A stretch of 64,000 nucleotides of DNA from a virus. The position numbers and the translations under genes were made by a program. The notes beneath the pieces were generated by a model, which saw only the letters and a list, made by a program, of their open reading frames with translations, did not search any database and had not been told where the DNA came from. The stretch is taken from the IMG/VR virus record IMGVR_UViG_3300025133_000024. One strand, given 5' to 3'. Position 1 is the stretch's first letter, and each line of letters opens with the position of its first letter. Positions 1 to 64,000 of this stretch are shown piece after piece.

Positions 1-116
1 GTTTTTTTTTTTCTGTTAGGAAATCTTTGAATTGTTTGTGTGGGTTTTTGGAGATATATTCTTCTTCTTCGATTTGTGGCGGCTCATCATTGTAGAAAAT
101 ATGTTTTAAGAATTGT

Positions 117-950
117 TTATGAGTTTTTCTTTGCATCTGTAACAAAATCCTTCATTTGTTTGTAACCTTCATGAAAAATTTGAATTGCATCTTCTTCAGA
201 AGTTTTGGCTAAATTCATTCTATTATAACTACTATGAAAGTCCAACATGTGAATCGAATCAGGTATTTTTTCAACTTTATACTTAGAAACAATCCTATTA
301 TACATAATTCTTTGCACATAATCAATCAAAGAACTTTGAAACTTGGATGAACCAGTTTTTACAATTCTCATACCAATAATTGAAACATCATCTTCTTCAT
401 GTTCAAAAGCATTAAAAGGTAAATAATATGACCAACCTCCATCAACATAAAGTTCATCACCAATTGATGTTGGGTCAAAAATAAACGGAATTGAACATGA
501 TGCTCTTAATGCCTTTGCTGTTGATAATTCCGGTGTTAATGTAGATGAAAAAACAACATCATCATTCCTCTTCACGTTGGAGGCATAAAGGTAAGTTGGG
601 ATGGAAGCTTCTTTCAGTCTTTCTTTAAAAACGTTTTCAAAATGACTTTCAAGATTGTCTCCCTTTACAAATCCCCATCTTCTAAAGAAATGTAACAAAG
701 AATATCTAACAACACCTTTGTTGTTCACTGGAAGGGTTTGTTTTATTTTCTCTATTAAGGTTTCTTGTTCTCTTTTTATATCTGTTAATGACCATAGACA
801 TGATGCTATTGCTCCACCACTTGTTCCCGCTATTGAAACAATATCATAGTTTTCTTCTTCTAATGCCAATAACCCACCAACGTATAATGGATACAATGCT
901 CCAGAACCAGCCATTATAACTTTAATCTTTTTTTTTGGTGGGTTACTCAT
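117..950 (-). CDS. Patatin-like phospholipase
   Basis: Gly-rich oxyanion loop MAGSGALYP, nucleophile elbow GTSGG, ALRASCSIP, catalytic YVDGG. Confidence 0.92.
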   Translation of the reverse strand: MSNPPKKKIKVIMAGSGALYPLYVGGLLALEEENYDIVSIAGTSGGAIASCLWSLTDIKREQETLIEKIKQTLPVNNKGVVRYSLLHFFRRWGFVKGDNLESHFENVFKERLKEASIPTYLYASNVKRNDDVVFSSTLTPELSTAKALRASCSIPFIFDPTSIGDELYVDGGWSYYLPFNAFEHEEDDVSIIGMRIVKTGSSKFQSSLIDYVQRIMYNRIVSKYKVEKIPDSIHMLDFHSSYNRMNLAKTSEEDAIQIFHEGYKQMKDFVTDAKKNS

Positions 951-1143
951 AAGTTAAAAATTCTCTGATTTTATTATTACCTGTGTCTATGGGCTTACCT
1001 AGGCCACTATCATGTTGAATAAAAACGGTTGACCCAACATATAAAGCCTTTTTATCTTTTAATGGTAAAACTAACCAAAATCTATTCTTATTGCTTAAAG
1101 ATAAAGATACATCACCTTTCTGAAAATAGAAAAATTTACTCAT
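943..1143 (-). CDS. Small paralog-family protein (KKGD...Y-E mini-gene)
   Basis: FQKGDVSL N-terminus, FWLVL, ends FLTYE; overlaps neighbours. Confidence 0.7.
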   Translation of the reverse strand: MSKFFYFQKGDVSLSLSNKNRFWLVLPLKDKKALYVGSTVFIQHDSGLGKPIDTGNNKIREFLTYE

Positions 1144-1333
1144 ACCTTAACCACTCCCTTGTAGAACAAGAATAACGTCCTGATGCCATTTCGTAAACAA
1201 ATTGTATCTTGGTTTTATTTATTTTTGCAAATATAAAATTATCATCCTCTCTAGACAACAAAACCCAAAACACATTTTCTTCGTCTAAAGCCAAACATAT
1301 GTCACCTTTTCCAGGAACAAAATCATTACTCAT
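1136..1333 (-). CDS. Small paralog-family protein
   Basis: Start re-placed at MSNDFVPGKGDICL (ATG 1333 overlaps upstream stop); ends WLRYE. Confidence 0.65.
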   Translation of the reverse strand: MSNDFVPGKGDICLALDEENVFWVLLSREDDNFIFAKINKTKIQFVYEMASGRYSCSTREWLRYE

Positions 1334-1604
1334 TTTTATCACCATATGTGTGAATATCATATGTTTTGTTAAGATGAAGATGATTTTGTGTGTGAATATC
1401 ATATGTTTTGTTAAGATGAAGATGATTTTGATGGTCAACTCTATCATTAAACAGAATCTCTGTTTTTTTTCTTCTTGTTCCTATCCTTAACCAGCCATCT
1501 CCATTATTTTTAGTCTTAAGGCAAATCCAAAGAATAGAAGAAGCAGATGCAATAACCATTTCTCCGTGCTTCATATCATAATAATTATTCATTTTCTTCT
1601 CCAT
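1326..1604 (-). CDS. Small paralog-family protein with in-frame 14-aa duplication
   Basis: MKHGEMVI, ends TYGDKNE; QNHLHLNKTYDIHT occurs twice. Confidence 0.65.
   Translation of the reverse strand: MEKKMNNYYDMKHGEMVIASASSILWICLKTKNNGDGWLRIGTRRKKTEILFNDRVDHQNHLHLNKTYDIHTQNHLHLNKTYDIHTYGDKNE
1347..1430. repeat. Perfect 42-bp tandem duplication
   Basis: tgtgtgaatatcatatgttttgttaagatgaagatgattttg at 1347-1388 and 1389-1430. Confidence 0.95.
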
Positions 1605-1824
1605 TATAAGTTAACCACAATTCTTTTTCGCCAAACTCACCGGCGATTTCAACAATAAAGGGGTTTTCTATAGAGTGATAAAATTTCTCAGATATATACG
1701 AAAAAGGTGATTTAAAAACAAACCACCTGTGAGACTCCTTTTTCGTCTTTAAACAGAGGTGCAAAGTACCGTAAAAAAAATAAATGCTTCCATGGACCGA
1801 GAGTTTGGGTTTGTTTTCTTTCAT
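1585..1824 (-). CDS. Small paralog-family protein
   Basis: HGSIYFF, ends LTYNGEENE; coupled to flanking genes. Confidence 0.6.
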   Translation of the reverse strand: MKENKPKLSVHGSIYFFYGTLHLCLKTKKESHRWFVFKSPFSYISEKFYHSIENPFIVEIAGEFGEKELWLTYNGEENE

Positions 1825-2372
1825 TATTCCTCAAATAGTTTTTCTTGTTTTGATACTTTTTGTGCTCTAATGACATCTTTGGGAAAATTCAAATAACATC
1901 CTTGCCACCCGGCTCTTTTGGCTGTTGGTGGCAAAGGTTTTCTGGGAATCACAAAGGATGGCTTGACATTGGTAGAATGAATAAAGTTAATTTCTTTCAT
2001 GTTTTGATTTTTGTCATATGAAAGAATGAGAATGTGAGATGGTTTTGTTTGGATATGTTTTAGGGTTGTGTTATATTCTGCGGAAATAATCTTTTTTGGT
2101 TGGTTATCAGATTTCCTGAGGAAGGAGCCTTTTTTTATTTTCACTTGAAACTTTGATGAGCAGTGCTGACAAATGACATCCACACTTTTTGTATTAATTC
2201 TTGTTCTTTTTAAAGAGGAGTTATCACAATCGTCGCAACCTTTGTGATAACAAATGGGACAGGATAGATTTTTTTCGACCCATAGTTCTGCGGCTTCTCC
2301 GATAATCCTTGATTGTGTTTTCCAATGTGGATAATGAGTTTTGATTTCCTTTACGCATTTTTTTAAATCCAT
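1824..2372 (-). CDS. DpnI-like (Dam-replacing family) endonuclease, catalytic domain only
   Basis: SRIIGEAAELWV, Zn pairs CPIC and CQHC, D..QVK catalytic motif, IPRKPLPPTAKRAGWQGC closely matches DpnI RKPLAPTARRAGWIGC; no C-terminal winged helix. Confidence 0.85.
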   Translation of the reverse strand: MDLKKCVKEIKTHYPHWKTQSRIIGEAAELWVEKNLSCPICYHKGCDDCDNSSLKRTRINTKSVDVICQHCSSKFQVKIKKGSFLRKSDNQPKKIISAEYNTTLKHIQTKPSHILILSYDKNQNMKEINFIHSTNVKPSFVIPRKPLPPTAKRAGWQGCYLNFPKDVIRAQKVSKQEKLFEE

Positions 2373-2375
2373 TGT

Positions 2376-2648
2376 TTAACCTAATAAGACTTGATTTGTT
2401 TTTTGAAATAGTTCTCTTAGAACACTAATTGATTTAATAACAATAATTTCTTCAGACACACCTCCCTTGTTTATTGTTAGTTGTGATAGGTTATGTTCAG
2501 GGTGCAATATTTCTCTAAGGTTTTCTTTTATAAGTCTTTGTTTGGACGCATTACAGGGTTTTATGTCTACAACAAAATCAGGGTTAACAAGGCGTTCTCT
2601 TATGGAGAAAGCGTTATTTTTTTTATATACTTCAACAATTTCTATCAT
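2376..2648 (-). CDS. Hypothetical protein
   Basis: 90-aa ORF in operon, typical composition. Confidence 0.65.
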   Translation of the reverse strand: MIEIVEVYKKNNAFSIRERLVNPDFVVDIKPCNASKQRLIKENLREILHPEHNLSQLTINKGGVSEEIIVIKSISVLRELFQKTNQVLLG

Positions 2649-2660
2649 TTGTTTTCCCTT

Positions 2661-3002
2661 TTATCCAAAAAGCATTTTTTGTACAATGGTTATTGTTAAC
2701 CCAACAATAGCCGTGATAACAAGCCAATTAAACTTGGTTGTTGAAGATTTCCAAAGCTCTAAAGCTTGAAGTCTCAGAAAGATTCCTTGGTCTCCATTTA
2801 ATTTCTCATCTAAAAGTTTCTTTATTTCTGCTAAAGAAGTTTCAATTGACACTTGATAAGATTCAAACTCTTTAACCATTTTTTGAAGGTTTTTGTTTGT
2901 TTGTTCAGAATTCATCTGAACCCACATTCTCCATTCTCCGAGATTAGCAGGTTTTGTGGGCATAGCTTCTAGATTTCCAGGAGGGAAAGATAAATCATTC
3001 AT
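2661..3002 (-). CDS. Coiled-coil protein with C-terminal TM helix (XhlA/holin-like)
   Basis: Heptad-rich middle, LQALELWK then hydrophobic FNWLVITAIVGLTITIV. Confidence 0.55.
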   Translation of the reverse strand: MNDLSFPPGNLEAMPTKPANLGEWRMWVQMNSEQTNKNLQKMVKEFESYQVSIETSLAEIKKLLDEKLNGDQGIFLRLQALELWKSSTTKFNWLVITAIVGLTITIVQKMLFG

Positions 3003-3469
3003 TGTTTATGCTCCTCTGTACGACTTTTCTTTGATGTTACAACAACTGCTCCTTTAAATTCACCATTTATCAACAAAGGGGCAGATTTTACTTCGAAAAC
3101 AACCTCGACATTATCTTTATCTAAATAAATGGTAGCATGGCTCTTTTTCTGTGTGGTTAAAGTCACAAACCCAGGAATTTCATTTTGTTTAAGAAGTTCT
3201 CCATCCAGATGCTTAAATTGATAATAATCAACCCATTTATCAAAAGTTAAGTCCTTTGGAACTTCAAATCCTAGCCTAATGGATTCTTCATTCTTATAAA
3301 GAATTTGTCCTTTTAAATCTAGAATAAAAATCCCAACAGGGGCACAATTTAAAGCAGATTGCAAAAAGAAGAAATTCTTCACTGTTTCTTCTTCTTTCTT
3401 GTTCAGTTCTCTTAACATATCTATGACAATACAATTATCCATCTTGCAAAATTCTTCCAAAATTATCAT
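2999..3469 (-). CDS. Stand-alone PAS-domain protein
   Basis: LQSALNCAPVGIFILDLKGQILYKN...G...FEVKSAPLLINGEFKGAVVV follows the PAS consensus. Confidence 0.8.
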   Translation of the reverse strand: MIILEEFCKMDNCIVIDMLRELNKKEEETVKNFFFLQSALNCAPVGIFILDLKGQILYKNEESIRLGFEVPKDLTFDKWVDYYQFKHLDGELLKQNEIPGFVTLTTQKKSHATIYLDKDNVEVVFEVKSAPLLINGEFKGAVVVTSKKSRTEEHKQ

Positions 3470-3662
3470 GTCGGACCAGCCAGAACTGACCTCGACACAT
3501 TACTTGCCAAAAAGAATCCTTCATAGATAATATAAGACCCCAGGACGGTTTGTCAAGTGTCAACATAGATAAATTTTTCTGTTTTTTCTTCAAGTTTGAA
3601 GAAAAATTTCTTAACTTAAAATTTTGAGGTAAATAAATTAAATCACCTTTTTTATACGACAT
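3435..3662 (-). CDS. Small paralog-family protein (SH3/KOW-like)
   Basis: MSYKKGDLIYLP, GLIL, WQV, W-V beta-strand pattern. Confidence 0.7.
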   Translation of the reverse strand: MSYKKGDLIYLPQNFKLRNFSSNLKKKQKNLSMLTLDKPSWGLILSMKDSFWQVMCRGQFWLVRHDNFGRILQDG

Positions 3663-3674
3663 ATTGCATTCCCT

Positions 3675-5246
3675 TTAACAAAAACAAATTGAATTTCCAG
3701 TTGTTAACAGCAATCCTCCTGCTGCAACACCATTTTTTAATGCAGACAACAATACCTTTGTTGGCTCAATAATGCCATCATCAATCATAACACATTTTTC
3801 AAGCTTTGAAAAGTTAAATCCCTTTTCATACCCTTCTTCAGATACAAGAAAGTTTCGAATCATATCGAATGACTGATGAGAATTTTGACAGAGTTTTCTC
3901 AACGGATATTGAATGGCTTTCAGTAAAATCTTTTTACCTAACTCTTGTTCTTCTGTTTCCAAAACTTCTTCTTCTAATTCTTTTGAGAGTTTTGTTAATA
4001 CAACTCCACCTCCTGGAACATAGCCCATTTCTTGAGCAGAAATGACAGCCTCTAAAGCATCTTCCACCCTATGTTTCTTTTCTGTCATGGCTGACTCTGT
4101 TAAGCCACCAACCTTGATAATAGCAATTGCTGAGGAGAGTCTTGTAATCCTATCTTGCAATACCTTACAAACACTAAAGTCTCTTTCTTGCTTTATCTCT
4201 TCCCTTAGGGAATTAATCTTTGTCTCAATTTGTTCTAAATCACCTTTACAGCCAACCACTGCTGTTTGATACTTACTTGATTCAACAGACTTTGCTTGAC
4301 CCAATTGCTCGATTTCCACATCCTTCAGAAACATTCCAGACTCTTTTGAGATAAATGTAGCTCCGGTTGCAATACACAAATCTTCTAAAACACTTTTTCT
4401 CTCCGAACCATAACTCGAAATTTTAATCGCACCCGCCTTAATTGTCCCCTTTGCAGCATTTAAATTTAATAAAGCATTTGCTTCACCTTCAATCCCACTA
4501 GCAACAATCACAAGAGGTAAATTAGCACGACTTACCATTTCCATAACATTCCATATCTCCTCAGAAGATTCAATTTTATGGTCTGTTACCAAAATTAAAG
4601 GATTATCATGTTTCATAATTCCTTTTCTTTCATCTGTTATAAAAGAATTAGACACAATCCCGGAGTCAAATACAAACCCCTCAACAATCTCTAAACTTGT
4701 TTCTTCAGTATTTGACTCTTCTACAGAGATAGCTCCTTCCCTACCAACACTCTCAAGGGCCTTTACAACAACGGAGGCAATGGCTTTATCTCCATTAGAG
4801 GAAACCATTGCAATGTCTTCTAATTCCTCTAAGGAGTTGATTGAGAGCGAAATATTTTTAATTTTCTCTTCTAAGAGTTTTAAAGTTGTTTCTATTCCTT
4901 TTTTTATTTCATGTGGATTGTAATTGGAGATTAGATATTTATAACCTTCTTTGAATATCTGACCAGCAATAAGTGTAGACGTTGTGGTTCCATCACCAGC
5001 ATCACTATTTGTTCTCTCTGAGGCTTCTCTAATAATATCAATAGCAGCTTGCTCAAATAGATTCTCACTGTTAACAAATTTGCTAACTGTCACACCATCT
5101 TTCGTTATCAAAGGCAACTTGTCTTTTTGCTTTATAAGGACATTTTTGCCTTTTGGTCCTAATGTTGAACCAACGTTATCCATGAGTTTGTTAATACCTG
5201 TTAAAAATTCATCATATAAAGATGAATCAGACTTATATTCAATCAT
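3675..5246 (-). CDS. groEL: Group I chaperonin GroEL-like
   Basis: TLGPKG, ITKDGVTV, AGDGTTT, VEDAL, GGG motifs; no GGM tail. Confidence 0.95.
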   Translation of the reverse strand: MIEYKSDSSLYDEFLTGINKLMDNVGSTLGPKGKNVLIKQKDKLPLITKDGVTVSKFVNSENLFEQAAIDIIREASERTNSDAGDGTTTSTLIAGQIFKEGYKYLISNYNPHEIKKGIETTLKLLEEKIKNISLSINSLEELEDIAMVSSNGDKAIASVVVKALESVGREGAISVEESNTEETSLEIVEGFVFDSGIVSNSFITDERKGIMKHDNPLILVTDHKIESSEEIWNVMEMVSRANLPLVIVASGIEGEANALLNLNAAKGTIKAGAIKISSYGSERKSVLEDLCIATGATFISKESGMFLKDVEIEQLGQAKSVESSKYQTAVVGCKGDLEQIETKINSLREEIKQERDFSVCKVLQDRITRLSSAIAIIKVGGLTESAMTEKKHRVEDALEAVISAQEMGYVPGGGVVLTKLSKELEEEVLETEEQELGKKILLKAIQYPLRKLCQNSHQSFDMIRNFLVSEEGYEKGFNFSKLEKCVMIDDGIIEPTKVLLSALKNGVAAGGLLLTTGNSICFC

Positions 5247-5255
5247 TATCTTCTC

Positions 5256-6956
5256 TTAATTTTCTTTTATTATTGTGTCTCTTATTAGTTGTTCTATATT
5301 TTTCGAATCTTCTATTGCTTTGATTCCCAACTCCTCAGACAAACCTGATAAAGCGAATTTGTTTAGACTATTTGTTAAGGTCTTTAGTTGTCCAAATAAC
5401 TCAAACAACTTATCGTCCATATGTCTTCTATAAAGATGTGCGATAGTAGATAAACTTCTTGGACCATACTTTATGACCCCAATTTCTTTTACCATCAAAT
5501 CAACATCACCAATGATGTTTCTCCAGATAAATTGTTTTTTGTTTATCACGCCATAAGAATGTGATAGAGCTTGCCAGAACTTTGCAGGGTTGGTGTCCCT
5601 TAACTCTTTAAGAATTTGCAAACTCTTTGATAAAGAAAGATAGTGAGATACAGACTTCTTCTTTTTTTGTTGTTCTTTTATATGGTCTTTGTATTTCTTT
5701 AATAATTCTGATATTGTTTTTGTTGCTTGGTTTGAAAAATATTTTATTAACAATTGAGACTTGTTGCTATAAAGACTATCACCTCTTATCGATAATGTCA
5801 AGATATTATTTATATCTTTTTCATAAAAATCTGTAATAGAGAATGATATGTTTGGGGGGATTTCTGCTTCTTGGTATTCCTCTAAATAAGGAAGTTTTTC
5901 TTCTAACAATTGATTCAATATATCAGAGAAAAGAGTTTTTGATATGTTATTGTCAAAAAATTCATCAATTTGTTTTTTGGCAGGAATATTAGGTGAAATG
6001 TCTAATCCAAGTTTATCAAAGAAATATTTCATTTTGATTCTATGAGTTTGTGAATCATATAATTCTACAAGCTTTTTTTTGTAGTTTTCAAAGAACTTGT
6101 TTTCAAAATCTGTTAATAAATTTTCTTTGTTTTTTTCTAAAAATTCTACAAAAGTCCCGACTTTGATATATCTTTGATTGGCTCCATCTTCAGAACTTTC
6201 CAATTCTTGTTCTGGATGATAATATTCAAATACAGACTTAGGAAGCAATACAAGTTTTTCATAAGTTGGGTTCTTTAGAAATAGATTTAAAAAGGAATCT
6301 TTGTTCACATCTAGTTTGTGAAAATGTAGCCAACCATCTGTACTTTCATGACCCTGAACGCCTACTTTTTTTACTAGAACAAAATTAATTGAATGCTCCG
6401 GGTCCATCCCTCTAAAATCTTTTATCAAATTTTGATAAGAACCTTTAATTTCATCCCTTACAACTGTCTTAAGAGAATAAGGCTTTCTCTCTTTATCATA
6501 AAAATCAATAATTGAACCCTCTTTAACTGGAACAACTTCACCACCTAACACTAAGGATAGAAAAGATTCAAAAGACATTCCAGCGCTTGAAGGGTCAAGA
6601 TTTATAAAGATACTAGTGAGGGATTTTACGAGAACCATAAACCTGAGGAGGGTGGATATTTGTTCTCTTTGTGACCATTCTTTGTTCTTGAAGAATTTTC
6701 CATCCATTAATAAAGCGATGGAAGCTAGTCTATTTTCCAATAAACTACCTGGAACGTCCGAGCTTATATTGTCCACAAAAAGCTCTAATTCTTTTCTTAT
6801 TTCTTCCAAAATTGTTGAGCCGTGTTCCTCTTGTGACCATGCCACTTGGGAAAGTTTTATGTCCGGCGTTCCAGACCAAACCAAAGAAATATGCTTTTGA
6901 TATTCACTTTCAGTCCTTTCAATCAACAACCTTAAGGTTTCATCATTTAATCTCAT
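5256..6956 (-). CDS. Hypothetical protein, possible PD-(D/E)XK-like nuclease
   Basis: 566-aa ORF; SSAGMSFESFL...IIDF...YSLK resembles an E..D..xK nuclease core. Confidence 0.45.
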   Translation of the reverse strand: MRLNDETLRLLIERTESEYQKHISLVWSGTPDIKLSQVAWSQEEHGSTILEEIRKELELFVDNISSDVPGSLLENRLASIALLMDGKFFKNKEWSQREQISTLLRFMVLVKSLTSIFINLDPSSAGMSFESFLSLVLGGEVVPVKEGSIIDFYDKERKPYSLKTVVRDEIKGSYQNLIKDFRGMDPEHSINFVLVKKVGVQGHESTDGWLHFHKLDVNKDSFLNLFLKNPTYEKLVLLPKSVFEYYHPEQELESSEDGANQRYIKVGTFVEFLEKNKENLLTDFENKFFENYKKKLVELYDSQTHRIKMKYFFDKLGLDISPNIPAKKQIDEFFDNNISKTLFSDILNQLLEEKLPYLEEYQEAEIPPNISFSITDFYEKDINNILTLSIRGDSLYSNKSQLLIKYFSNQATKTISELLKKYKDHIKEQQKKKKSVSHYLSLSKSLQILKELRDTNPAKFWQALSHSYGVINKKQFIWRNIIGDVDLMVKEIGVIKYGPRSLSTIAHLYRRHMDDKLFELFGQLKTLTNSLNKFALSGLSEELGIKAIEDSKNIEQLIRDTIIKEN

Positions 6957-6968
6957 AGTTTTAAACTC

Positions 6969-7592
6969 TTACAGAATGGTGTCTACTAAACCCCATTTCT
7001 TAGCTTCTGTTGCATTGAAATAAACATTCTTTCTCTTCTTCAAAAGTCTTTTTAGTTTTGCTTCATTCAAAGATGTGTTTTCTTCAAGAATATCAATATA
7101 CGTCTTTTCCAAAAATCTTGTTTCATCTGCTTCATTTTTGATAATGTCGTAATCTGCCACCAATGCCTCAGAAATCATTACCAAAGGATGAATCATAAAT
7201 CGACAATTCTTCATTGTCTCTCTTTCACTTCCAGCAGATAAAATTAACAAACCAGCAGACATAACCTTTCCAACAGCAATAATTTTTACTGTCGCAACTG
7301 TCTTCAACAACTCAATACAATCAACAATACCAAAAGCATCATATAATGAACCACCATTTGTTGATAATATAATTTCCACCAATGGAGTTTCCATTGGCTC
7401 ATTTTCTTTAATAACAGAATAAATCGAGTATAACGACTCAACAATATCTGCACAAGATGTTTCTTCAATTTCACCAAAAATATTTAATCCGAACTTATTA
7501 TTCTCTTCCAGTTCAAATTCAACATCCTCTTCAATACTATCTTCAACACTACATTCTTCAGTCTCAAGACATTTGTCTTTAGTCATTATCAA
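6969..7592 (-). CDS. clpP: ClpP-like peptidase subunit
   Basis: LSTNGGS, MSAG (Ser nucleophile), FMIHP (His), ATEAKKWGLVD; canonical triad Asp position reads Asn. Confidence 0.85.
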   Translation of the reverse strand: MIMTKDKCLETEECSVEDSIEEDVEFELEENNKFGLNIFGEIEETSCADIVESLYSIYSVIKENEPMETPLVEIILSTNGGSLYDAFGIVDCIELLKTVATVKIIAVGKVMSAGLLILSAGSERETMKNCRFMIHPLVMISEALVADYDIIKNEADETRFLEKTYIDILEENTSLNEAKLKRLLKKRKNVYFNATEAKKWGLVDTIL

Positions 7593-7740
7593 CCACCCTT
7601 AGTTTTTGTTTTAGTATTCTTTGAACAGACTCATTAATTTGTTCACCAGTTACAGGATATAACAAACTCTTCTTCTTTTTTTTATTTAACTCTTCTAAAA
7701 TTATCTCTTTTAATTGTTCCTTCATGATTCCTTCCTTCAT
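7579..7740 (-). CDS. Small protein below ORF-track cutoff
   Basis: My translation MKEGIMKEQLKEIILEELNKKKK...VVDND; stop overlaps clpP start; LKEIILEEL motif. Confidence 0.5.
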   Translation of the reverse strand: MKEGIMKEQLKEIILEELNKKKKKSLLYPVTGEQINESVQRILKQKLRVVDND

Positions 7741-7783
7741 AAAAATAAAGCCCATAGTGCATTATAACACATTATGGGCTTTA
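7741..7783 (-). terminator. Hairpin terminator with extended -10 (TGnTATAAT) in its loop
   Basis: 11-bp IR taaagcccata (7746-7756)/(7773-7783) followed by T5 on minus; TATAAT at 7766-7761. Confidence 0.65.
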
Positions 7784-7819
7784 TAAAAGAATATTTATAT
7801 TCTCCTTAATCGACTTAAA

Positions 7820-8464
7820 TTATTGATTAAATTCAGATGCAATTCTCTGGGAGATATTTTTAACCAATCTATCAACGTCCAGACTTTCTAGAAGTTTTTT
7901 TCTTTTTTGACCTTTCTTCAGGGTATGCATCACACTCTCAGAAAGAGTATCAGCTACATCCTCAGCCAAATCTTCTTCTTCTTTAAGTCTGTGATGTTTA
8001 GAGCCACTCTTGCAACCTTCATTCTTGACATTCCCAGGCGCACCTTGAATATCATGCTCTTGAAGTGCTTCATCATCCAAAATCTCGCCTTCAAGGTCAT
8101 CACCAGCACCACCCATAGCTTGTTCTAGTTGTTTACCAAGCTCGATAATTGTTTGTGCAGTATCTTCGGGAAGTTCAAGTTCAACATCACCTCCCATTCC
8201 TGCGTCCATTCCCAAATCAGGTGGGCCTTCGGCACCAACTTCACCTTCTAGACCTTCAGGAGGTGTTTCACCACCAGCTTCCAATCCTGGACCCATATCA
8301 TCAACTGGGGCATCTTCCAATCCTTCGTCAGAAAGTTCTTCGTCTTCTTCTTCCATCTCGCTGACAAATTGATTCATATAACTTTCAGAAAGTTGTTTTT
8401 GTCCAGACAATTTCATCCAACGTTCTGTGGTCTCTCTACCCAACAATAGTTTCTTCTTTGACAT
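7820..8464 (-). CDS. Highly acidic putative internal head/core protein
   Basis: D/E/G/P-rich; N-terminal ERWMKLSG resembles the scaffold C-terminal RWKKLAG; late-type motif upstream. Confidence 0.55.
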   Translation of the reverse strand: MSKKKLLLGRETTERWMKLSGQKQLSESYMNQFVSEMEEEDEELSDEGLEDAPVDDMGPGLEAGGETPPEGLEGEVGAEGPPDLGMDAGMGGDVELELPEDTAQTIIELGKQLEQAMGGAGDDLEGEILDDEALQEHDIQGAPGNVKNEGCKSGSKHHRLKEEEDLAEDVADTLSESVMHTLKKGQKRKKLLESLDVDRLVKNISQRIASEFNQ

Positions 8465-8624
8465 TACAGTATTTTCTCCTAAATCATTTCTTTGTAAAAT
8501 AAAGTGAAATTAATAGTAAATTTGCTCTGGACATGCCAAAAACAAAAATTCGACACAATTTATCATTAATTAGTTCACAAATTTCAACAAAAGAAACGAT
8601 AAAATAAAATACTACAAAATCATA

Positions 8625-8864
8625 TCAGAATTCAGATAAAAACCCTCTTTTCTTTAATTTTGATAATGCTTTATTATGTATTTTGTAAACTGTTGATAAT
8701 GATAAGCTTAATTTATCTGCTATTTGAACCATATTATGCTCTCCATCATATTCAACAGATACTAAACTACAATTTAAATCTTTGTCTCTTTTAAACCAAT
8801 ACCTACATTTACATTCACCACAAACCTTTTTGTTGTTTAATATTTCTTTTACACATTCTTTCAT
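8625..8864 (-). CDS. Cys-rich sigma-70 region-4-like HTH protein
   Basis: CxxCxC..C followed by MVQIADKLSLSLSTVYKIHNKALSKLK. Confidence 0.7.
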   Translation of the reverse strand: MKECVKEILNNKKVCGECKCRYWFKRDKDLNCSLVSVEYDGEHNMVQIADKLSLSLSTVYKIHNKALSKLKKRGFLSEF

Positions 8865-8873
8865 TTTGTAAAC

Positions 8874-9272
8874 CTAAAATTCCCTATCCAATAAAATAAA
8901 AATATCTTCTTTCTCTTCTTCTGTTAACTCATCATCAAAAAACATTGTGGTTTCAATATTCATTTCTTCTTCCTCCACCAAGGTCTTTCTTTGAACCCTC
9001 TTGAAGTCTTCTTTCTTTTCTTCAGGAATCTGAACATTCAGAAATTCTATTAAAGTCTTGTTTTTATCCAACATACCCTTTAAACAATATTCTAAAAACT
9101 CAATAAGTCTGAAGTTGTATCTGTGCAAGACAGTTAATAACAAAAAATAATCATACTGAGAGAGGGACAAGAAAATCTTTTTGTTTTTTGTCTTGAAGGT
9201 TTTGTTGACTTTTTCCTGCAATAACTGCTTGTCACTTTTCTTTGACATGATGTTTTTATACCCTAACACCAC
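8874..9272 (-). CDS. Hypothetical protein
   Basis: 132-aa ORF in operon, acidic C-terminus. Confidence 0.6.
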   Translation of the reverse strand: MVLGYKNIMSKKSDKQLLQEKVNKTFKTKNKKIFLSLSQYDYFLLLTVLHRYNFRLIEFLEYCLKGMLDKNKTLIEFLNVQIPEEKKEDFKRVQRKTLVEEEEMNIETTMFFDDELTEEEKEDIFILLDREF

Positions 9273-10302
9273 TCTCTAGAAAACCTCCAGATGAAATCTT
9301 AACCCATTCCGCTTTTTCCTGAAGGTCTTTGATTGTTCTCACACCCGAATATGACAAACCAGACCTTAATTGCCTACCAATGTCATCTAATCTATCTTCT
9401 GTTCTTCCTTCGTACTTTACAAGACCAGAAACCCCCTCAAGACTTCTTACTTCACCTCTCCAATCAATTTGAGATTCAGCACTTGACATTCCTCTGTACT
9501 CTTTGTATTTCTTATCATCAATTGTTAAAATTCTTCCTGGTGAGCAATCGGTACATGCCAACATATAACCCAACATCACCATATCCGCACCAGCAGCCAA
9601 ACCCTTTACAATATCACCTGTAGTTTTAAAACCACCATCAGCCAAAAGATAACCACCAACTTCATCCTTAGCTCTTGCACAATCAATAATAGATTGAAAT
9701 GTTGGAATCCCATGTCCAGTGTTAACTCTTGTTGTACAAACCCCTGAACCTCCAATTCCAACCCTTACAATATCAACACCCCAAGAAACCAAATCCTTAT
9801 AAGCTTCATATGTTGCAACATTTCCTGCCATCAACATAATATCGTTTCCATAATGTGCCTTTAACTCTTCAACTGCATTCTGTACCTTGTTGTGATGACC
9901 ATGCGCTACATCAATACAAAATAGCATACAACCCTCAGAATATAATGCAGCCACCCTTTCCATATAATTCTTCTTATCGTTTTTTACCACACCAATAGCA
10001 CAACCAATTCTAACATCAGAGGTATGAGACCACAATCTCTTTTGTTCCTCAATTGTGTTATAACGGTGAATAATACCACCGGCACCATACTTTACAAGTT
10101 GTTCATTCATCTTCTCACTAATGACTCTATCCATTGGCGCTGCAATAATTGGCAAATTATATCCAATCCCCACAGAACCATTATACAAATCAACATTCAG
10201 AGAATTAAACAACTCTTCTCTACTACTAACATCACTATAATGAGGTTGTAACAACACATCATCAAAACATAACACTTCTTTGATCTTCATTTTTTTCTCC
10301 AT
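9256..10302 (-). CDS. IMP dehydrogenase / GMP reductase family (no CBS domains)
   Basis: FDDVLL, PMD, IDVAHGH, MAGNV, VGIGGSGVCTTR, ADGG, YRGM, EGV. Confidence 0.93.
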   Translation of the reverse strand: MEKKMKIKEVLCFDDVLLQPHYSDVSSREELFNSLNVDLYNGSVGIGYNLPIIAAPMDRVISEKMNEQLVKYGAGGIIHRYNTIEEQKRLWSHTSDVRIGCAIGVVKNDKKNYMERVAALYSEGCMLFCIDVAHGHHNKVQNAVEELKAHYGNDIMLMAGNVATYEAYKDLVSWGVDIVRVGIGGSGVCTTRVNTGHGIPTFQSIIDCARAKDEVGGYLLADGGFKTTGDIVKGLAAGADMVMLGYMLACTDCSPGRILTIDDKKYKEYRGMSSAESQIDWRGEVRSLEGVSGLVKYEGRTEDRLDDIGRQLRSGLSYSGVRTIKDLQEKAEWVKISSGGFLESGVRV

Positions 10303-10474
10303 AACTTATAATATTTTCTTCTTTAATAATAAATGTCCATTTTCCACTATCTTCCTCAATAGTTGTTTTCGTTCTTCCCCTCAAAACAATTCTTAAGGTT
10401 TTATCTTTATCAAGTTTAAGATATAAAAAACTCTTTGATCTTGATAATCCAAGTACTCCTTTGTTAAACTTCAT
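10262..10474 (-). CDS. Small paralog-family protein
   Basis: MKFNKGVLGL, near-terminal ISYGEKNED. Confidence 0.6.
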   Translation of the reverse strand: MKFNKGVLGLSRSKSFLYLKLDKDKTLRIVLRGRTKTTIEEDSGKWTFIIKEENIISYGEKNEDQRSVMF

Positions 10475-10563
10475 TATTCGTTTTCTTTAGCAAAAGCTCA
10501 CTTGATATAAATCCAGCGGCACCTTTGGGACCACCACGTGTTCCCTTTTGACAATGAAACTTT

Positions 10564-11088
10564 TTATATACCGCTGTGTCCGAAACCACCTTCTCCTCTT
10601 TTTGTTTCTTTTTTGCCAAAATTTTCTGAGAATTCTAAAACAACAGGTTCAACCTTTTTGAACGATACTTGAGCAATTCTATCACTACTATTCACACAAA
10701 AAGGTTCATCCCCCAAATTAACCAAAATAACCTTCCACTCTCCTTCATAACCTTCATCAATTGTTCCCGGTGTGTTCAAAACTGTCACACCGTTCTTTAT
10801 TGCCAACCCACTTCTTGGTCTTATTTGAGCCTCAAAACCCTCAGGTAAAAAACACTTCAACCCCAAAGGAATTAAAACACGACTCGAAGGTTCAATAACA
10901 ACAGACTCATCCAAACAAGCATATAAATCAAAACAAGCATCCAAATTATCAGACTTTGTTGGGATTCTCGCTTTATCATGAATCTTGTTAATTAACACTT
11001 TAGGAATATTCTCACAACCTTGACAATGGTCTTTTTTACGTTCATGATAACCAAATTTATTACACTTGCTGCATTTTTCTAATCTCAT
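10564..11088 (-). CDS. dut: Trimeric dUTPase with N-terminal Cys4 extension
   Basis: DLYA, RPRSGLA, GTIDEGYEGE, DRIAQ, RGEGGFGHSG. Confidence 0.95.
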   Translation of the reverse strand: MRLEKCSKCNKFGYHERKKDHCQGCENIPKVLINKIHDKARIPTKSDNLDACFDLYACLDESVVIEPSSRVLIPLGLKCFLPEGFEAQIRPRSGLAIKNGVTVLNTPGTIDEGYEGEWKVILVNLGDEPFCVNSSDRIAQVSFKKVEPVVLEFSENFGKKETKRGEGGFGHSGI

Positions 11089-11333
11089 TGTTTTTCTCCG
11101 CTTTTTAAAAATTTTTCTGATTCGAATAAAATTTCTCTAAACTTCCAACTTAAATCGACTCTTGAACTATAAAAGGTAAAAGAACTAAAAGCGCGAAAAT
11201 CTTGAAAATTGTTCTCTATTTCACTCAAAAGTAGATGAACTCTATTAGATTTAGAACAATAAATTAAATCTCCATATGAGAATTTAACTTTATCATTATT
11301 TTGACTCATTGTCAACCTCTTTTTTTTGTTCAT
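11085..11333 (-). CDS. Small paralog-family protein
   Basis: FSYGDLIY...HLLL pattern. Confidence 0.55.
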   Translation of the reverse strand: MNKKKRLTMSQNNDKVKFSYGDLIYCSKSNRVHLLLSEIENNFQDFRAFSSFTFYSSRVDLSWKFREILFESEKFLKSGEKQ

Positions 11334-11535
11334 ATATGTCTCCCAACATATATTGTAAATGCTCTAGCTTGCTTTGATTCTCAGCAATATCCTGAATCAG
11401 TTCATCAACAGATGTTAACAACACTTTATGGTCCTTGATGGAACCAGGATTATTAAATATATGTTCAATCTCGGCAGTGGATTGTGCAATCTCTGATTCA
11501 TATTTTAACTTCAATGCTTTGTAAACAGACTTCAT
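11296..11535 (-). CDS. Small helical hypothetical protein
   Basis: 79-aa ORF, coiled-coil-like. Confidence 0.6.
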   Translation of the reverse strand: MKSVYKALKLKYESEIAQSTAEIEHIFNNPGSIKDHKVLLTSVDELIQDIAENQSKLEHLQYMLGDIYEQKKEVDNESK

Positions 11536-11544
11536 AATCTTCTC

Positions 11545-11760
11545 CTATTCTTTTATTTCCAAAATACTCCAATCACATGCAAAATATCTCTTCCAGAATT
11601 TTGTGTCTAGTGGATGATGTGAACCGTAATTATATAATTCCAAAACCGAACAAAAGGGGCTATATACATAATCATCATTAACAGTATCCAAAATCAGATA
11701 AAAATGTTCATCTCCCAAAATAACATGACCCTTTTTAAACCTTTCTTTTCTTTTGCTCAT
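11545..11760 (-). CDS. Small paralog-family protein
   Basis: FKKGHVIL...FYLIL. Confidence 0.65.
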   Translation of the reverse strand: MSKRKERFKKGHVILGDEHFYLILDTVNDDYVYSPFCSVLELYNYGSHHPLDTKFWKRYFACDWSILEIKE

Positions 11761-11948
11761 ATTTTAACTCCATTTTTGAAAAAACTAAAGTTATTAATAA
11801 AAAAAGAAGATTCCCTTATTTCCTCGAAATATTGTTCTCTTCTCTCAAGTGAAAAAGTGGTTACAATGCCGTTTTTCGCTTGAAGTGCAAGTTCTAAACC
11901 AAAATCGCTATCATACAAGGACAACATACCTTTCTCAATTTTCTTCAC
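11757..11948 (-). CDS. Small paralog-family protein
   Basis: IEKGMLSLY, ends FFKNGVKI. Confidence 0.65.
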   Translation of the reverse strand: MKKIEKGMLSLYDSDFGLELALQAKNGIVTTFSLERREQYFEEIRESSFFINNFSFFKNGVKI

Positions 11949-12151
11949 ATTTCAACTCCGTTTTTGTAAAAAGATATTCCATTAGCAAAAACTTTACTCT
12001 TTTGTATATTATAAAAACCAACACGAAAATCATGCAAGTTTATATAAAACAAGAGAAAGGAATTTTCGCCACAAGAAGGTTTTATAAGCAGTTCAATTTT
12101 TTTATATAATGATTTTTCTGTGGATAACAAACCCTTTTCACATTTTCTCAT
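11945..12151 (-). CDS. Small paralog-family protein
   Basis: CEKGLLS, ends FYKNGVEM. Confidence 0.65.
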   Translation of the reverse strand: MRKCEKGLLSTEKSLYKKIELLIKPSCGENSFLLFYINLHDFRVGFYNIQKSKVFANGISFYKNGVEM

Positions 12152-12384
12152 ATTTTTATTTCCTTCCCATTCTCACAAAATGTAAATTCTTTGTGAAACA
12201 TGTCCTCTTTTCTAAAGGAATCAAGACCACTAGCTTTCTCATCACATGAAAACACTAACACTCTTTCTTCACCAACTTGAACAATAATTTCAACGCCGAA
12301 ATCAGGTCCAAGCAAAGTCATCATTCCAACTTTTAAGTTTCTCATTTTATTTTGCCTCTTTAAGTTTTTGCCAAAATTATTCAT
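12148..12384 (-). CDS. Small paralog-family protein
   Basis: LKVGMMTLL, ends FCENGKEIKI. Confidence 0.65.
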   Translation of the reverse strand: MNNFGKNLKRQNKMRNLKVGMMTLLGPDFGVEIIVQVGEERVLVFSCDEKASGLDSFRKEDMFHKEFTFCENGKEIKI

Positions 12385-15300
12385 CCAGGTATTTCATATT
12401 AGACCTTAATGTTCTTGTTGAATAACCCCATTTTGGACAATACTCCAAATATATCATAAGAGGGCGATTCAAATCAAGAGTGTCTGAGGGATGGATACCC
12501 CAAATCTTTACATCCTCTTGTCCACCATATGAATCGATACAATTAACAATCCAATAAGTTTTTCCTTTTGCTGTTTTTCGTGGTGTTACTTCTCTTGCAA
12601 TGCACCACACAACACCATGCTCATTATCATAATGTGTTAATGAAGGAATGTTAGACTTCAACAATCTCTTCTCCACATCTTTTGTTATTACAGTAGAAAA
12701 AGGAAACAACCCGCTTAATTCGACCTTGAAATCAATCTTTTGTTGAGTGGTAAAATCATCTTCATATTTAAACTTTTCAATGTTTTCCAAAAGTTCTTCT
12801 TGATTTCCAGGACGATTATCAACAACCGATAACCAAAAATGCCTCATGTGTTCAAACCTTGCATCCATCAAGCAATTCAATGTTCCAGAACGAGTTAAGA
12901 CATCCAAAGACCTTTTGTTTAATCTTCTATATGAGATTCTTTCATTAAACAAAAGGTCTTCAATTGTATAAAAAGGTCTATGACTTAAAATTTCTTGAAC
13001 AGCTTTCTCACCCAAACCTTTAATTCCCGTTAAAGGTTGAATGACAGTCTTTTCATCAATAATGTCCCAAAACATATTGGAGAGATTAATGTCAACATCT
13101 TCAATATCCATGTTTGCTCTTTTTGCGACGTTGATGGCTTGTTCTTTTTTATCTTCAGGCTCTTTGTCAAGAAATGCAGCAACCCATTCAACTGGATAAT
13201 ATGTATACAACCATGCACATTGAAAACTCAAAAAGAAATATGGGATAGCATGATTCTTGGAAAATCCATAGCCAGCAAATGCAGCAATGTTTTCCCAAAG
13301 TTCTCTAATTTCATCAATCTTCATGTTGTTTTCTAAACAACCCTTTTCAAACCTCTCATAGTACTCTTTGAGTTTCTTGGCTGTTTCTAATCCCAAATCA
13401 CGTTGCAGCAGTTGTTTAATGAATGGGTCTGTGATAGAAGATGTATCAATTCTTGCACCACCTTTTTCTTTTTTTGTGAATAATTTTCGAATAGTGTGAC
13501 CATCTTCTTCTGAGAGGTATTTGCTCAGGCCACTAACCAACGATGAAATTTGTTCTTGGAAAATAAGGAACGAATATGTGTCTTCTGTTATTTTCTTATG
13601 AATATCGTTATAATATTTCCTTTTGTATTCTTTGTATTTTCCTTCCAGATACATATCAGGAACATTGCCATCCATAGGTCCAGGTCGATAAGTAGATGTT
13701 ACAGCAGAACCTTCCATAATTGAAATTGGTTTTACTTGTTGTGAAAACTTTTGTACTCCACTTTCTGTGAATTGAAAAGTTCCAGCAAAATTTCCTTTGT
13801 GATAAACATGTTCATAAACTCTTTGGTCATTATGGTCTATCACATCAGGATGCAAAAACTCATCATAAAAATGTTTTACATCTTCAAACGTTGGATTTTC
13901 TATATCATAATGTCTCCTGAGAATGTGGGATATGCAATCTCTAATCATCCTCAAAGAAGCAATCCCAAGAATATCAAACTTGATAAAACCAAAAGGTTCC
14001 AAGTGTCTTACGTTTTGACCTTCACACCAAGGGGTTTGCATTTTTCCTTTTGAACGAATTAAAGGCATTGTTTCAAATAGATTTTCAGAAACCAATAGAC
14101 CACCAGCATGAACAGAAGATGCCTTCTTTTGTCCAATAAGAGATTTGATATAAGTCTGAACATGGGGATATTTTTTGAGGAACTTTTTTAGAGAATCAGA
14201 ATACTCTAGAACCTCTTCCCATGTTGGAACATATACGCCAGCTTTAATTCCATGTTTCTTTTTTGCTTTGGTTGTTGCTTCTCTTATCATTTTTCCTGTT
14301 ACAGGATTAACTTCAGAAAATGGAATCTCATGAAGTCTTGAAACATCTTTCACGATAGATTTCAATTGAAGGGTTGTCATATTCGAAATTAATGCAACTC
14401 TTTCTTGACCCCATTCTTCAACAAGATGTTCTTTTATTCTTGCTGGTTCTTCACAGTCAACATCAATATCTGGCATAGAATCAGAATCAGACCTGAGAAA
14501 GCGTGAAAACATTGTTCCCCACTTTAAAGGGTCAATTTCTGTTATGTCCAATAAGTAAGCGATTAAAGAACCAGCAGCACTTCCTCTTCCTCCACCCATT
14601 AATTGAGTCTTTCTTATTTCTTGTACAATTCTATCTTTTGTCAAGAAGTATTCAGCAAAATTATTATTCTTTAGTACCTCTAACTCCTCTTCTAATCTTT
14701 CTTTATATTTTTGCCCAAAACCTTTTTCCTCCAACTTCACAAAACACTTTTCCCTCAACATTTCATTCGCATCAACACCATCAGGCACAACAAATGTCGG
14801 TAACTTGATGTCTGTATTCGGATAAAAAGACTCCACCATATTATGAGCAATACGATGTGTGTTTTCTATGCTTCGAATAATAACATCGTCATCATATTTA
14901 AAACCCATTCTCTCAGAGTATTTCCTGTAATCCTCAAACATCTGGTCGCCATTCTTAGGATACAGTTCATAATCCATGCCATCAATGGTTTCAGGGATCT
15001 CTTTTGAAATCCATTCTGGCTTTTTATCTCTTCCCAAAAAACCCAATCTCTTATATGTCTCTCTTGCTCTCCATAGTTCAGGTCTAGCATAATGATAATC
15101 AACCGTAGAAATCAACTTCAAGCCATTTCTTTTGCAAAGTTCAATAATACACTGATTCAACACATGCTGTTCTTTAATAGCATTCCATTGAAGTTCACCA
15201 AAAAATCTATCTTTCCCAAAAATATCAATAAACTTCTGAAGATAAGGTTGCATCATCTTCAGAAGTTCTTCTTGTGTTGCTTCCGGGTTCATCCACACCA

Positions 15301-15913
15301 ATTTAGCAAACACACCAGAAATACAAGTTGTTGTTGCAATCAACCCTTCACTATTCTCTTTCAATAATTGACAATCAATTCTTGGTTTGCGAAAAAAATA
15401 ATCTTCTCTTGTATCATGACTCTTCGAAACAAGATAAAATAAGTTCCTCAGACCAACTTCATTTTGGGCGATAACAAGAAAATGAGCATTGCCAGTTACT
15501 TTGTCTGTGATTTGCTCTCTGTTTTCTTCCTCAAAAACAACGCCCTTTTGCTTCTTTTCTAGTTGCTTCTTTCTCTTTTTGTCTTCAGAGGCTTTGTTGT
15601 ATTCTTCTCTCCAATCAATCACATCATCAATATAATAAAACTCGCAACCATATAGTGGTTTGATTTTCCTTCCTTCTTTTTCCATCTTCTTTGCATGAAG
15701 AACTTGATAAGACAATCCATTCATATTTCCATGGTCTGTTAACGCAATCGCATCCATCCCATTTTCATAAGCAAATTCCAAAAAGTCTCCTGGTTCACCC
15801 AAACCATCATATGGTGAACCAACAGATGAATGACCATGAAGATTAACAAACTTTAATTTAGAATCAATTCTTTTCATTACATTAACTTCCTTTAACAACC
15901 CTATTCGTAACAA
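12377..15913 (-). CDS. dnaE: DNA polymerase III alpha subunit (family C)
   Basis: PHP HGHS/TDHG/GCE, GRGSAAGS, PDIDVD, KFDILG, YGFSKNH, C-terminal OB-like region. Confidence 0.97.
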   Translation of the reverse strand: MLRIGLLKEVNVMKRIDSKLKFVNLHGHSSVGSPYDGLGEPGDFLEFAYENGMDAIALTDHGNMNGLSYQVLHAKKMEKEGRKIKPLYGCEFYYIDDVIDWREEYNKASEDKKRKKQLEKKQKGVVFEEENREQITDKVTGNAHFLVIAQNEVGLRNLFYLVSKSHDTREDYFFRKPRIDCQLLKENSEGLIATTTCISGVFAKLVWMNPEATQEELLKMMQPYLQKFIDIFGKDRFFGELQWNAIKEQHVLNQCIIELCKRNGLKLISTVDYHYARPELWRARETYKRLGFLGRDKKPEWISKEIPETIDGMDYELYPKNGDQMFEDYRKYSERMGFKYDDDVIIRSIENTHRIAHNMVESFYPNTDIKLPTFVVPDGVDANEMLREKCFVKLEEKGFGQKYKERLEEELEVLKNNNFAEYFLTKDRIVQEIRKTQLMGGGRGSAAGSLIAYLLDITEIDPLKWGTMFSRFLRSDSDSMPDIDVDCEEPARIKEHLVEEWGQERVALISNMTTLQLKSIVKDVSRLHEIPFSEVNPVTGKMIREATTKAKKKHGIKAGVYVPTWEEVLEYSDSLKKFLKKYPHVQTYIKSLIGQKKASSVHAGGLLVSENLFETMPLIRSKGKMQTPWCEGQNVRHLEPFGFIKFDILGIASLRMIRDCISHILRRHYDIENPTFEDVKHFYDEFLHPDVIDHNDQRVYEHVYHKGNFAGTFQFTESGVQKFSQQVKPISIMEGSAVTSTYRPGPMDGNVPDMYLEGKYKEYKRKYYNDIHKKITEDTYSFLIFQEQISSLVSGLSKYLSEEDGHTIRKLFTKKEKGGARIDTSSITDPFIKQLLQRDLGLETAKKLKEYYERFEKGCLENNMKIDEIRELWENIAAFAGYGFSKNHAIPYFFLSFQCAWLYTYYPVEWVAAFLDKEPEDKKEQAINVAKRANMDIEDVDINLSNMFWDIIDEKTVIQPLTGIKGLGEKAVQEILSHRPFYTIEDLLFNERISYRRLNKRSLDVLTRSGTLNCLMDARFEHMRHFWLSVVDNRPGNQEELLENIEKFKYEDDFTTQQKIDFKVELSGLFPFSTVITKDVEKRLLKSNIPSLTHYDNEHGVVWCIAREVTPRKTAKGKTYWIVNCIDSYGGQEDVKIWGIHPSDTLDLNRPLMIYLEYCPKWGYSTRTLRSNMKYLDE

Positions 15914-16101
15914 GAGATTTTTACATGAAATGCTCTTGCAGTGTGAGCGTATTTTTGAACATAAATTTTGTTATTGTCAAGAGCAATATTCAACACTTGA
16001 GAATCCCCCAAACTCAAAAGAAGTGCGGAAGCTGATAGCAATATTGTACCTTTTTTCAAATCCTTAACACGTTTACTGAAGGTCTTAAACTTACGCTTCA
16101 T
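15901..16101 (-). CDS. Small paralog-family protein
   Basis: VKDLKKGTILL; sister of 16320..16532. Confidence 0.65.
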   Translation of the reverse strand: MKRKFKTFSKRVKDLKKGTILLSASALLLSLGDSQVLNIALDNNKIYVQKYAHTARAFHVKISCYE

Positions 16102-16120
16102 TATATCTCCTTGCTATTGA

Positions 16121-16339
16121 CTACCGATATACACTACACAAACAAACGGGAATTATCCAATCCGGGCCTAAAGAAACTAGTGAGTGTCGGTTTGTTACAA
16201 AACCCATATAAAAATAAAGATCTTTACTGATGTTTAAATAAAATGAATTATTATAGAAAAACATTGTACCCTTTTGAACTTCCTTGTTACGAAGATTAAG
16301 TTTCGAATCCTCCATAATTCTATTCATAAACACCAACAT
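16121..16339 (-). CDS. Small paralog-family protein
   Basis: VQKGTMFFY. Confidence 0.6.
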   Translation of the reverse strand: MLVFMNRIMEDSKLNLRNKEVQKGTMFFYNNSFYLNISKDLYFYMGFVTNRHSLVSLGPDWIIPVCLCSVYR

Positions 16340-16532
16340 TTGCCCGATACAAAATTGTATTTTTGGGATATTTTTTAATATAGGAAATTCCTAAATCGGT
16401 ATTGATACGGAAAGTTATCCCCTCACCTGATTCTAGAATCAGGTGAAAATAATATGTTGCCGTCATAATTGAACCTTTTTTCAAATCTCTGATATAACCA
16501 CTGTGTTTCTTAAACTCATGCTTCATTATCAT
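16320..16532 (-). CDS. Small paralog-family protein
   Basis: IRDLKKGSIMT, ends GVYE. Confidence 0.65.
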   Translation of the reverse strand: MIMKHEFKKHSGYIRDLKKGSIMTATYYFHLILESGEGITFRINTDLGISYIKKYPKNTILYRANVGVYE

Positions 16533-16783
16533 TCCTTATCTTCGCTATATGTCAAGACGTTATAACTTGGAATTTCTTCTCTAAGTCTACTTTTTTTATC
16601 CCTATTATAATTGTCAGCACCTTCTTCATAAAATGTCAAAAAATAATTTGTATTTATTTCCATAAGATCAACAAGTAAGCCAGTTACTTCACCATTTTTT
16701 TCTCCAATAACAAGCCAAAAATGATTTTCATCTACATCACCTTCATAACAAGTTACGTCACCTTTTTCATATTTTTCTTTCAT
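16529..16783 (-). CDS. Small paralog-family protein
   Basis: YEKGDVTCYEG, FWLVI, ends VLTYSEDKE. Confidence 0.7.
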   Translation of the reverse strand: MKEKYEKGDVTCYEGDVDENHFWLVIGEKNGEVTGLLVDLMEINTNYFLTFYEEGADNYNRDKKSRLREEIPSYNVLTYSEDKE

Positions 16784-17718
16784 TTCGTTTCCTTATTTTC
16801 TATTGTGGATGGGGGAATAATAAGATTGCTATCTTGATTTTGCTGTGAAAAGAAAAATGGTCTCTTGATTTTCTTTGAGTGTTCTGAGGAGAGGAAATCT
16901 TGATACCCGGCCCATGTGGATATGTCGTAGCACCAAGCAGGTCGGTGGAAATACTCCACCTTTGTAAACATATTAAGCACTTTTTCAAAAAAGTCAATAG
17001 GTAACGGCTCTTTTGTCACATCTTTTTTTTTGTTTAAAAATTTATTGTACTGAGTAAAATATCTATCAAAATGCTGACGGGTTAAAGTAAAACCCATAGG
17101 CTTTCCTGATTTCATACCTTTATATTTATACTCAACATAAAAAGGAGATAAACAACTAATTTTTGTTCTATGAACAGCAAGTTGGTTAATGGGATAAACC
17201 ATAAAAGGAAATGAAATATAAAAAACATCAGGAACAACATTACTTGAAAGCTTCTTTGTGAAATCCAATACTGTCTCAAATCCATACATCACAGATTTAA
17301 AACAACAAAACTTCATATCCTCTCTTTTAGGGTCCAAATAATAAATTGGAATCTTATAACATGACTGTTTTGTCTTCTTTCTCCACGTATTCCACCAAAA
17401 CCAATTCCTCCAGAAATTATCCTTTTTTGAAGGTTTCCTACCAATCATTACATTTATAGGGTCAGCAACCCAATTCCCCACTATTCTCTTTATCGCAACC
17501 GAACTCTTCTTCGAACCAACAATCCAAATTGAACGACAACCAGCCATAACACACTCTGCAACACTTCTCTCAATCGCATATAAATCTTTTGAAATTGGCA
17601 TTAAAGCACCATTCCATAAAAAATCATAATCAGAAAATTGATTTGCAGTTGGAATAATACCAACAATATTATAATCCCTGTTCCTCATCATCTTTCTAAG
17701 CGTCTTCGGACTTTCCAT
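16780..17718 (-). CDS. Divergent sugar-phosphate nucleotidyltransferase-like protein
   Basis: VGIIPTA...LMPI...IERSVAECVMAGCRSIWIV resembles the NTP_transferase N-terminus but lacks GxGTR. Confidence 0.55.
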   Translation of the reverse strand: MESPKTLRKMMRNRDYNIVGIIPTANQFSDYDFLWNGALMPISKDLYAIERSVAECVMAGCRSIWIVGSKKSSVAIKRIVGNWVADPINVMIGRKPSKKDNFWRNWFWWNTWRKKTKQSCYKIPIYYLDPKREDMKFCCFKSVMYGFETVLDFTKKLSSNVVPDVFYISFPFMVYPINQLAVHRTKISCLSPFYVEYKYKGMKSGKPMGFTLTRQHFDRYFTQYNKFLNKKKDVTKEPLPIDFFEKVLNMFTKVEYFHRPAWCYDISTWAGYQDFLSSEHSKKIKRPFFFSQQNQDSNLIIPPSTIENKETK

Positions 17719-17719
17719 T

Positions 17720-18580
17720 TTACATATCCAACTCTTTTAATGTTTCTAAAAATAACCTCGAATCACCCAATACCAACTCACCCCAATCACTACTCAGATA
17801 AAAAACATTTTTATTTTGAATTTTAAAGGACTCTAAGGGCACCACAACCCTCGCTTGATGCCTAAGGTTAATAAGTTTTAAATCTTCCTCCACCTCTTTG
17901 TTCGGTGTGTTAAACGAAGCATCAACATAATCTTTTAATTTGTTTTGAAGAAAAATACGGAGAGGGGTTGGTGAGTAAGAGGGTGTTTTTAGTTTTTGGT
18001 TTGAAACCCAGGATTTGCAATAAATTATGTTGTTTTTTTTATATATTGTGTTGGGGTATTGAGTTTGTTGATATATCACATCACATATTAATTCTCTATC
18101 AGGTTGAATAATAAAGAAATCTTCAATTATATTCTGTGTGTGTTTTATCTTATATTGCAAACCCTTTAATAATCTTGGATTAAATATAAACAACTTTTCA
18201 AACCTAATTCTTGAAAAATGCTTCATGTTGTGCTGTATTTTAATTACATCATCTTCTTCTATACGCATGACATCAATTGTGTCCAAAAAAGGTAATAATC
18301 CCTTCCAGGACATAAGAAACAATATTTTTTCAATTATTGAATTTTGTTTTATTCCGATAAATGAGTCTTCTTTGTTTGTCACTATCTTGCTTAAAATGTT
18401 TTGCTCTCCAATAAACTTTAAGCAAAAAGAAGAATCGAAGTGTTTGAAATTATGGGGTCTATTAAAATTTTGATATAAAAATGGATAGCCATGAGTATAG
18501 GCATAAATCAGAGAATGAATGTTATTTCCTATAACAACATTCTCGTATTCATACTCATGACCATCCAACTTTTCACTCAT
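17720..18580 (-). CDS. Hypothetical protein with Rossmann-like N-terminus
   Basis: YENVVIGNNIHSLIYA resembles a degenerate FAD-binding beta-alpha start. Confidence 0.45.
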   Translation of the reverse strand: MSEKLDGHEYEYENVVIGNNIHSLIYAYTHGYPFLYQNFNRPHNFKHFDSSFCLKFIGEQNILSKIVTNKEDSFIGIKQNSIIEKILFLMSWKGLLPFLDTIDVMRIEEDDVIKIQHNMKHFSRIRFEKLFIFNPRLLKGLQYKIKHTQNIIEDFFIIQPDRELICDVIYQQTQYPNTIYKKNNIIYCKSWVSNQKLKTPSYSPTPLRIFLQNKLKDYVDASFNTPNKEVEEDLKLINLRHQARVVVPLESFKIQNKNVFYLSSDWGELVLGDSRLFLETLKELDM

Positions 18581-18785
18581 AATTTAAAATTTCCAGTTTT
18601 TGTCTTTGCCAAATCGCCTTATTCTGTCTATAAGAATTACCCCTGAACCTTCCTAAACTAATATTTTCATCAACAACCTTCAAGTAACGAGGACAAGAGC
18701 CACCTTCCATCATCAAAATAAAAACACCACAAGTAGAATGTTTACCAAAAGCCATGAGACCCTTATCTTGTAATTTTTTATTCAT
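18573..18785 (-). CDS. Small paralog-family protein
   Basis: Start re-placed at MNKKLQDKGLMAF; ends ILNYE; sister of 18983..19186. Confidence 0.6.
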   Translation of the reverse strand: MNKKLQDKGLMAFGKHSTCGVFILMMEGGSCPRYLKVVDENISLGRFRGNSYRQNKAIWQRQKLEILNYE

Positions 18786-19008
18786 GTTCTTTCCCATTAA
18801 AAGAATATTGAAGTTTCTTTTCTTTTCTGTTTGCGTATAATATATAAGTTTTATTACCAAAAATAGAAAATATTCGATAATTGTAATCTCGAATCGGACT
18901 TTTCTTTCTACCCAGATACAAATCAACAATCCTATGGCTTCCATTCGCACTCACAGAGCCATATGTGCAATCTTTTTTAAAATCAGTTTTCATATTGCAA
19001 AATCTCAT
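18778..19008 (-). CDS. Small paralog-family protein
   Basis: FKKDCTYG, ends LQYSFNGKEHE. Confidence 0.55.
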   Translation of the reverse strand: MRFCNMKTDFKKDCTYGSVSANGSHRIVDLYLGRKKSPIRDYNYRIFSIFGNKTYILYANRKEKKLQYSFNGKEHE

Positions 19009-19186
19009 ACTTAAACCTCTTCCAGTGATTTTTCGTAACAGTTAATGACGAACTGTTTACATGGCACCTAACATAAGATGATGTAATTTCTAAAAAAAGA
19101 GGAGATTGTTCCTTTTCCTCAATAATTAATCGAAGTCCTGTAGGTGTTAGAACCAAAAGACCTTTGTTTTGCAAATTTTCATTCAT
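18983..19186 (-). CDS. Small paralog-family protein
   Basis: LQNKGLLVL, ends ILQYEN. Confidence 0.65.
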   Translation of the reverse strand: MNENLQNKGLLVLTPTGLRLIIEEKEQSPLFLEITSSYVRCHVNSSSLTVTKNHWKRFKYEILQYEN

Positions 19187-19916
19187 AAGGTTTTCTTAGA
19201 TTTCCTTGTTCATCTATCAATTCATAAGCAGTCACAGTATGTTCAAATTCTTTTAAGTTAATAACGCACTTGAGCATCTTATGAGCAATGTCTCTAATTT
19301 CCTTCTGGGAGTGGGTTGAATATCGCAATCTCACAAAATTCATGAAACTTCTCCAATTGAAACTAACATCGCAAATTAATTGCTTTGAATATGGTAACTT
19401 ATAACGAGAGGATTCTTTGGCTCTTTGTCTTGCTTGTTTTTTATTAAGACCTGTATCAATATAATATTTTGTTAATTCTTTTGTTAATCTATGATACTCT
19501 TCCAAACAATACTCACAAAATTCAACATGTTTTTTAATTTCCTTTTCAGGCCAATCTAAAGGAACATAAAATTTGTCGTCTGAGAGTTCTTTATAACGAG
19601 CACTAGAACTATTAGTTGAAATTCCGATACGATGTTTCAGTAGATGAATGTGAGAGGCAATGTCTGTTTCAATTTGGAAATGTAATAGAGACTTTTCAAA
19701 TGGTGTCTCATGTTTGTGTGATGCAAGATACTTGAGTAACTGAGCGGGGGTGTTTTTCTTTGTTTTTATAGTTTCCTCAAAAAGTTTCTCGACTCTTTCA
19801 TTCACTTGTTTTGGCAAATCTATCTCTAGTTCACTACTAGTTGAACACCATGCAGATAAACAATGTGCCTTGTCTCCTCCATAGTGCCCAATTAGTTCCA
19901 CATTATTATCATTCAT
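19179..19916 (-). CDS. thyX: Flavin-dependent thymidylate synthase
   Basis: HETPFE, HLLKHRIGISTNSSSARY (ThyX motif variant), NWRSFMNFVRLR, HSQKEIR. Confidence 0.92.
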   Translation of the reverse strand: MNDNNVELIGHYGGDKAHCLSAWCSTSSELEIDLPKQVNERVEKLFEETIKTKKNTPAQLLKYLASHKHETPFEKSLLHFQIETDIASHIHLLKHRIGISTNSSSARYKELSDDKFYVPLDWPEKEIKKHVEFCEYCLEEYHRLTKELTKYYIDTGLNKKQARQRAKESSRYKLPYSKQLICDVSFNWRSFMNFVRLRYSTHSQKEIRDIAHKMLKCVINLKEFEHTVTAYELIDEQGNLRKPYE

Positions 19917-20167
19917 TGTTCTTCTCCGTTAATGTAATATTTTTTTACACCCGATTCCCATAATCTAGATATATATACAAGATTTAACAAGTGTTGGATA
20001 TAGGCAGGATTATTTATATACACTGTTTTACTAAATTTTGTGACAACCAATGAAACCTGTTTATGACCGTCATCACTCAATATCAATTCAATTCCATCAA
20101 AATGTTCAAACAAAACACCTTTGTAAGATTCACTCTTCATACTCAAATATTCCTGCAAAACTATCAT
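19913..20167 (-). CDS. Small paralog-family protein
   Basis: YKGVLF, ends YYINGEEQ. Confidence 0.6.
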   Translation of the reverse strand: MIVLQEYLSMKSESYKGVLFEHFDGIELILSDDGHKQVSLVVTKFSKTVYINNPAYIQHLLNLVYISRLWESGVKKYYINGEEQ

Positions 20168-20357
20168 CTTCTTTCCATGCGTCTTTTAGAACATCAATGT
20201 TTCTTGTTCGCTTACCAATTGTAACTTCTCCTGTTTTATGAAAAAAATGAAGATATTTCTTGTTCGGCAGAGACAAAATAAATTGTGTTGTTGTTCCGTA
20301 TTTTCTTTCTGTGAGGAAAAGAACCATTAAACCTTTGCTCATTTTTTTATCATCCAT
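20130..20357 (-). CDS. Small paralog-family protein
   Basis: MSKGLMVLF, ends IFEYEE. Confidence 0.6.
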   Translation of the reverse strand: MDDKKMSKGLMVLFLTERKYGTTTQFILSLPNKKYLHFFHKTGEVTIGKRTRNIDVLKDAWKEDDSFAGIFEYEE

Positions 20358-20548
20358 TCTTGGTGTGACTGAGGGATATATAAAACTTCGACTGTATCTT
20401 CTTCTATAATCTCAACACAATTTGGTATGTCTTTCCAAATAACAATAGACTTGTTATTATGTTTACACAAGACCTTTCCAACAGTCTCATGAACCATATC
20501 AAATAAAATGTCATCTTCTTTTAAAACTCTATGGTCAAAGTTATTCAT
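20339..20548 (-). CDS. Small SH3-like hypothetical protein
   Basis: LKEDDILFD...VGKVL...IVIW. Confidence 0.6.
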   Translation of the reverse strand: MNNFDHRVLKEDDILFDMVHETVGKVLCKHNNKSIVIWKDIPNCVEIIEEDTVEVLYIPQSHQEWMIKK

Positions 20549-20747
20549 TTTGTTCTAAAACTCCTTTTGAGTATAATCTTAATTCACTTAAATTGGCATT
20601 CCTAACTCTTATTATTCTAGAATTTCCTGTAATAGTGGAAACCCAAAATAAATTCGTCAAATCTGGCTGCTTTTTATCATAAATCAATATCCAGAAAGAA
20701 CGGCCATTGTTATTAATTAACAATTTTCCATGATTTTCAATCTTCAC
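20541..20747 (-). CDS. Small paralog-family protein
   Basis: HGKLLI, FWILI, LYSKGVLEQNE. Confidence 0.55.
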   Translation of the reverse strand: MKIENHGKLLINNNGRSFWILIYDKKQPDLTNLFWVSTITGNSRIIRVRNANLSELRLYSKGVLEQNE

Positions 20748-20775
20748 CTATTTCTCCATCTTTCTCTCATGTTGT

Positions 20776-20991
20776 TTATCTATAAGCCAATATTTGACTC
20801 TCTCTTACAGAATCGAACCAATGCCTTATGCTCTCTCCTTCATTACACCAAATTTCACTTCTATCAAAAACATTTCCATGTATCATTATATCGAGAAAAT
20901 ACGGGGATAAAGAGCTATTATCATGCCCGATATATAATAACAATGAATTTCTATACAACAAAGTTGAACCATAGCGTTTATCTTTATTCAC
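20776..20991 (-). CDS. Small paralog-family protein
   Basis: YGSTLLY, LLLYI, ends ILAYR. Confidence 0.55.
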   Translation of the reverse strand: MNKDKRYGSTLLYRNSLLLYIGHDNSSLSPYFLDIMIHGNVFDRSEIWCNEGESIRHWFDSVRESQILAYR

Positions 20992-21070
20992 TTAGACCAT
21001 CTCCAGATAACAATTGTTGAAAATAAAAGTGAAAAAAATGACAATAGAGGGACATATAATAAAATATTCA

Positions 21071-21364
21071 TTATTTTGTTAACTTTCCTATAACAAAATT
21101 ATCAGAAACAAAAGTGTTGTTTTTAAAGGTATTAACACCATTTGACATAACAAGAATCACATCACCCTCTTGATACTTGATGTATAAAGACTCTGGGAAA
21201 GCTACAATCTCACAAACAAGATATTGTTCAGGTGACTGAGAGGGTGGTTTTTCTAATTTTAATAATGTTGATGACTCCTCCTTTGTTTCTTCCAAAATCT
21301 TAACTCGAATATTGTTTTTCATTGGTTGTAAAATCAATTCATCAAACTTCATCTTTTTCTCCAT
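21071..21364 (-). CDS. groES: GroES-like co-chaperonin
   Basis: LQPMKNNIRVK, mobile-loop-like segment, EIVAF, EGDVILV, FVIGKL. Confidence 0.7.
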   Translation of the reverse strand: MEKKMKFDELILQPMKNNIRVKILEETKEESSTLLKLEKPPSQSPEQYLVCEIVAFPESLYIKYQEGDVILVMSNGVNTFKNNTFVSDNFVIGKLTK

Positions 21365-21542
21365 ATATTAAGAATTGTGCCCAATTATATTCTTCCCATT
21401 TTTCAATCGTTTGTTTTCCCAATTGAGTTTTCCCAATATCAATACCGTTGGAACTTATGTATAACTTCGTATACCATGTTTTGTTTCTTTTTAAGACAAG
21501 TACAAAAGAATTTCTCACAAGAATCATATCACCCTTTTTCAT
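21342..21542 (-). CDS. Small paralog-family protein
   Basis: MKKGDMILV, ends LIYGEKDEV. Confidence 0.7.
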   Translation of the reverse strand: MKKGDMILVRNSFVLVLKRNKTWYTKLYISSNGIDIGKTQLGKQTIEKWEEYNWAQFLIYGEKDEV

Positions 21543-21808
21543 TTCAAACCTTCCGAAACAGTTTCATATACACTTTGAAGTTGGTCAACATCAATCTCAT
21601 CTTTAAACAACCTCCATGCCTTTGTTAACACTTTGATTTCATCCTTGTCCAGCCAATTATTGGAAACATAACTTTCTCTCAGGTCTTTTTTATGTTCCCG
21701 AAGAAGTTTTAATTCCTCTTCAACAGCATTTAAAGAACGAATATAATCAACCATCCTTTCATCTTTACTTTTTGTTTTTTCTTCTGTTTTTTTAGTATCG
21801 TTTTTCAT
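21539..21808 (-). CDS. Small coiled-coil DNA-binding protein (T4 DsbA / GapR-like)
   Basis: Coiled coil ...LREHKKDLRESY...LDKDEIKVLTKAWRL. Confidence 0.5.
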   Translation of the reverse strand: MKNDTKKTEEKTKSKDERMVDYIRSLNAVEEELKLLREHKKDLRESYVSNNWLDKDEIKVLTKAWRLFKDEIDVDQLQSVYETVSEGLK

Positions 21809-21809
21809 T

Positions 21810-22118
21810 TTAGTTTTTCTCCTTTTTATATTTACACACTATTACTTTGGACTTATCCCAACAACTATTATTCGATGATTTTGTTAAAAAAAGACGTTTG
21901 TTGTTGAAGTGATTATTGATGCACAAAAGCTGACTAGATAATTCACCCTTTTTTAACAAAATGTTTAATATATTATTTTCACACAAAATCATGTCACCCC
22001 TTGATAATTCGCTCTTTAATACTTTTTCCATTTTCCAAAGCCCCCAGTTTTCATTAAAATTATAGTAATGTTCCACATCCTTAATAGATAAACGCCCATA
22101 ATTCATTTCTATCATCAT
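21810..22118 (-). CDS. Small paralog-family protein (true start probably internal)
   Basis: LSRGDMIL...ILL, ends CKYKKEKN. Confidence 0.55.
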   Translation of the reverse strand: MMIEMNYGRLSIKDVEHYYNFNENWGLWKMEKVLKSELSRGDMILCENNILNILLKKGELSSQLLCINNHFNNKRLFLTKSSNNSCWDKSKVIVCKYKKEKN

Positions 22119-22209
22119 TATAGAAAAGTCTTTTTCTTTCAGAAATATTAGAATCTCTTTCGTATTCTTTTATTGCCATATCACCCTTTTTCAGTTCTTT
22201 ACCCTTCAT
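22081..22209 (-). CDS. Truncated paralog-family protein (42 aa)
   Basis: My translation MKGKELKKGDMAIKEY...LWAFIY*; RBS GAGGAAAG upstream. Confidence 0.5.
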   Translation of the reverse strand: MKGKELKKGDMAIKEYERDSNISERKRLFYNDDRNELWAFIY

Positions 22210-22235
22210 CACTTTCCTCGTATTTCAATAATTAC

Positions 22236-22283
22236 AAAAACGGCGCTCAGGTCTAATATAACCATTCGAGCGCCGTTTGTCAA
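22236..22283 (-). promoter_or_regulatory. Sigma70-type promoter embedded in terminator hairpin downstream of nrdJ
   Basis: TTGACA (22283-22278), 17 bp, TATATT (22260-22255); IR aaacggcgctc/gagcgccgttt with T run on minus. Confidence 0.75.
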
Positions 22284-22311
22284 GGATTTGTTATTTAAAA
22301 AAATATTTCTT

Positions 22312-25293
22312 TTATATTACTTCACAAGAACCACCAGCACATGCTAGTTCACCTTGTAAGTCTGTATTATCTTCTACTTCGATAATTTTTGTTATATCAA
22401 TGTTTTTCAGTTTTCCAAAAAGGGTTTTGTACATTTCCTCTGAACATTCCTCTAATGGAGCCTGAATATAAGTTCCGCCATCCCAAGGAAGAACCGATAA
22501 ACCATTAAATCCATCTCTATTGTCCCATAACCAATCACCAACCATATCCCATTCTTCAGGTCTAACAGAAATTGTTGCTGAAACGTTGTCTGTGTTTTGA
22601 CCTTTTCTATGTCCTATTCTAACCCATTCTTTATGAAACTTCAACACCCTCTCAAGAAAGTCTTTTGTTTCCTCCTCTGTTCTAAAAATAGCTGTTGTAG
22701 GTGACTTCATGGGAATCGAAATAACTGCCTGTAAGTGTGGCTTAAAATAATCGTCTTCAATTAATTCGGGATGGTTTTGTTTTAGATAGCCATAGATTGC
22801 TTCATTTTTACCAACACGAACTCTTCTAATATAATAAGGAGAATGCCAAGGGTGAATGCCTGAAGATGTTCCCGCAATAAGAGAGACTGTTCCTTCAGGT
22901 TTAATGACACAACTTCTTGCAGAAATGTTGATGCCCAATAATTTAGCAACTCTCCTATTTTCTTCTAAAACTATGTTTGCTCCTTGTTCAATATCCAAAG
23001 CCAAGACTTGACCAGAACAAATTCCTGTCATGGAAACGCCCAATAAAGCTTCTTTCTCAGTGTTTCGTTTCCATATGTCTCTGAGGTAGTGGAAGTCTGT
23101 ATATGATGCTTGAAGCGTTCCAATAAAAGCAGCAGCCTTGCACATTTGATTAAAATCTTGTTGAGAGTAAGCTTTTGAAGAATCAAATGTTGTTAGGTTG
23201 CAAAATTGAAAGGGTTTTAGGCTCTTTTCATTGCAATTATGAGATACAACACCAGAATCTATAAATGCATGTGAGTCATCTAAAACCTCAATATCATAAA
23301 CATCTTCAAAAGAATAATCTTTTTCAATCGACAGCACTTTTATTTCTATACGAAGATAATCACCAACTTGTAATTCATCAATCCTTTTCCAGTTTCCATC
23401 TACATCTTTGTGTAAATGATTTTTTGTACCATAAAGATACATGCCGTTTGATAATTTAATTCTCCACACTCCTTTGTTTTTGCCAGTTAAAAAGGGTTTT
23501 TTGGCTTTTAAAACCTTACCATTTTCACCAATAATATTGAAAGTCTCGTTGGGTAGCTTCATTGCTTCTCTAAAAGTTATATACCCTTTTGGGGTTAAAA
23601 TTAGCGAATTAAGAGGTTTACACGGGTTAATACCCATATCCTGATTATGACTAAAATATATTCCTGGTTCACCTGTGTTGTTATTTTTTATCTTTTCCCA
23701 AAATGTTTTAAACTCTGGTTCCTCTATCCTATGTCTCAAAATAACAGCCGAATTATTTGACCTTGCTCTATGAGGATGTTTTTCATACCATTTTCCAAAT
23801 TTGGAAGAAATCATGTCTTCATCATCAAAAGAAAACAAAGAAATGCAAGCAGAATTATGAACCAACAAGCCACCATATACAAACATTTCTTCATCTTTAA
23901 CCGAAATATCGTATGTTCTTTTGACTTCACCTTTTGATATATTGTTTATACATACCGGATAAAATTCATTCAAAGTCTCTACAAAAGAATCAACAAAACA
24001 TAAACTACAAACATTTTGTCCATTCATGTTTATTGGTTTTGATGAAACAACTTTACAAGGAATACCCAGAGATTTAACCAAAAAAGAAACGTCCGTTAGA
24101 AACTCCTCATGTACAGAACTTATTATCGGCCCTTGTTTATCTTTTGTTTCTAATTTGGAAAGAACATCAACGCCTAATAATCCCGTAAGAAATGATATTC
24201 TAGTTTCTTCCTTGCCTTTCATTACAAAATCAGGAACTCTTAAGGTGTTGTTGCCAAAAGACCGTGATAATGATTCAACCTCATTCTTTACTTCCAGTAT
24301 TTCCCTTGAAAAATACAAAGCATCTTTTTTTGTAAGTTCATCAGCACGTTTCCATGTCACATCTCCATCTAAAGAATTCACAACGGCCCAACGATGTTCT
24401 GGTGTTGAAAAATATGTTCCGACTTGTGTATCAAGCTCTAGTAATTGTTTTTCTCCTGTATATTGTTTTGCAGTTACAGGTGACATTCCTGACTTTGTTT
24501 GCACTAATGTTCCAAGTTTTATATCTTTTATCTTTTCTAAACCATTTTCTGTATGAATTAAGCTATTCTCTTCCAGGCATCTTCTAATCCCCCCTGATAA
24601 TACTGCATCTGCAATATAACAAAGAATATCATGACACTCTAAAGTCGTTAACTTTTCACCTGTTCGCTTTGGTTCCAAAATCTTTTTAATGTTATGTAAG
24701 CAATCATGTAAAGGTTGAGGACCAGGAGCTTTACCACCAGATGTAATAAGTTTAGCTCCTTTCTCTCTAATATCTGAATAATCGAAGACAACAGTGGATT
24801 TACCCAAAAAATAAGATTTTAGTAAAACTTTGATAGCATCTGACCATCCTTCAATAGAATCACCAATGACATATTTTCTTTTTCTATCTTTTGGTCTATT
24901 GATTTCTGGTAATTTATCGACATGTTGTTTTTGAACAGAATATCCGACACCACACCCAGAAAGCAAAAGAAACATTGTTTCTGAGAAGGCTCTATAGTCG
25001 TCAATAGGAAGAAAACAACAGTTATAGAGTCTTGCGTTGTTAATTTCTATGGGTTTACCGGCAAATTGTATGGACCTCATTGATGGAAAGACTTTCTTTT
25101 GATACACCATTTCAAACGCAGCATCAATTTCTTTTTTAAGAAACGGATAGCGTTTTATGTGCATCATTTTGTTTCTGTCAATTGTTTCTTCCCAGGTTTC
25201 TCTTCTTTGTATTTCTGATAGATATTTGGCATATTTCATGTGATGCACAATATCGGACATTATTTCTATTGAGGTGTTTTCTTTTAAATTCAT
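22312..25293 (-). CDS. nrdJ: Class II (B12-dependent, monomeric-type) ribonucleotide reductase with two inteins
   Basis: NCCF, SGGIRR|SA, NP|CNE, FCNL, KPEGTVS, NVSATIS, C-terminal ACAGGSCE. Confidence 0.93.
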   Translation of the reverse strand: MNLKENTSIEIMSDIVHHMKYAKYLSEIQRRETWEETIDRNKMMHIKRYPFLKKEIDAAFEMVYQKKVFPSMRSIQFAGKPIEINNARLYNCCFLPIDDYRAFSETMFLLLSGCGVGYSVQKQHVDKLPEINRPKDRKRKYVIGDSIEGWSDAIKVLLKSYFLGKSTVVFDYSDIREKGAKLITSGGKAPGPQPLHDCLHNIKKILEPKRTGEKLTTLECHDILCYIADAVLSGGIRRCLEENSLIHTENGLEKIKDIKLGTLVQTKSGMSPVTAKQYTGEKQLLELDTQVGTYFSTPEHRWAVVNSLDGDVTWKRADELTKKDALYFSREILEVKNEVESLSRSFGNNTLRVPDFVMKGKEETRISFLTGLLGVDVLSKLETKDKQGPIISSVHEEFLTDVSFLVKSLGIPCKVVSSKPINMNGQNVCSLCFVDSFVETLNEFYPVCINNISKGEVKRTYDISVKDEEMFVYGGLLVHNSACISLFSFDDEDMISSKFGKWYEKHPHRARSNNSAVILRHRIEEPEFKTFWEKIKNNNTGEPGIYFSHNQDMGINPCKPLNSLILTPKGYITFREAMKLPNETFNIIGENGKVLKAKKPFLTGKNKGVWRIKLSNGMYLYGTKNHLHKDVDGNWKRIDELQVGDYLRIEIKVLSIEKDYSFEDVYDIEVLDDSHAFIDSGVVSHNCNEKSLKPFQFCNLTTFDSSKAYSQQDFNQMCKAAAFIGTLQASYTDFHYLRDIWKRNTEKEALLGVSMTGICSGQVLALDIEQGANIVLEENRRVAKLLGINISARSCVIKPEGTVSLIAGTSSGIHPWHSPYYIRRVRVGKNEAIYGYLKQNHPELIEDDYFKPHLQAVISIPMKSPTTAIFRTEEETKDFLERVLKFHKEWVRIGHRKGQNTDNVSATISVRPEEWDMVGDWLWDNRDGFNGLSVLPWDGGTYIQAPLEECSEEMYKTLFGKLKNIDITKIIEVEDNTDLQGELACAGGSCEVI
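23236..23622 (-). mobile_element. Mini-intein 2 (129 aa) at the thiyl-radical Cys
   Basis: Begins CKPLNSLILT, TKNH block B, VYDIEV, ends SHN followed by Cys. Confidence 0.92.
23854..24579 (-). mobile_element. Intein 1 (242 aa) with degenerate endonuclease remnant
   Basis: Begins CLEENSLIHT, TPEH block B, TYDISV block F, ends VHN followed by Ser. Confidence 0.92.
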
Positions 25294-25305
25294 ACAAACT
25301 TTCCT

Positions 25306-26691
25306 TTACGCAATGTTGCTTCCACTTAAACTTCTAAAATTACTATATTTTTCCATTAACGACTTACCACTTTCCATAGAGGCTTTCTTTAGAATGTCTT
25401 CGATACTTTCTTCAGTCTGTTCAAACACTCTAATATCAATATTTGCTAACCTCATGTACATTGGTAAGATAATTCCATCTAAACCATTTCTATTTTTCGC
25501 AACGAACATTCTTGCTTCGTTTTTTTCTCTATCTTTGACTGTGCTTGAAATGCAACAAATGAAATCAGCAATAAAACATTTGTTAAATGCTTCAGAAATA
25601 GATTCCATTGTCACAATTGCTGCATTAAGACCTGAGCGGTTGGTTTGTGTTGGAACCCACATTGCAGAATTAAAGTTTTTTGCAATTCCTCTCAGGTCTT
25701 CAAAAATTGAACCAAGGTTGTGACGAACTTCGCCTGTATTTTGATTTGGTTTTAGAATATCACCATAATCAACAAGAATCAAGTCTGGTTCAAAACCTGA
25801 AACTCTTAGTTTTTCAAGGTGATTTTTTAATGTCTGAGGAGAGGCTTGTTTGGTGGGATATTCTTTGATTATTAATTGACCGGGGATGTTTTGAATTTTT
25901 TCCAAAACTTGTTCTTTGTGTTTTCTCAAGTCATTAATGTCAATACCTGTTAATCTTGAATCAAATCTGTTCCCAACAACAACATCCGATAATTCAAGAG
26001 TATAATAAACAACATTGAACCCCAATTTTAACGCATGAGCACCCATACACACCAACTGCATGGACTTTGAACCACCAGTTGGAGCAATAATAACTCCTAA
26101 CTCTCCCCTTCCATGACCTCCATTCATCACTTTGTTTAGTGAATCCCAAGGAGTTGGAATGACATCTCGACTTTGAAATTCAAACCTTTTTTCGAAATCC
26201 TTTAGATAATCATACCCAAAATTATTATCCTGTCCTAGTTTTAAAGCCGAATTAATGATTTGTGCAATTTCATCAAATGAAGATTTTTGCAAAAGCCTTG
26301 AAGACTTTATCATTGCTTCCTTCATCTTTTGTTTTTTGCAAAAATCCAAAGACTTATCTTTAATATAAAACAAATCCGAATCTTCAACTTGTGTCTCATT
26401 CACTGTTTCAAAAAACTTATGAATTTGCTTGTTGACAGATGACTCTTCAGAATATTCAGTTTTTAAAATTGTTTCAATTGTGCTATGGGAGGGATGGATT
26501 GAATAATGCTCTTTGTGTTTAAAAATAATCCTCACAAACTCTTGAAGATATTTTAATTCAAAAAACTCAATTGTTAAAACTTCAGAAATTTGCTCACAAA
26601 AAGCTCTATCGTTTAACATGATATGAACAAGGCGTTCCTGAAAGGAACGCCCAAATGTAGAAAAACTAACATTTTCTTCGGAAAAAAACAT
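25306..26691 (-). CDS. DnaB-like replicative helicase
   Basis: Walker A APTGGSKS, YYTLEL, LVDYGD, PTQTNRSG, VAKNRNG. Confidence 0.93.
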   Translation of the reverse strand: MFFSEENVSFSTFGRSFQERLVHIMLNDRAFCEQISEVLTIEFFELKYLQEFVRIIFKHKEHYSIHPSHSTIETILKTEYSEESSVNKQIHKFFETVNETQVEDSDLFYIKDKSLDFCKKQKMKEAMIKSSRLLQKSSFDEIAQIINSALKLGQDNNFGYDYLKDFEKRFEFQSRDVIPTPWDSLNKVMNGGHGRGELGVIIAPTGGSKSMQLVCMGAHALKLGFNVVYYTLELSDVVVGNRFDSRLTGIDINDLRKHKEQVLEKIQNIPGQLIIKEYPTKQASPQTLKNHLEKLRVSGFEPDLILVDYGDILKPNQNTGEVRHNLGSIFEDLRGIAKNFNSAMWVPTQTNRSGLNAAIVTMESISEAFNKCFIADFICCISSTVKDREKNEARMFVAKNRNGLDGIILPMYMRLANIDIRVFEQTEESIEDILKKASMESGKSLMEKYSNFRSLSGSNIA

Positions 26692-26734
26692 ATAAACACC
26701 AAATACTTACAATAATACACAATACGACTTTTTA

Positions 26735-26908
26735 CTAAATATGAATATAACCAAAATCTGTACGAATGTGAACAAACCTGCATCTATTCGATTTACAAAT
26801 CTTTAAAGCCCTTTTGTGTTTATAATACAAAGGACTGTCTTCAATTATTAAATAATAACCTCTATCTCTAGCTACAAGGTCACCCTTTTTGAATTCTTTA
26901 TCTTTCAT
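26735..26908 (-). CDS. Small paralog-family protein (57 aa, below track cutoff)
   Basis: My translation MKDKEFKKGDLVARDRGYYLIIE... Confidence 0.65.
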   Translation of the reverse strand: MKDKEFKKGDLVARDRGYYLIIEDSPLYYKHKRALKICKSNRCRFVHIRTDFGYIHI

Positions 26909-27023
26909 GACTTCTTTTTACACAAAATTCGTAACCAAACCACAAAACCCACAATACACCACCTAACATAAACAAATCAAAGAATAAAGCAATAATTTCT
27001 GCAAAACTTAAAACATGAATCAT
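26898..27023 (-). CDS. 41-aa membrane peptide
   Basis: My translation MIHVLSFAEIIALFFDLFMLGGVLWVLWFGY...; TAATG overlap with upstream ORF. Confidence 0.5.
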   Translation of the reverse strand: MIHVLSFAEIIALFFDLFMLGGVLWVLWFGYEFCVKRSHER

Positions 27024-27124
27024 TATTCAAATAACTCCCCAAGCCATTTCCAAATATCTGTAAAAACAAACAAAAAGATAATTATTGCAAAAATAATCAA
27101 AATGCCAATTTCATGGCAATTCAT
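27023..27124 (-). CDS. 33-aa membrane peptide
   Basis: My translation MNCHEIGILIIFAIIIFLFVFTDIWKWLGELFE; GGAAGAG RBS upstream. Confidence 0.5.
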   Translation of the reverse strand: MNCHEIGILIIFAIIIFLFVFTDIWKWLGELFE

Positions 27125-27353
27125 CTCTCTCTTCCTTTTTGTATATTAAATACTTTTTTGTTGTATTAACAACTGCATTCATTCCATCAGAACAGTAATT
27201 TTTTAAAGTAAAAAGTTCTTTTTCAATAAACAAAACATCAAGCGCTTCCTTTTTATTGTTTGTTATTAATCTAACTCTTCCCATACCAAGCACAACATCT
27301 CCCTTATCAAAATTTAAGCGAACCTTTTGATTACATTGTTTAAGATTCCCCAA
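27111..27353 (-). CDS. Small paralog-family protein
   Basis: FDKGDVVLG, LIYKKEERDE. Confidence 0.6.
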   Translation of the reverse strand: MGNLKQCNQKVRLNFDKGDVVLGMGRVRLITNNKKEALDVLFIEKELFTLKNYCSDGMNAVVNTTKKYLIYKKEERDELP

Positions 27354-28258
27354 TTTTCATTAATCCCCACATTTTTCATTGTTTTTAAAAATTCAATCTG
27401 ATTAAAAGACTTAATCCCAGACAAACACTCAACAAACTCATCAACTCTCTGATTATTCTGAAAAGATACTCTAGGATGATACAACTGCATTATGTGATAA
27501 TTACCCTCAACATCATCCTGACACTCCAACACCTTCCTATAAGATAAACCATCCTTCTCCCCAGACAAAAACTCACACTTCTCAATCATATCAGAAAAAG
27601 AAAAATAATCCTCTTTTAGAAGCTCAGGAAACTTCTTATTCAAGGTCTTGATACCTACACCCTTGACGCCTCTCAAATTGTCACTAGCGTCTCCTAAAAT
27701 GGCTCTAGCGAGGGCGAAGTTGTTTGGGTGGATGGAGAATTGCTTCATGACATCTTTTGTGTTAACAAATTCTTTTTGTGTGGGTCTATAGATAATTGTT
27801 TTTGAGTTTGTTAATTGGTAAAAGTCTTTATCGGCAGAGACAATGATTTTTTGTTTGTTTGGTAATTTTTTGCAAAGAAGGGAAATAATGTCATCCGCTT
27901 CTAAATCATCAATAACAATCTGATAAACTGGCAAATGATTTAAAATCTCTATCAACTTTATTTGCTGCCATAGTCTATTCTGGTCTTTTTGACTTTGGTC
28001 CAAAAAATCAATGTTTCTGTTTAAAGATAAAGGTTTCCTTCCAGATTTATATTGTTTGTTAATTGATTTTCTATAACTTGAACCCCTCGCTCCATCCCAC
28101 ACAATAATTGATTTTTCTGGTGTTAGGTCTCTTAAGACTTTTTGTAAAGACTTTAAAAATCCTTTTATTCCACCAATTGGCTCTCCTTCTGAGTTGATTG
28201 AAGGGTCAACAACATAAGAAGATATAAATCTATTATTTCCGTCCATTATCATTATCAT
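27314..28258 (-). CDS. 5'-3' exonuclease / RNase H (PolI N-terminal, FEN-like)
   Basis: MDGNN, VWDG, EADDII, SADKDFYQL, GDASDNLRGVKGVG. Confidence 0.93.
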   Translation of the reverse strand: MIMIMDGNNRFISSYVVDPSINSEGEPIGGIKGFLKSLQKVLRDLTPEKSIIVWDGARGSSYRKSINKQYKSGRKPLSLNRNIDFLDQSQKDQNRLWQQIKLIEILNHLPVYQIVIDDLEADDIISLLCKKLPNKQKIIVSADKDFYQLTNSKTIIYRPTQKEFVNTKDVMKQFSIHPNNFALARAILGDASDNLRGVKGVGIKTLNKKFPELLKEDYFSFSDMIEKCEFLSGEKDGLSYRKVLECQDDVEGNYHIMQLYHPRVSFQNNQRVDEFVECLSGIKSFNQIEFLKTMKNVGINENWGILNNVIKRFA

Positions 28259-28460
28259 ATCTTAATAACTCTCCAAAATTACACTCAGTCCAACCTATTG
28301 AATAAACTTTCTCTTCTATACCTCTTTTAGAATATATTTTTTCAAACCCAAAAGTTATTCCGTTGTCCAATAAAATCAACAACCTTTCAGACTTACCTTC
28401 ATGAAATGGGTAATTATCTTCTTTAATCAAAAACATGTCACCCTTCATCACTTTCCTCAT
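28233..28460 (-). CDS. Small paralog-family protein
   Basis: MKGDMFLI, LLRYDNDNG. Confidence 0.65.
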   Translation of the reverse strand: MRKVMKGDMFLIKEDNYPFHEGKSERLLILLDNGITFGFEKIYSKRGIEEKVYSIGWTECNFGELLRYDNDNGRK

Positions 28461-28623
28461 ATTTTAAGTTTTGATAAAAACGATTATCGAAAACATACAC
28501 ACCATCAATAGAACGTTGAAAAATGAAAAGCTTCTTTTTGAACTTAAAGCTTAAGATTCTAGAAGGACCAAGACGAAGATGAAGTGCTGGGTAATTTCTC
28601 GAAATTGATAATGTTCCTTTCAT
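28438..28623 (-). CDS. Small paralog-family protein
   Basis: MKGTLSIS, ends LKYEESDEG. Confidence 0.6.
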   Translation of the reverse strand: MKGTLSISRNYPALHLRLGPSRILSFKFKKKLFIFQRSIDGVYVFDNRFYQNLKYEESDEG

Positions 28624-28624
28624 T

Positions 28625-29026
28625 TTATAAAACCATCCTTTTTATAATTTGGTTACTGGAGGAATAGAAAATCTTTTTTATCCCCATTTTTTTTGCAAAA
28701 GAAACGCACATTTCACAAGGCTTCGAGTTTTTTAATTCTCCTTTGTCATTTATTCTCAACACAAACAACACACAACCAGATAAATCACGAGGCTGGTTTA
28801 ACAAACAACCAATTTCTGCATGTTTTGTTGGTATGCCAGGGGTTTGACGGTATTTATATAAAAAATGGCAATGTTGAAGTTTGTTATGTGAACTAGAAAC
28901 AACATTGCCATTTTTTATTAATAAAGCTCCATGTCTGAACTTGGGGAAGATGCTTTTTTGGGCTTCACGTTTTGCTAATCGAATATACCGTCTTATTCTT
29001 TTCGACGAAGGAACAATATCATCCAT
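28625..29026 (-). CDS. Zn-dependent CMP/dCMP deaminase-family protein
   Basis: HGA, HAE, PCEMC, GIKKIFYS. Confidence 0.88.
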   Translation of the reverse strand: MDDIVPSSKRIRRYIRLAKREAQKSIFPKFRHGALLIKNGNVVSSSHNKLQHCHFLYKYRQTPGIPTKHAEIGCLLNQPRDLSGCVLFVLRINDKGELKNSKPCEMCVSFAKKMGIKKIFYSSSNQIIKRMVL

Positions 29027-29136
29027 TAACTTTCCTCAAAAATATCGAAAATCTCTTCAATTTTGTCCGAATCACTCATTGCACTTTTTATTTTAACTTT
29101 GGTTCCGACTTCGAATTTTCTTTTCTTTTTTGCCAT
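29026..29136 (-). pseudogene. Truncated SH3/KOW-like mini-gene (36 aa)
   Basis: My translation MAKKKRKFEVGTKVKIKS...* stops after the first strand. Confidence 0.4.
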
Positions 29137-29145
29137 GAAAGTTTC

Positions 29146-29643
29146 CTACCATTCCTCAGTATAAAATTCTTCTTTCACTTCACCTTCCATCTCTTTTTCC
29201 GTCAACTTTGCCCCTTTCGACAAACGAGTTGAGACTGATTCTGTCTTTGTTATTGTTGGTGTCTTAAGACCAATTGTTTGTTCAACTCCAATCTTGTCCA
29301 TATGTTTTCGAACAAGCGCTTTGCTAATCTGAGCGTGTCTTTCTTCGGAGCGTTGTCTTCTTCTTTCTCCTCTTCTTATCTCTCCATCTGTTAGTTCAAC
29401 CATTGGGAGAACCTCAGATTCAATAAGTTCGAGTTTTACCACTTCATGAGTCTCTTTTGTGTATGGCAACGCTCCAGTGTTATAAGCAATATGAGCCTTG
29501 ATTCTTGCAATAGAAGAATATAATTTGCAAGATTCTATTGGTTTCTCTTTGGGATTTGCTCCAGATTCATAATAAACATCCGAACCCTTTTTCCTAATAA
29601 CATAAAAATATGTCTTTCCATCTTTTGATTTCTTTCTAGCCAT
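29146..29643 (-). CDS. Hypothetical basic protein
   Basis: 165-aa ORF in operon. Confidence 0.65.
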   Translation of the reverse strand: MARKKSKDGKTYFYVIRKKGSDVYYESGANPKEKPIESCKLYSSIARIKAHIAYNTGALPYTKETHEVVKLELIESEVLPMVELTDGEIRRGERRRQRSEERHAQISKALVRKHMDKIGVEQTIGLKTPTITKTESVSTRLSKGAKLTEKEMEGEVKEEFYTEEW

Positions 29644-29975
29644 TATTCATTTTCCTCTAAAATTTCTTCAACATCAAAACCCACAGAATCATCACTATGC
29701 AAAGCGATGTTCAGCATTCCATGAAGTTCTGCAAATAGTTCATAAGCTGAATCTAAATCTTCCTCCAAAAGAGAATCAAACATTGATTTAATGTGGCTTC
29801 TGCTTGCTTCATAAGAATCAAAACTTTCATTCAACTCTGTCATAAATTCAATTGACTCTTCACTGTCACCTTCAAGTGTTTCGACGATAGAGTCAATCAA
29901 CAACTCTCTATCAACTGATAGCGACACTTCATCATTCAACGGAAAATTAAATTTCATTCTTTGTTCCCTTTTCAT
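29643..29975 (-). CDS. Hypothetical acidic protein
   Basis: 110-aa D/E-rich ORF. Confidence 0.65.
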   Translation of the reverse strand: MKREQRMKFNFPLNDEVSLSVDRELLIDSIVETLEGDSEESIEFMTELNESFDSYEASRSHIKSMFDSLLEEDLDSAYELFAELHGMLNIALHSDDSVGFDVEEILEENE

Positions 29976-30091
29976 TTGTTACTTAATTTGTCAACTGTTT
30001 TAATTAAAAAATACCCTAAAAATGCAAGAAGGAGAAAATAAGGTGTCACTGGTGCTGCTTTGATTGCCATCGCTTTTGCTAATTCCAACAT
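29972..30091 (-). CDS. 39-aa single-TM peptide
   Basis: My translation MLELAKAMAIKAAPVTPYFLLLAFLGYFLIKTVDKLSNK; strong RBS AGAAGGAG; ATGA overlap with next gene. Confidence 0.65.
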   Translation of the reverse strand: MLELAKAMAIKAAPVTPYFLLLAFLGYFLIKTVDKLSNK

Positions 30092-30107
30092 CTTATTTTC
30101 TCCTTCT
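30027..30107. repeat. Perfect 16-bp inverted repeat (RBS / anti-RBS)
   Basis: agaaggagaaaataag at 30027-30042 and its complement at 30092-30107. Confidence 0.9.
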
Positions 30108-30174
30108 GTTATTTTTTTTGCCTTGCGATTATTGCACAAAACCTGTACAAATGCCCCCTTTAGTAACTTTTTCT

Positions 30175-30203
30175 ATCTTAACAGACTTGGAGGGCTTTGT
30201 CAA
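30175..30203 (-). promoter_or_regulatory. Sigma70-type (early) promoter
   Basis: TTGACA, 17 bp, TAAGAT. Confidence 0.75.
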
Positions 30204-30213
30204 GACACATTTT

Positions 30214-30432
30214 TTAACTACCCGGTCCATTATCACCTCCACTTGAAACATTGATTTGTTGAAAAAAGACAACCCCACCAAGTAATACACCAAATGCAGA
30301 ATATGCCCAAAAATACCAAACTTCGTTTATTTCAAATGCTTCCACAAGAGAGAACTTTAAAATTCCCCCAAGAAAAATATAAAACACAAACAAAAATATG
30401 ATGTAAAAAGTATTGATTACTAAACTCTTCAT
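30214..30432 (-). CDS. Two-TM membrane protein
   Basis: Two hydrophobic segments. Confidence 0.6.
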   Translation of the reverse strand: MKSLVINTFYIIFLFVFYIFLGGILKFSLVEAFEINEVWYFWAYSAFGVLLGGVVFFQQINVSSGGDNGPGS

Positions 30433-30965
30433 TATTCGCTTTCTCCATTTAAAAGTTTTTTGGCTCTTTCATATTCTCTATCAAATGAACTAAAAATGTC
30501 TTTCACAAAATTAACAACATATGACCAAATAGATAAGAGATATGGTTTTATAAACTCAATAATCACAATCAACAACCATGCACTTACAGCCAAATAAATC
30601 TTTTCCCTGACGTAGGTGTTTTGAAGATTTAAGTCTCTTGTTGATTGTCCGTCAATGACTCTCTTTTTCAGTTCTGATTGATAATGTTTAAAAACCAAAT
30701 AAAACCCTATTCCCAGGTAAACAAACAATGCCAACAAATGAAAACCAAGTGATAACCACGAAGAAGGAAAGAATGATGTTCCAACAAACATTGTTAAGAA
30801 AGAGACTGAGGCAATGGAGAATGTGACTGAGAATAGGGTTTGAGGGTCAGTATAAGAAAAATAATATGTGTAATAAAAACAAATGATTAAACAGAAAATC
30901 AATATAAAATTCAATATCATTTGTTTTTCCCTTGCATTGTTTTGGCAATAATAAAAAAGGCACAC
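30432..30965 (-). CDS. Multi-TM membrane protein
   Basis: About four hydrophobic segments. Confidence 0.65.
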   Translation of the reverse strand: MCLFYYCQNNAREKQMILNFILIFCLIICFYYTYYFSYTDPQTLFSVTFSIASVSFLTMFVGTSFFPSSWLSLGFHLLALFVYLGIGFYLVFKHYQSELKKRVIDGQSTRDLNLQNTYVREKIYLAVSAWLLIVIIEFIKPYLLSIWSYVVNFVKDIFSSFDREYERAKKLLNGESE

Positions 30966-31023
30966 AAGATACTAATAATTGAGATTACAAGTTTTGTATC
31001 TTCATATGTTCCAAAATAAAACA

Positions 31024-31290
31024 TTATTTCACCTCATCATGGTAATAAAGAATTGCCGAATAAACCTGTCCCTTGTTTTCTTGAAACATAATATCAGAAA
31101 CATTGTGATTTCCAATAAACGAACAAACTTGTCTATTAAACTCTGCCCATGTTTTCGAATTATTAAAAATGACCTTGACTTTTTGATTTCGATATGTTGG
31201 AGTTGCAGGTTCATCAGAAACAATGCACTTTGCAATTTGCTTCATTTTTTTCCAAACTCTCTTTATGATTCTTCCAGGGGAAAACTTCAT
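31024..31290 (-). CDS. Hypothetical protein
   Basis: 88-aa ORF coupled to upstream gene. Confidence 0.55.
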   Translation of the reverse strand: MKFSPGRIIKRVWKKMKQIAKCIVSDEPATPTYRNQKVKVIFNNSKTWAEFNRQVCSFIGNHNVSDIMFQENKGQVYSAILYYHDEVK

Positions 31291-31469
31291 TTTCTCTCTC
31301 CTTCTTCTCTATATTTTCTTAAAATTTTTCCTGTTCTTGGTCCACGAGAAACTCTATGTGTAAAGTTGGAATTGTTGTTTGTAACAATGATAAAACAAAC
31401 TTCCAAAACCAACCATGTTATAACAAGAGCAATTCCAAAACCAATGATAAACCAATAATTTTCTGTCAT
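31287..31469 (-). CDS. Single-TM protein
   Basis: WFIIGFGIALVITWLVLEVCFIIV. Confidence 0.55.
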   Translation of the reverse strand: MTENYWFIIGFGIALVITWLVLEVCFIIVTNNNSNFTHRVSRGPRTGKILRKYREEGERK

Positions 31470-31708
31470 CGTTTTTCTTCAAAAACAACAAACGCTGAGA
31501 ACATGGTTGGAGACATTGTTCCAGGAACTGGTTGATGAATCCACTTTTCAATACTTTTCAAAACCATCTTTTTTTCTTCAAAATGCCTTTGAAACCTCTT
31601 CATTTCCACAGAAAAGATTTCAATTTTGGCAAAAGGAATGTAAATTTTTTCCTGTTTTTTCTTTCCAATGAACAAAAACTTTACAACCCAAATAATCAAA
31701 CGAAACAT
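31466..31708 (-). CDS. Hypothetical protein
   Basis: 80-aa ORF, coupled. Confidence 0.55.
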   Translation of the reverse strand: MFRLIIWVVKFLFIGKKKQEKIYIPFAKIEIFSVEMKRFQRHFEEKKMVLKSIEKWIHQPVPGTMSPTMFSAFVVFEEKR

Positions 31709-31711
31709 CTT

Positions 31712-32020
31712 TTACTCTCCTTCTTTGTCATAATAACTTTCCAAAACCTTCTCCAAATCAAACAAAACTTCCTCAGCTTTGGTATTCTGCTCTCCTTCTT
31801 CCAAAAGTTCTAAAATCACGTCAATGGCTTCTTTAATATCAACAAGTTCATCTCTTGTGTTTAATCTGTTTTTTAATGTTTGATTATCCGTCTTAATACC
31901 AAGTGTATCAATCTTGTCCCCAAGTTTCGCAATAATGTCAGCTTCAAGAGAAAAAGATAGCCCAAAATGGAGCAACATAATAATCACTAACAAAACAACA
32001 ACAGTAGTTTGAAAACCCAT
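31712..32020 (-). CDS. N-terminal TM / signal-anchored coiled-coil protein
   Basis: TTVVVLLVIIMLLHFGL then helical acidic region. Confidence 0.6.
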   Translation of the reverse strand: MGFQTTVVVLLVIIMLLHFGLSFSLEADIIAKLGDKIDTLGIKTDNQTLKNRLNTRDELVDIKEAIDVILELLEEGEQNTKAEEVLFDLEKVLESYYDKEGE

Positions 32021-32023
32021 ATC

Positions 32024-32278
32024 TTAAAACTCCCAATTTTTAAAATGCTCATCAAGTGACTCATGATAAAACTTTGCATAACTTTCCCCTGCTAATACAG
32101 GAACATCATCGTCAATTTCTAATGTACAAACAATATCGTTTAAAATTTGTTCCTCTTTTTCGGTTAATGTTGTTTCCTTCCCATCAGTAACATCCGAAAG
32201 AAATTCAAACAAAACCATTTTCTCCAAAGATGTCAAATTAAGACTCATCTTCATCACCTTCTTCATAAAAATTATCAA
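32024..32278 (-). CDS. Hypothetical acidic protein
   Basis: 84-aa ORF. Confidence 0.55.
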   Translation of the reverse strand: MIIFMKKVMKMSLNLTSLEKMVLFEFLSDVTDGKETTLTEKEEQILNDIVCTLEIDDDVPVLAGESYAKFYHESLDEHFKNWEF

Positions 32279-32479
32279 CCAAATTAGAAATTGATTCTAC
32301 CAATTCTTCAGCTTGTATCTTCTAATTCTTTTTTCATTTCACGATGAGTTGGGAGAGTTACATTAAAAACAAACCAAGTGCGATTACTGTTAAAAACCAA
32401 ATCCAAAAAACGGTATCAAATGACCAATCAATCTTAGATTTTTCTTTCATGTGGGGCTCCTGAGGGGTGATTTTCTTTT

Positions 32480-33607
32480 TTATGTTTTCAAAACAGTTTC
32501 TTCATCTTCATCCAACTTATAGAATCTCTCTACGTCACCTTCTCCTTGGTTGAATTTCTCGATTACTTCTTCGTCCATGATTCTCAAAACAACCTCTTTA
32601 AATTCAGGTTCTTCTAAAATCTTTTCTTTAAATCCTGCTGAGCGAAAGGTGTATTCCGTTTCCTTAACCACATCTTGAATCTTCCACCAACCACCTGAAG
32701 TTACATGTTCAGACTCTTTTATTGCCTCAAGCCAACTTTGTTCATCCATGATTCCAATGTTGTCATAATCTCCCCAGACAATATTAAACGAGCATACTCT
32801 ATTTTGTGTTCCAAAACGACTTTTTTGTAGTTTTGCTTTTACTTCATTTCCAACATCATAACCTTTGTCTCCTTGGATTCTTGCTGCTTTGGACTTTCTC
32901 GCTGTTAACCAAATCCTTAGAGAATAAGCGTAAATAAGAGATTTTCCTCCAGGTGTGACCCAAGGTTCCATCATCATTTTGATTCTAGCACCGGGACCAG
33001 TTGCAATATTTGTTTTTAGTTGATTTAGAATCACAAAAGCAGATTGAGATTCAGCAATCGGAAGAAGAAGTTTTGATAGACCCTTTGATAAAATTCTTGG
33101 CTTTAAAGCCATTGAAGAAGTGGGATTAAAATCACTTTCTAAATCAGTTTCACATGGAGTAAAAGCCAATGAATCCCAGATAAAAAGGTTATGGCTGCTG
33201 TTTGCCATGATTGTTTCGATAGTTTCTAAAACATTTTCAACACTTTTTGCAGGAACATAAAGGAAGTTATCTAAGTCACATCCAGCTTTTTCAAGGAAAA
33301 CAGAATCAATTGCCATTTCAGAATCAAAATAAATTACATTATAATCCTTTTTTTGGGCGTTTATAGCAATTTGCATAGCCATGTAAGACTTGCCAACACC
33401 ACTTTCACCAGCAATCTCCGTTATTTTTCCAACAGGAATGCCAGCCAACCTTCCTTTACAAATACTTGCATCTAACCATCTTGAACCTGTTGGAATCCAA
33501 TCTTTGACATCTGTTGGATTGTTTTCATTTAGATTATAACCTTTAAAGCCTTTGTGAGACTTTGATAATAGTGAACTTAAATCTTTAACATTAATTTTTC
33601 CAGACAT
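32480..33607 (-). CDS. recA: RecA/UvsX recombinase
   Basis: IPTGS, GKITEIAGESGVGKS, YFDSE, IWDSLA, LNQLK, TPGGKSL. Confidence 0.95.
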   Translation of the reverse strand: MSGKINVKDLSSLLSKSHKGFKGYNLNENNPTDVKDWIPTGSRWLDASICKGRLAGIPVGKITEIAGESGVGKSYMAMQIAINAQKKDYNVIYFDSEMAIDSVFLEKAGCDLDNFLYVPAKSVENVLETIETIMANSSHNLFIWDSLAFTPCETDLESDFNPTSSMALKPRILSKGLSKLLLPIAESQSAFVILNQLKTNIATGPGARIKMMMEPWVTPGGKSLIYAYSLRIWLTARKSKAARIQGDKGYDVGNEVKAKLQKSRFGTQNRVCSFNIVWGDYDNIGIMDEQSWLEAIKESEHVTSGGWWKIQDVVKETEYTFRSAGFKEKILEEPEFKEVVLRIMDEEVIEKFNQGEGDVERFYKLDEDEETVLKT

Positions 33608-33648
33608 TAAATAAAACCTTTATACAAAAAAATAATACATACAAAAAA

Positions 33649-33719
33649 CGTCGGAACTAGGACTTGAGCCTAGAAAACTTGATTAACAGTCAAACATAAT
33701 ACCATTTCATCATTCCGAC
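33649..33719 (-). tRNA. trnN: tRNA-Asn(GUU), atypical T-loop, no encoded CCA
   Basis: Acceptor GTCGGAA/TTCCGAC, anticodon arm TTTGA-CTGTTAA-TCAAG, T arm CTAGG-CTCAAGT-CCTAG. Confidence 0.85.
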
Positions 33720-33723
33720 ATAA

Positions 33724-33794
33724 AGCGAAAGAAGGGATTTGAACCCTAATTTTCAGGGTGGAAACCTGATGCTCTACCATTGAACTACTTTCGC
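33724..33794 (-). tRNA. trnG: tRNA-Gly(UCC)
   Basis: Acceptor GCGAAAG/CTTTCGC, anticodon arm TCAGG-TTTCCAC-CCTGA, TTCAAAT loop. Confidence 0.9.
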
Positions 33795-33797
33795 CAA

Positions 33798-33870
33798 AGC
33801 TGGTAATAGGACTTGAACCTACAACCTTTTCCTTACAAGGGAATTGCTCTTCCAATTGAGCTATACCAGC
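33798..33870 (-). tRNA. trnT: tRNA-Thr(UGU)
   Basis: Acceptor GCTGGTA/TACCAGC, D arm GCTC/GAGC, anticodon loop CTTGTAA, TTCAAGT loop. Confidence 0.92.
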
Positions 33871-33924
33871 AAAAAAAAGCCCACGTTGTTAAAGATCATA
33901 GGAAAAAGTTAACAACGTGGGCAA
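33871..33924 (-). terminator. 14-bp-stem terminator with embedded promoter for the tRNA cluster
   Basis: IR gcccacgttgttaa (33879-33892)/(33909-33922) followed by T8; TTGCCC, 18 bp, TATGAT with the -10 in the loop. Confidence 0.7.
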
Positions 33925-33961
33925 ATAATAAACAATTTAAGTTTTCATAAATCAACAATGA

Positions 33962-34816
33962 TTAAAAAGGAATATCTTCGTCATCTGGTGCTTTTGCTTT
34001 CGCATCGTCAAACTTTTTTTGAAGCTCTTCTTTTGACCTGGAGCCATATTTTTTACTTTCTTTGTCAGACTTTTCTTCCAAAAGGTGAGAGTATTTTTTA
34101 GCCATAAAGGTTTCCAAAATGCTATTGCATTGAGCAGTAGTTACGCGACGAAAAATATCATCAGGATTGGGGATTGCATCTTGAAGTGCAGCACAATCTT
34201 TTTCTAGTTCTGGAGGGCATAACTTTGTTTTTGTTGGACGACCACCGACATTGGTGATTTTGAAACTTTGTCCTGTATTAGGGTTTCGTTTCATTTCGGC
34301 TGTGACTTTTACATCATGAGCTTTTTCACCAACAAAATCACCCCATTCATCATTTAGAACAAAATCTTGAACAAGTTCACTAAAAGTATCGTTACTAACA
34401 GACCAAAGTTTAGGTCCATCACTTTCACGACCTCTTTCAAGACCAGCAAAAATGAATCTCTGCGTGGGCCAGAGTTTTTTGGCTAGATTTTTATGTTCTT
34501 CAGTTGATTCATCATCATTCCAAAGTTCATTTGCCCATTTATGAATGGGATTGTCTTCGCCAAAATTTCTCCAGGGACATAGAAACGGACTGTCTTTACC
34601 TCTTTCAGAACCATCATCTTCAACATCCAAGCCATAATGAATCGAATATTCCTTAAACAATTCACCGTCTGGGAAGGCTAGTAAACGAAAATACTTGGTT
34701 TCATCTTTTGATGACCAAAACCAATCTTTGTTTCCACCTCCGCCTGTGGCTTTTGTTGTTTTGTTTTGCTTAAAACTGTTAAACTTCTCTTTAAGAGAAT
34801 CTACATTAAAATTCAT
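33962..34816 (-). CDS. gp32-like single-stranded DNA-binding protein
   Basis: FRLL.FP, HYG, CP..FGEDNP, PKLWS, acidic tail ending DDEDIPF. Confidence 0.85.
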   Translation of the reverse strand: MNFNVDSLKEKFNSFKQNKTTKATGGGGNKDWFWSSKDETKYFRLLAFPDGELFKEYSIHYGLDVEDDGSERGKDSPFLCPWRNFGEDNPIHKWANELWNDDESTEEHKNLAKKLWPTQRFIFAGLERGRESDGPKLWSVSNDTFSELVQDFVLNDEWGDFVGEKAHDVKVTAEMKRNPNTGQSFKITNVGGRPTKTKLCPPELEKDCAALQDAIPNPDDIFRRVTTAQCNSILETFMAKKYSHLLEEKSDKESKKYGSRSKEELQKKFDDAKAKAPDDEDIPF

Positions 34817-34868
34817 AACACATTACCTCAATAAAAATCTATACAGAGAAAAAATACACATAAAAGAA

Positions 34869-34924
34869 CAATTCCCTTGCAACATTATAAGGCGAGCGAG
34901 GAGAATAATGTTGCAAGGGAATTG
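34869..34924. repeat. Perfect 20-bp inverted repeat upstream of SSB
   Basis: caattcccttgcaacattat (34869-34888), 16-nt spacer, complement (34905-34924). Confidence 0.92.
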
Positions 34925-34942
34925 AAAATTAAAGTTTAATGA

Positions 34943-35263
34943 TTATCCCATGTAGCGAGTTTTAAACTCATCAACAGGAATGGGGCTTTCTGTGGAAATC
35001 GAACCTTGAAGGGTGCTTCGGTTAAAAATTCGAATCTCTCTGTTCTCAACATCCCACACAAGCTCTTGACCTTCTTTCAGGTTTCGAGAAGATGCGCGGG
35101 GAGACATGATTTGTCGGTTGACCAAAGTGTCAAAAGGAACATAACGCATGGTCCGAAGAGAACCATCTTGCTTGGTAAACGAACCTTTATAGACCGTAAT
35201 ACCGTTGTTGGGGTGAGAGTTAGAAGTTTTTCCAGCACCGAAAATGTTTTTAAATAGACCCAT
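34943..35263 (-). CDS. WYL_2/SH3-like small protein
   Basis: FTKQDGSLRTM...LVWDVENREIRIF. Confidence 0.55.
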   Translation of the reverse strand: MGLFKNIFGAGKTSNSHPNNGITVYKGSFTKQDGSLRTMRYVPFDTLVNRQIMSPRASSRNLKEGQELVWDVENREIRIFNRSTLQGSISTESPIPVDEFKTRYMG

Positions 35264-35451
35264 TTTTTTTACCTCTTACAAATTACAAAGTATAAAGTTA
35301 GACACAAATGAAAATAAATGTTTGTTGTTGAAAGAAATGGCTTTTGCGATTCTCCTCATTCACCTTACTACATCTTTTTCCGTCCTTTGCTTTTTTTGTC
35401 CAAAAAAAAATTTCTTCTCTGTCAGTGGCGGTTGTCGCCTTGATGTATACC

Positions 35452-35480
35452 AATATAACACCACCCACTCTCTTTGTCAA
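35452..35480 (-). promoter_or_regulatory. Sigma70-type promoter with extended -10
   Basis: TTGACA, 17 bp, TGtTATATT. Confidence 0.75.
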
Positions 35481-35489
35481 GCACTTTTT

Positions 35490-36329
35490 TTATTTTTTTT
35501 CATATTCCGGCTCAGAGACCTTGCACAGCGCATAACAGTACCGATTTTCAAAGGATGTAGAGTACACACCATACGACATTTTTTTACCCTTTTTCTTCTT
35601 TTTTACAAAAAACTCCTTCACCTCCTTTATCAAACCAAAATTTTCCTCTATCTCTCTCTCAGGAACAATATAAAAATAATAAACCTCCGACTCTCCATCC
35701 AAATTCCACAAAAAAGCTTCTTCTCCACTCAAAGAATCAACCAAACCTAATGAACAAATTCTAAAGTAATCTGTAAAACGTGGAATGTTTCCCATTAAAG
35801 GCTTTTGATTGGATAAATATACAATCCCATTCAATACATTGTATATCTGCTCATTATATTTATCATACCGATTCAATAATGTCAACCCCGAAATAACACC
35901 CTCCAACTCATCCTCACCAAAAATAATAAAATTCGATAATAACCCACTTCTCACATATTCCTGCAAAACACCAAACACAACCCTGTGCTTTAAAGACTCC
36001 TCCTCAGTTAAAGAGGTTAACGAAGGGACCAAATAGACAACATGAGCGGTTTTTGAATTTAATTGGGATAAAACCTTGAGGGATAGCCCTGATATGTCTC
36101 CTGAGCCTCCTATGATGAAAAAAAAATCTTTTTCCTTTTTGATGTTATCTGGGAGGGTGATGTTTGAGTTTTCATAAGATTCATGAGAAGGTTGCTGAGG
36201 GATGTGGATGTGATTTTTGTGTTGATGTGTGTCAGAATCTAACAAATAAATGTTGTAATTGGGTTCGAATAATTTGGTGACTTGACAGGCTGCATTTCCA
36301 AGACCAATGACCGTGTTAATGTTTTTCAT
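35490..36329 (-). CDS. Divergent tubulin/FtsZ (PhuZ-like) protein
   Basis: T1 loop VIGLGNAACQV, LLDSD, variant signature GGSGDISG, YLVP, YDKYN. Confidence 0.7.
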   Translation of the reverse strand: MKNINTVIGLGNAACQVTKLFEPNYNIYLLDSDTHQHKNHIHIPQQPSHESYENSNITLPDNIKKEKDFFFIIGGSGDISGLSLKVLSQLNSKTAHVVYLVPSLTSLTEEESLKHRVVFGVLQEYVRSGLLSNFIIFGEDELEGVISGLTLLNRYDKYNEQIYNVLNGIVYLSNQKPLMGNIPRFTDYFRICSLGLVDSLSGEEAFLWNLDGESEVYYFYIVPEREIEENFGLIKEVKEFFVKKKKKGKKMSYGVYSTSFENRYCYALCKVSEPEYEKK

Positions 36330-36565
36330 TCGTTTTCTCCATATTTTAGTACCTCACAATTGTCGTGAAAGATGGCTTTATTTCTATAATTCATTAAAAT
36401 CAAGTTTTCTGAGGGACAAACCATTAAAAACAAATGAACTTCAGGATCAGATAAAAACAAATGAACTTCAGGATCAGAAGATGTTTCAATATTCTGCTTC
36501 TTGCCCAATGACAACCATATATCTGTTATGCCCCGTGACAAAGAAATTGAACCTTTTCGAATCAT
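36326..36565 (-). CDS. Small paralog-family protein with in-frame 9-aa duplication
   Basis: MIRKGSISL, SDPEVHLFL twice, ends VLKYGENE. Confidence 0.7.
   Translation of the reverse strand: MIRKGSISLSRGITDIWLSLGKKQNIETSSDPEVHLFLSDPEVHLFLMVCPSENLILMNYRNKAIFHDNCEVLKYGENE
36425..36478. repeat. Perfect 27-bp tandem duplication
   Basis: taaaaacaaatgaacttcaggatcaga twice. Confidence 0.95.
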
Positions 36566-36777
36566 TTTTCATCTCCATATGTTAAGATATTTGCGCTCAA
36601 ATTAAATTCTTCAATATCTGTTTCTAGAACTTGAGCTTTAAGAGAAGAATTGTTTTCTACAGAAAGGATATAAACTCCATTATCAGAATAAGGAGTTGTG
36701 TTTGGTTTTACATCTTCCATTACAAGCCAAACAAGAGGAAAACCTTCATAAAGACTCATATCACCTTTTTTGTACAT
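36562..36777 (-). CDS. Small paralog-family protein
   Basis: MYKKGDMSLYEG, VWLVM, ends ILTYGDEK. Confidence 0.75.
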   Translation of the reverse strand: MYKKGDMSLYEGFPLVWLVMEDVKPNTTPYSDNGVYILSVENNSSLKAQVLETDIEEFNLSANILTYGDEK

Positions 36778-36872
36778 TTTACTTCCTATATGTTAATGTG
36801 TGTGTTCCTAATTCGTGAATGTATTCACTATATTCTTCTATTGTAACTACATTCCCTGCTATTTGTAAAATT

Positions 36873-37076
36873 TCATTTTTTTAACTTTCGATAATTTGAA
36901 TTTTGAATTTTTCTATTATATTGAATTGAACATATCTGATAATCAAAATCAAAGAATATTATTTCAGTTTTTGACAACCCTATGATAATAGCATTTATAG
37001 GTTGAGATATTCCAAAATAACCTTTATCTTCGCAAACAAAAACATTGCCCTTTTTATGTTTCATTTTCATCTCCAT
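36873..37076 (-). CDS. Small paralog-family protein
   Basis: HKKGNVFV, AIII. Confidence 0.6.
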   Translation of the reverse strand: MEMKMKHKKGNVFVCEDKGYFGISQPINAIIIGLSKTEIIFFDFDYQICSIQYNRKIQNSNYRKLKK

Positions 37077-37260
37077 ATTCTAATACGTTACAATCATCAT
37101 AAAAGTCTTCTTTAAAATTATATTCCAACGACAATATCCCTTCACTCATCACTAAAACAAGATATTCTATATATTTTAACTCTTTTTTCATTTTTCCCAT
37201 TGATAGCCAGATGTCCTCCGGCTCTCTTTGATTTAAAGAAATTGAACCTTTTGGAATCAT
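37054..37260 (-). CDS. Small paralog-family protein
   Basis: MIPKGSISL, DIWLSMG, ends VLEYGDENET. Confidence 0.75.
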   Translation of the reverse strand: MIPKGSISLNQREPEDIWLSMGKMKKELKYIEYLVLVMSEGILSLEYNFKEDFYDDCNVLEYGDENET

Positions 37261-37469
37261 TTTTTATCTCCATATGTTAAGACTTCAGAATTTATTTCAA
37301 ATCCATATTCAGTGGCATATCCAAACGAAACCTCTTTGTTTCTTGGGCAGACCATTATATGATTGTTATATCGATGATTTGCAAAATCTGGACCTAAAGT
37401 AAGAAAAACAACAGTATAACCTTTATACAGAGAAATATCACCTTTCTTATACTTCATTGTCATTCTCAT
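37257..37469 (-). CDS. Small paralog-family protein
   Basis: YKKGDISLYKG, ends VLTYGDKK. Confidence 0.75.
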   Translation of the reverse strand: MRMTMKYKKGDISLYKGYTVVFLTLGPDFANHRYNNHIMVCPRNKEVSFGYATEYGFEINSEVLTYGDKK

Positions 37470-37650
37470 ATGTTAGGGTTTTGGTACCTACATTGTAAAA
37501 AGCAGAAGATGAACAATCAATGATAACTTCAATCGGGGAAAGTTCTAAATACTTATATTTTATCTTATTTTCGACTTCTATTATACCCAAAATAAGATAA
37601 ACCCTGTTATCATGGCTATAAACACCAACATCACCTTTTTTGTATATCAT
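37447..37650 (-). CDS. Small paralog-family protein
   Basis: MIYKKGDVGVY, VYLIL, ends TLTYENDNEV. Confidence 0.75.
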   Translation of the reverse strand: MIYKKGDVGVYSHDNRVYLILGIIEVENKIKYKYLELSPIEVIIDCSSSAFYNVGTKTLTYENDNEV

Positions 37651-38816
37651 TATAGCTCCAGTTTGTTCATATGACCATAATCAAAGCCAATATTTACGTT
37701 TAAAAGAAAGTTTCCAAATAAAGTCTGGGAGAGTATTTTATACCATTCTTGTATTTTTCCAAAATCACTTTCTGTCATATCGATAACCACAGAATCATGC
37801 ATGCAAAACGAAATAAACGACTCAGAATCAAACAATTTAAGCCACAGTTCATAAAGTTGAGTGAAAAATAAATCACTAGAAGTTGATTGAACCAATAAAC
37901 TCAAAGAATTTGTATCATTACTTTCAATATATCTATCGAAAGGAGTGTGGATGATTTTGTTTCTACAGTATTGTTCTAAAACTCTTTTTTTATCATATTG
38001 TGAATCATAGAATTTGTCTGTTTTGTTGTTGTTATACAACCAAGCAAAAAAATGAGGCTTTATCTTTTCTCTCTCTAGAAATGTGTTTTGTTGTCTATGG
38101 TATTCATGAATATCAATTGTGGGTTGTGACATTCCACTCAAACCCAAAAACGTTCTAACATCAATTGCGTTAAAATCAAATTCTACAAAACAATAATTAT
38201 GAGGTTTGATGATACTTCTATATTCCTTTGGCAAAGTCAATATTGGGAAACCACCAGCTTGACCCATTCTTCCTGTTTTAACTTTCCACATATCATATTG
38301 AACAGTCCTTGGTTGCTTTCTTAATCTTTTTACTTTGTCATGTCTCAACAATAACCAAGGAAGATTAGAAAAGTCCAAATTCAATTCTCTTTGCCTTATA
38401 TCTTCAATGACTTTTGTTATCTTCAACAACAAATCATAATTTTTGGGTTTTTGGATTTTTGCAAGAATGTTTTCACCAACCATTTGCCTCAAGTGATAAT
38501 ACTCAAAAACAAACCTCTCAGGAATAACATCCAAAATAGAAACATTATCCAACACAACACCCGAAAGTTTCCAGGATTTCTTGTACGATTCAATTTTGTT
38601 CATTAAATACAAAAAGTCCTTTTTTATTGATTCTGGGATGTAAGGAAGAATGTCTCGACCTTCTAATAATAAATCAACAATAGAAAGGTTAGAATTGTGT
38701 TTTAAAAAAGGGTGATAAGAAAAAGAACAGCTAAAGTCTGGGGAATTGGTGGAGGTGTGTATTTTGTTTTGGTGAAAATAGATTAAACTCTCTTTGTTTT
38801 CAATTAATTGGAGCAT
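37650..38816 (-). CDS. Minimal family A DNA polymerase-like protein
   Basis: KTGR, motif A DFNAIDVR, motif B REKIKPHFFAWLY, VQSTSSD, motif C MHDSVV; no exonuclease domains. Confidence 0.8.
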   Translation of the reverse strand: MLQLIENKESLIYFHQNKIHTSTNSPDFSCSFSYHPFLKHNSNLSIVDLLLEGRDILPYIPESIKKDFLYLMNKIESYKKSWKLSGVVLDNVSILDVIPERFVFEYYHLRQMVGENILAKIQKPKNYDLLLKITKVIEDIRQRELNLDFSNLPWLLLRHDKVKRLRKQPRTVQYDMWKVKTGRMGQAGGFPILTLPKEYRSIIKPHNYCFVEFDFNAIDVRTFLGLSGMSQPTIDIHEYHRQQNTFLEREKIKPHFFAWLYNNNKTDKFYDSQYDKKRVLEQYCRNKIIHTPFDRYIESNDTNSLSLLVQSTSSDLFFTQLYELWLKLFDSESFISFCMHDSVVIDMTESDFGKIQEWYKILSQTLFGNFLLNVNIGFDYGHMNKLEL

Positions 38817-38967
38817 CTAGTTTTACACAATTTTCAATTATGTATCCAATGTACGAATCAATTCCAATATATTTTCCATTCGTTATCACAATATAAGAAT
38901 CTTTGTCTAAAAGTAGATAAATTATGTTATAAGGACCTTCGTAAAAATACAAATCACCCTTTTTCAT
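38800..38967 (-). CDS. Small paralog-family protein
   Basis: Start re-placed at MKKGDLYFYEG, IYLLL. Confidence 0.65.
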   Translation of the reverse strand: MKKGDLYFYEGPYNIIYLLLDKDSYIVITNGKYIGIDSYIGYIIENCVKLDAPIN

Positions 38968-39217
38968 TATTTTCTCCGTATGATAGTCTGTTAAAGTTAT
39001 TCCTAATTCCAAAAGATGTATTAGAAATGTACAGTCCTCTTCCATTGAAACATAAATACTTTTCCTCTCCTGTTTTTAAAATCAATGGAATATGGATAAT
39101 GCTTTTACTTAAATAAAGAACACCTTTTTTATCTGAGGAGGGGAGGAGTGGCATTTGAAACCCTAATTTGATTATTTGAAGGAAAGATAGAAAGGGAGGA
39201 AAATCGCGTATGAACAT
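38954..39217 (-). CDS. Small paralog-family protein
   Basis: DKKGVLYL, ends LSYGENNEKG. Confidence 0.6.
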   Translation of the reverse strand: MFIRDFPPFLSFLQIIKLGFQMPLLPSSDKKGVLYLSKSIIHIPLILKTGEEKYLCFNGRGLYISNTSFGIRNNFNRLSYGENNEKG

Positions 39218-39228
39218 ATATGTTTACT

Positions 39229-40251
39229 TTAGGAATTATTAATTCTTTTTATTATCTCCTTAATATAGAATTTATTATATTCTTTTTTTTCTATAATATT
39301 ATTATATAAATCTTTATTATATAAATTATTTTCATATAATAATATTAATAAGTTTATTTTATATATTATGTTTTTATTGTTTATAATAATATTCTTTATA
39401 TTCTTTTCTAAACATAAATTACTAACATTACTATAAACATCCAAAAGAAAAACTAATAACCGCTTATCATCCGATTTACATAAGGCAAAATTATAATAGC
39501 CATTCCAGAACCCCCTGTCAAGAACTTTTTTTGAGACCCTAGCTAATGCCTCGGAAAATCCCGTAGAAAAAAAATTTACATGGACCTTCCAAGGGGTATT
39601 TTTATCCAAGCTAAATCCAAATTTGTTTAAACTTCGTTGATAGAAATCAAAATAATCATCTTGATAATACATTTCCTGTTTATAAACACCACTGTTGATG
39701 TTCCCATCATCAAGAAAAATACAAAGTCCTGTATCAACCGGAGAAAACAAACTACTTAACACAACCCCTCCCTCAGAAATAAAAAAGTTCTTGACAAGAG
39801 GTAAAAAGTTCTGTATAGTATAATCAAGGAAATTATCAAAAGAAGAAATTTTCTGAGGGATTATATTTGTTTCTTGGTTTATGTTTTCTTGGTTTTTTAT
39901 TCTCTCTATTAAGGTTTTTTTAAGTGTTTGTAAATGGTTTTCATATAAATCTTCGAAGAAATAAGGTGTTGAGTATATTTGAGGGTTGTTTATCTTTTCA
40001 TTGTTTGAATTTAAAACTCCTCTCATTTTTGAAAACTGCATATACTTTTTAAAACCAAGAAACATATCCAACACAACATCCAAAACCAAAACATCATTTC
40101 TTCCATTGTTGTAAACAACAAATTTTTCTTTTTTTGGATAAACAGGGATATTATCAAAGTTTACTTTTCCATATAAAGGGTTAATACCTTTATTGGTGTT
40201 TTTAATTTGTAAGTTATAAAACCCTGAGAGGTTATTTTTATCAATGTTCAT
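39229..40251 (-). CDS. Hypothetical protein at end of baseplate operon
   Basis: 340-aa ORF; FGFSLDKNTPW; very AT-rich N/I/K C-terminus. Confidence 0.6.
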   Translation of the reverse strand: MNIDKNNLSGFYNLQIKNTNKGINPLYGKVNFDNIPVYPKKEKFVVYNNGRNDVLVLDVVLDMFLGFKKYMQFSKMRGVLNSNNEKINNPQIYSTPYFFEDLYENHLQTLKKTLIERIKNQENINQETNIIPQKISSFDNFLDYTIQNFLPLVKNFFISEGGVVLSSLFSPVDTGLCIFLDDGNINSGVYKQEMYYQDDYFDFYQRSLNKFGFSLDKNTPWKVHVNFFSTGFSEALARVSKKVLDRGFWNGYYNFALCKSDDKRLLVFLLDVYSNVSNLCLEKNIKNIIINNKNIIYKINLLILLYENNLYNKDLYNNIIEKKEYNKFYIKEIIKRINNS

Positions 40252-40263
40252 TTTATAAACCTT

Positions 40264-42894
40264 TTAGAGTAATCCCTCCCATATAGGGATTACTGGCTGT
40301 TCAAAAAAATATTTTTTTAAATCCTCTTTTGAATATAAAGCAAATTTCGATAGAGGGTTTTTTTTCGCTTGTTTAAGAAAATCTTGAAAACAACCATTAA
40401 CATTGGAGTTAGAATTCATGTCGTCTTTGAAGCCAATTCCGTTACCTCTTGATTCCCATTTACATGTCAGAACAGTATCGAATTTTCCACTTTCAATTTC
40501 ACCTTTGACATTGGTTATTATATAATAACCTCCTAAACCTAAAAGATGCGATAAAGAATTGTTATCATATGGATGTCCCAAATCAATACTAGAAGGGTCA
40601 ATATATATTTTTTGCCCTGGAACAAATGATGAAGCACCATACATTTTTATTTCTGCATCAAACAACCTTCTCAGCCATTCGAAATTAGTTCCTTGCATCA
40701 CAGCTTCTTGATAATAAGGGATTTGGTTTTTTGTGAAATTAATTTCCTTCACTAATCCTGTTGAAGAGCCAATTCTAAAGTGATAAACGCCATCTTGAAG
40801 GTCTTTAATGTAATTAACCTTTCTATGATTCCCTCTTTCTTCTGAAACATGTATAAAGTAATATTCCCAAAGAACATCTTGAGTGTTTTTTTTCTTTTTG
40901 TTGTTTTGTCCAACCAACACAGTCTCAACCTCAGTCGCTTTAACAACATTGGACATTCTACTAATTGGAGATTTATCATTTGCGGCACCACCAGCACCGC
41001 CTGCACCGCCAACTGCTCCACCGACAAAGTCAAAAAGTGCGTCCTCAATTGCGGATGTTGCGAAAGTTGAATTCATGCGAGAAATGGCACCTGTGGCGCT
41101 TGCATTGGGCAATCTAGACACTCCAACCTGCGTTGTCAAGGGGTCTCTTTTGGGTGGAGCAGCACCGGGCAACGTAAAGGTCGAGATTCTTGGGCGAATT
41201 TCGGTTTTATTTTTACTAGAAGTTGCGGATTTTTTTTCAAAAAGGGAACTTGGGAATGTTTGAAGACAAATGTCATTCATGATCGGTTGAATTAGTCCTG
41301 TTATCATATCCCTAATAAATTCTCCAAGAAAATAAGTTTCTTTATTCTTTTTTATAATTTTTTCTGAAAACCAAACACTGAATTTATGTAAAGAAATAGG
41401 AATGTCTGACAATAGAAGTTTTTTGTTTATATTATTGGGGTGTGTTATAGAACCTAATAGAAATTTTATTCTCTTTTCTTTATTTGTTTTATAAAATTCT
41501 CCTAAAATTATATCTAATAAGTCTCCTAAAAAGAAATAATGAATAATTAAACAGTCGTCCACTTTTGGAATTCTTGAATCTCTTAGTTTATTTGCGTTTA
41601 AAGACTTTTTTTGTCTTGCTAAAGGGACGTTATTTTTAAATTTTTGCAAAAAACTATTTGCTTGATAAGATGATACACTAGAGCACTTCCATCTGTTTAA
41701 TTCAAAATTTGTATCTGAGCTTCTTTTTTTTACCTTCTCATCTTCAATTCCTAGTTCTACAGCACTTGTTGTTTCAAAATAAATTTTATTACTTTGAAAC
41801 AAACTTAATAATAACTTTTCATATCTTTCTTTCTTTTCTGAAACAATATATTCACCTTGATATTTTCTTAATTTTTGCAAACTTTTGTTTATGTCTTTTG
41901 TTTCTACTTTCACTTTCCTCAGAGCATATTTGTTGTTGCGACGTTCTGCACTTTTCTTAACGCATTTTAACATTTTTAATCGCTCTTGTAACTCTGTTTT
42001 TGCAGTTATTACAGAATTTATTATATGCTTATTAACACTTGATGCTGTTGAAGAAGGGTCTAAAACATCAAAAGCTCCATCAACACCCACAACACTCTCA
42101 AGTCTTCCCCAAAACCCCAAATTGAGCGTTATTTTTCCGTCTTGTTCAAAATTCAAATCTGGTTTTGAAAGGGATAGGAACATGGACATTGACATGTCTT
42201 TGATAGCATCTAATAATTCTGGTTTGTTTTTAAAAAGAGAATGCTTACCATCTGGAACTGACCAACCCACCTGTAACTTAACATGATGATTAGCATCAAC
42301 CAATGGCATGATGGTTTTGTTATTTCCATGCGGTAAACTTATTAACTCAACAAACGAAACTCCTGAAGAATGCTTCTTTTTCAAGTCTTGAATAGAAGAA
42401 AACAATATCTTAAGATTGACCTTGACTAGTCTTTTTGATTCGGCTGGTGTTGAACCAATAAACTCCCAATCACAACTTTTTAAACCAACACCTGACATTC
42501 TTTGATTTGTTTGTTGACGAAAAATAGACTGCAAATCTTGTTTAGTTAAGTGACTATCAAAAAAGAATTCTTTTTGATGAGTGTCTTTGGGGTTTTTAGG
42601 ATTATAATAAACCTTGAATAAACGTATTTCTGGAACTAATGCAGATAACTCATGAGGGTGAATTTCTTCTAAAAATCTTTCTTGTTTGGATTGACGCAAA
42701 ACTCTACCAAGTAAAACAGACGGATCTCCCTTTATAGACAAAAAACTACTAGGGCAATTAGCAAATTTACTCTTCTTTTTTAGTAAGGTATCAAGATTCT
42801 TTAACAGAAAACACTGAGAAAGTGCCCTCTCCTCAGATGCCATAAGTTTCTTGTCTGTAAAAAATTGTTGCTTTTTCTTACCTTTTGTTGTCAT
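40264..42894 (-). CDS. Baseplate hub / late control D-like protein (putative)
   Basis: Follows LysM gene; C-terminal DAEIKMYG...PGQKIYI...LGLGGYYII...GKFDTVL. Confidence 0.5.
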   Translation of the reverse strand: MTTKGKKKQQFFTDKKLMASEERALSQCFLLKNLDTLLKKKSKFANCPSSFLSIKGDPSVLLGRVLRQSKQERFLEEIHPHELSALVPEIRLFKVYYNPKNPKDTHQKEFFFDSHLTKQDLQSIFRQQTNQRMSGVGLKSCDWEFIGSTPAESKRLVKVNLKILFSSIQDLKKKHSSGVSFVELISLPHGNNKTIMPLVDANHHVKLQVGWSVPDGKHSLFKNKPELLDAIKDMSMSMFLSLSKPDLNFEQDGKITLNLGFWGRLESVVGVDGAFDVLDPSSTASSVNKHIINSVITAKTELQERLKMLKCVKKSAERRNNKYALRKVKVETKDINKSLQKLRKYQGEYIVSEKKERYEKLLLSLFQSNKIYFETTSAVELGIEDEKVKKRSSDTNFELNRWKCSSVSSYQANSFLQKFKNNVPLARQKKSLNANKLRDSRIPKVDDCLIIHYFFLGDLLDIILGEFYKTNKEKRIKFLLGSITHPNNINKKLLLSDIPISLHKFSVWFSEKIIKKNKETYFLGEFIRDMITGLIQPIMNDICLQTFPSSLFEKKSATSSKNKTEIRPRISTFTLPGAAPPKRDPLTTQVGVSRLPNASATGAISRMNSTFATSAIEDALFDFVGGAVGGAGGAGGAANDKSPISRMSNVVKATEVETVLVGQNNKKKKNTQDVLWEYYFIHVSEERGNHRKVNYIKDLQDGVYHFRIGSSTGLVKEINFTKNQIPYYQEAVMQGTNFEWLRRLFDAEIKMYGASSFVPGQKIYIDPSSIDLGHPYDNNSLSHLLGLGGYYIITNVKGEIESGKFDTVLTCKWESRGNGIGFKDDMNSNSNVNGCFQDFLKQAKKNPLSKFALYSKEDLKKYFFEQPVIPIWEGLL

Positions 42895-42897
42895 TTG

Positions 42898-43224
42898 TTA
42901 TACACCATATAATTGTTTTAAAATATGTTTTGGGAAAGGTATCAAAACCTCATCACCTTCTTTAAAATGATATTCTGTTGGTTTATTGTTATAAAGAGCA
43001 ATTAACCACCAATCTTCAATATTACCATAATATTTTTGTGACAACTTATACAACTTATCACCAACTTGCCAAATATAAACATTAGAAGAAATTAAAGACT
43101 CTTCTTGTTCCGATAATTTCCTAAACTTTGGTATTTTGTTGTGCTCAATATATAATCGATTTCTTTTTTTTACAAAACTGTTTTTGTTGTCCAAAATGTT
43201 TGTTTCTTTGTTATTATATCTCAT
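42898..43224 (-). CDS. LysM / gpX-like baseplate protein
   Basis: YIWQVGDKLYKLSQKYYG...WWLIALYN...GDEVLIP. Confidence 0.85.
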   Translation of the reverse strand: MRYNNKETNILDNKNSFVKKRNRLYIEHNKIPKFRKLSEQEESLISSNVYIWQVGDKLYKLSQKYYGNIEDWWLIALYNNKPTEYHFKEGDEVLIPFPKHILKQLYGV

Positions 43225-44228
43225 TATTTGGGATTATAAGGTTTATATTTACCTTTCCTTATTTTTTCTTCTTTATCTTGTTCAACTGTAAGATTTCTGT
43301 ATATTGTATTATCACTATTTGATCTTTTTTTCTTGGGAATTGGAATTGCAGAATTTGTTGGCAAAGGAGCATTATCAATGTCTGGTCCGACTCCATATGG
43401 AAATCCTTGGTCTACAAGTCTAGAAGTTTTACTATTCACAGAGAACGTTAACGGATTTTCTTTTTTTGCATCTACCCCATTATATCTCGTCCATCCCAAC
43501 AAATGGTCATGTAAAACAACAATATTACAAGAGATTGTCCATAATTTGGGATAAATTTCCCCTGGTTTAGAACCAAATACTCCAACTTCCAAGTCGGGTT
43601 CAATACTTAAACCACCATCTATAAACCCAATCAATCCCGAAGTCTCCACAGATGTTGTTGAAGTTCTTGCTGAGGATATTAAATTTGTAAACTTAAACTT
43701 CAACAAAGGAGATGATTGCATGATACTTGACACCTCTTTGTTTCTATTTGAAGTCATTTTTCTTACGTTTGATTTGTTTGATTTGTTTGATTTGTTTGAT
43801 TTGTTTGATTTGTTTGATTTGTTTGATTTGTTTGTTTTTTTGTTCTTAAAGTTTTCATCGCCAACATAATCTTGATACTTAGGATACATAAATTGAATCA
43901 ACTTGTTTATTGATTCAACATTGCTCCTTGCTTGACCTTCCGAGACTGCCGGAACCTCCCAACTTAAACTTATTTCTCTCGATGTGTTTTTGAATATTCC
44001 AATCGGGTCCATTCGACCAAAAACTTCCTCCTTATTCCAATTGGAATTAAAGTTATCATTGAAGTTTTTCAAAAACCCATGAAACATCACTTTCCCCGTA
44101 TCACCCGACAAGTTTAAAATAGAAATGTACCACTTTTTCCTGTTTCCAAGATTATCAATGGCCCAATTTCCATCTTTGAACTGAGCTTGTCGTAATCTCC
44201 CATTATGGTCTCTCTCTAAAAATGGCAT
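43224..44228 (-). CDS. Tail tube initiator / baseplate protein (putative)
   Basis: Follows tape measure; W...VFGRMDPI..F.NT.R.ISLSW. Confidence 0.55.
   Translation of the reverse strand: MPFLERDHNGRLRQAQFKDGNWAIDNLGNRKKWYISILNLSGDTGKVMFHGFLKNFNDNFNSNWNKEEVFGRMDPIGIFKNTSREISLSWEVPAVSEGQARSNVESINKLIQFMYPKYQDYVGDENFKNKKTNKSNKSNKSNKSNKSNKSNKSNVRKMTSNRNKEVSSIMQSSPLLKFKFTNLISSARTSTTSVETSGLIGFIDGGLSIEPDLEVGVFGSKPGEIYPKLWTISCNIVVLHDHLLGWTRYNGVDAKKENPLTFSVNSKTSRLVDQGFPYGVGPDIDNAPLPTNSAIPIPKKKRSNSDNTIYRNLTVEQDKEEKIRKGKYKPYNPK
43771..43833. repeat. 9-bp tandem repeat x7 (encodes NKS)
   Basis: gatttgttt repeated 7 times in frame. Confidence 0.95.
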
Positions 44229-44243
44229 TTATCTATTAAATCC

Positions 44244-47108
44244 TTATTCATATGCATTGTTTATTGCTTTGGTAACAGCATCTCGAAAACTTCTCTTTGT
44301 CGCATCAATATCCATAAAATTAACATCAACTGTTACTTGAACCGGAGTTTTCTTCTTGTTCTCCATTCTAGCAATTAATTCATCAAGTTTATCTGTTACA
44401 ATTTGATTTGAATTGTTAAAGACATCTTCATCGGACGTTTTTGAAAAGCCATTGATTATTTTGTTATTCTCTGATGTGACCGTATTTAATTTATTTGATG
44501 TCGTGGTCATCTTTTCCATCTGAGGAAGTATACTCGTAATTTGAGCACTATAATTTTTTGTTCCTTCTGCCAAAACATCATTAATTTCCCATAAAGCAGG
44601 TGAACCTTTTGTTGTTCCTGCTTTATGAAGTTTCTTTGAGGTTATTGCTGTTTTATTAACCTTTGGTGTTAACTTATCCAAAGACCTTGAATGCATATCC
44701 GCATGTTCCGCTTGCACTTTATCCATTTCCCATAAAGCAGGTGAACCTTTTGTTGTTCCTGCTTTATGAAGTTTCTTTGAGGTTATTGCTGTTTTATTAA
44801 CCTTTGATGTTCCTGTTTTATGAAGTTTCTTTGAGGTTATTGCTACCTTATTAACCTTTGGTGTTAACTTATCCAAAGACCTTGAATGCATATCCGCATG
44901 TTCCGCTTGAACTTTGTCCATTTCCCACAAAGCTGGTGAACCTTTTGTTGTTCCTGCTTTATGAAGTTTCTTTGAGGCTATTGCTGTTTTATTAACCTTT
45001 GGTGTTAACTTATCCAAAGACCTTGAATGCATATCCGCATGTTCCGCTTGAACTTTGTCCATTTCCCACAAAGCTGGTGAACTTCTTTTTTTCTTAACAC
45101 CAAACAAAGCCTTCCACGCCTTTATCACAACCCATATCGTGGCAGCAATAGCAGCAAGCACACCCGCAAACAACAACAATGGACCCACAAAGCCCCAAAC
45201 CGCCGGAATCCCAGCCCACATTGTTGCAATTAATCCTTTTTTTGCTACTATTGCTACTCCCGTTGCCGTTGTCATACCTGCTGTTGCCATCATTTGAAGT
45301 GATGTCGCCGCTGTACTTGCCATTGTTGCAACAGTTGCAGCCGTTGTTGCTGCAAACCAACCAGTTTTTGCGATTATTAATTTGGTTATGACTATAGCAA
45401 GTAAAACAATGACCCATGTCCACCCCTTAAAATAAGATAATAAACTAGAAACCAAATCAACAACCTGATTTAACAACCAAACTACTGGCTGAACAGCAAC
45501 AGCAAGATTTTGCCACAATATCTTCCATTTTTGCATAAATGTGTTTGAATGTTTTATTGCTGCATTGAATTTCTCTTGGTTTTCTTTTGCTTTTTCTGCT
45601 TTTGCCTGATGAACAGCCAATTCATCCATGTTCATATTGAACAATCTCATGGCAACATTCATGTCTTTGATTCCTGCTGCATTTGCAATTGCTAACCTCT
45701 CAAACCTCCCCATATCAGCAAATCTTTTACCAGATAATTGCAAACCCCTCACAATCATTTGGATTCTTTCTCCTTCTTTGGCCCTCAATAAATCAATGGA
45801 ATTAAACATGTCCCTTCCGAGAATAGCATTTAATTTACCTGCCACCTCAGCACTTTGCTCAAAGGTGTTCATCGATTCACCAAAAATACCCAACAAAGTC
45901 TTTGCTTCAACCCCTGTAGTTTTAAACACAGCCTGGAGATTCTTAAACACCTCAATCCCTTTCTTGCCATGCACAGCCAATTCCGGAAATGTCTCCTGGA
46001 AACTTGTTTGCACTTTTGCAACATCAATATTTAAATCTTGTGCCACAGCAGTTATCTCAAGCATCTGCCCTTTAGCACCGGAAAGAGACATCTGGAGAGC
46101 CAACGAGAGATTGTCAAGGGTAGAGGCTGTGGTGTCATTTTGAACGCCCAACATGGACATCCTAGAAGCAAATAAAACTAATTCTTTTCGCCCCTCGGAG
46201 GATATTTTGGTTAGGTTAGTTAGATTTTTGTATAATGCTTTGAAGGATTCGTTTGTTTCTGAGAGTCCTAATCCAAATTCTCTATTGGAGATTGATGATT
46301 CGTATAATTCATCTTCATACTTTCTTTGTTGACCTGTGACAGAAGCAAGTGCAGCAGCTTGTGATTCTAGTTCAAGAACGACATTTTTGGAAGCTGTGTA
46401 GATTTTTCCTAAAATTGCTGGTATGGTAATCATCGACATAAAACCTTTTGCGATGTTTGTGACAGCAAATGAAGCTTTTTCCAAAAACTTCATATCAGTT
46501 TTATTAAGATTATCAAAAAATTTAGAGGAATTTTTGGAAATGTTTAGGAATTGTGAGGCTAAGTCTTTTCCTTTGTTTAATAAGAATTCTTGAGATTCTT
46601 TGAGAGGTTTATATAAGTCTAATGTTTTTTCTAATTCTTTTACCATATTTTTATGAATGTCAAGTTGGTCTTGTAAAGCAACAGAGGAAGCAGTAAGTTT
46701 TACTTTCTGTGTCTCTAATAAAGGAATTTGACTTGTTAAAGTCTTTAACCTGACATCTTCCTGATAAGAGAGTTCGCCTGTTGTATACCATTTATCATCT
46801 AAGAGTTTTTGAGCTTCTTTAGTTTTCTTTATTTTTTCTTCAATTTGTTCTAAAAGTGTGTTATTTGATTTTTTTTCGTTTTCAAGGGCTTTGGCAGCGG
46901 CTTGAGCAACAACCAATCTTTGTTCTTCTATTTCTTTGGCAAGTTTTGTTTTGTCAAGAATATCTGAAGTGAAAATAAGTTCTTTTTCTTTTTGCTTTAG
47001 AAGTTTTAACTGTTCTTTACTAAGATTTTCATATGATGTTCTTAAAGCTTCAAAAGCATCTTTATTTTTTGATAATTCTGCTTCAATTTCTTCTACTGTC
47101 TTTGACAT
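44244..47108 (-). CDS. Tape measure protein
   Basis: 954 aa, coiled-coil, Ala-rich hydrophobic segment, position after tail chaperone. Confidence 0.85.
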   Translation of the reverse strand: MSKTVEEIEAELSKNKDAFEALRTSYENLSKEQLKLLKQKEKELIFTSDILDKTKLAKEIEEQRLVVAQAAAKALENEKKSNNTLLEQIEEKIKKTKEAQKLLDDKWYTTGELSYQEDVRLKTLTSQIPLLETQKVKLTASSVALQDQLDIHKNMVKELEKTLDLYKPLKESQEFLLNKGKDLASQFLNISKNSSKFFDNLNKTDMKFLEKASFAVTNIAKGFMSMITIPAILGKIYTASKNVVLELESQAAALASVTGQQRKYEDELYESSISNREFGLGLSETNESFKALYKNLTNLTKISSEGRKELVLFASRMSMLGVQNDTTASTLDNLSLALQMSLSGAKGQMLEITAVAQDLNIDVAKVQTSFQETFPELAVHGKKGIEVFKNLQAVFKTTGVEAKTLLGIFGESMNTFEQSAEVAGKLNAILGRDMFNSIDLLRAKEGERIQMIVRGLQLSGKRFADMGRFERLAIANAAGIKDMNVAMRLFNMNMDELAVHQAKAEKAKENQEKFNAAIKHSNTFMQKWKILWQNLAVAVQPVVWLLNQVVDLVSSLLSYFKGWTWVIVLLAIVITKLIIAKTGWFAATTAATVATMASTAATSLQMMATAGMTTATGVAIVAKKGLIATMWAGIPAVWGFVGPLLLFAGVLAAIAATIWVVIKAWKALFGVKKKRSSPALWEMDKVQAEHADMHSRSLDKLTPKVNKTAIASKKLHKAGTTKGSPALWEMDKVQAEHADMHSRSLDKLTPKVNKVAITSKKLHKTGTSKVNKTAITSKKLHKAGTTKGSPALWEMDKVQAEHADMHSRSLDKLTPKVNKTAITSKKLHKAGTTKGSPALWEINDVLAEGTKNYSAQITSILPQMEKMTTTSNKLNTVTSENNKIINGFSKTSDEDVFNNSNQIVTDKLDELIARMENKKKTPVQVTVDVNFMDIDATKRSFRDAVTKAINNAYE
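44584..45082. repeat. 141-bp (47-aa) tandem repeats in tape measure C-terminus
   Basis: SPALWEMDKVQAEHADMHSRSLDKLTPKVNKTAITSKKLHKAGTTKG x3 plus a 54-bp partial unit. Confidence 0.95.
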
Positions 47109-47152
47109 AAAATTGTTCTCATGTTATTCTTCAATAATAACTAATCAGATAC

Positions 47153-47175
47153 AAAAAAAGGCTGGTTATCCAGCC
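47153..47175 (-). terminator. Rho-independent terminator
   Basis: GGCTGG-ATAA-CCAGCC followed by T7 on minus. Confidence 0.75.
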
Positions 47176-47189
47176 CAATTTTATTTTTG

Positions 47190-47366
47190 TTATTTTTTCA
47201 TTTCTTCGTTTTGTTTTTCGATTTCTTGCAAAAGTCTTTTTAAAAACCATGTTCGAATCTTTATTGGAAGGTTATATGCTTCAATAAATGACCAACCTCC
47301 ATGATATTTTAACAAAAACAGTTGTTCATAAACTTGCTTAATATATTCATTACTCAGGCCAAAAAA
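47190..47366 (-). CDS. Frameshift extension of tail assembly chaperone (G-T type)
   Basis: FFGLSNEYIKQVYEQLFLLKYHGGWSF..YNLP...R.W; entered at the T7 run, no credible own start. Confidence 0.65.
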   Translation of the reverse strand, partial: FFGLSNEYIKQVYEQLFLLKYHGGWSFIEAYNLPIKIRTWFLKRLLQEIEKQNEEMKK

Positions 47367-48201
47367 AGTCCTTGGTGATGGGCACCTCCAGCAACCCATC
47401 ATAATCACACTCATTGCATGATACTTCGCCTTCAATCACAACTGAAGGACTTATCTGTGAATAAACATCCATAATTAACCTAGCTTCATACAAAGACACA
47501 GCATTTACAAATTGATTAATCAAACCTTTATCTGTATCTCCCTCAACCGCAACTATAATTTGTTTCAATCGATTCGTGAAGTGTTTTTCACCTTTCTTGT
47601 GCTTTTTTTGTTTTTCTGAGATTTTGAATAAATGACTGTCATCTTCACCTGTTAACAACCTAAACTCAACCTGCAATTTTAATCTTGGAAGGTTCATCAA
47701 AAAAGTCTTCTGAGGGGTCATCTCAACATTTAATTCTTCCGGTGTTTTCTGCTCTTTGTTGTAAAAAACGTTCTCTTCCAAGTCCGTTTCAACATTCACC
47801 AATTCACCACAAGAAGGGCAAGTTGTTTGTGTCTCATATAACTCACCAAAACCCGATTTTCTTGCCTCAATCAAAAGTGCTGTCCTATCCGCATCCAACA
47901 ACCAACGTGAATTGATTTTCTTGTCTTGAATAAGGTTTTGAAGCAATTTATCAAAAGCAAGACCCTTTTTTAGTAGAGTCTTTGATGTTAAAATATCTTC
48001 TTCTTTTGCTGTCATATGTTTTAGTTCAATTTGTTCCAAACCATGTAACATGTGACCTTCGGGATAATACTTCCCTTCAGAAGGTAACTCAACAATCTCT
48101 GTTGGCACAGCAAATTGAAAAGACTTTTTTTGTTCTTCTACCATAAGTGGAGGAGCTTCATGACCCTCTTTAAAATTAAATCTATCTTCGTTGTTTCTCA
48201 T
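47350..48201 (-). CDS. Tail assembly chaperone / gp26-like baseplate protein
   Basis: VELPSEGKYY, MTAKEEDIL, DR..LL..R..GFG, CPSC and CNEC; between tube and tape measure. Confidence 0.7.
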   Translation of the reverse strand: MRNNEDRFNFKEGHEAPPLMVEEQKKSFQFAVPTEIVELPSEGKYYPEGHMLHGLEQIELKHMTAKEEDILTSKTLLKKGLAFDKLLQNLIQDKKINSRWLLDADRTALLIEARKSGFGELYETQTTCPSCGELVNVETDLEENVFYNKEQKTPEELNVEMTPQKTFLMNLPRLKLQVEFRLLTGEDDSHLFKISEKQKKHKKGEKHFTNRLKQIIVAVEGDTDKGLINQFVNAVSLYEARLIMDVYSQISPSVVIEGEVSCNECDYDGLLEVPITKDFFWPE

Positions 48202-48215
48202 AAATCACCAAATGT

Positions 48216-48755
48216 TTAAGTTAAGAGGAGAGGGCTATTTCTCGAAGTAGGCAATAAATCAGCCCAATCATAACGAATAACCAAATCAACTGTGGTTAGG
48301 TTATCATCTTCATATGAAAGTTCTGAAAATGTGGGGTCTTTAAGCCAAGCATTATGAAGTTCCCATTCTTCAACAGCATTCCCATCAGAATCAATAAGTT
48401 CAATAAGAACGGTGTTTAAAGCAGCATGGGCACGGTTTTTGCCGATGGTTACGCGACTGTTGGGGTTAACAGGAATTTGATAACCACTTTTTAACTTCAA
48501 CTCTTCAATTGCTTGTGCAATATCAGGTTCAGTTGGGTCAACAACTGTAATTGTTACAGTATCCCATTGAACTCTACCTGGAAAATAGAATTCATAGTTT
48601 AGATAAGCATGTTTTACTTCTGTAGTTGTGAATTTGGGTCTGGAAACCTTCTTTGCATAAAACATGGTCCCACCAAATTCGGGGGCACCAACAGTTACCA
48701 GAAACCTAAATGCCCTTTTGGGGTCTTTTTGAGTTGCGTCTGTCCAAAATGACAT
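48216..48755 (-). CDS. Tail tube protein (T4 gp19-like)
   Basis: KVSRPKF, YFPGRVQWDTVTIT, EEWELHNAW, LSYE, RYDWA. Confidence 0.85.
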   Translation of the reverse strand: MSFWTDATQKDPKRAFRFLVTVGAPEFGGTMFYAKKVSRPKFTTTEVKHAYLNYEFYFPGRVQWDTVTITVVDPTEPDIAQAIEELKLKSGYQIPVNPNSRVTIGKNRAHAALNTVLIELIDSDGNAVEEWELHNAWLKDPTFSELSYEDDNLTTVDLVIRYDWADLLPTSRNSPLLLT

Positions 48756-48793
48756 TTTATAATCCTCTAAATATTATAAAAAAAAATGTGAAT

Positions 48794-48826
48794 AAAAAAT
48801 GGGTGAGATTTTTTAGGTCTCACCCA
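48794..48826 (-). terminator. Rho-independent terminator after sheath gene
   Basis: TGGGTGAGA / TCTCACCCA stem followed by T6. Confidence 0.7.
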
Positions 48827-48836
48827 ATAAATAGAA
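48827..48836 (-). promoter_or_regulatory. Putative late promoter motif
   Basis: TTCTATTTAT upstream of tube gene. Confidence 0.4.
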
Positions 48837-48859
48837 TTATTTAACGAAATCGTTATAAA

Positions 48860-51832
48860 TTAATCCTCAAATGATGCTCCGGTATTGCTAATAACAAAAT
48901 CAATAGCAATATATTCAATAGAACGAGCAGGTTTGAGCATGATTTTAGCGTACATAATGTTTCTATCAATCAAATCAGCAGTTGTTGTTGATTGGTCCAA
49001 AACAACTTTAAAATCACTTAATCCAAAACGAGTTTGAATACTTCTGAGATAAGGCTCCACTTGACCTTTAAATCTTACCCAAGTTGACTTTACATTATTA
49101 TCAAACAATAGGGTTTTTGCAATTGTTGAAATTCTCTTTTTTGCCAAAATCATTAATCGACGAACATTAATTCTGTCTAATGCAGATGGTGTCACTTGCA
49201 GAGTCTTTTGACCCATGATAACAATACCTTCATTAGGGAAATGTGCAATCGGGTTAATATTTGCCTCATACAGTTTATCACGGTCTTCTTTAGTCAGTTT
49301 TTCTTTCACACCAACAACAGGAAGTCCAGCAACACCCAAAGACAAACCACCTCGATTAAAACCAGCAGGTGCAAACCAAGGCTCACTCTTTGCATCTGTC
49401 GTTGCAAATGTTCCCAAAGCAACAACTGAAGGAGGCACATCAACAATATTATCATTAATAGTATCTCGGATTTTTACCCAAGGATAAAAAGCACAACCAT
49501 AGCTGTTATTGATGCCGCGATTCTTAAGGTTTGTGATTGTCGTGTCAACATCACCCCTACGTCCACTCTCAGCAGTTGTATTTTCAGTTGGAGGGACATA
49601 ATCACCTTCCAAATCAATAACAGCTAAGGCATCAGACCTTTTATCACAAATATCAAGCAATTTACGAGTCAATGACTCATTCGAAATACCAGGAATTGCA
49701 GCAACATCATATTCAACAACTTCACTATCTGAAACTGCATCTAAAGCTCTTTGAACACTATGATAAGCATAGTTGGTTGTTTCTGTTCCGTTTAGGGTCT
49801 TGGAGTTTCTAAAAGGTTCCTTCTCAGCCACATCAAGACCATCAAAACCACCATATACAGGTAATGTGAACTTGTTGAAGCCGGAATCTAATACAACTTC
49901 ATAAGAAGATGTTGAAGAAGCAGCTAACGGAGAAACAGAACCAATTGCAGTGATTGATTGTCCCAAGACACGAGAACCACTCTCATATGTTGCATCAGCA
50001 TAATAAACGCTTGATGCAGAATATTGACGAACATCATCCAAAGAGAAGTAATATGATGTTTCAACACCAGTTGAGTCTTCATCATAATTTTCTGGTAATG
50101 CTCTAACAATATCCATGTGGTTCTTTGCTAGAAGTCTTGTAGAACCATTTCTATAAACATTGATACCAAAATAAGCATCTGTAGGTTTGGTTGTGTTTAC
50201 TTCTGAAGCAGTAAGAATTAACGGATGTTTGGGGAAAGCAAATGATGCTGTTACATTGTCAACATCAAGTCTATGAAGAATTGAGGATGCATCGTTAATC
50301 CCCATTGTTAAGCCTTCTCCACCAAAATGACTGCCTGAAGGAGCATGTGGCATTGAACCAGAACCACGAACGAAACCGGCATTTGATACAAATGTAGAAT
50401 CTGTTGTTCCCCTTCTATGCATCCCTACTTTTTTAAACCTTGGAGTTCCATAGAAACCAAAAGGAAGTAACCTTGGGTCTGTAAGAGCTTGCTTCACATC
50501 CTCAGCAATTTCAACATAAAAGAATTTGGAGTTGTTGTCATAATCACCATACTCAACATATGCTCTTTTGGTATAATTCCACTCTCTATATTTATCACCA
50601 ATTTTCTTTCCAATATAATTTGGCGCAAATGGATTTAATGAACAGTTTGCAAAGTATTCAACAACTTTTTTGCTTTGGTCATTATCATCAACTTTACGAA
50701 TCTCAACATCAAACACACCATATTGGTCACTTTGATTTTTGGAAGCTTTAATATTAGAAATTGAAACTTTTAGATTTTTTTGTTCCCAATCACCAGCCGT
50801 TAATGAATTAAAACGGAACAATTTAGGCATATTTTGGGGCATATAGGCTGCTGGAGTCAAAGATAAATCTTGTCCAAAAATCCAACCTGATTTTGAACGC
50901 TTTCCTTTAAACTGAAAATCACCACCATGGGCAGAACCAGAAAGAAGTGGAACAATAACACCATAAACAGAACCAGCACTTGAACCTGAGGGGACTTGCC
51001 GAACAACAAAATCTTCATATGACGGTCCTAACCAATATTTTGCATAATTGGGTGAGGAAGTGTCAATGATTGTGCTGTTTGTTAAGATTGGATTTGTGTT
51101 AAAGACTTTTCTAATGAATCGATTAGAATCTTCATTAAAATTGAATGAAGCTGTGAGGGATGAACCACCTTCGTCAATAATCGCAGTAAAAGTTTTATCT
51201 GTATCTGTGCTTTCAATAAGTTGACCAGAACCAGACAATTCAGGGTTTTGTCCTGTTGCAACCGTTGCAGTGTTTAAACCATAAGTTGTCTCACCTGATA
51301 AACGAATTGAAGAACCTTGTTTCATGTAGAAAATAGCCGCTAATGCACCTGTCATTGCTGAATCAGTATTAGAAACAAAATCTTCATAGGAACCAGAGTT
51401 AATAACAAATAACCCATAAGCTCCTGCATTTGTGGAAAGAAGAGTTGTTGGCGTGAAGTTGCCATCTTGAGGCCAACCTGCAACACCAGCAGAAGTTGCA
51501 TTTTCATGTTGGTCGCCAAGCAAACGAACAAATGTTGCTGGACCTTTAGATTTTAGATAGGCTTGCATTGCATAAGCACCATAAGTAGGTGCAGAGTAAT
51601 TTCCATCTCTCCAGATGTCATTATTTAATGTTCCACCACCTGCGATGGGTTCACCGAATGTTTCAAAGAAGTCTGAAACTGATTCAACTTGAACTGGAAT
51701 AAGACCTGGACCCCTCTCGGAACGACCAATTACTAACGCTCCAATTCCATTTCTACTACGTGGTCTAGTTGTTAAATCAACTTCTCTTGTCTGTACACTC
51801 GGAGAAACAAATTTATATTTTCTTGTGGGCAT
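48860..51832 (-). CDS. Contractile tail sheath protein (gp18-like)
   Basis: FVSPSVQTREVD, YPWV, PPS, WFAPAGFNRG, LYEANINPI, GQKTLQ, LDRINVRRL. Confidence 0.96.
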   Translation of the reverse strand: MPTRKYKFVSPSVQTREVDLTTRPRSRNGIGALVIGRSERGPGLIPVQVESVSDFFETFGEPIAGGGTLNNDIWRDGNYSAPTYGAYAMQAYLKSKGPATFVRLLGDQHENATSAGVAGWPQDGNFTPTTLLSTNAGAYGLFVINSGSYEDFVSNTDSAMTGALAAIFYMKQGSSIRLSGETTYGLNTATVATGQNPELSGSGQLIESTDTDKTFTAIIDEGGSSLTASFNFNEDSNRFIRKVFNTNPILTNSTIIDTSSPNYAKYWLGPSYEDFVVRQVPSGSSAGSVYGVIVPLLSGSAHGGDFQFKGKRSKSGWIFGQDLSLTPAAYMPQNMPKLFRFNSLTAGDWEQKNLKVSISNIKASKNQSDQYGVFDVEIRKVDDNDQSKKVVEYFANCSLNPFAPNYIGKKIGDKYREWNYTKRAYVEYGDYDNNSKFFYVEIAEDVKQALTDPRLLPFGFYGTPRFKKVGMHRRGTTDSTFVSNAGFVRGSGSMPHAPSGSHFGGEGLTMGINDASSILHRLDVDNVTASFAFPKHPLILTASEVNTTKPTDAYFGINVYRNGSTRLLAKNHMDIVRALPENYDEDSTGVETSYYFSLDDVRQYSASSVYYADATYESGSRVLGQSITAIGSVSPLAASSTSSYEVVLDSGFNKFTLPVYGGFDGLDVAEKEPFRNSKTLNGTETTNYAYHSVQRALDAVSDSEVVEYDVAAIPGISNESLTRKLLDICDKRSDALAVIDLEGDYVPPTENTTAESGRRGDVDTTITNLKNRGINNSYGCAFYPWVKIRDTINDNIVDVPPSVVALGTFATTDAKSEPWFAPAGFNRGGLSLGVAGLPVVGVKEKLTKEDRDKLYEANINPIAHFPNEGIVIMGQKTLQVTPSALDRINVRRLMILAKKRISTIAKTLLFDNNVKSTWVRFKGQVEPYLRSIQTRFGLSDFKVVLDQSTTTADLIDRNIMYAKIMLKPARSIEYIAIDFVISNTGASFED

Positions 51833-51877
51833 TCATCTATATCTCCATACGATAAAATAATATAATAATAATCAAAC

Positions 51878-51887
51878 ATAAATAGTT
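51878..51887 (-). promoter_or_regulatory. Putative late promoter motif
   Basis: AACTATTTAT about 46 nt upstream of sheath start. Confidence 0.5.
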
Positions 51888-51938
51888 GATGTTATTTTCA
51901 AACAAACTTGATATATTATTAAAAACTAATGTTAATAA

Positions 51939-53669
51939 CTAATTATAATAATTTTGATATATTGGATTGTCTAAAATATATTCTTTCAAGTCATCTTCTT
52001 TTAATAATTTTAACAAAACTGCTATTGGAGTATGAAGATTACTTGCGACCCAAGTTTTTACATCTAAATTATTATCTTGAGATAATTTTTCTAGAAGATC
52101 TGGTTGCATAGTTGTTCTTGCGACTTTTGCTCGAATATTAATAGATTCATCATTTGATAGTTTTGATAATATATATTCTGATACATTCTGTTCGGATAAT
52201 GTTGCTCGTCTAACAAGTTCATCTTCATCTTCGGAAAATATTTCTAAAATATCTAAGGGTAATTGTTGGTGATACAATAATTGTATTTTTAAACTTGTGT
52301 CGCCAACTTTAGCTAAATACCTCATTAAATTATGAGATAAATTAGGATTTTGTGCAATATATTTAGCAACAATTGGCATTCTAGCTAAGTTTTCCAAAAT
52401 TTCTTCTGGAACGTTGGGGTTCTTTGCAAGATTCATTAATATTCTTGGATGTAACTCGTCTTTGTACAGCTTTAATAAAATGTCTGAAGGAGTAGCTATG
52501 TTTGAGGCGAGTCCTTGTTTGACTGCAACAATTTCGTAATTAACAAATTCATACATCAATTCAATAGGTAAATTAGGATTCCTTGCTAGAGAACGAAGAA
52601 CAATTTTATTTGTGTCGTTACTTAAATAAGTTAATATTTTAACAGGCGTTTTAGGGTTTCTTGCAATTCCTCGCCTAATCTCATAGTTATCATCTTGAGC
52701 AGCTTCCCAAAAAAACGCTACCATACCTTTTGTATCAATTGTTTTCTTTGTTTTTAACAAAAACTCTTTTGTCCATGGAAAATACCCTATGTGTTCGTAC
52801 AAGAAAATAATATAGTATTTTTTATCAACACCTAACTGTAACAATAAATTATGCAACAAGATTTGCTGCTCTTTTGGTAAATCATCATCATCAGAATCTT
52901 TAAATTGAGGCTCTTCTTTGTCGTTTCCATAAGAAATTTGAAAAAGTTCATCTGTTTCTAAATTTTTAAAGTAAAACAAAGGTGAAAATGGACGATAATA
53001 CGTTTCAAAATGATTTTCTTCAGGATTTGCTGTACACCATTCTGTCTCTAAACCGTAAGAGCAAGCGGCGTTTTTAGTGTGCAATGCAGCAATAAACCAA
53101 CCCTCATGGTTTTCCGAGAAAACTTCTACTTCACCATGAACATCTGTTAGTCTTTCACGCCTAAAGAGCATTATGGCATCATCTGCTTCTTTTGTAACTT
53201 CCCCTAGTGTCTCAAATGTTAAAGCAGATAAATCCTTTTCAGACATTAAATCTCGATAACCAAAATATTTTTCAAGTTGTCTTCGAATACTTTCAACAAA
53301 TTTATCAAAGTTTTGATAATACCAGCTAAAATCTTGAACTGAGGATTGTTGAATTTGTTTTGCCATCCAAATTACAGAGGTGGAGCGTTCTGTTTCTCCC
53401 CTAGTCTGTTCTTCTGTGCCATCAGGGGATGATTTAAGGGAGTCAATATCAATATTTTCGAGCATTTTGTATAATATTGATATTTGCCTATTCCATTCGT
53501 TTTCATCTAATGGTTCTTGGTTGTTTTGTTGTAAGGTGTAGTTAATTCCTTTGAATTTTTTACCCATTACTTTTTTTAATTTATCAAATGCTGAAGATAA
53601 ACTAACAGCCTCTAACAACACTCTTTGTATTTCTTCTTTTATGAGTTGTTTGATAATATTATTGGTCAT
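51939..53669 (-). CDS. Putative head-packaged protein with LRV/HEAT-like repeats
   Basis: IKQLIKEEI leader; EWCT motif; repeated A.NP..P..IL..L units. Confidence 0.7.
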   Translation of the reverse strand: MTNNIIKQLIKEEIQRVLLEAVSLSSAFDKLKKVMGKKFKGINYTLQQNNQEPLDENEWNRQISILYKMLENIDIDSLKSSPDGTEEQTRGETERSTSVIWMAKQIQQSSVQDFSWYYQNFDKFVESIRRQLEKYFGYRDLMSEKDLSALTFETLGEVTKEADDAIMLFRRERLTDVHGEVEVFSENHEGWFIAALHTKNAACSYGLETEWCTANPEENHFETYYRPFSPLFYFKNLETDELFQISYGNDKEEPQFKDSDDDDLPKEQQILLHNLLLQLGVDKKYYIIFLYEHIGYFPWTKEFLLKTKKTIDTKGMVAFFWEAAQDDNYEIRRGIARNPKTPVKILTYLSNDTNKIVLRSLARNPNLPIELMYEFVNYEIVAVKQGLASNIATPSDILLKLYKDELHPRILMNLAKNPNVPEEILENLARMPIVAKYIAQNPNLSHNLMRYLAKVGDTSLKIQLLYHQQLPLDILEIFSEDEDELVRRATLSEQNVSEYILSKLSNDESINIRAKVARTTMQPDLLEKLSQDNNLDVKTWVASNLHTPIAVLLKLLKEDDLKEYILDNPIYQNYYN

Positions 53670-53672
53670 ATA

Positions 53673-54527
53673 CTACATTCTGTATTTTTTTATTAGATTT
53701 GTGTGCTCTGGAGAGTCTTCGGTTATTGTTCTTTCTCTTTGAATCTTAAACTCTACAGCATTTTCTCTTAATGTTTTCTTGGGATACTTATCATTTTTAT
53801 TACTTCCCATCAAATAACCTAAAGTTCTTATGTTTATCACACTTTCAAACTTTCTTTCTTCCTCACCCATACTAGAAACATTATTTTCTTGACCAAAAGA
53901 GGGCTCAAAGAAACATTCATATTTGTGACCTTCATGGTTAATAAAGAAGCTTGTTATTTGACCAGCATGAACGATAAATGGTTGCAATAATTCATTTATT
54001 TGTTGTTGGTGTTCTGTCTTTACATTGATTTGATAATTAATTTTTAACCATACTGGTAGAGGAAATGTATATAAATAATTTACTGGCGGCTTTTCTTTTT
54101 TTGTTCTAAAATTGATTTGACCTTGACCAACATTTCCTTCACTTGTTCTATAAGACTGAGCATTAGCAAAATTGGACGTTTTGTCTTGATTTAATATTTT
54201 TGCACCAATAAATGTTCCACCTTTATAATCAGGAACATTGGGCATATGAGCCTGAACAATTCCTTTAAAAGAAGGGTCTTTGTCCATAGATGTTCTCTCA
54301 ACAGTTATTAAAGGAAGAATCAAAGACCCTTCTTTATCGCGGATTTCCTTGTTTTGTTTTATTTGTGCAACTCTTTCTGAGGAAACCCATAACACATTGG
54401 TTTTTTCCCATCCATTGTGTGTTGTGCAGTGAAGATTCATTTCTTCATCAAGCCAACGATAGAAGGCATAATCAATTGTTTCTATTGTAGATGGCTGAAA
54501 TATAATTTCTTTAGTGTTGTGTGACAT
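53673..54527 (-). CDS. Tail completion / terminator protein (gp15-like, putative)
   Basis: STIETID.A, ER..QIK, LILPLITVER, position in neck module. Confidence 0.55.
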   Translation of the reverse strand: MSHNTKEIIFQPSTIETIDYAFYRWLDEEMNLHCTTHNGWEKTNVLWVSSERVAQIKQNKEIRDKEGSLILPLITVERTSMDKDPSFKGIVQAHMPNVPDYKGGTFIGAKILNQDKTSNFANAQSYRTSEGNVGQGQINFRTKKEKPPVNYLYTFPLPVWLKINYQINVKTEHQQQINELLQPFIVHAGQITSFFINHEGHKYECFFEPSFGQENNVSSMGEEERKFESVINIRTLGYLMGSNKNDKYPKKTLRENAVEFKIQRERTITEDSPEHTNLIKKYRM

Positions 54528-54536
54528 GTTAGTGTT

Positions 54537-55331
54537 TTATATCCAAGCAATAAAGTTTTGTTTATTAATTCCTGACCAATCTCTTTGCCACACTTTCTTA
54601 GCCCCTGGCGTTATTGTTGCAAACATTTCATTAACACCACCCGATGTTAAGAATATACCATCTATTTCAATATTCGTAGATGAAGAGATTTTCTGTAATA
54701 TTTTTTGTGTATTTAAATATCGTAAAAATCGTGCATATGCCTTTTGAGCAAGACCTTGACCGCGAAATGAAACGTCTAAACCTTTTGGCATATGTGTAGT
54801 CATGAATCCAAAATTTTCCCAACCTTTTTGTTGAGCGATGTTGTACATTTCTTGTAAAGCACTAATTCTAAGGCCAAAATGAATTGAGAATTCATCTTGT
54901 GAACTACTTATTTCTTTTTTTCTATAAGAAACAGGAGTCACTATTTGCCCGGTTGCTGTTATTGTTGATATAATGTTTTCTTGAAACATTATTTTAATGT
55001 TCCCCAAAATATAATCACCATCATCTTCCGAATGTATTTTAATTGATGGTACAAAATTAAAATATTTCTTTTCTTTTGAGAAATCTCGACCAGAAAATTC
55101 AGCAGGGGATGGCTCTTGTTCCTGGTAAGCATGTTTAATCTTAAACTTGTTTTTCTGCGAATATTTATTTTCACCTGAAGAGGGGAGAGGGTTTGTTGAG
55201 TGACGTGTTAAAGAGGCATGGTACCCTCCCTCAGTTTCGTCTTCGTCTTCTATATCGAAATCAAAACTTAAATCACCCCAATCCATCTCTTTCAAAATTT
55301 CTTCTTTTATGAGACGTTTAATATTAAACAT
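54537..55331 (-). CDS. Putative head-packaged GNAT-like acetyltransferase
   Basis: Start re-placed at MFNIKRLIKEEI; acetyl-CoA motif FRGQGLAQKAY and TPGAKKVW. Confidence 0.55.
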   Translation of the reverse strand: MFNIKRLIKEEILKEMDWGDLSFDFDIEDEDETEGGYHASLTRHSTNPLPSSGENKYSQKNKFKIKHAYQEQEPSPAEFSGRDFSKEKKYFNFVPSIKIHSEDDGDYILGNIKIMFQENIISTITATGQIVTPVSYRKKEISSSQDEFSIHFGLRISALQEMYNIAQQKGWENFGFMTTHMPKGLDVSFRGQGLAQKAYARFLRYLNTQKILQKISSSTNIEIDGIFLTSGGVNEMFATITPGAKKVWQRDWSGINKQNFIAWI

Positions 55332-55845
55332 TAAACAAACCTTTTCTTGCTTTGATGCATTTTGCAGATATTTCAAATTTATGCTCGACCTGTCCGAATA
55401 ATTGTCTCGGTTCATTCAAGGTAACAATCTCGTAATAAAACTCACCATACTTAACAAAATCACCTTCTCTAACATATAAATTTTGGTCTTCTGTTAACCT
55501 TCTTTTATGAAAATTGACAATAATTGATGAACGCTTATCAACACCATACCTCTCTGTTTGAGTATTTTGACCTTCCCATGTCACCATCGCATGAACCTGA
55601 ATAGGAGGCAAAAAATTCTTTTGTATGGCTTCTCCATATAAAGAATGATAGTCCGTTATATTATCATCAATTGCAAAATATAATATCTGTTGACCAATGA
55701 CCCTCTCCAGAAGCTCATCGTTTAACTGCTTTGCGAGGTCTCTCTCTTTCTTTCCAAGAAACATTGGTGGTGGGGGTGCTGGTTCTCTATTCCAACGATT
55801 GTCGTGGCTCATAGGATGAATTATTTTCCTTTTTCTTGTTGGCAA
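55324..55845 (-). CDS. Head completion / neck protein (gp14-like, putative)
   Basis: ELLERVIGQ.I.YF, LYGEA, FH.RRL, REGDFV.Y...YEI. Confidence 0.6.
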   Translation of the reverse strand: MPTRKRKIIHPMSHDNRWNREPAPPPPMFLGKKERDLAKQLNDELLERVIGQQILYFAIDDNITDYHSLYGEAIQKNFLPPIQVHAMVTWEGQNTQTERYGVDKRSSIIVNFHKRRLTEDQNLYVREGDFVKYGEFYYEIVTLNEPRQLFGQVEHKFEISAKCIKARKGLFNV

Positions 55846-55958
55846 AAATAAAACTCTTTAAAATCTTCTCCTAACATATTAAAAAGATTTTGCAAAGAAT
55901 TGACTTCTTGAACCCGAACAACCTCTTTTCAACCTCTTCTTTTATGATTTGTTTAAAA

Positions 55959-57266
55959 TTATCTATCAAAAAAGACAAAACTTAAACCTCCTGGAGAATC
56001 ATCATTTTCATATACTGCAATGTTATAAGCATGAAGGTCATGTGGATTATATCCTTTTTGAAATAACTCCAATAGTTCGTTTGCAAAAGTGAATATTTGA
56101 GGCCGTGTTAGAACAGGAACAGTTGTATATTCATAGTCTTCCAAGCTATCTTGTCCCTCTGGTGTCTCTATAGCTGTCTTTATATCAATATTATTGTGAT
56201 GTGCAATCCATGAAATAAGATATGCAAAATTAATATCTGGCTTTAAGCGTTTTTGCATATCTGCTAAAGTAGCTTCCTTATAGGGATGGTCTAAATATCG
56301 TGGTTCATGATGAAGTTTTGCAAAATATTCAATCATTATTTCTGGAAGAAATGACATGCGAACATAAAAAACTTCACCTCTTATAACCTCCCCATAATCA
56401 ATAATGTTTGGATTACCAGTTGAACCCTCACCAGAAAAAGCATCTGATTTGATTTTTTTTGCATCTTCTAAATCATCACCATAAAAATGAGCAATCTTTA
56501 AAACTGTATGGTCATCTAAGAGAAAAATAAAACCATGTGTCCCTCTACCAACTTTTTTCACTATTCTATTTGTTTTCAATGGTTTTATTCTATTAAGGTC
56601 CGACATAGTTAAACCAATCGCGGAACACCATTTTGCGAAGGTGCTCTGTTTGTTTGTCGCGGATTTTTTTCTCAAGAATTTGATGTTGTGTCGTAGGTTT
56701 TGCGCTGTTTGGTGCCTTCGTCGAGCCAGTCCTCGACGTCGAGATTCAATAAGGAGCTTGATTTCTTCTTTTATAATTTGTTTTATCCGAGAGAATGATT
56801 TTCTTTCTTGCAAAACATTTAATATATCCACACCTTTATATTTTTCAAGGCCGGGGATTTTTCCCATTATCATGTCAAACCAAAACAATATGTTCTTAAA
56901 GGTTAACAGCGTCATTCCTTTTTTTCTTATTTGACCAATAATATCAAACAAAACAGATAAAGAAAAGAAGAAGTTTTTAAACTTGATTGCTGAATCATCG
57001 GGGAGAGTGCAATCTTCTTCTTTTTTTCTAAGTTTTCTTTTTTCTGTCTTGATTATCTCCTCTGGAAGACTGTCTGGAGACAACCATTGCTTCACATAAT
57101 TAATTGATTTTGACATCTCTGAATAATTTTTGACATCATCAATGAAATCCTGTTCTAACATACTTTCAAATTTAGGTAAAACTAACTCAACACCCCTTTT
57201 TATGGCAATAAGCTTTTCTTCTTCTGAAAGAGATTTTACTTTTTTATCTAAATCATCTGTAAACAT
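55959..57266 (-). CDS. Putative head-packaged protein with C-terminal protein-kinase-like domain
   Basis: Internal IKQIIKEEI; VGRGTHG Gly loop, VLK, HDLHAYN catalytic loop, terminal FFD. Confidence 0.7.
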   Translation of the reverse strand: MFTDDLDKKVKSLSEEEKLIAIKRGVELVLPKFESMLEQDFIDDVKNYSEMSKSINYVKQWLSPDSLPEEIIKTEKRKLRKKEEDCTLPDDSAIKFKNFFFSLSVLFDIIGQIRKKGMTLLTFKNILFWFDMIMGKIPGLEKYKGVDILNVLQERKSFSRIKQIIKEEIKLLIESRRRGLARRRHQTAQNLRHNIKFLRKKSATNKQSTFAKWCSAIGLTMSDLNRIKPLKTNRIVKKVGRGTHGFIFLLDDHTVLKIAHFYGDDLEDAKKIKSDAFSGEGSTGNPNIIDYGEVIRGEVFYVRMSFLPEIMIEYFAKLHHEPRYLDHPYKEATLADMQKRLKPDINFAYLISWIAHHNNIDIKTAIETPEGQDSLEDYEYTTVPVLTRPQIFTFANELLELFQKGYNPHDLHAYNIAVYENDDSPGGLSFVFFDR

Positions 57267-57269
57267 GTT

Positions 57270-57470
57270 TTATCCCATTGTCATATGCATTGGCATTTTT
57301 GTTAAGGCTTGATTTATATGTTCCGCCTCTTGTGCCTGAATCTCAGCGATTTTTGCATATGTTAATTCATCCAAGATTGTCTTAAGTTCTTCTTTTAACT
57401 TTTGCTGTTCTTCTTTTTTTTCTCTTTCTGAAAGAACTTCAATTTTTTTATTTAAGTCTTCTGAAAACAT
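57270..57470 (-). CDS. Chimeric mini-ORF (duplicated neck C-terminus)
   Basis: MFSEDLNKK (like MFTDDLDKK of downstream gene) fused to the last 49 aa of the neck protein. Confidence 0.5.
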   Translation of the reverse strand: MFSEDLNKKIEVLSEREKKEEQQKLKEELKTILDELTYAKIAEIQAQEAEHINQALTKMPMHMTMG

Positions 57471-57480
57471 AAATTATTTC

Positions 57481-57984
57481 CTATTGAAAATATCGCTCTA
57501 ATTCCATTTTTTCGGATGGTAAAATTCTATTGGCCGATTGTTTAATCAATAATTCCCCAATCCGAGGAATATCTTTGTATTTAACTTTTTCAAGGGAAAT
57601 ATATTTATAAAATTTTCTATCTTTTATTATAGTCTCTATAATATCTTTGTATCGTTGGTCAAGACCCATTGCCCATCTTTCTATTATTGATGTATCTTCT
57701 AAAAGACTACTAATAAACCAATTTAAAGCCTCAATTTTTTCTTCATTATCTAGATAGATAGAGACTTTTTTTATTAATGCTTTTTTTGCATTTACAATCA
57801 TATTGTTTAAAACAGATTCATCTTCTGGTATTTGCTGACCTTTTCTTTTAAGATAATTCGAAATTATTCTTTTCAACTCTTGTCGGAATTCTTCTGAATT
57901 AAAATATAAAGAAGGGTTTTTGAATACAGGATTTAAGTGAAACCTTGAGCCTTCGTTGAGCGTTTTTTTAATTTTTATTTTCAT
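57481..57984 (-). CDS. Hypothetical, putative head-packaged protein
   Basis: MKIKIKKTLNE leader; lies between the direct repeats. Confidence 0.55.
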   Translation of the reverse strand: MKIKIKKTLNEGSRFHLNPVFKNPSLYFNSEEFRQELKRIISNYLKRKGQQIPEDESVLNNMIVNAKKALIKKVSIYLDNEEKIEALNWFISSLLEDTSIIERWAMGLDQRYKDIIETIIKDRKFYKYISLEKVKYKDIPRIGELLIKQSANRILPSEKMELERYFQ

Positions 57985-58019
57985 AATTCATCCTGTTATC
58001 ATATTGATAAACACATTGC

Positions 58020-59312
58020 TTATCCCATTGTCATATACATTGGCATTTTTGTTAAGGCTTGATTTATATGTTCCGCCTCTTGTGCCTGAATCTCAGCGAT
58101 TTTTGCATATGTTAATTCATCAAGAATTGTTTTCAATTCTTCTTTAAGTTTTTGCTGCTCTTCTTTTCCTTGCGAAGCCAACTCACCATGATTTAATGTC
58201 ACAGATTCTCCAGGAATTGGCAAAGTTTGGAACTTTCCTCTATTCTGAGAAAGAATGATTTTACAAGTTGCTAAACAATATCTCCTAATCCAATGCTTAC
58301 CCATCGAATTTATACTATTATAAGAAATGTTAGCAAATGGCAGTGTATTCACATTATTTATTCCATCAACACCCTGAGAAAAACCCTCACTCTCCTCCCA
58401 AGGATTCTCATCAACAATAAACTCAACCCACAACTTAGTGAAACTTCTATCTGGAACCGGAAAAACCCTTATTTTATTATTCTCTATTTTATAAGAATAA
58501 TGAGAGATTCTTGTTCTTATCGCATCTTCAAATGCAGCAGCCTGAGCCTTGTTTTGCCAAACAGGAATAAGTTGCCATGTTGAGTCATCAGCATATTGAC
58601 CATATGTTGATAAATTGCCAATAGATGATAATCCACCATAATAACCATAAAATCTCCAAACTGCTCTCGGAGATAAATAATATACTTTTTTCACTCTTAT
58701 TTTCTTGTTCTTTATTTTTCCTGAATATAGCTCACCTGAAGACAAAGACGATGTATACAGCAATGCTTGCAAATCATAACTTTGTTTGCCACCTTGTAGA
58801 GCTATAGACCCTGAATATAAAGTCTCATTTCCTCCAATTCCAACTTGAGTCCCAACACCATCTGCATATCTATTAACATATCCAAATTGCATTTTGGGAA
58901 ACTTTAAAGCAACATTTGAACCTGACAATGTACCTGATAATACACTACCAGAAAGATATTGTCCTTGATGGTCGAATGAACCTGTTTCTTTTCCTAACAA
59001 AGTTGGCAGAACTGACTTGGCTTGATGCAAGTTTACAATATATGAGTATTCCAAACATGAATCTTCATATGCTGAATATACATCCTCAGGCGTTAATTCA
59101 ATATCCAAGACTGCTCCACCCAACATTCTGTAAGTGAACGCAACTTGACCAACTGCACCGGAAATGAATTCGTTTTTTTCTGCAAGGGGAACTGAGGAAT
59201 TGACGTAGGTTCCGTAAGGTAAGACACTCTCTGTAACACCGGTATATGAACCAGTAGATGTTAAAACAATTCGACTTGTGACTGTTACAGGAGTTAAAGA
59301 TGGAAGGGCCAT
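58020..59312 (-). CDS. Neck / head-tail adaptor protein (gp13-like)
   Basis: LGG.VLDIELT, WIRRY..A..K..L...RGKF..LP.PG..V.LN..EL. Confidence 0.75.
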   Translation of the reverse strand: MALPSLTPVTVTSRIVLTSTGSYTGVTESVLPYGTYVNSSVPLAEKNEFISGAVGQVAFTYRMLGGAVLDIELTPEDVYSAYEDSCLEYSYIVNLHQAKSVLPTLLGKETGSFDHQGQYLSGSVLSGTLSGSNVALKFPKMQFGYVNRYADGVGTQVGIGGNETLYSGSIALQGGKQSYDLQALLYTSSLSSGELYSGKIKNKKIRVKKVYYLSPRAVWRFYGYYGGLSSIGNLSTYGQYADDSTWQLIPVWQNKAQAAAFEDAIRTRISHYSYKIENNKIRVFPVPDRSFTKLWVEFIVDENPWEESEGFSQGVDGINNVNTLPFANISYNSINSMGKHWIRRYCLATCKIILSQNRGKFQTLPIPGESVTLNHGELASQGKEEQQKLKEELKTILDELTYAKIAEIQAQEAEHINQALTKMPMYMTMG

Positions 59313-59340
59313 TCACTGTTTCCTCAATAGCAATTTACAA

Positions 59341-59350
59341 GTAAATAGTT
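59341..59350 (-). promoter_or_regulatory. Putative late promoter motif
   Basis: AACTATTTAC about 29 nt upstream of neck start. Confidence 0.5.
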
Positions 59351-59397
59351 ACTGAGAAAGGAAGGCTATTTGTGGGACACTTTATGAGGAATTTTTC

Positions 59398-59625
59398 TTA
59401 TTTTTTTTGCTCTTCGTATTTCATGAATTCATAAATGGAAGTATAACAATCAACGTTATATGAAAATCTTATGACATTCATTGTTTTGAAGTCAAAGACC
59501 TTATACAACCATTTGCTTTTCTTTTTATCTTTTGTGTTGATATTGTCTAGGACCATATAAGTCCTTGTTTCATCATGTGATAAAAAAACATCACCTGCTT
59601 TCATTTTGTTCTTCTTTTTATTCAT
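59398..59625 (-). CDS. Small paralog-family protein
   Basis: MKAGDVFLS, YMVL, ends FMKYEEQKK. Confidence 0.65.
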   Translation of the reverse strand: MNKKKNKMKAGDVFLSHDETRTYMVLDNINTKDKKKSKWLYKVFDFKTMNVIRFSYNVDCYTSIYEFMKYEEQKK

Positions 59626-61039
59626 TGAATTCTAACTCATATACCTTTGAACCACAGCCATAAATCTTATACACACCATCATCCTCAGCAACTTGTTTTT
59701 CTGATTTTCCTGGTTGAGCTTTAAATTTTGTTCTAGAAAATCTTTGCTTCCAATCTGTGTACCAATAATCTAAGACCGTATCTCTTTTAAATTTAAATCC
59801 AGTTTCTTCATATCCTTTGCCAACACCAAATCTCATGTCAACATATGTCATTATACCAGAAAACCCATTATCTTTCGAGTACTTTTTTGCCTTTTTTAAA
59901 AGCTTGCTCAATCCCCCAACAACATTTGTATTAAGTTCACAAGCGTATCTAGAAATCTCAATTTTGTTGTTTTTGTTTTGCATGGGAACTCTTAGTGACA
60001 AACAAGCCACTAATAAATTATCATGATATAAACCATAGCATACTCTCGCACCAGTATCTCCACTAATATGAGTTTTGTTAAAAAAGTTTCTTCTTTCTTC
60101 TACAGAAACTTCCTTAATGATGCATCTTCTTGCGTAAATTTTATTTGGAGACTTATGTAATCTGTGAAGCAGCATAGATTTAATTATTTCTTGTTTGTTT
60201 TTCCATTCATCAGAAAATACATGAAACAGTTGAATATTTTTTTCTGAACATAAATCTGTTTTTTGACGATGAGCGGATTTAGAAAGATATTCCTCTGTGT
60301 GCCAATATAAACCATTATATTCAATAGCAAAATTATTTTCGGGAAAATAAAAATCCAGTTCTTTTGGATTAATAATTTTTTGAGTGTTATATTCAAATTC
60401 TATATTATTTTCCAAAAGAAAATCCTTGATTTCTTCTTGTTGTAAAGAGTTTTTGGGAATTGGAAAACAATATCTACATCGACTTCCTCTTTCTAAAGCC
60501 ATTAAAGTCTTGAAATTACCTTTATTACATTTTTTACAAACAAGTTCTAATTTTTGTTTTTGTCTAGAAAAATAATCGTCATATGTTGTTTGAACAACAA
60601 AACTCTCTTCCAAGGTCGAAACCCTTTCGTTAAACTCATTTTCCGTTAATAATGCATAACTTTTCATTTTCTGAATGGAATCTTGAGTGTGTTTTTTCCC
60701 ATAGAAAGGATTCCCTTCACCAGAGTACATTTCGGAGTATTTTTGTAACCTTTCGTCTGTTTCCTTGGTTTTTCCCTTATTCCAGGGTACATCACCAGGT
60801 TTAAATTTGTTACGCCCCTCAGCAGAACCTAAATTTGCATGTTTTTTACAATACTTTTTAAATGTAAAAGAAACATATCTGGTTTCATCACCACACTCAG
60901 AACACAAAGGTCTTTCACCATTATATAAATGTTTTATCGTATACTCTTGTGTTTTTAACCCATGTTTCATTTGTAAATGGGAAGCAAATCCCCTAGCTTT
61001 AACAAAAATCTCATCACAAATCACACATTGAAAACTCAT
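59618..61039 (-). mobile_element. Free-standing homing-endonuclease-like gene (Zn finger, NUMOD-like, nuclease core, Hef/Mom-like C-terminus)
   Basis: C2H2 CVIC..H..H, PWNKG, NPFYGKKHT, ELDFY.PE..FAIEYNG.YWH, KIYAR.C, Y.D.RFG.G..Y. Confidence 0.75.
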
Positions 61040-61094
61040 TTTAAACTCTTTTATACCAAAATATCACGTCCTTGCGTTATTGCAAGGTATATAA

Positions 61095-61123
61095 ACCATA
61101 GCATGATTCTCACAAGATGTCAA
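61095..61123 (-). promoter_or_regulatory. Sigma70-type promoter for the endonuclease gene
   Basis: TTGACA, 17 bp, TGcTATGGT. Confidence 0.65.
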
Positions 61124-61135
61124 GAGATATTAAAT

Positions 61136-61172
61136 AAAAAAAACCCCACAAAAACAAAGTCTTGTGGGGTTT
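61136..61172 (-). terminator. Rho-independent terminator after major capsid gene
   Basis: AAACCCCACAA / TTGTGGGGTTT stem followed by a T run. Confidence 0.85.
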
Positions 61173-61213
61173 AATCAATTACTTTAAAATGTAATTAAAT
61201 TATAACACTATTA

Positions 61214-62980
61214 TTAAGTGCCGCTCTCACCAAGCATTCCACGAACAACGACCAAACCATAATGGTCAGGCTTAACCATTTTTCTAGAATATCTCGTCAT
61301 TACCCCTCGTCTTGGCGTGAAATCCTCGGGCCCAAAGATTACCGGTGTGACTTGTAGGGGCACATAAGGAGCATAAACATATCCTGATTCGAGGAATGAG
61401 GAGCCTTTGCGTCCAACAAGGATTAGGTTGCGAGGGAAATAGGGGTCAACCCAGATGTCCCATTTTTTGGAAATACTTCCTGCTTTATAGGCACCAGCAG
61501 TACCTTTATCTGCATCAGAAGAAATGGTGGCTTTAAAGCCGTTTGTCATTTCTAGAATGGCAGCAGTTTCAGGTCCGAGAACAAGGAAGTTTGCTCCACC
61601 TCGAAGGGTTTTGCGGTGAATGACGGCTGAAAGGTCATTTACGGTTTCAATAAGGGTTTCATACCATTCTGAAACATTTCCGGTGAAGTCAGGAGCTTTG
61701 GTATTTGCACCAATTTCAAGACCAGTTTCTCGGTTGAGGAACATACCGGGTGAACGTGCCCAGTAATAAGTTCCAGCAGTTGCACCGTTAATGAGGTCAA
61801 CGATGATTTCGCGGTCAATCTCAAGAGCAATTTCTTCGGAAAGAATCTGAGTGAGTTCGACTTCAGCATCAAGGTTGTGATAAGCAGAAAGGTCTTGACC
61901 CAATTCGGGAGTCCATTTTGCTTTTAGCTTTTTGGTCTGAGCAGTAACCGCAATTGAATCAACCTTGATGTCGATTTCGGGAATACCAGCATCAGCCTCA
62001 AGACCCCAATTATCTTGACCAGCGACAGAACCAAGAGCACCACCAGCTTGGAAGTTATCAACAATTGGGAAAGTGAAGTTTGGCATTGGACCTTGAGCAC
62101 CTGATAGTTGTGTAGGTGTTCGTGAACCGTCAAAAGAGACATTAAACAAGAGAACTTCGGTTTTAGCAGAACCAGAGTAATCAGTTAGTCTTCGAACTTG
62201 AAGGTCATCAGTTGCAGCCCATTTTCCATGACCATCTGAGGATGATACCATGATAGAAATAAGGTTTTCATCACTGAAGAATGAAGAACCTGAAATATCA
62301 AAGTCAGAAAGGGTTCCTTTTGCAACAGCAACGTTTGTGGTTCCAGAGACAAATTCAGGGTCAAACTTACAAAGTTTCATAAGTTCTTCTGAGAAGGTTC
62401 CACCAGTGTCACCATTAACTTGTCCACCATAAGTTCCAGAAAGAACAGTGGTTAGGTTAATGTTACCTGAGCCAGTGGGGGATGAATAACCTTGGTTAAG
62501 GTGATAAAATCCTTTCTCAGCAAATGAACCAGTAAGTTTAACACCACCGGTAATTTGAGACCCAACAACGCCACCACCATAAATGGATTTATTAACGTCT
62601 GCATATAGACGAGAAGTGGTTTCTGATGCAAACTTAAAATCTAGGAAGAAGATAAGTCCTGAGGGTAAACTCATGGGTTGAACAGACACAAGGTCATTAG
62701 CAATAAGACCACCAAAAACACGTCGAACAATGGGGAATGCAACAGAAGCAAAACCTTCTACATCACCACCTCCAGCACGAGCCATGAGTGAACTTTCTTT
62801 TAGTAACTGTTTTGTTTGGTTTTCGAGTAAGACAGATACATTCTGTCGTGTAACTTCATTATCGAGACCTTCTAGAAGACCAGTTTTCTGCCACTTATCA
62901 GCAAGGGCAGAGTTTTCTTGAGAGAGGTCACGAAAATGAATATTTTTTCCTAATTTTTCTAATACGGACATTTTATTCAT
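61214..62980 (-). CDS. Major capsid protein (T4 gp23-like)
   Basis: KW..TGLLEGL, LENQ, FPIVRRVFG, VQPMSLPSGL, KLKAKWT.E..QDL, EIDREI, YAPYVPL, GVMTRY. Confidence 0.96.
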   Translation of the reverse strand: MNKMSVLEKLGKNIHFRDLSQENSALADKWQKTGLLEGLDNEVTRQNVSVLLENQTKQLLKESSLMARAGGGDVEGFASVAFPIVRRVFGGLIANDLVSVQPMSLPSGLIFFLDFKFASETTSRLYADVNKSIYGGGVVGSQITGGVKLTGSFAEKGFYHLNQGYSSPTGSGNINLTTVLSGTYGGQVNGDTGGTFSEELMKLCKFDPEFVSGTTNVAVAKGTLSDFDISGSSFFSDENLISIMVSSSDGHGKWAATDDLQVRRLTDYSGSAKTEVLLFNVSFDGSRTPTQLSGAQGPMPNFTFPIVDNFQAGGALGSVAGQDNWGLEADAGIPEIDIKVDSIAVTAQTKKLKAKWTPELGQDLSAYHNLDAEVELTQILSEEIALEIDREIIVDLINGATAGTYYWARSPGMFLNRETGLEIGANTKAPDFTGNVSEWYETLIETVNDLSAVIHRKTLRGGANFLVLGPETAAILEMTNGFKATISSDADKGTAGAYKAGSISKKWDIWVDPYFPRNLILVGRKGSSFLESGYVYAPYVPLQVTPVIFGPEDFTPRRGVMTRYSRKMVKPDHYGLVVVRGMLGESGT

Positions 62981-62989
62981 TTTCTCCTT

Positions 62990-63994
62990 TTATAAAATTC
63001 CTGCTAATTTCTTCCATCGATGCTTTTTATTTTCAACGATGGCATCTTCGGTTTCTTGAGAATTTGCAGTCAAGACTGAATTGTTTTTTCCTGAAACAGC
63101 TTCAAGCAATGATTTTGGTGATTTTGTGTTAGATTTTAAATCGCCCATTGTTTGTTTAAGAGTTTCATATACAATTTTTGCTTGTTCGACAGATGTTGAC
63201 TCAGTGATTTGTTTAATCATTGACTTTTTCTGTCGCTCATTCAAGGAGGATGCTCCCAAGACTTTGTTTGTGTAAAGCAACTTAGCATTTGTGGTGTTAA
63301 CTTGATTTACATATTCTTTTAAATTTTGTACAATATCTTTCAATTTTGCATTTTGTTTCCTAAAAAGGCTTTGCCTTCCTTTTAGGATTTTAATTTGTTC
63401 TTCAAGGTTTTCTACTTCTTCTTCTAAACCTTGGACTTGTTTTGCTTTCGCAACTTCATCAACATGTTCCAATTCTTTACTAGTTGGCGCACCAAGATGA
63501 CCATGAGAAACAATGTTGTAAGGGAAGTTTAACTCTTCATCCAAATCTTCCATTTCCATTAAAGGAGCAGAAGACATCGGAGCAGATTCAGTATCATTTG
63601 TAATGCTAATTGGGATTGTTGCTTCTGCTTCAAGAGGAGCTTGACGTTGATTCATCATCTCCCCTTCGATTTCTTGTTTCAATTCATCAAAATTTATTGT
63701 AATTTCTTCATCATCTCTTTCAAGAGAATTAAATTCATCTGTGTTGACCAATGGTATTTGAGACTGCAATTCTGAAGAAACTTCACCCTCAGGCTCTTCC
63801 ATTCCTAAATCAGTTGGAGCACCAGCCATTTCAGGGTCCATTTCGTCTTCAAAACCAAGTGAATCTTCTTGCTCAAGCAATTCATTAATTGTGCTCTTTA
63901 ATTCTTTAGAATATTTTTCAATAATTGTTTGTTCAGCAAGTTGTTTTGCAGAATTTTTTAATTCATCTGCGTCAATAATTGCCTGTTCTAACAT
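62990..63994 (-). CDS. Prohead core / scaffold protein
   Basis: Acidic coiled coil immediately upstream of MCP; NAKLLYTN, LNE.QK, ends RWKKLAGIL. Confidence 0.8.
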   Translation of the reverse strand: MLEQAIIDADELKNSAKQLAEQTIIEKYSKELKSTINELLEQEDSLGFEDEMDPEMAGAPTDLGMEEPEGEVSSELQSQIPLVNTDEFNSLERDDEEITINFDELKQEIEGEMMNQRQAPLEAEATIPISITNDTESAPMSSAPLMEMEDLDEELNFPYNIVSHGHLGAPTSKELEHVDEVAKAKQVQGLEEEVENLEEQIKILKGRQSLFRKQNAKLKDIVQNLKEYVNQVNTTNAKLLYTNKVLGASSLNERQKKSMIKQITESTSVEQAKIVYETLKQTMGDLKSNTKSPKSLLEAVSGKNNSVLTANSQETEDAIVENKKHRWKKLAGIL

Positions 63995-64000
63995 ATTTGA

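Follow-up and report, generated by a model that had tools for sequence, protein, structure and literature searches.

Small genes interleaved with core genes

The DNA analyzed here (the window, a stretch of 64,000 nt) comes from an uncultured ~180-kb marine far-T4-type myovirus that is known only as near-identical metagenome contigs. Its minus strand carries genes for small basic proteins of 60–85 aa, standing singly or in arrays next to core genes, including those for DnaE, DnaB, RNR, an exonuclease, and RecA (Table 1). An earlier note, made from the letters alone, had described these small genes as one paralogous family placed between nearly all core genes. Placement at core-gene junctions was supported by comparison with G002, a complete 185.5-kb relative: core genes that lie 6–60 nt apart in that collinear genome are split here by arrays of 2–6 members, located at junctions of conserved replication and nucleotide-metabolism genes that directly abut in the relative.

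Judged from sequence, the members are real coding genes. The arrays are tiled by open reading frames (ORFs) of one strand only, and public gene callers also call the member ORFs as genes. In the closest paralog pairs, dN/dS ranged from 0.24 to 0.85 and was below 1 in every pair tested (least saturated pair: dS 0.77, omega 0.36), with no sign of positive selection in these pairs. The family accounts for ~12% of the window DNA.

Table 1. Family members, weaker candidates, remnants, and flanking features in the window (LOO, leave-one-out; census, six-frame profile census)
Coordinates	Strand	Feature	Evidence or remark
943..1143	-	member, 66 aa	LOO E=1.5e-6; census E=8e-13
1136..1333	-	member, ~65 aa (longest ORF to 1447)	pairwise E=3.5e-5 to 943-1143; census E=2e-12
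1326..1604	-	member, 92 aa, with perfect internal 42-nt tandem duplication (repeat D15, 1347-1430)	non-seed E=2.8e-4
1585..1824	-	member, 79 aa, divergent N-motif HGS	non-seed census E=4e-5
3435..3662	-	weak candidate, N-motif YKKGDLIYL only	E=0.12
10262..10474	-	member, 70 aa	LOO E=2.4e-5
11085..11333	-	member, 74-82 aa	LOO E=6e-5
11545..12384	-	four-member array with ATGA overlaps, directly downstream of DnaE polymerase: 11545-11760, 11757-11948, 11945-12151, 12148-12384	LOO and pairwise E=7e-5 to 9e-9
15901..16783	-	four-member array directly upstream of polymerase: 15901-16101, 16121-16327, 16320-16532, 16529-16783	LOO E=6e-7 to 4e-3; pairwise E=1.7e-7
18573..19186	-	array with members 18573-18797, 18983-19186	pairwise E=1e-5; LOO E=5.7e-7
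18778..19008	-	weak candidate between the two preceding members	E=0.019
19913..20991	-	array with one solid member, 20130-20357	LOO E=2e-3
19913-20167, 20339-20548, 20541-20747, 20776-20991	-	weak candidates of the same array	motifs by eye, E>0.05
21342..21542	-	member, 66 aa, query of second AF2 model	LOO E=6.7e-5
21810..22031	-	member (longest ORF to 22118)	non-seed census E=3.6e-4
22081..22212	-	truncated member of 43 codons, reduced to its N-terminal KKGDM strand	
22199..22231	-	orphan remnant of a C-terminus (LLKYEESDEG-stop) with its junction	matches 28438/28233 junction, ~27/30 nt identical
26735..26908	-	member, 57 aa, without G-E tail, no abutting downstream gene	LOO E=1.5e-3
27111..27353	-	weak candidate, N-motif FDKGDVV	E=0.12
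28233..28623	-	two members, 28233-28460 and 28438-28623, conserved junction	census E=7e-4 and 1e-11
29026..29136	-	36-aa ORF, putative truncated member (FEVGTKVKI)	gene in public annotation
35490..36329	-	flanking core gene, divergent TubZ/tubulin-like	ESM Atlas feature score 0.97, TM 0.86 to PF00091 clusters; ortholog in G002
36326..36777	-	gene pair B: 36562-36777, 36326-36565	pairwise E=4e-11, 5e-8 to pair A
36540..36587		48-nt gene-gene junction repeat	46/48 nt identical to 37235-37282
36779..36880	-	orphan 3' half of a lost member, without start codon, ending in THTLTYRK-stop	aligns with C-terminus of 37447-37650
36873..37064	-	member, 63-67 aa, no G-E tail	LOO E=3e-3
37054..37650	-	members 37447-37650, 37257-37457, 37054-37260 (last two, pair A)	LOO E=6e-9 to 2e-4
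37650..38816	-	flanking core gene, 388 aa	directly adjoins tubulin-like gene in G002
38800..39154	-	two members, 38954-39154 and 38800-38967	LOO E=1.3e-5; flanking core genes abut in G002
59398..59625	-	isolated member, 75 aa, beside Gp23 capsid region	LOO E=1.4e-3

Copy number and family membership

A six-frame stop-to-stop profile census of the window recovered 31 minus-strand members at E<0.001, and among 644 plus-strand control frames none did better than E=0.027. Together with ~7 weaker candidates and three remnants, the total comes to 35–40 in the window, as the earlier note had estimated. At least 16 further members lie close by outside the window, so the whole genome holds at least 47 copies; nine of these outside members, absent from the seed, gave profile E-values of 1e-8 to 3e-3. 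A strict iterative HMM converged on 12 members and no decoys, leave-one-out searches ranked 24 of 36 candidates above ~1,500 decoys, and five additional candidates were linked by significant pairwise phmmer matches. The N-terminal motif (KG[DSTNV] followed by a hydrophobic residue, within the first 45 aa) was found in 22 of 59 small minus-strand ORFs, compared with 25 of 1,180 shuffles and 1 of 183 plus-strand ORFs; the C-terminal motif, h-x-[YF]-[GENDS]-[EDNK], was found in 14 of the same 59 against 33 of 1,180 shuffles.

With both termini masked, 22 of 36 candidates still ranked in the top 10% of 1,291 decoys (3.6 expected), a signal that is weak but not random. Because family-wide similarity is weak after masking, the most divergent "members" are tied in mainly through short terminal motifs, length, and context. 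The profile signal sits mostly in the termini, and the G-E/D tail is RBS-related, both of which would suit a collection of unrelated small ORFs made alike by start-proximal Lys/Gly codons and RBS-imposed tails. This reading is largely refuted, and we consider it highly improbable. The distance of the KGD motif from the start varies between 2 and 23 residues, which argues against a start-context artifact; the interior-only ranks are strongly skewed, out-of-sample members reach the E-values given above, and the motifs are missing from non-family small genes and from G002 (2/126). An aromatic residue lies within the last 10 residues in 35 of 38 members, with or without a following gene, and both the KGD strand and this C-terminal aromatic belong to the family as such. 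The Gly codon of the N-terminal motif is GGT in 25 of 29 cases, compared with 49% genome-wide. By these sequence comparisons, the members belong to one paralogous family, whose copies share 30–35% identity. With some 50 diverged copies of one small basic all-beta protein, it ranks among the largest expansions of a gene family noted in any phage.

The nearest relatives have collinear gene order and polymerases at most 53% identical, and they lack the family. No member was found in G002 with the same pipeline, which does recover unseen members from the source genome. A search of the family profile against 1.84e9 representatives matched only the window's own proteins, and none was found in 586 kb of loci with polymerases 45–48% identical. 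The expansion is lineage-specific, with the family present in no other genome searched. Strain-level contigs, themselves 99.99–100% identical, contained no recombinants or copy-number variants; the relatives compared were either contigs of this kind or genomes with polymerases at most 53% identical, with no intermediates.

Translational coupling and shared gene ends

The earlier note had read the C-terminal Y-G-E codons as the Shine-Dalgarno (SD) sequence of the next gene. The G-E/D tail does serve as the SD site of the next gene, but only about 12 of 38 members carry the full Y-G-E/D tail; the x-N-E ending of the earlier note is rarer still. In 30 of 38 members, a downstream ATG abuts or overlaps the gene, at -26 to +15 nt from the stop, and GGAGA precedes the ATG by 7 nt at 36326 and 36562. 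In non-family genes, too, ATGA, TAATG, and -8 overlaps are usual, with GGAG lying in the preceding gene, and the RBS-in-tail arrangement is a genome-wide coupling style and not special to the family. The overlap between a member's stop and the tubulin-like gene's ATG was found as described (TATGGAGAAAACGAATGA). The ATG of the patatin-like gene (117–950) is likewise supplied by the terminal T-ATG-AG-TAA of the member at 943–1143.

The description of gene ends as alike at the DNA level, with divergent middles, proved accurate. Of the member pairs, 3.2% had 24-nt windows with at least 18 of 24 positions identical at their starts and 6.7% at their ends, compared with 0.2% in their middles; for non-family genes the values were 0.7% at starts and 0.2% at ends. 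The exact 19-mer shared by 22201–22219 and 28440–28458 was confirmed, with none expected by chance. With the 48-nt junction repeat, these are homologous repeats present at unit boundaries. At the junction shared by pairs A and B, 12 of 13 codons are identical, against 22 of 38 elsewhere, so that conservation extends even to synonymous sites. Selection on the coupling signals alone can suffice for such junction conservation.

Of the 47 members, 23 had their nearest paralog no more than 1.5 kb away, compared with 3.65 on average in permutations (p<0.0005); all strong pairings fell within 750 nt. Remnants of a three-gene duplication were detected. The three truncated or orphan pieces noted earlier (22081–22209, 29026–29136, and near 36780–36872) are all present, the second only as a possible member. 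The sequences indicate that the family expanded through local duplication, tandem or segmental, after which the copies diverged deeply and some of them decayed, in agreement with the proposed birth-and-death expansion.

Predicted fold

An AF2 model of the member at 37257–37469 was all-beta with five strands (pLDDT 72, pTM 0.54), and a second, of another member (Table 1), had six short strands and a helix (pLDDT 70, pTM 0.45). Structural matches to the first model were weak (Z at most 5.6, against a background of 7–8 stated for the aligner) and were mostly SH3, KOW, Tudor, FeoA, and Sm barrels; the top ones were the TraI SH3-like domain, Spt5 KOW, FeoA, and Tudor, and CarD and ribosomal SH3-like proteins were also among them. 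Foldseek gave E-values of at least 0.6 for this model. The best structural match to the second model had Z 3.6, and the SH3-class matches were not reproduced. None of 36 members matched Pfam SH3-clan families, including KOW, and no Pfam family was matched by more than one member; a PDB profile search returned nothing below E=0.49, and no PHROG match was found among 10 members scanned (best E 0.05). Small SH3-like beta-barrels (SH3, KOW of NusG/Spt5/L24, Tudor, FeoA, Sm) resemble the members in size (~60–70 aa) and, in one model, in their five strands, and the N-terminal K-x-G-D-hydrophobic first strand is like the opening strand of KOW/SH3 domains; they differ in that the members have no sequence-profile match, the Z-scores are low, and the second model disagrees. 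The SH3/KOW-like scaffold of the earlier note is thus retained as a tentative, model-based suggestion.

Possible functions of the expansion

We hold it somewhat more probable than otherwise that the locus represents a lineage-specific expansion of one small all-beta gene (possibly SH3-like) that grew by duplication into coupled arrays at core-gene junctions and forms a putative repertoire of binding modules. Each unit boundary would run from the last beta-strand with its aromatic, through the GGAG in the tail and the stop/start overlap, to the KKGD strand that opens the following copy, and boundaries would stay alike at the DNA level because the translation-coupling signals reside there. The 20–50 nt of boundary homology is plausibly a substrate for unequal recombination, by which whole units could be added or removed with the operon intact. 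In the weakest step of the scheme, small binding modules with conserved core strands and variable loops would be produced together with the replication genes and would target host or phage macromolecules.

A rather unlikely but substantial alternative is a nucleic-acid-binding role: as small basic proteins of the kind of Sso7d, Cren7, KOW, or Sm, the members would coat or organize phage DNA or RNA or serve as accessory subunits in replication or transcription, with copy number providing dosage or sequence-specific variants. Their median pI (9.1, with other small proteins at 6.3) fits nucleic-acid binding no less than protein binding; they are located among the DnaE, DnaB, RNR, exonuclease, and RecA genes, KOW/Spt5, CarD, Sm, and ribosomal SH3-like proteins are among the weak structural matches, and a DNA-binding or transcription-factor role has been proposed for the zinc ribbons of phage G (Iyer et al. 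2021, PMC7824862). Against this, Pfam and PDB searches gave no sequence match to known nucleic-acid-binding families, the basic charge is centered on Lys-rich N-termini favored by AT-rich start regions, and the relatives replicate without a single copy.

Two further readings would assign the proteins themselves little importance. As selfish or near-neutral cassettes, which we regard as quite unlikely, the genes would multiply through recombination between their conserved coding ends, and, since each unit brings its own coupling signals, insertion would be cheap for the phage; the encoded proteins would serve no needed function. Ends conserved over drifting middles, truncated and orphan pieces, and arrays at sites empty in relatives that lack the family altogether are all as such cassettes would leave them, but length, strand pattern, and open frames have been retained across ~50 deeply diverged copies, dN/dS stays below 1, and the share of the window they occupy is a heavy load for a packaging-limited genome. 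If instead chains of coupled short ORFs acted as translational relays or spacers setting the reinitiation that reaches the downstream core gene, only the junctions would matter, in keeping with their synonymous-site conservation and the frequent abutting or overlapping ATG. This is improbable: the constant length and conserved internal hydrophobic strands would not be needed, some members have no abutting downstream gene, and the same core genes are coupled directly in relatives.

Comparison with known systems

In T4-type phages, small ORFs of the hyperplastic regions are shuffled as modules by promoter-early stem-loop (PeSL) cassettes (Arbiol et al. 2010, PMC2839356; Comeau et al. 2014, PMC4122927). 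The present arrays share with them the T4-type architecture, small non-core genes between conserved core blocks, and short boundary repeats as potential recombination points at which units are gained or lost with neighbors unharmed. In contrast, the boundary here lies in coding sequence (3' end, SD, overlap, and next 5' end) where a PeSL cassette has an intergenic promoter and terminator, a single paralogous family takes the place of unrelated ORFans as cargo, and recombination is inferred from repeats. Between 10000 and 29500, neither PeSL-type sigma-70-like promoters (96 promoter-like sites vs 79±9 in shuffles) nor PeSL-type terminators (4 terminator-like sites vs 8±3) were enriched. It is conceivable, if unlikely, that the junction is a coding counterpart of the PeSL cassette, through which ~50 mini-barrel binders expand and contract by unequal recombination and present variable loops to host defense or takeover factors. 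If true, the phage would encode a germline "binder library" housed in its replication operons.

The ~35 zinc-ribbon proteins of Bacillus phage G are a lineage-specific expansion that was called "unprecedented" (Iyer et al. 2021, PMC7824862). In both cases a single phage lineage has multiplied one tiny domain dozens of times, and its role is only guessed at. The members described here differ in being all-beta (predicted) without a Cys/His metal site, in their higher copy number in a genome not half as large, and in being interleaved with core replication genes. A virus gene family growing through local tandem duplication also recalls the gene "accordions" of poxviruses, in which a host-range gene is amplified in tandem and then diverges; there the copies are of recent origin, almost identical, and linked to a known host antagonist, whereas the present ones are ancient.

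The small-gene family and its size

A KG[DSTNV]-hydrophobic motif (the N-motif) lay within the first 45 residues of 22 of the 59 small minus-strand ORFs in the window, against 25 of 1,180 shuffles and 1 of 183 plus-strand ORFs, and the C-terminal pattern occurred in 14 of the 59 versus 33 of 1,180 shuffles. Neighbouring copies were linked by pairwise phmmer (E=1e-5 to 4e-11), a strict iterative HMM converged on 12 members without a single decoy, and 24 of 36 hand-picked candidates ranked first over about 1,500 decoys when left out of the profile. A six-frame census of stop-to-stop frames, run from a broader seed, recovered 31 minus-strand frames at E<0.001, whereas the best of 644 plus-strand frames reached only E=0.027. 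It also picked up 1326-1604 and 38800-38967, which were absent from the first ORF selection. An earlier note, made from the sequence alone, had proposed one paralogous family of about 35-40 copies. This estimate held, with 31 solid and about 7 weak members in the window, which amount to about 37 of roughly 100 genes and 12% of the DNA.

Directly beyond the window, a further 17.6 kb of the source contig contained 16 matching frames, of which 9 were absent from every seed and scored E=1e-8 to 3e-3; we regard these never-seeded matches as the strongest validation of the family. No member was found in the 10 kb of the structural module that was checked. Over the roughly 82 kb searched, the family therefore has at least 47 members; about one-sixth of the phage's genes belong to it, and the approximately 50 copies in this one genome are 15-60% identical.

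One competing explanation for the census was a motif artefact, in which unrelated small ORFs only look alike. When the termini were masked (everything through the first residue after the KG motif, and everything from the third residue ahead of the terminal aromatic), only 5 of 36 members ranked first; against 1,291 decoys, 12 placed within the top 1% and 22 within the top 10%, the expectation for the latter being 3.6. Similarity beyond the termini, which the earlier note had made decisive, is thus non-random in the interior but weak across the family. The middles are very variable, and their length differs by 20-45 residues. The distance between the start and the N-motif ranges from 2 to 23 residues, so the motif is not an effect of start-codon context, and 35 of 38 members have an aromatic residue in the last ten, with or without a following gene. 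On these grounds, the family is held together by its first beta-hairpin (K-G-D/S/T, alternating hydrophobics, h-W/Y-L-h-L), its last strand (h-L-x-Y) and a common length, and the artefact is largely excluded.

Duplication, decay and selection

For 23 of 47 members the nearest paralog was no more than 1.5 kb away (permutation mean 3.65, maximum 16 in 2,000 trials, p<0.0005), and all pairings above 18 bits fell within 750 nt. The block 37447/37257/37054 was copied whole, and the duplicate retains 36562/36326 together with a startless remnant at 36779-36880 that ends THTLTYRK-stop. Upstream of the truncated ORF 22081-22212 we found an orphan tail, LLKYEESDEG-stop, with the same sequence as the end of 28438-28623. 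The truncated ORF at 22081 and the orphan 3′ half described in the earlier note were both present, and these loci show that copies duplicate, diverge and decay.

The copies are old, with identities of 30-35% and dS mostly above 1. In all eight to ten closest pairs dN/dS was 0.24-0.85, most of the dS values being saturated; the least saturated pair had dS 0.77 and omega 0.36. No positive selection was found by dN/dS, every value in these closest, mostly saturated pairs being below 1, which indicates that selection on whole genes is purifying rather than diversifying. Recent internal duplications occur in two members: 1326-1604 has a perfect 42-nt tandem repeat at 1347-1430, and 36326-36565 a doubled SDPEVHLFL segment.

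Insertion between core genes

We compared the array sites with G002, a complete 185.5-kb relative that is collinear with the window. Three successive core genes, 39229-40251, 37650-38816 and the tubulin-like gene 35490-36329, have orthologs in G002 with gaps of 8 and 6 nt between them, whereas the same two junctions in the window hold two members, and six members plus the remnant. Likewise, the exonuclease/DnaB junction measures 27 nt in G002 and holds 2-3 units in the window, and the junction between the ribonucleotide reductase (RNR) gene and an 89-aa gene measures 60 nt in G002 and holds 2 units here. The placement of arrays between core genes, already noticed from the window, was borne out at junctions of 6-60 nt in G002 that hold 2-6 units here. 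Because the same core genes abut in this collinear genome, the comparison offers direct evidence that the arrays are insertions between otherwise tightly abutted core genes.

The same ORF and HMM pipeline, which does pick up unseen members in the source genome, gave no match in G002, where the N-motif occurred in only 2 of 126 small ORFs and paralog clusters had at most 3 members. Across 33 IMG/VR loci (586 kb, polymerases 45-48% identical) there were no members, the best score was 7 bits and no small ORF had both motifs. A profile search of nine related records, run without a positive control, gave no match. A whole-database profile search of about 1.8 billion representative proteins returned 21 hits, all of them the window's own proteins; as this search needed about 37 bits and true out-of-seed members score 8-33 bits, distant relatives could be missed. 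Together with the clustering of paralogs, these results establish a lineage-specific expansion by local duplication, with insertion at core-gene junctions.

A three-member 'KKGDLV...' cluster of G002 was considered as a possible ancestor and rejected (hhalign probability 4%, only the 8-residue motif aligned, no Pfam hit). Three other small proteins of G002 (71214-71489, 126300-126662 and 180021-180227; L045-L051) share the N-terminal leader MK(I/L)TK(T/S)RL(K/M)(E/K)IIKEE. Strain-level contigs were 99.99-100% identical and therefore uninformative on array turnover; their sole notable difference was the repeat content of a tail protein. This tail-region protein, 44244-47108 (954 aa vs 907 aa between strain contigs), contains four copies of a 141/195-nt repeat at 44467-45138.

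Shared gene ends and translational coupling

Boundaries between members are conserved at the DNA level. The 19-mer reported as common to 22201-22219 and 28440-28458 was exact, with none expected by chance, and over a longer stretch of 30 nt about 27 positions agree. The junction 36540-36587 shares 46 of its 48 nt with 37235-37282, inside gene pairs (36562-36777 plus 36326-36565; 37257-37457 plus 37054-37260) whose identity to one another is otherwise 54-57%; at this junction the same codon is used for 12 of 13 identical amino acids versus 22 of 38 elsewhere. Of the 435 solid-member pairs compared, 3.2% shared a 24-nt window with 18 or more identities at their starts and 6.7% did so at their ends, versus 0.2% in their middles, consistent with the earlier description of shared ends and divergent middles, while the same comparison of non-family genes gave 0.7% for starts and 0.2% for ends.

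The C-terminal Y-G-E codons had been read as the Shine-Dalgarno sequence of the next gene. At 36326 this reading is exact, since the GGAGA in TAT GGA GAA AAC GAA TGA stands 7 nt ahead of a stop-overlapping ATG, and in three members the final Y-E codons (T-ATG-AG-TAA) provide the ATG of the next gene. The tail-motif glycine is GGA in 7 of 8 tails versus 32% genome-wide, and the N-motif glycine is GGT in 25 of 29 members versus 49% genome-wide (p=3e-5). Members are translationally coupled, but the x-G-E/D tail is present in only about 12 of 38. It accompanied an abutting downstream gene in 11 of 30 cases versus 1 of 8 without one, a non-significant trend (Fisher p=0.39). Non-family genes have the same kinds of ending (N-G-E, E-G-E), and canonical -1/-4/-8 overlaps follow 13 of 36 family and 14 of 61 non-family genes; the arrangement is therefore a general style of this genome.

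Predicted fold and charge

Sequence searches of Pfam, PHROG and PDB gave no match for any member, and neither Pfam nor PHROGs includes the family. An AlphaFold2 model of 37257-37469 (23-sequence alignment) was a five-strand all-beta structure (pLDDT 72, pTM 0.54) with weak structural matches (Z ≤5.6, Foldseek E ≥0.6), mostly SH3-like barrels: Spt5 KOW, FeoA, Tudor, SH3, CarD, Sm and ribosomal L14e/L21e. Foldseek against BFVD and PDB gave no match at E≤0.001, the BFVD hits being limited to small proteins of phages without characterisation. The second model, built for 21342-21542 from 36 sequences (pLDDT 70, pTM 0.45), had no match above Z 3.6. The ESM Atlas single-sequence model of one member was poor (pLDDT 0.48), and its neighbours DUF1653, EFP_N and R67 DHFR are leads only. 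The SH3/KOW-like scaffold suggested earlier thus agrees with the weak matches of the first model but was not reproduced with the second, and we hold it as plausible but not established. Median pI was 9.1 for members versus 6.3 for other small proteins, which argues against DNA-mimic-type inhibitors.

Possible mechanism and precedents

Selection on coupling signals may have conserved the gene boundaries, which would also supply homology for unequal recombination. The weakest step in this account is that the proteins may form a repertoire of small binding modules. They could instead be basic nucleic-acid-binding or replisome-accessory proteins, a function that their charge leaves open. They could also be selfish near-neutral cassettes, a reading to be weighed with both the decayed copies and the dN/dS values below 1, or translational relays.

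As described equivalents, our literature search found only the papers on PeSL cassettes of T4-type phages (PMC2839356, PMC4122927) and the zinc-ribbon expansion of phage G (PMC7824862). PeSL cassettes are intergenic, whereas the junctions here would be their coding-sequence analogue. The phage G family, termed unprecedented, has about 35 copies and provides published precedent for a phage lineage in which a tiny domain has multiplied; the present family has at least 47 in a genome less than half the size. Its notable points are copy number, interleaving with core replication genes, and junction repeats embedded in coding sequence. It exemplifies how a phage can gain many genes at the junctions of tightly coupled core genes and leave the latter undisturbed, and is a clean natural data set on the divergence of a minimal beta scaffold. 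Should the copies turn out to act as binders or counter-defence factors, they would supply new small binding scaffolds and a model of how repertoires evolve in viruses that infect marine hosts, probably Bacteroidota.

The source phage and other features of the window

All genes in the 64-kb window are on the minus strand, and GC is about 33%. Public contigs with identical proteins are 161-188 kb long and add a T4-type portal, baseplate, prohead protease, chaperonin, ClpP and ribosomal protein S21. The phage is present in samples JGI 3300008050 and 3300025066, ENA ERZ27249009 and ERZ27249139, SRR5701579 and SRR5467136.

Large genes in the window
Feature	Position	Strand
DnaE-type polymerase	12377-15913	minus
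Class II ribonucleotide reductase with intein (Intein_splicing)	22312-25293	minus
DnaB	25306-26691	minus
Tail sheath	48860-51832	minus
Gp23-type capsid protein	61214-62980	minus

The nearest isolates by capsid protein were Flavobacterium phage immuto (44%), Microcystis phage Mel-JY01 and Rhodothermus phage RM378. An INPHARED nucleotide search with the array region found no phage matching at the DNA level, and the closest non-self match of the polymerase among 5.8 billion clustered proteins was 53% identical. The source is therefore an uncultured marine 'far-T4' myovirus whose intermediate relatives are absent from the record; its hosts are probably marine Bacteroidota, with a member of the Flavobacteriia as the probable host.

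The 279-aa product of 35490-36329 had no sequence match in Pfam, PHROG or PDB but carries a GGSGDISG-type signature. ESM Atlas ties it to viral Tubulin/FtsZ and TubZ-like clusters (feature score 0.97; TM 0.86 to PF00091 clusters), and a 34% identical ortholog occupies the same position in G002; it is a very divergent phage tubulin in a far-T4 lineage. Outside the window, the T4-type portal gene (L039 1-2995) carries an intein (Intein_splicing and HNH_3), and the ribosomal protein S21 gene (PF01165; L039 5922-6125) lies among the head genes of the structural module.

The best sigma-70-like promoter of the 10-29.5 kb region, TTGACA-17-TATATT (11/12) at 22255-22283, falls within the 99-nt gap that follows the RNR gene, immediately upstream of both the orphan tail and the truncated member. 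Three adjacent tRNA genes (Asn-GTT, Gly-TCC, Thr-TGT) are found at 33648-33870 on the coding strand. One end of the 430-aa protein 58020-59312 recurs as the 66-aa ORF 57270-57470 (phmmer E=7e-27); a 155-nt DNA repeat (91%) connects 57263-57470 with 58013-59312, and both proteins end MPM(H/Y)MTMG. Finally, the 334-aa gene 43224-44228 contains about 10 copies of the 9-nt tandem repeat GTTTGATTT at 43758-43847.

What the first reader, a model, noticed from the sequence alone, without database searches (positions are those of the whole stretch)
1824..2372. Phage-encoded DpnI-type methyl-GATC nuclease in a genome segment nearly devoid of GATC
Seen: the ORF reproduces the DpnI catalytic domain (Zn CxxC pairs, D..QxK, RKPLPPTAKRAGW.GC) without the winged helix. 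Seen: scanning by eye I found only about 12 GATC sites in 64 kb (near 10282, 10437, 14996, 16219, 16666, 33894, 36445, 36472, 41281, 42723, 43321, 52097), although GATT, GATA and GATG are abundant. My rough mononucleotide expectation is well over 100. Five of the 12 sit in fast-evolving mini-genes. Known: DpnI cuts only Gm6ATC, the mark made by Dam. Inference: the phage may shred Dam-methylated host or competitor DNA for nucleotides while purging GATC from its own genome so host Dam cannot mark it, an inverted restriction strategy.
Basis: partly seen in the sequence, partly recalled or inferred. Interest (0 to 1): 0.82.

Follow-up and report, generated by a model that had tools for sequence, protein, structure and literature searches.

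The report
Phage methyl-GATC nuclease, GATC-purged genome
An uncultured ~180-kb marine phage carries a stripped-down relative of the enzyme DpnI, which cuts only methylated GATC, and has removed almost every GATC from its own DNA; only the phage lineages that carry the gene show the purge, which suggests the phage uses a methyl mark on other DNA as the cutting target and stays safe by lacking the site.

Summary
Both observations hold.

**The gene.** ORF 1824-2372 (-), 182 aa, belongs to Pfam DpnI (PF06044, E 2.4e-28) and folds like the DpnI catalytic domain (TM 0.70 to 4kyw). It keeps the zinc cysteines, D65/Q76/K78, the methyl cleft (L147, R153, W156) and the G:C-reading residues (N60, R144, R153). 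It has no winged-helix domain. Q in place of DpnI's Glu64 is the majority state in the family (106 of 150), so it does not indicate decay.

**The depletion.** The window has exactly the 12 GATC sites listed, against about 173 expected (146 ± 9 after synonymous shuffling). GATC is the most depleted of all 256 tetramers.

**Co-occurrence.**
- Four divergent phage lineages carry the gene at the same locus, and all are purged (O/E 0-0.18).
- The two nearest relatives have an empty site and are not purged (0.66, 1.11).
- Eighty more distant relatives are not purged, and five near-complete genomes among them lack the gene.
- This amounts to about one phylogenetic contrast.
- Giant-virus and cellular carriers mostly keep normal GATC, as expected for a methyl-dependent enzyme.

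**Reading (about 0.55).** An active Gm6ATC nuclease attacks methylated host or competitor DNA, and the phage's own lack of sites gives immunity. The host, its methylation status and the enzyme's activity are untested. Host restriction may have driven the purge.

The scan has recorded GATC-purged phages before, but none with this gene.

The parts
1824..2372 (-). Catalytic-domain-only DpnI-family nuclease gene (182 aa). Key residues: cysteines C38/C41, C46/C49, C68/C71; D65, Q76, K78; R144, L147, R153, W156; N60.
   Evidence: Pfam PF06044 E 2.4e-28. PDB DpnI E 1e-16 with residue mapping. AF2 model pLDDT 87.9, best PDB match 4kyw_A at E 9e-13, TM 0.70. These residues are invariant in alignments A1 and A3.
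2376..2648 (-). Conserved 90-aa gene just upstream. It marks one edge of the indel that holds the nuclease gene.
   Evidence: It is orthologous to the gene that directly abuts patatin in the gene-less relatives L096 and L097 (BLASTP E 4e-17 and 2e-19, with the gene maps).
943..1824 (-). Three small ORFs (79, 103 and 66 aa) between the nuclease gene and patatin. They belong to the dispersed mini-gene family and lie inside the same indel.
   Evidence: ORF list. The segment is absent from L096 and L097, shorter in L003, and a single 73-aa ORF in L145.
117..950 (-). Patatin-like phospholipase gene, the other conserved edge of the indel.
   Evidence: Pfam PF01734 E 4.8e-23. It is syntenic in L003, L099, L145, L096 and L097.
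1..64000 (.). GATC-purged genome segment. The 12 residual sites are at 10282, 10437, 14996, 16219, 16666, 33894, 36445, 36472, 41281, 42723, 43321 and 52097.
   Evidence: Exact counts, Markov model, ranking of all 256 tetramers, codon-context tables and synonymous shuffle.
3529..3556 (-). Best sigma-70-like promoter match (TTGACA-16-TATATT) upstream of the tightly packed block 3469..1585 that contains the nuclease gene. This is a hint of early, host-polymerase transcription.
   Evidence: It matches 11 of 12 positions, but the number of promoter-like hits in the region is no higher than in shuffles, so the evidence is weak.
9256..28258 (-). Context: nucleotide-metabolism and DNA-processing genes that could use breakdown products. 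They are IMPDH/GMP-reductase family 9256-10302, dUTPase/DCD 10564-11088, ThyX 19179-19916, class II RNR with intein 22312-25293, and 5'-3' exonuclease 27314-28258.
   Evidence: Pfam scans. The link to the nuclease is inference only.

Best explanation
The ORF encodes an active, monomeric, zinc-bearing PD-(D/Q)xK endonuclease of the DpnI family that cuts GATC only when both adenines are N6-methylated. The phage expresses it inside the infected cell. There it cuts whatever DNA carries that mark. The most likely target is the chromosome of a host that methylates GATC, through an orphan Dam or the methylase of a GATC restriction system. A co-infecting phage that methylates GATC would also be cut. 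The phage's own DNA is nearly immune because synonymous codon choice has removed about 93% of its GATC sites.

Loss of the winged-helix domain should make the enzyme poor at cutting hemimethylated sites, so the few remaining sites on freshly replicated phage DNA would be spared.

Shown here: family membership, fold, conserved catalytic, methyl-pocket and GATC-reading residues, the depth and specificity of the purge, and the co-occurrence of gene and purge within one phage clade.

Inferred: enzymatic activity, methyl-dependence, host methylation, the identity of the target DNA, and which trait came first.
For: **Family and fold.** PF06044 at 99.4 bits. AF2 model pLDDT 87.9, best PDB match DpnI 4kyw at TM 0.70.

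**Residue mapping to published DpnI roles.** The mapping comes; the roles come from PMC4117772.
- Catalytic: D53->D65, E64->Q76, K66->K78.
- Methyl cleft: L129->L147, R135->R153, W138->W156.
- G:C readout: N48->N60, R126->R144, R135->R153.
- All are invariant or nearly so in the clade.
- In the 150 best family representatives the counts are D 140, K 144, L 145, R 140, W 138. The Glu64 position is Q in 106 and E in 38.

**Published work on DpnI.** The isolated DpnI catalytic domain cuts Dam-methylated DNA but not unmethylated DNA. Some winged-helix mutants lose cleavage of hemimethylated DNA (PMC3424567).

**Specific purge.** O/E is 0.07, with 10 sites in genes against 146 +/- 9 after synonymous shuffling.

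**Co-occurrence.**
- Four divergent phage lineages carry the gene at the same locus (41-48% identity to the window protein). Their GATC O/E values are 0.07, 0.00, 0.15-0.18 and 0.06.
- The two nearest relatives have a clean empty site and O/E 0.66 and 1.11.
- Eighty further relatives have no family gene within 10 kb of Cpn60 and O/E 0.55-1.28.
- Five of those, 94-100% complete, have no PF06044 gene anywhere.

**Carriers with normal GATC.** 75 cellular loci with an expectation of at least 30 sites have median O/E 0.97 and none below 0.3. Many giant-virus loci are also near 1. This is as expected if the enzyme ignores unmethylated GATC.

**Availability of targets.** Gm6ATC was the methylated motif detected in the most prokaryotic MAGs in a marine metaepigenome study (PMC8919816).

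**No methylase seen.** No DNA methyltransferase was found among the window ORFs of 150 aa or more that were scanned.
Against: - No biochemical data exist for any QxK, catalytic-only member of the family.
- The host is unknown, so GATC methylation of the host is an assumption.
- The gene-plus-purge pattern fits one gain, or one gain and one loss, in a clade of five. Monophyly of the carriers has only 50/8.5 support, so there is statistically about one independent contrast. A shared host with a GATC restriction enzyme could explain the purge without any role for the nuclease.
- GATC-purged phages without this gene are common (earlier scan notes).
- Twelve sites remain in 64 kb and would be lethal if fully methylated and cut.
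- Only about 72 kb of the ~180-kb genome was seen, so a phage methylase or a second nuclease elsewhere is not excluded.
- Earlier scan notes report DpnI-family genes coupled to methylases in some bacteria. Methyl-dependence is therefore not guaranteed for every member.
Confidence: 0.55

Rival explanations
1. The nuclease is active and methyl-GATC specific, but its job is to exclude competitors. It destroys co-infecting phages or other mobile DNA that carry Dam-type methylation, much as proposed for the archaeal-virus enzyme HHPV4I and for marseillevirus R-M systems. Host DNA is not the main target.
For: HHPV4I, a Gm6ATC-dependent enzyme from an archaeal virus, was interpreted as virus-versus-virus exclusion (PMC10101028). 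Marseillevirus GATC R-M does not degrade host DNA and is proposed to exclude rival viruses (PMC7253447). Most carriers of this short form are giant viruses of eukaryotes, where a Dam-methylated host chromosome is unlikely. Some marine phycodnavirus and phage genomes are GATC-methylated (PMC8919816).
Against: This reading does not by itself explain why the phage carriers, unlike most giant-virus and cellular carriers, must purge GATC. That would require that something in the cell also methylates the carrier's own DNA, which brings back a methylating host or co-infecting phage. The phage has a rich nucleotide-salvage gene set, which fits recycling of host DNA.
Confidence: 0.2
2. The purge is ordinary restriction-site avoidance, imposed by a host enzyme of the MboI, DpnII or Sau3AI type that cuts unmethylated GATC. 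The nuclease gene plays no part in it. It is a passenger, or it was acquired later simply because it is harmless in a GATC-poor genome.
For: GATC avoidance is a well-known phage response to restriction. This scan has recorded it repeatedly in phages without this gene, including an uncultured phage of marine Flavobacteriales (e1-3285306 and e1-3259639). The closest isolated phages by major capsid protein and chaperonin infect Flavobacterium. Bacteria with DpnI-like enzymes often alternate with DpnII-like systems, and 38 of 42 such genomes under-represent GATC (PMC4687349). The carriers may share one host lineage.
Against: By chance alone, the one tetramer purged would have to be the recognition site of the one restriction-type nuclease family found at a clade-specific indel. 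The gene has been kept, with every functional residue intact, across lineages that have diverged to about 45% identity. A host with such an R-M system methylates its own GATC, so an active nuclease would still attack host DNA and the two traits would still be functionally linked.
Confidence: 0.15
3. The protein is not a methyl-GATC nuclease. Either Q76 abolishes catalysis and it is a DNA binder or regulator, or its specificity has drifted. GATC loss would then come from another cause, such as MutH nicking in a gammaproteobacterial host.
For: Glu64, a metal ligand in DpnI, is replaced by Gln. No QxK member has been assayed. MutH-driven counter-selection of GATC has been proposed for enterobacterial phages (mentioned in PMC4687349).
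Against: Q is the majority residue at that position across the family, including long forms with a C-terminal domain. D, K, the zinc cysteines, the methyl cleft and the guanine-reading arginines are all conserved. From my own knowledge, HinP1I uses a D..QxK site, so Gln is compatible with catalysis. The capsid and chaperonin affinities do not point to an enterobacterial-type host.
Confidence: 0.1

Closest known systems
R.DpnI of Streptococcus pneumoniae (type IIM; PDB 4esj, 4kyw)
   Same: Same Pfam family and same fold. It shares the two CxxC zinc motifs, the catalytic Asp and Lys, the methyl-binding cleft (Leu, Arg, Trp) and the guanine-reading Arg, Arg and Asn.
   Different: The phage protein has no C-terminal winged-helix domain (182 aa, against 254 numbered residues in the papers). 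It has Gln in place of the metal-binding Glu64. The phage clade has an extra 8-residue insertion that adds a third Cys pair. It is encoded by a large virulent-looking phage rather than serving as a cellular defence. Its activity is untested.
HHPV4I, the m6A-dependent endonuclease of archaeal virus HHPV4 (PMC10101028)
   Same: It is virus-encoded, and it recognises Gm6ATC. [quoted passage not shown]
   Different: It has an unrelated architecture (SRA + winged helix + HNH) and cuts 4-20 nt away from the site. Whether HHPV4's own genome avoids GATC was not looked up here.
Host-DNA degradation with self-immunity in T4 (endonucleases II and IV against cytosine DNA, phage DNA protected by hydroxymethylcytosine) and in chloroviruses (virion restriction enzymes with a cognate methylase)
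   Same: The logic is the same. A viral nuclease discriminates host DNA from viral DNA by a chemical mark and feeds nucleotide recycling or shuts the host off. The chlorovirus role is cited in PMC7253447. The T4 case is from my own knowledge.
   Different: In those systems the virus modifies its own DNA to be safe. Here the mark would sit on the victim's DNA, and the virus is safe because it lacks the site. The logic is inverted and needs no modification enzyme.
Restriction-site (GATC) avoidance in phage and bacterial genomes (Rusinov et al. 2015, PMC4687349)
   Same: Strong, site-specific under-representation achieved by synonymous changes. That paper also reports GATC under-representation in 38 of 42 bacterial genomes that encode DpnI-like enzymes.
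   Different: Here the avoidance is in a phage that carries the methyl-directed enzyme itself, and it tracks the gene's presence within one phage clade.

Membership tests
DpnI family (Pfam PF06044; type IIM R.DpnI) | Significant match to the family profile | tested here: met
   99.4 bits against a cut-off of 26.7, E 2.4e-28, residues 16-163 on profile positions 12-147. phmmer to PDB DpnI gives E 1e-16.
DpnI family (Pfam PF06044; type IIM R.DpnI) | Fold of the DpnI PD-(D/E)XK catalytic domain | tested here: met
   AF2 model pLDDT 87.9, pTM 0.82. The top Foldseek hit is 4kyw_A at E 9e-13, TM 0.70, 30% identity. The next hits are NhoI, Eco15I and PvuII.
DpnI family (Pfam PF06044; type IIM R.DpnI) | Catalytic Asp53 / Glu64 / Lys66 | tested here: inconclusive
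   D65 and K78 are present, but Glu64 is replaced by Q76. Q is invariant in the viral clade and is the majority state in the family, 106 Q to 38 E among 150 representatives. Whether a QxK site is catalytically competent in this family has not been tested.
DpnI family (Pfam PF06044; type IIM R.DpnI) | Zinc site made of two CxxC motifs | tested here: met
   C46/C49 and C68/C71 align to the DpnI cysteines. The phage clade has a further C38/C41 pair.
DpnI family (Pfam PF06044; type IIM R.DpnI) | Methyl-binding cleft Leu129 / Arg135 / Trp138 | tested here: met
   L147, R153 and W156 are invariant in A1 and A3 and conserved in 145, 140 and 138 of 150 family representatives. The residue roles come from PMC4117772.
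DpnI family (Pfam PF06044; type IIM R.DpnI) | G:C readout residues Asn48, Arg126, Arg135 | tested here: met
   N60, R144 and R153 align to them and are invariant or nearly so. Ser17 and Gln18 of the N-terminal helix could not be mapped with confidence.
DpnI family (Pfam PF06044; type IIM R.DpnI) | C-terminal winged-helix Gm6ATC-binding domain | tested here: not met
   The protein ends about 20 residues after the conserved GWQGC, and the tail has low pLDDT. Short forms are the majority among the 150 best family representatives. It is therefore a member of the catalytic-domain family but not a full DpnI-type two-domain enzyme.
DpnI family (Pfam PF06044; type IIM R.DpnI) | Cleavage of Gm6ATC but not of unmethylated GATC | not testable with these tools
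   Support is indirect only. The isolated DpnI catalytic domain behaves this way (PMC3424567), and most carriers of the short form keep normal GATC content.
Restriction-site avoidance in phages | One site strongly and specifically under-represented against composition-aware nulls | tested here: met
   O/E 0.07. GATC is the lowest of 256 tetramers. Genes hold 10 sites against 146 +/- 9 after synonymous shuffling.
Restriction-site avoidance in phages | A host enzyme that cuts the avoided site | not testable with these tools
   The host is unknown. The nearest isolates by capsid protein and chaperonin infect Flavobacterium, at only 37-44% identity.
Viral host-DNA-degrading nuclease with self-immunity (T4 EndoII/IV, chlorovirus R-M) | A viral nuclease, viral DNA that is not a substrate, and host DNA degraded during infection | tested here: inconclusive
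   The nuclease gene and the near-absence of sites in the viral DNA are shown. Host DNA degradation cannot be tested here.

The most novel reading that the evidence does not exclude
A previously unrecognised viral strategy of inverted restriction. A small, widespread clade of catalytic-domain-only DpnI enzymes, shared by marine phages and giant viruses, uses the Gm6ATC mark on host or rival DNA as a 'non-self' tag. Viruses that replicate where GATC gets methylated pay for the weapon by purging GATC from their whole genome. Loss of the winged-helix domain would be an adaptation that restricts cutting to fully methylated sites and so spares newly replicated viral DNA.
Probability: 0.4. Interest if true: 0.8.

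Novelty: new variant of a known kind. Interest (0 to 1): 0.62.

Why it matters
If the enzyme is active and methyl-dependent, this would be a phage that turns another genome's methyl mark into a target. In a host with a GATC restriction system, that mark is the host's own self-label. The phage would protect itself by deleting the site rather than by modifying its DNA. That adds a new branch to the known ways viruses tell self from host DNA.

It also gives a second explanation, besides restriction evasion, for extreme GATC avoidance in some phages.

It links phages and giant viruses through one shared nuclease clade. The family is small, with only 279 clusters among 1.84 billion representatives.

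On the practical side, a natural 160-180-aa catalytic-only DpnI that may ignore hemimethylated DNA could be a useful reagent. The idea can be tested with one purified protein and dam+ and dam- DNA.

Tried and rejected
- **INPHARED phage records.** Megablast of 8 kb and tblastn of the nuclease found no match. No deposited phage genome has this gene or this phage.
- **Single-protein scans of viral contigs.** Scans with the nuclease and with Cpn60 found nothing. Alignment-based scans were needed.
- **Whole genome.** None is held for the window, so genome-wide GATC counts and a full search for a methylase were not possible. A PF02086 (Dam-type methylase) search ran only on the 26%-complete L099 record and found nothing. 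The giant-virus records were not held.
- **Host identification.**
  - The genome-contig scan returned only cellular homologues of the nuclease: Eremiobacterota, Brevundimonas, Thaumarchaeota, Akkermansia and a marine group III euryarchaeote SAG.
  - L154, L232, L168 and L221 were checked against the window proteins and share only the nuclease.
- **Promoter scan.** It gave one near-consensus site upstream of the gene block, but the hit counts were no higher than in shuffles.
- **Residual sites in mini-genes.** The idea that the remaining GATC sites cluster in fast-evolving mini-genes was checked. Four of 10 genic sites lie in 18% of the coding bases, which is not significant.
- **Q76 as a sign of decay.** Considered and rejected, because Q is the majority state in the family.

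Full report
**What the window is.** All large ORFs lie on the minus strand. They include:
- a T4-type major capsid protein, tail sheath, tail tube and baseplate proteins;
- DnaE-type DNA polymerase, DnaB-like helicase, RecA-like protein and a 5'-3' exonuclease;
- class II ribonucleotide reductase with an intein, ThyX, dUTPase/DCD and a GMP-reductase/IMPDH-family enzyme;
- ClpP, a GroEL-type chaperonin, a patatin-like lipase and three tRNAs.

The nuclease protein occurs, identical, on metagenome contigs of up to 188 kb. The window is therefore part of a large uncultured myophage at 33% G+C. No deposited phage is close. The nearest isolates by capsid protein and chaperonin are Flavobacterium phage 'immuto', Microcystis phage Mel-JY01 and Rhodothermus phage RM378, at 37-46% identity.

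**The ORF.**
- Position 1824-2372 (-) encodes 182 aa.
- It matches Pfam DpnI (PF06044) at 99.4 bits, and R.DpnI in the PDB at E 1e-16 over part of the catalytic domain only.
- An AlphaFold model built on 17 homologues has pLDDT 87.9. Its best PDB match is the DNA-bound DpnI structure 4kyw (E 9e-13, TM 0.70). Other PD-(D/E)XK restriction enzymes follow far behind.

I mapped the alignment onto the residue roles published for DpnI (PMC4117772):

| Role in DpnI | DpnI residues | Phage protein |
|---|---|---|
| Catalytic | Asp53 / Glu64 / Lys66 | D65 / Q76 / K78 |
| Zinc site | CxxC pairs | present |
| Methyl cleft | Leu129 / Arg135 / Trp138 | L147 / R153 / W156 |
| Guanine and cytosine readout | Asn48 / Arg126 / Arg135 | N60 / R144 / R153 |

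All of these are invariant or nearly so among the close homologues. The one departure is Gln for the metal-binding Glu.

An exhaustive search of 1.84 billion cluster representatives found only 279 family members. Among the best 150, that position is Q in 106 and E in 38, in both long and short forms. Asp, Lys, the cysteines and the Leu/Arg/Trp cleft are conserved in 137-145 of the 150. Q76 is therefore the family norm and not a lesion.

There is no winged-helix domain. Short forms are the majority in the family. Published work shows that the isolated DpnI catalytic domain still cuts Dam-methylated but not unmethylated DNA. It also shows that some winged-helix mutants lose cleavage of hemimethylated DNA (PMC3424567).

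**The depletion.**
- The expectation is 173 (Markov) to 192 (composition). It is 146 +/- 9 inside genes when synonymous codons are shuffled, against 10 observed.
- GATC is the lowest of all 256 tetramers (O/E 0.07). The next is GGCC at 0.48.
- Codon-context tables show avoidance in every frame. Asp switches from GAT to GAC before C. ATC is avoided after G. TCN Ser is avoided after xGA. GGA never precedes TC.

This is selection on the DNA word itself.

**Does the purge go with the gene?**
- The nuclease gene sits between a conserved 90-aa gene and the patatin gene.
- Four divergent phage lineages carry it at the same place: the window phage, L003, L099/L143/L144 and L145. Their nuclease proteins are 41-48% identical to the window's. 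They share an 8-residue Cys-containing insertion that the giant-virus homologues lack.
- Their GATC O/E values are 0.07, 0.00, 0.15-0.18 and 0.06.
- The two closest relatives, L096 and L097, have the orthologous 90-aa gene directly abutting patatin, which is a clean empty site. Their O/E values are 0.66 and 1.11 at the same 33% G+C.
- Eighty more distant relatives found through the chaperonin have no family gene within 10 kb and O/E 0.55-1.28. Five of them are 94-100% complete genomes with no PF06044 gene anywhere.
- A five-marker tree puts the three carriers tested and the two non-carriers in one clade (100/100). It leaves the order unresolved, with carrier monophyly at 50/8.5.

Honestly counted, though, this is about one evolutionary contrast, maintained over deep divergence.

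**Other carriers.**
- Most close homologues are on giant-virus contigs, recognisable by Rpb1, kinases, ubiquitin, HMG-box, an ammonium transporter and GVMAG names. Their GATC O/E ranges from 0.13 to about 1.5, and most are near 1.
- Eighty loci from bacterial and archaeal genomes have median O/E 0.97, with none below 0.3 among loci with an expectation of at least 30 sites.

An enzyme that sits in many GATC-rich genomes cannot be cutting unmethylated GATC, unless each of those genomes protects itself some other way. This fits methyl-dependence. It also shows that carrying the gene does not by itself force a purge. A purge is expected only where the carrier's own DNA gets methylated.

**Mechanism proposed.**
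- The enzyme cuts fully methylated GATC, and the phage genome offers almost no sites.
- In an infected cell whose DNA is GATC-methylated, the host chromosome would be fragmented about every few hundred bases. The phage's exonuclease, reductase and thymidylate genes could then use the products. That last step is inference.
- In a marine metaepigenome study, Gm6ATC was the methylated motif detected in the most prokaryotic MAGs, and some marine viruses carry it too (PMC8919816).
- A role in excluding methylated competitor phages is equally compatible with the sequence data. It has precedent in HHPV4I and in marseilleviruses.

**What cannot be decided.** The data do not show whether the purge evolved to avoid self-cutting or to evade a host GATC restriction enzyme. 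In the latter case the host's protective methylation is exactly what would make the nuclease useful, so the traits would still be linked through the host. GATC avoidance alone is common in phages (PMC4687349; earlier scan notes). The residual 12 sites, the unseen 60% of the genome, and the lack of any assay of a QxK short form are the main weaknesses.

**Verdict.**
- The enzyme is a member of the DpnI catalytic-domain family. It is not a full two-domain DpnI.
- The pairing of a methyl-directed nuclease with a site-purged phage genome is a new variant of known viral strategies for telling self from host DNA. I found no description of it in the papers searched.

Noticed in passing
L004-L013, L101, L105-L130 (giant-virus contigs): The closest homologues of the phage nuclease are mostly in giant viruses of eukaryotes (GVMAG records; neighbours include Rpb1, kinases, ubiquitin, HMG-box, an ammonium transporter and Tet/JBP). 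A phage and giant viruses share one small nuclease clade with the same D..QxK site.
   Followed up: partly
L108, L109, L111 (about 160-kb giant-virus MAG); L114, L115, L126: A minority of giant-virus carriers are themselves GATC-depleted (O/E 0.13, and 0.33-0.34), while most are near 1.0. This would be a second, independent place to test the link between gene and purge.
   Followed up: no
window 1824-2372; L003, L099: The phage versions share an 8-residue insertion that gives C-x2-C-x4-C-x2-C, a third Cys pair next to the zinc site. It is absent from the giant-virus and cellular homologues.
   Followed up: partly
window 3675-5246 and orthologues in L003: The chaperonin of the gene-carrying lineages sits on very long branches (1.65 and 1.14 substitutions per site, against 0.24-0.49 in the gene-less sisters) and has an unusual amino-acid make-up.
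   Followed up: no
window 943-1824, 3435-3662 and elsewhere: Many small ORFs of 55-100 aa share a similar pattern (KGD... W-x-VL ... ending in YE/YGE) and are packed between core genes with overlapping stop and start codons. Three of them lie in the same indel as the nuclease gene.
   Followed up: no
window 22312-25293; L096 6243-7787: The class II ribonucleotide reductase carries an intein. In relative L096 the IMPDH/GMP-reductase-family gene also carries an intein, and its DnaE polymerase is called as two ORFs.
   Followed up: no
window 33648-33870: Three adjacent tRNA genes (Asn-GTT, Gly-TCC, Thr-TGT) lie on the minus strand. One of the 12 residual GATC sites (33894) lies just beside them.
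   Followed up: no
L154 (contig of a marine group III euryarchaeote single-cell genome), L232 (Poseidoniales MAG): The best cellular match to the phage nuclease (38% identity) is in marine group III Euryarchaeota. A marine metaepigenome paper reports GATC methylation across archaeal MAGs. These contigs share no other gene with the window.
   Followed up: partly
window, whole: GGCC is the second most depleted tetramer (O/E 0.48), and it is also mildly low in relatives (0.61-0.79). This may be the trace of a HaeIII-type host enzyme.
   Followed up: no
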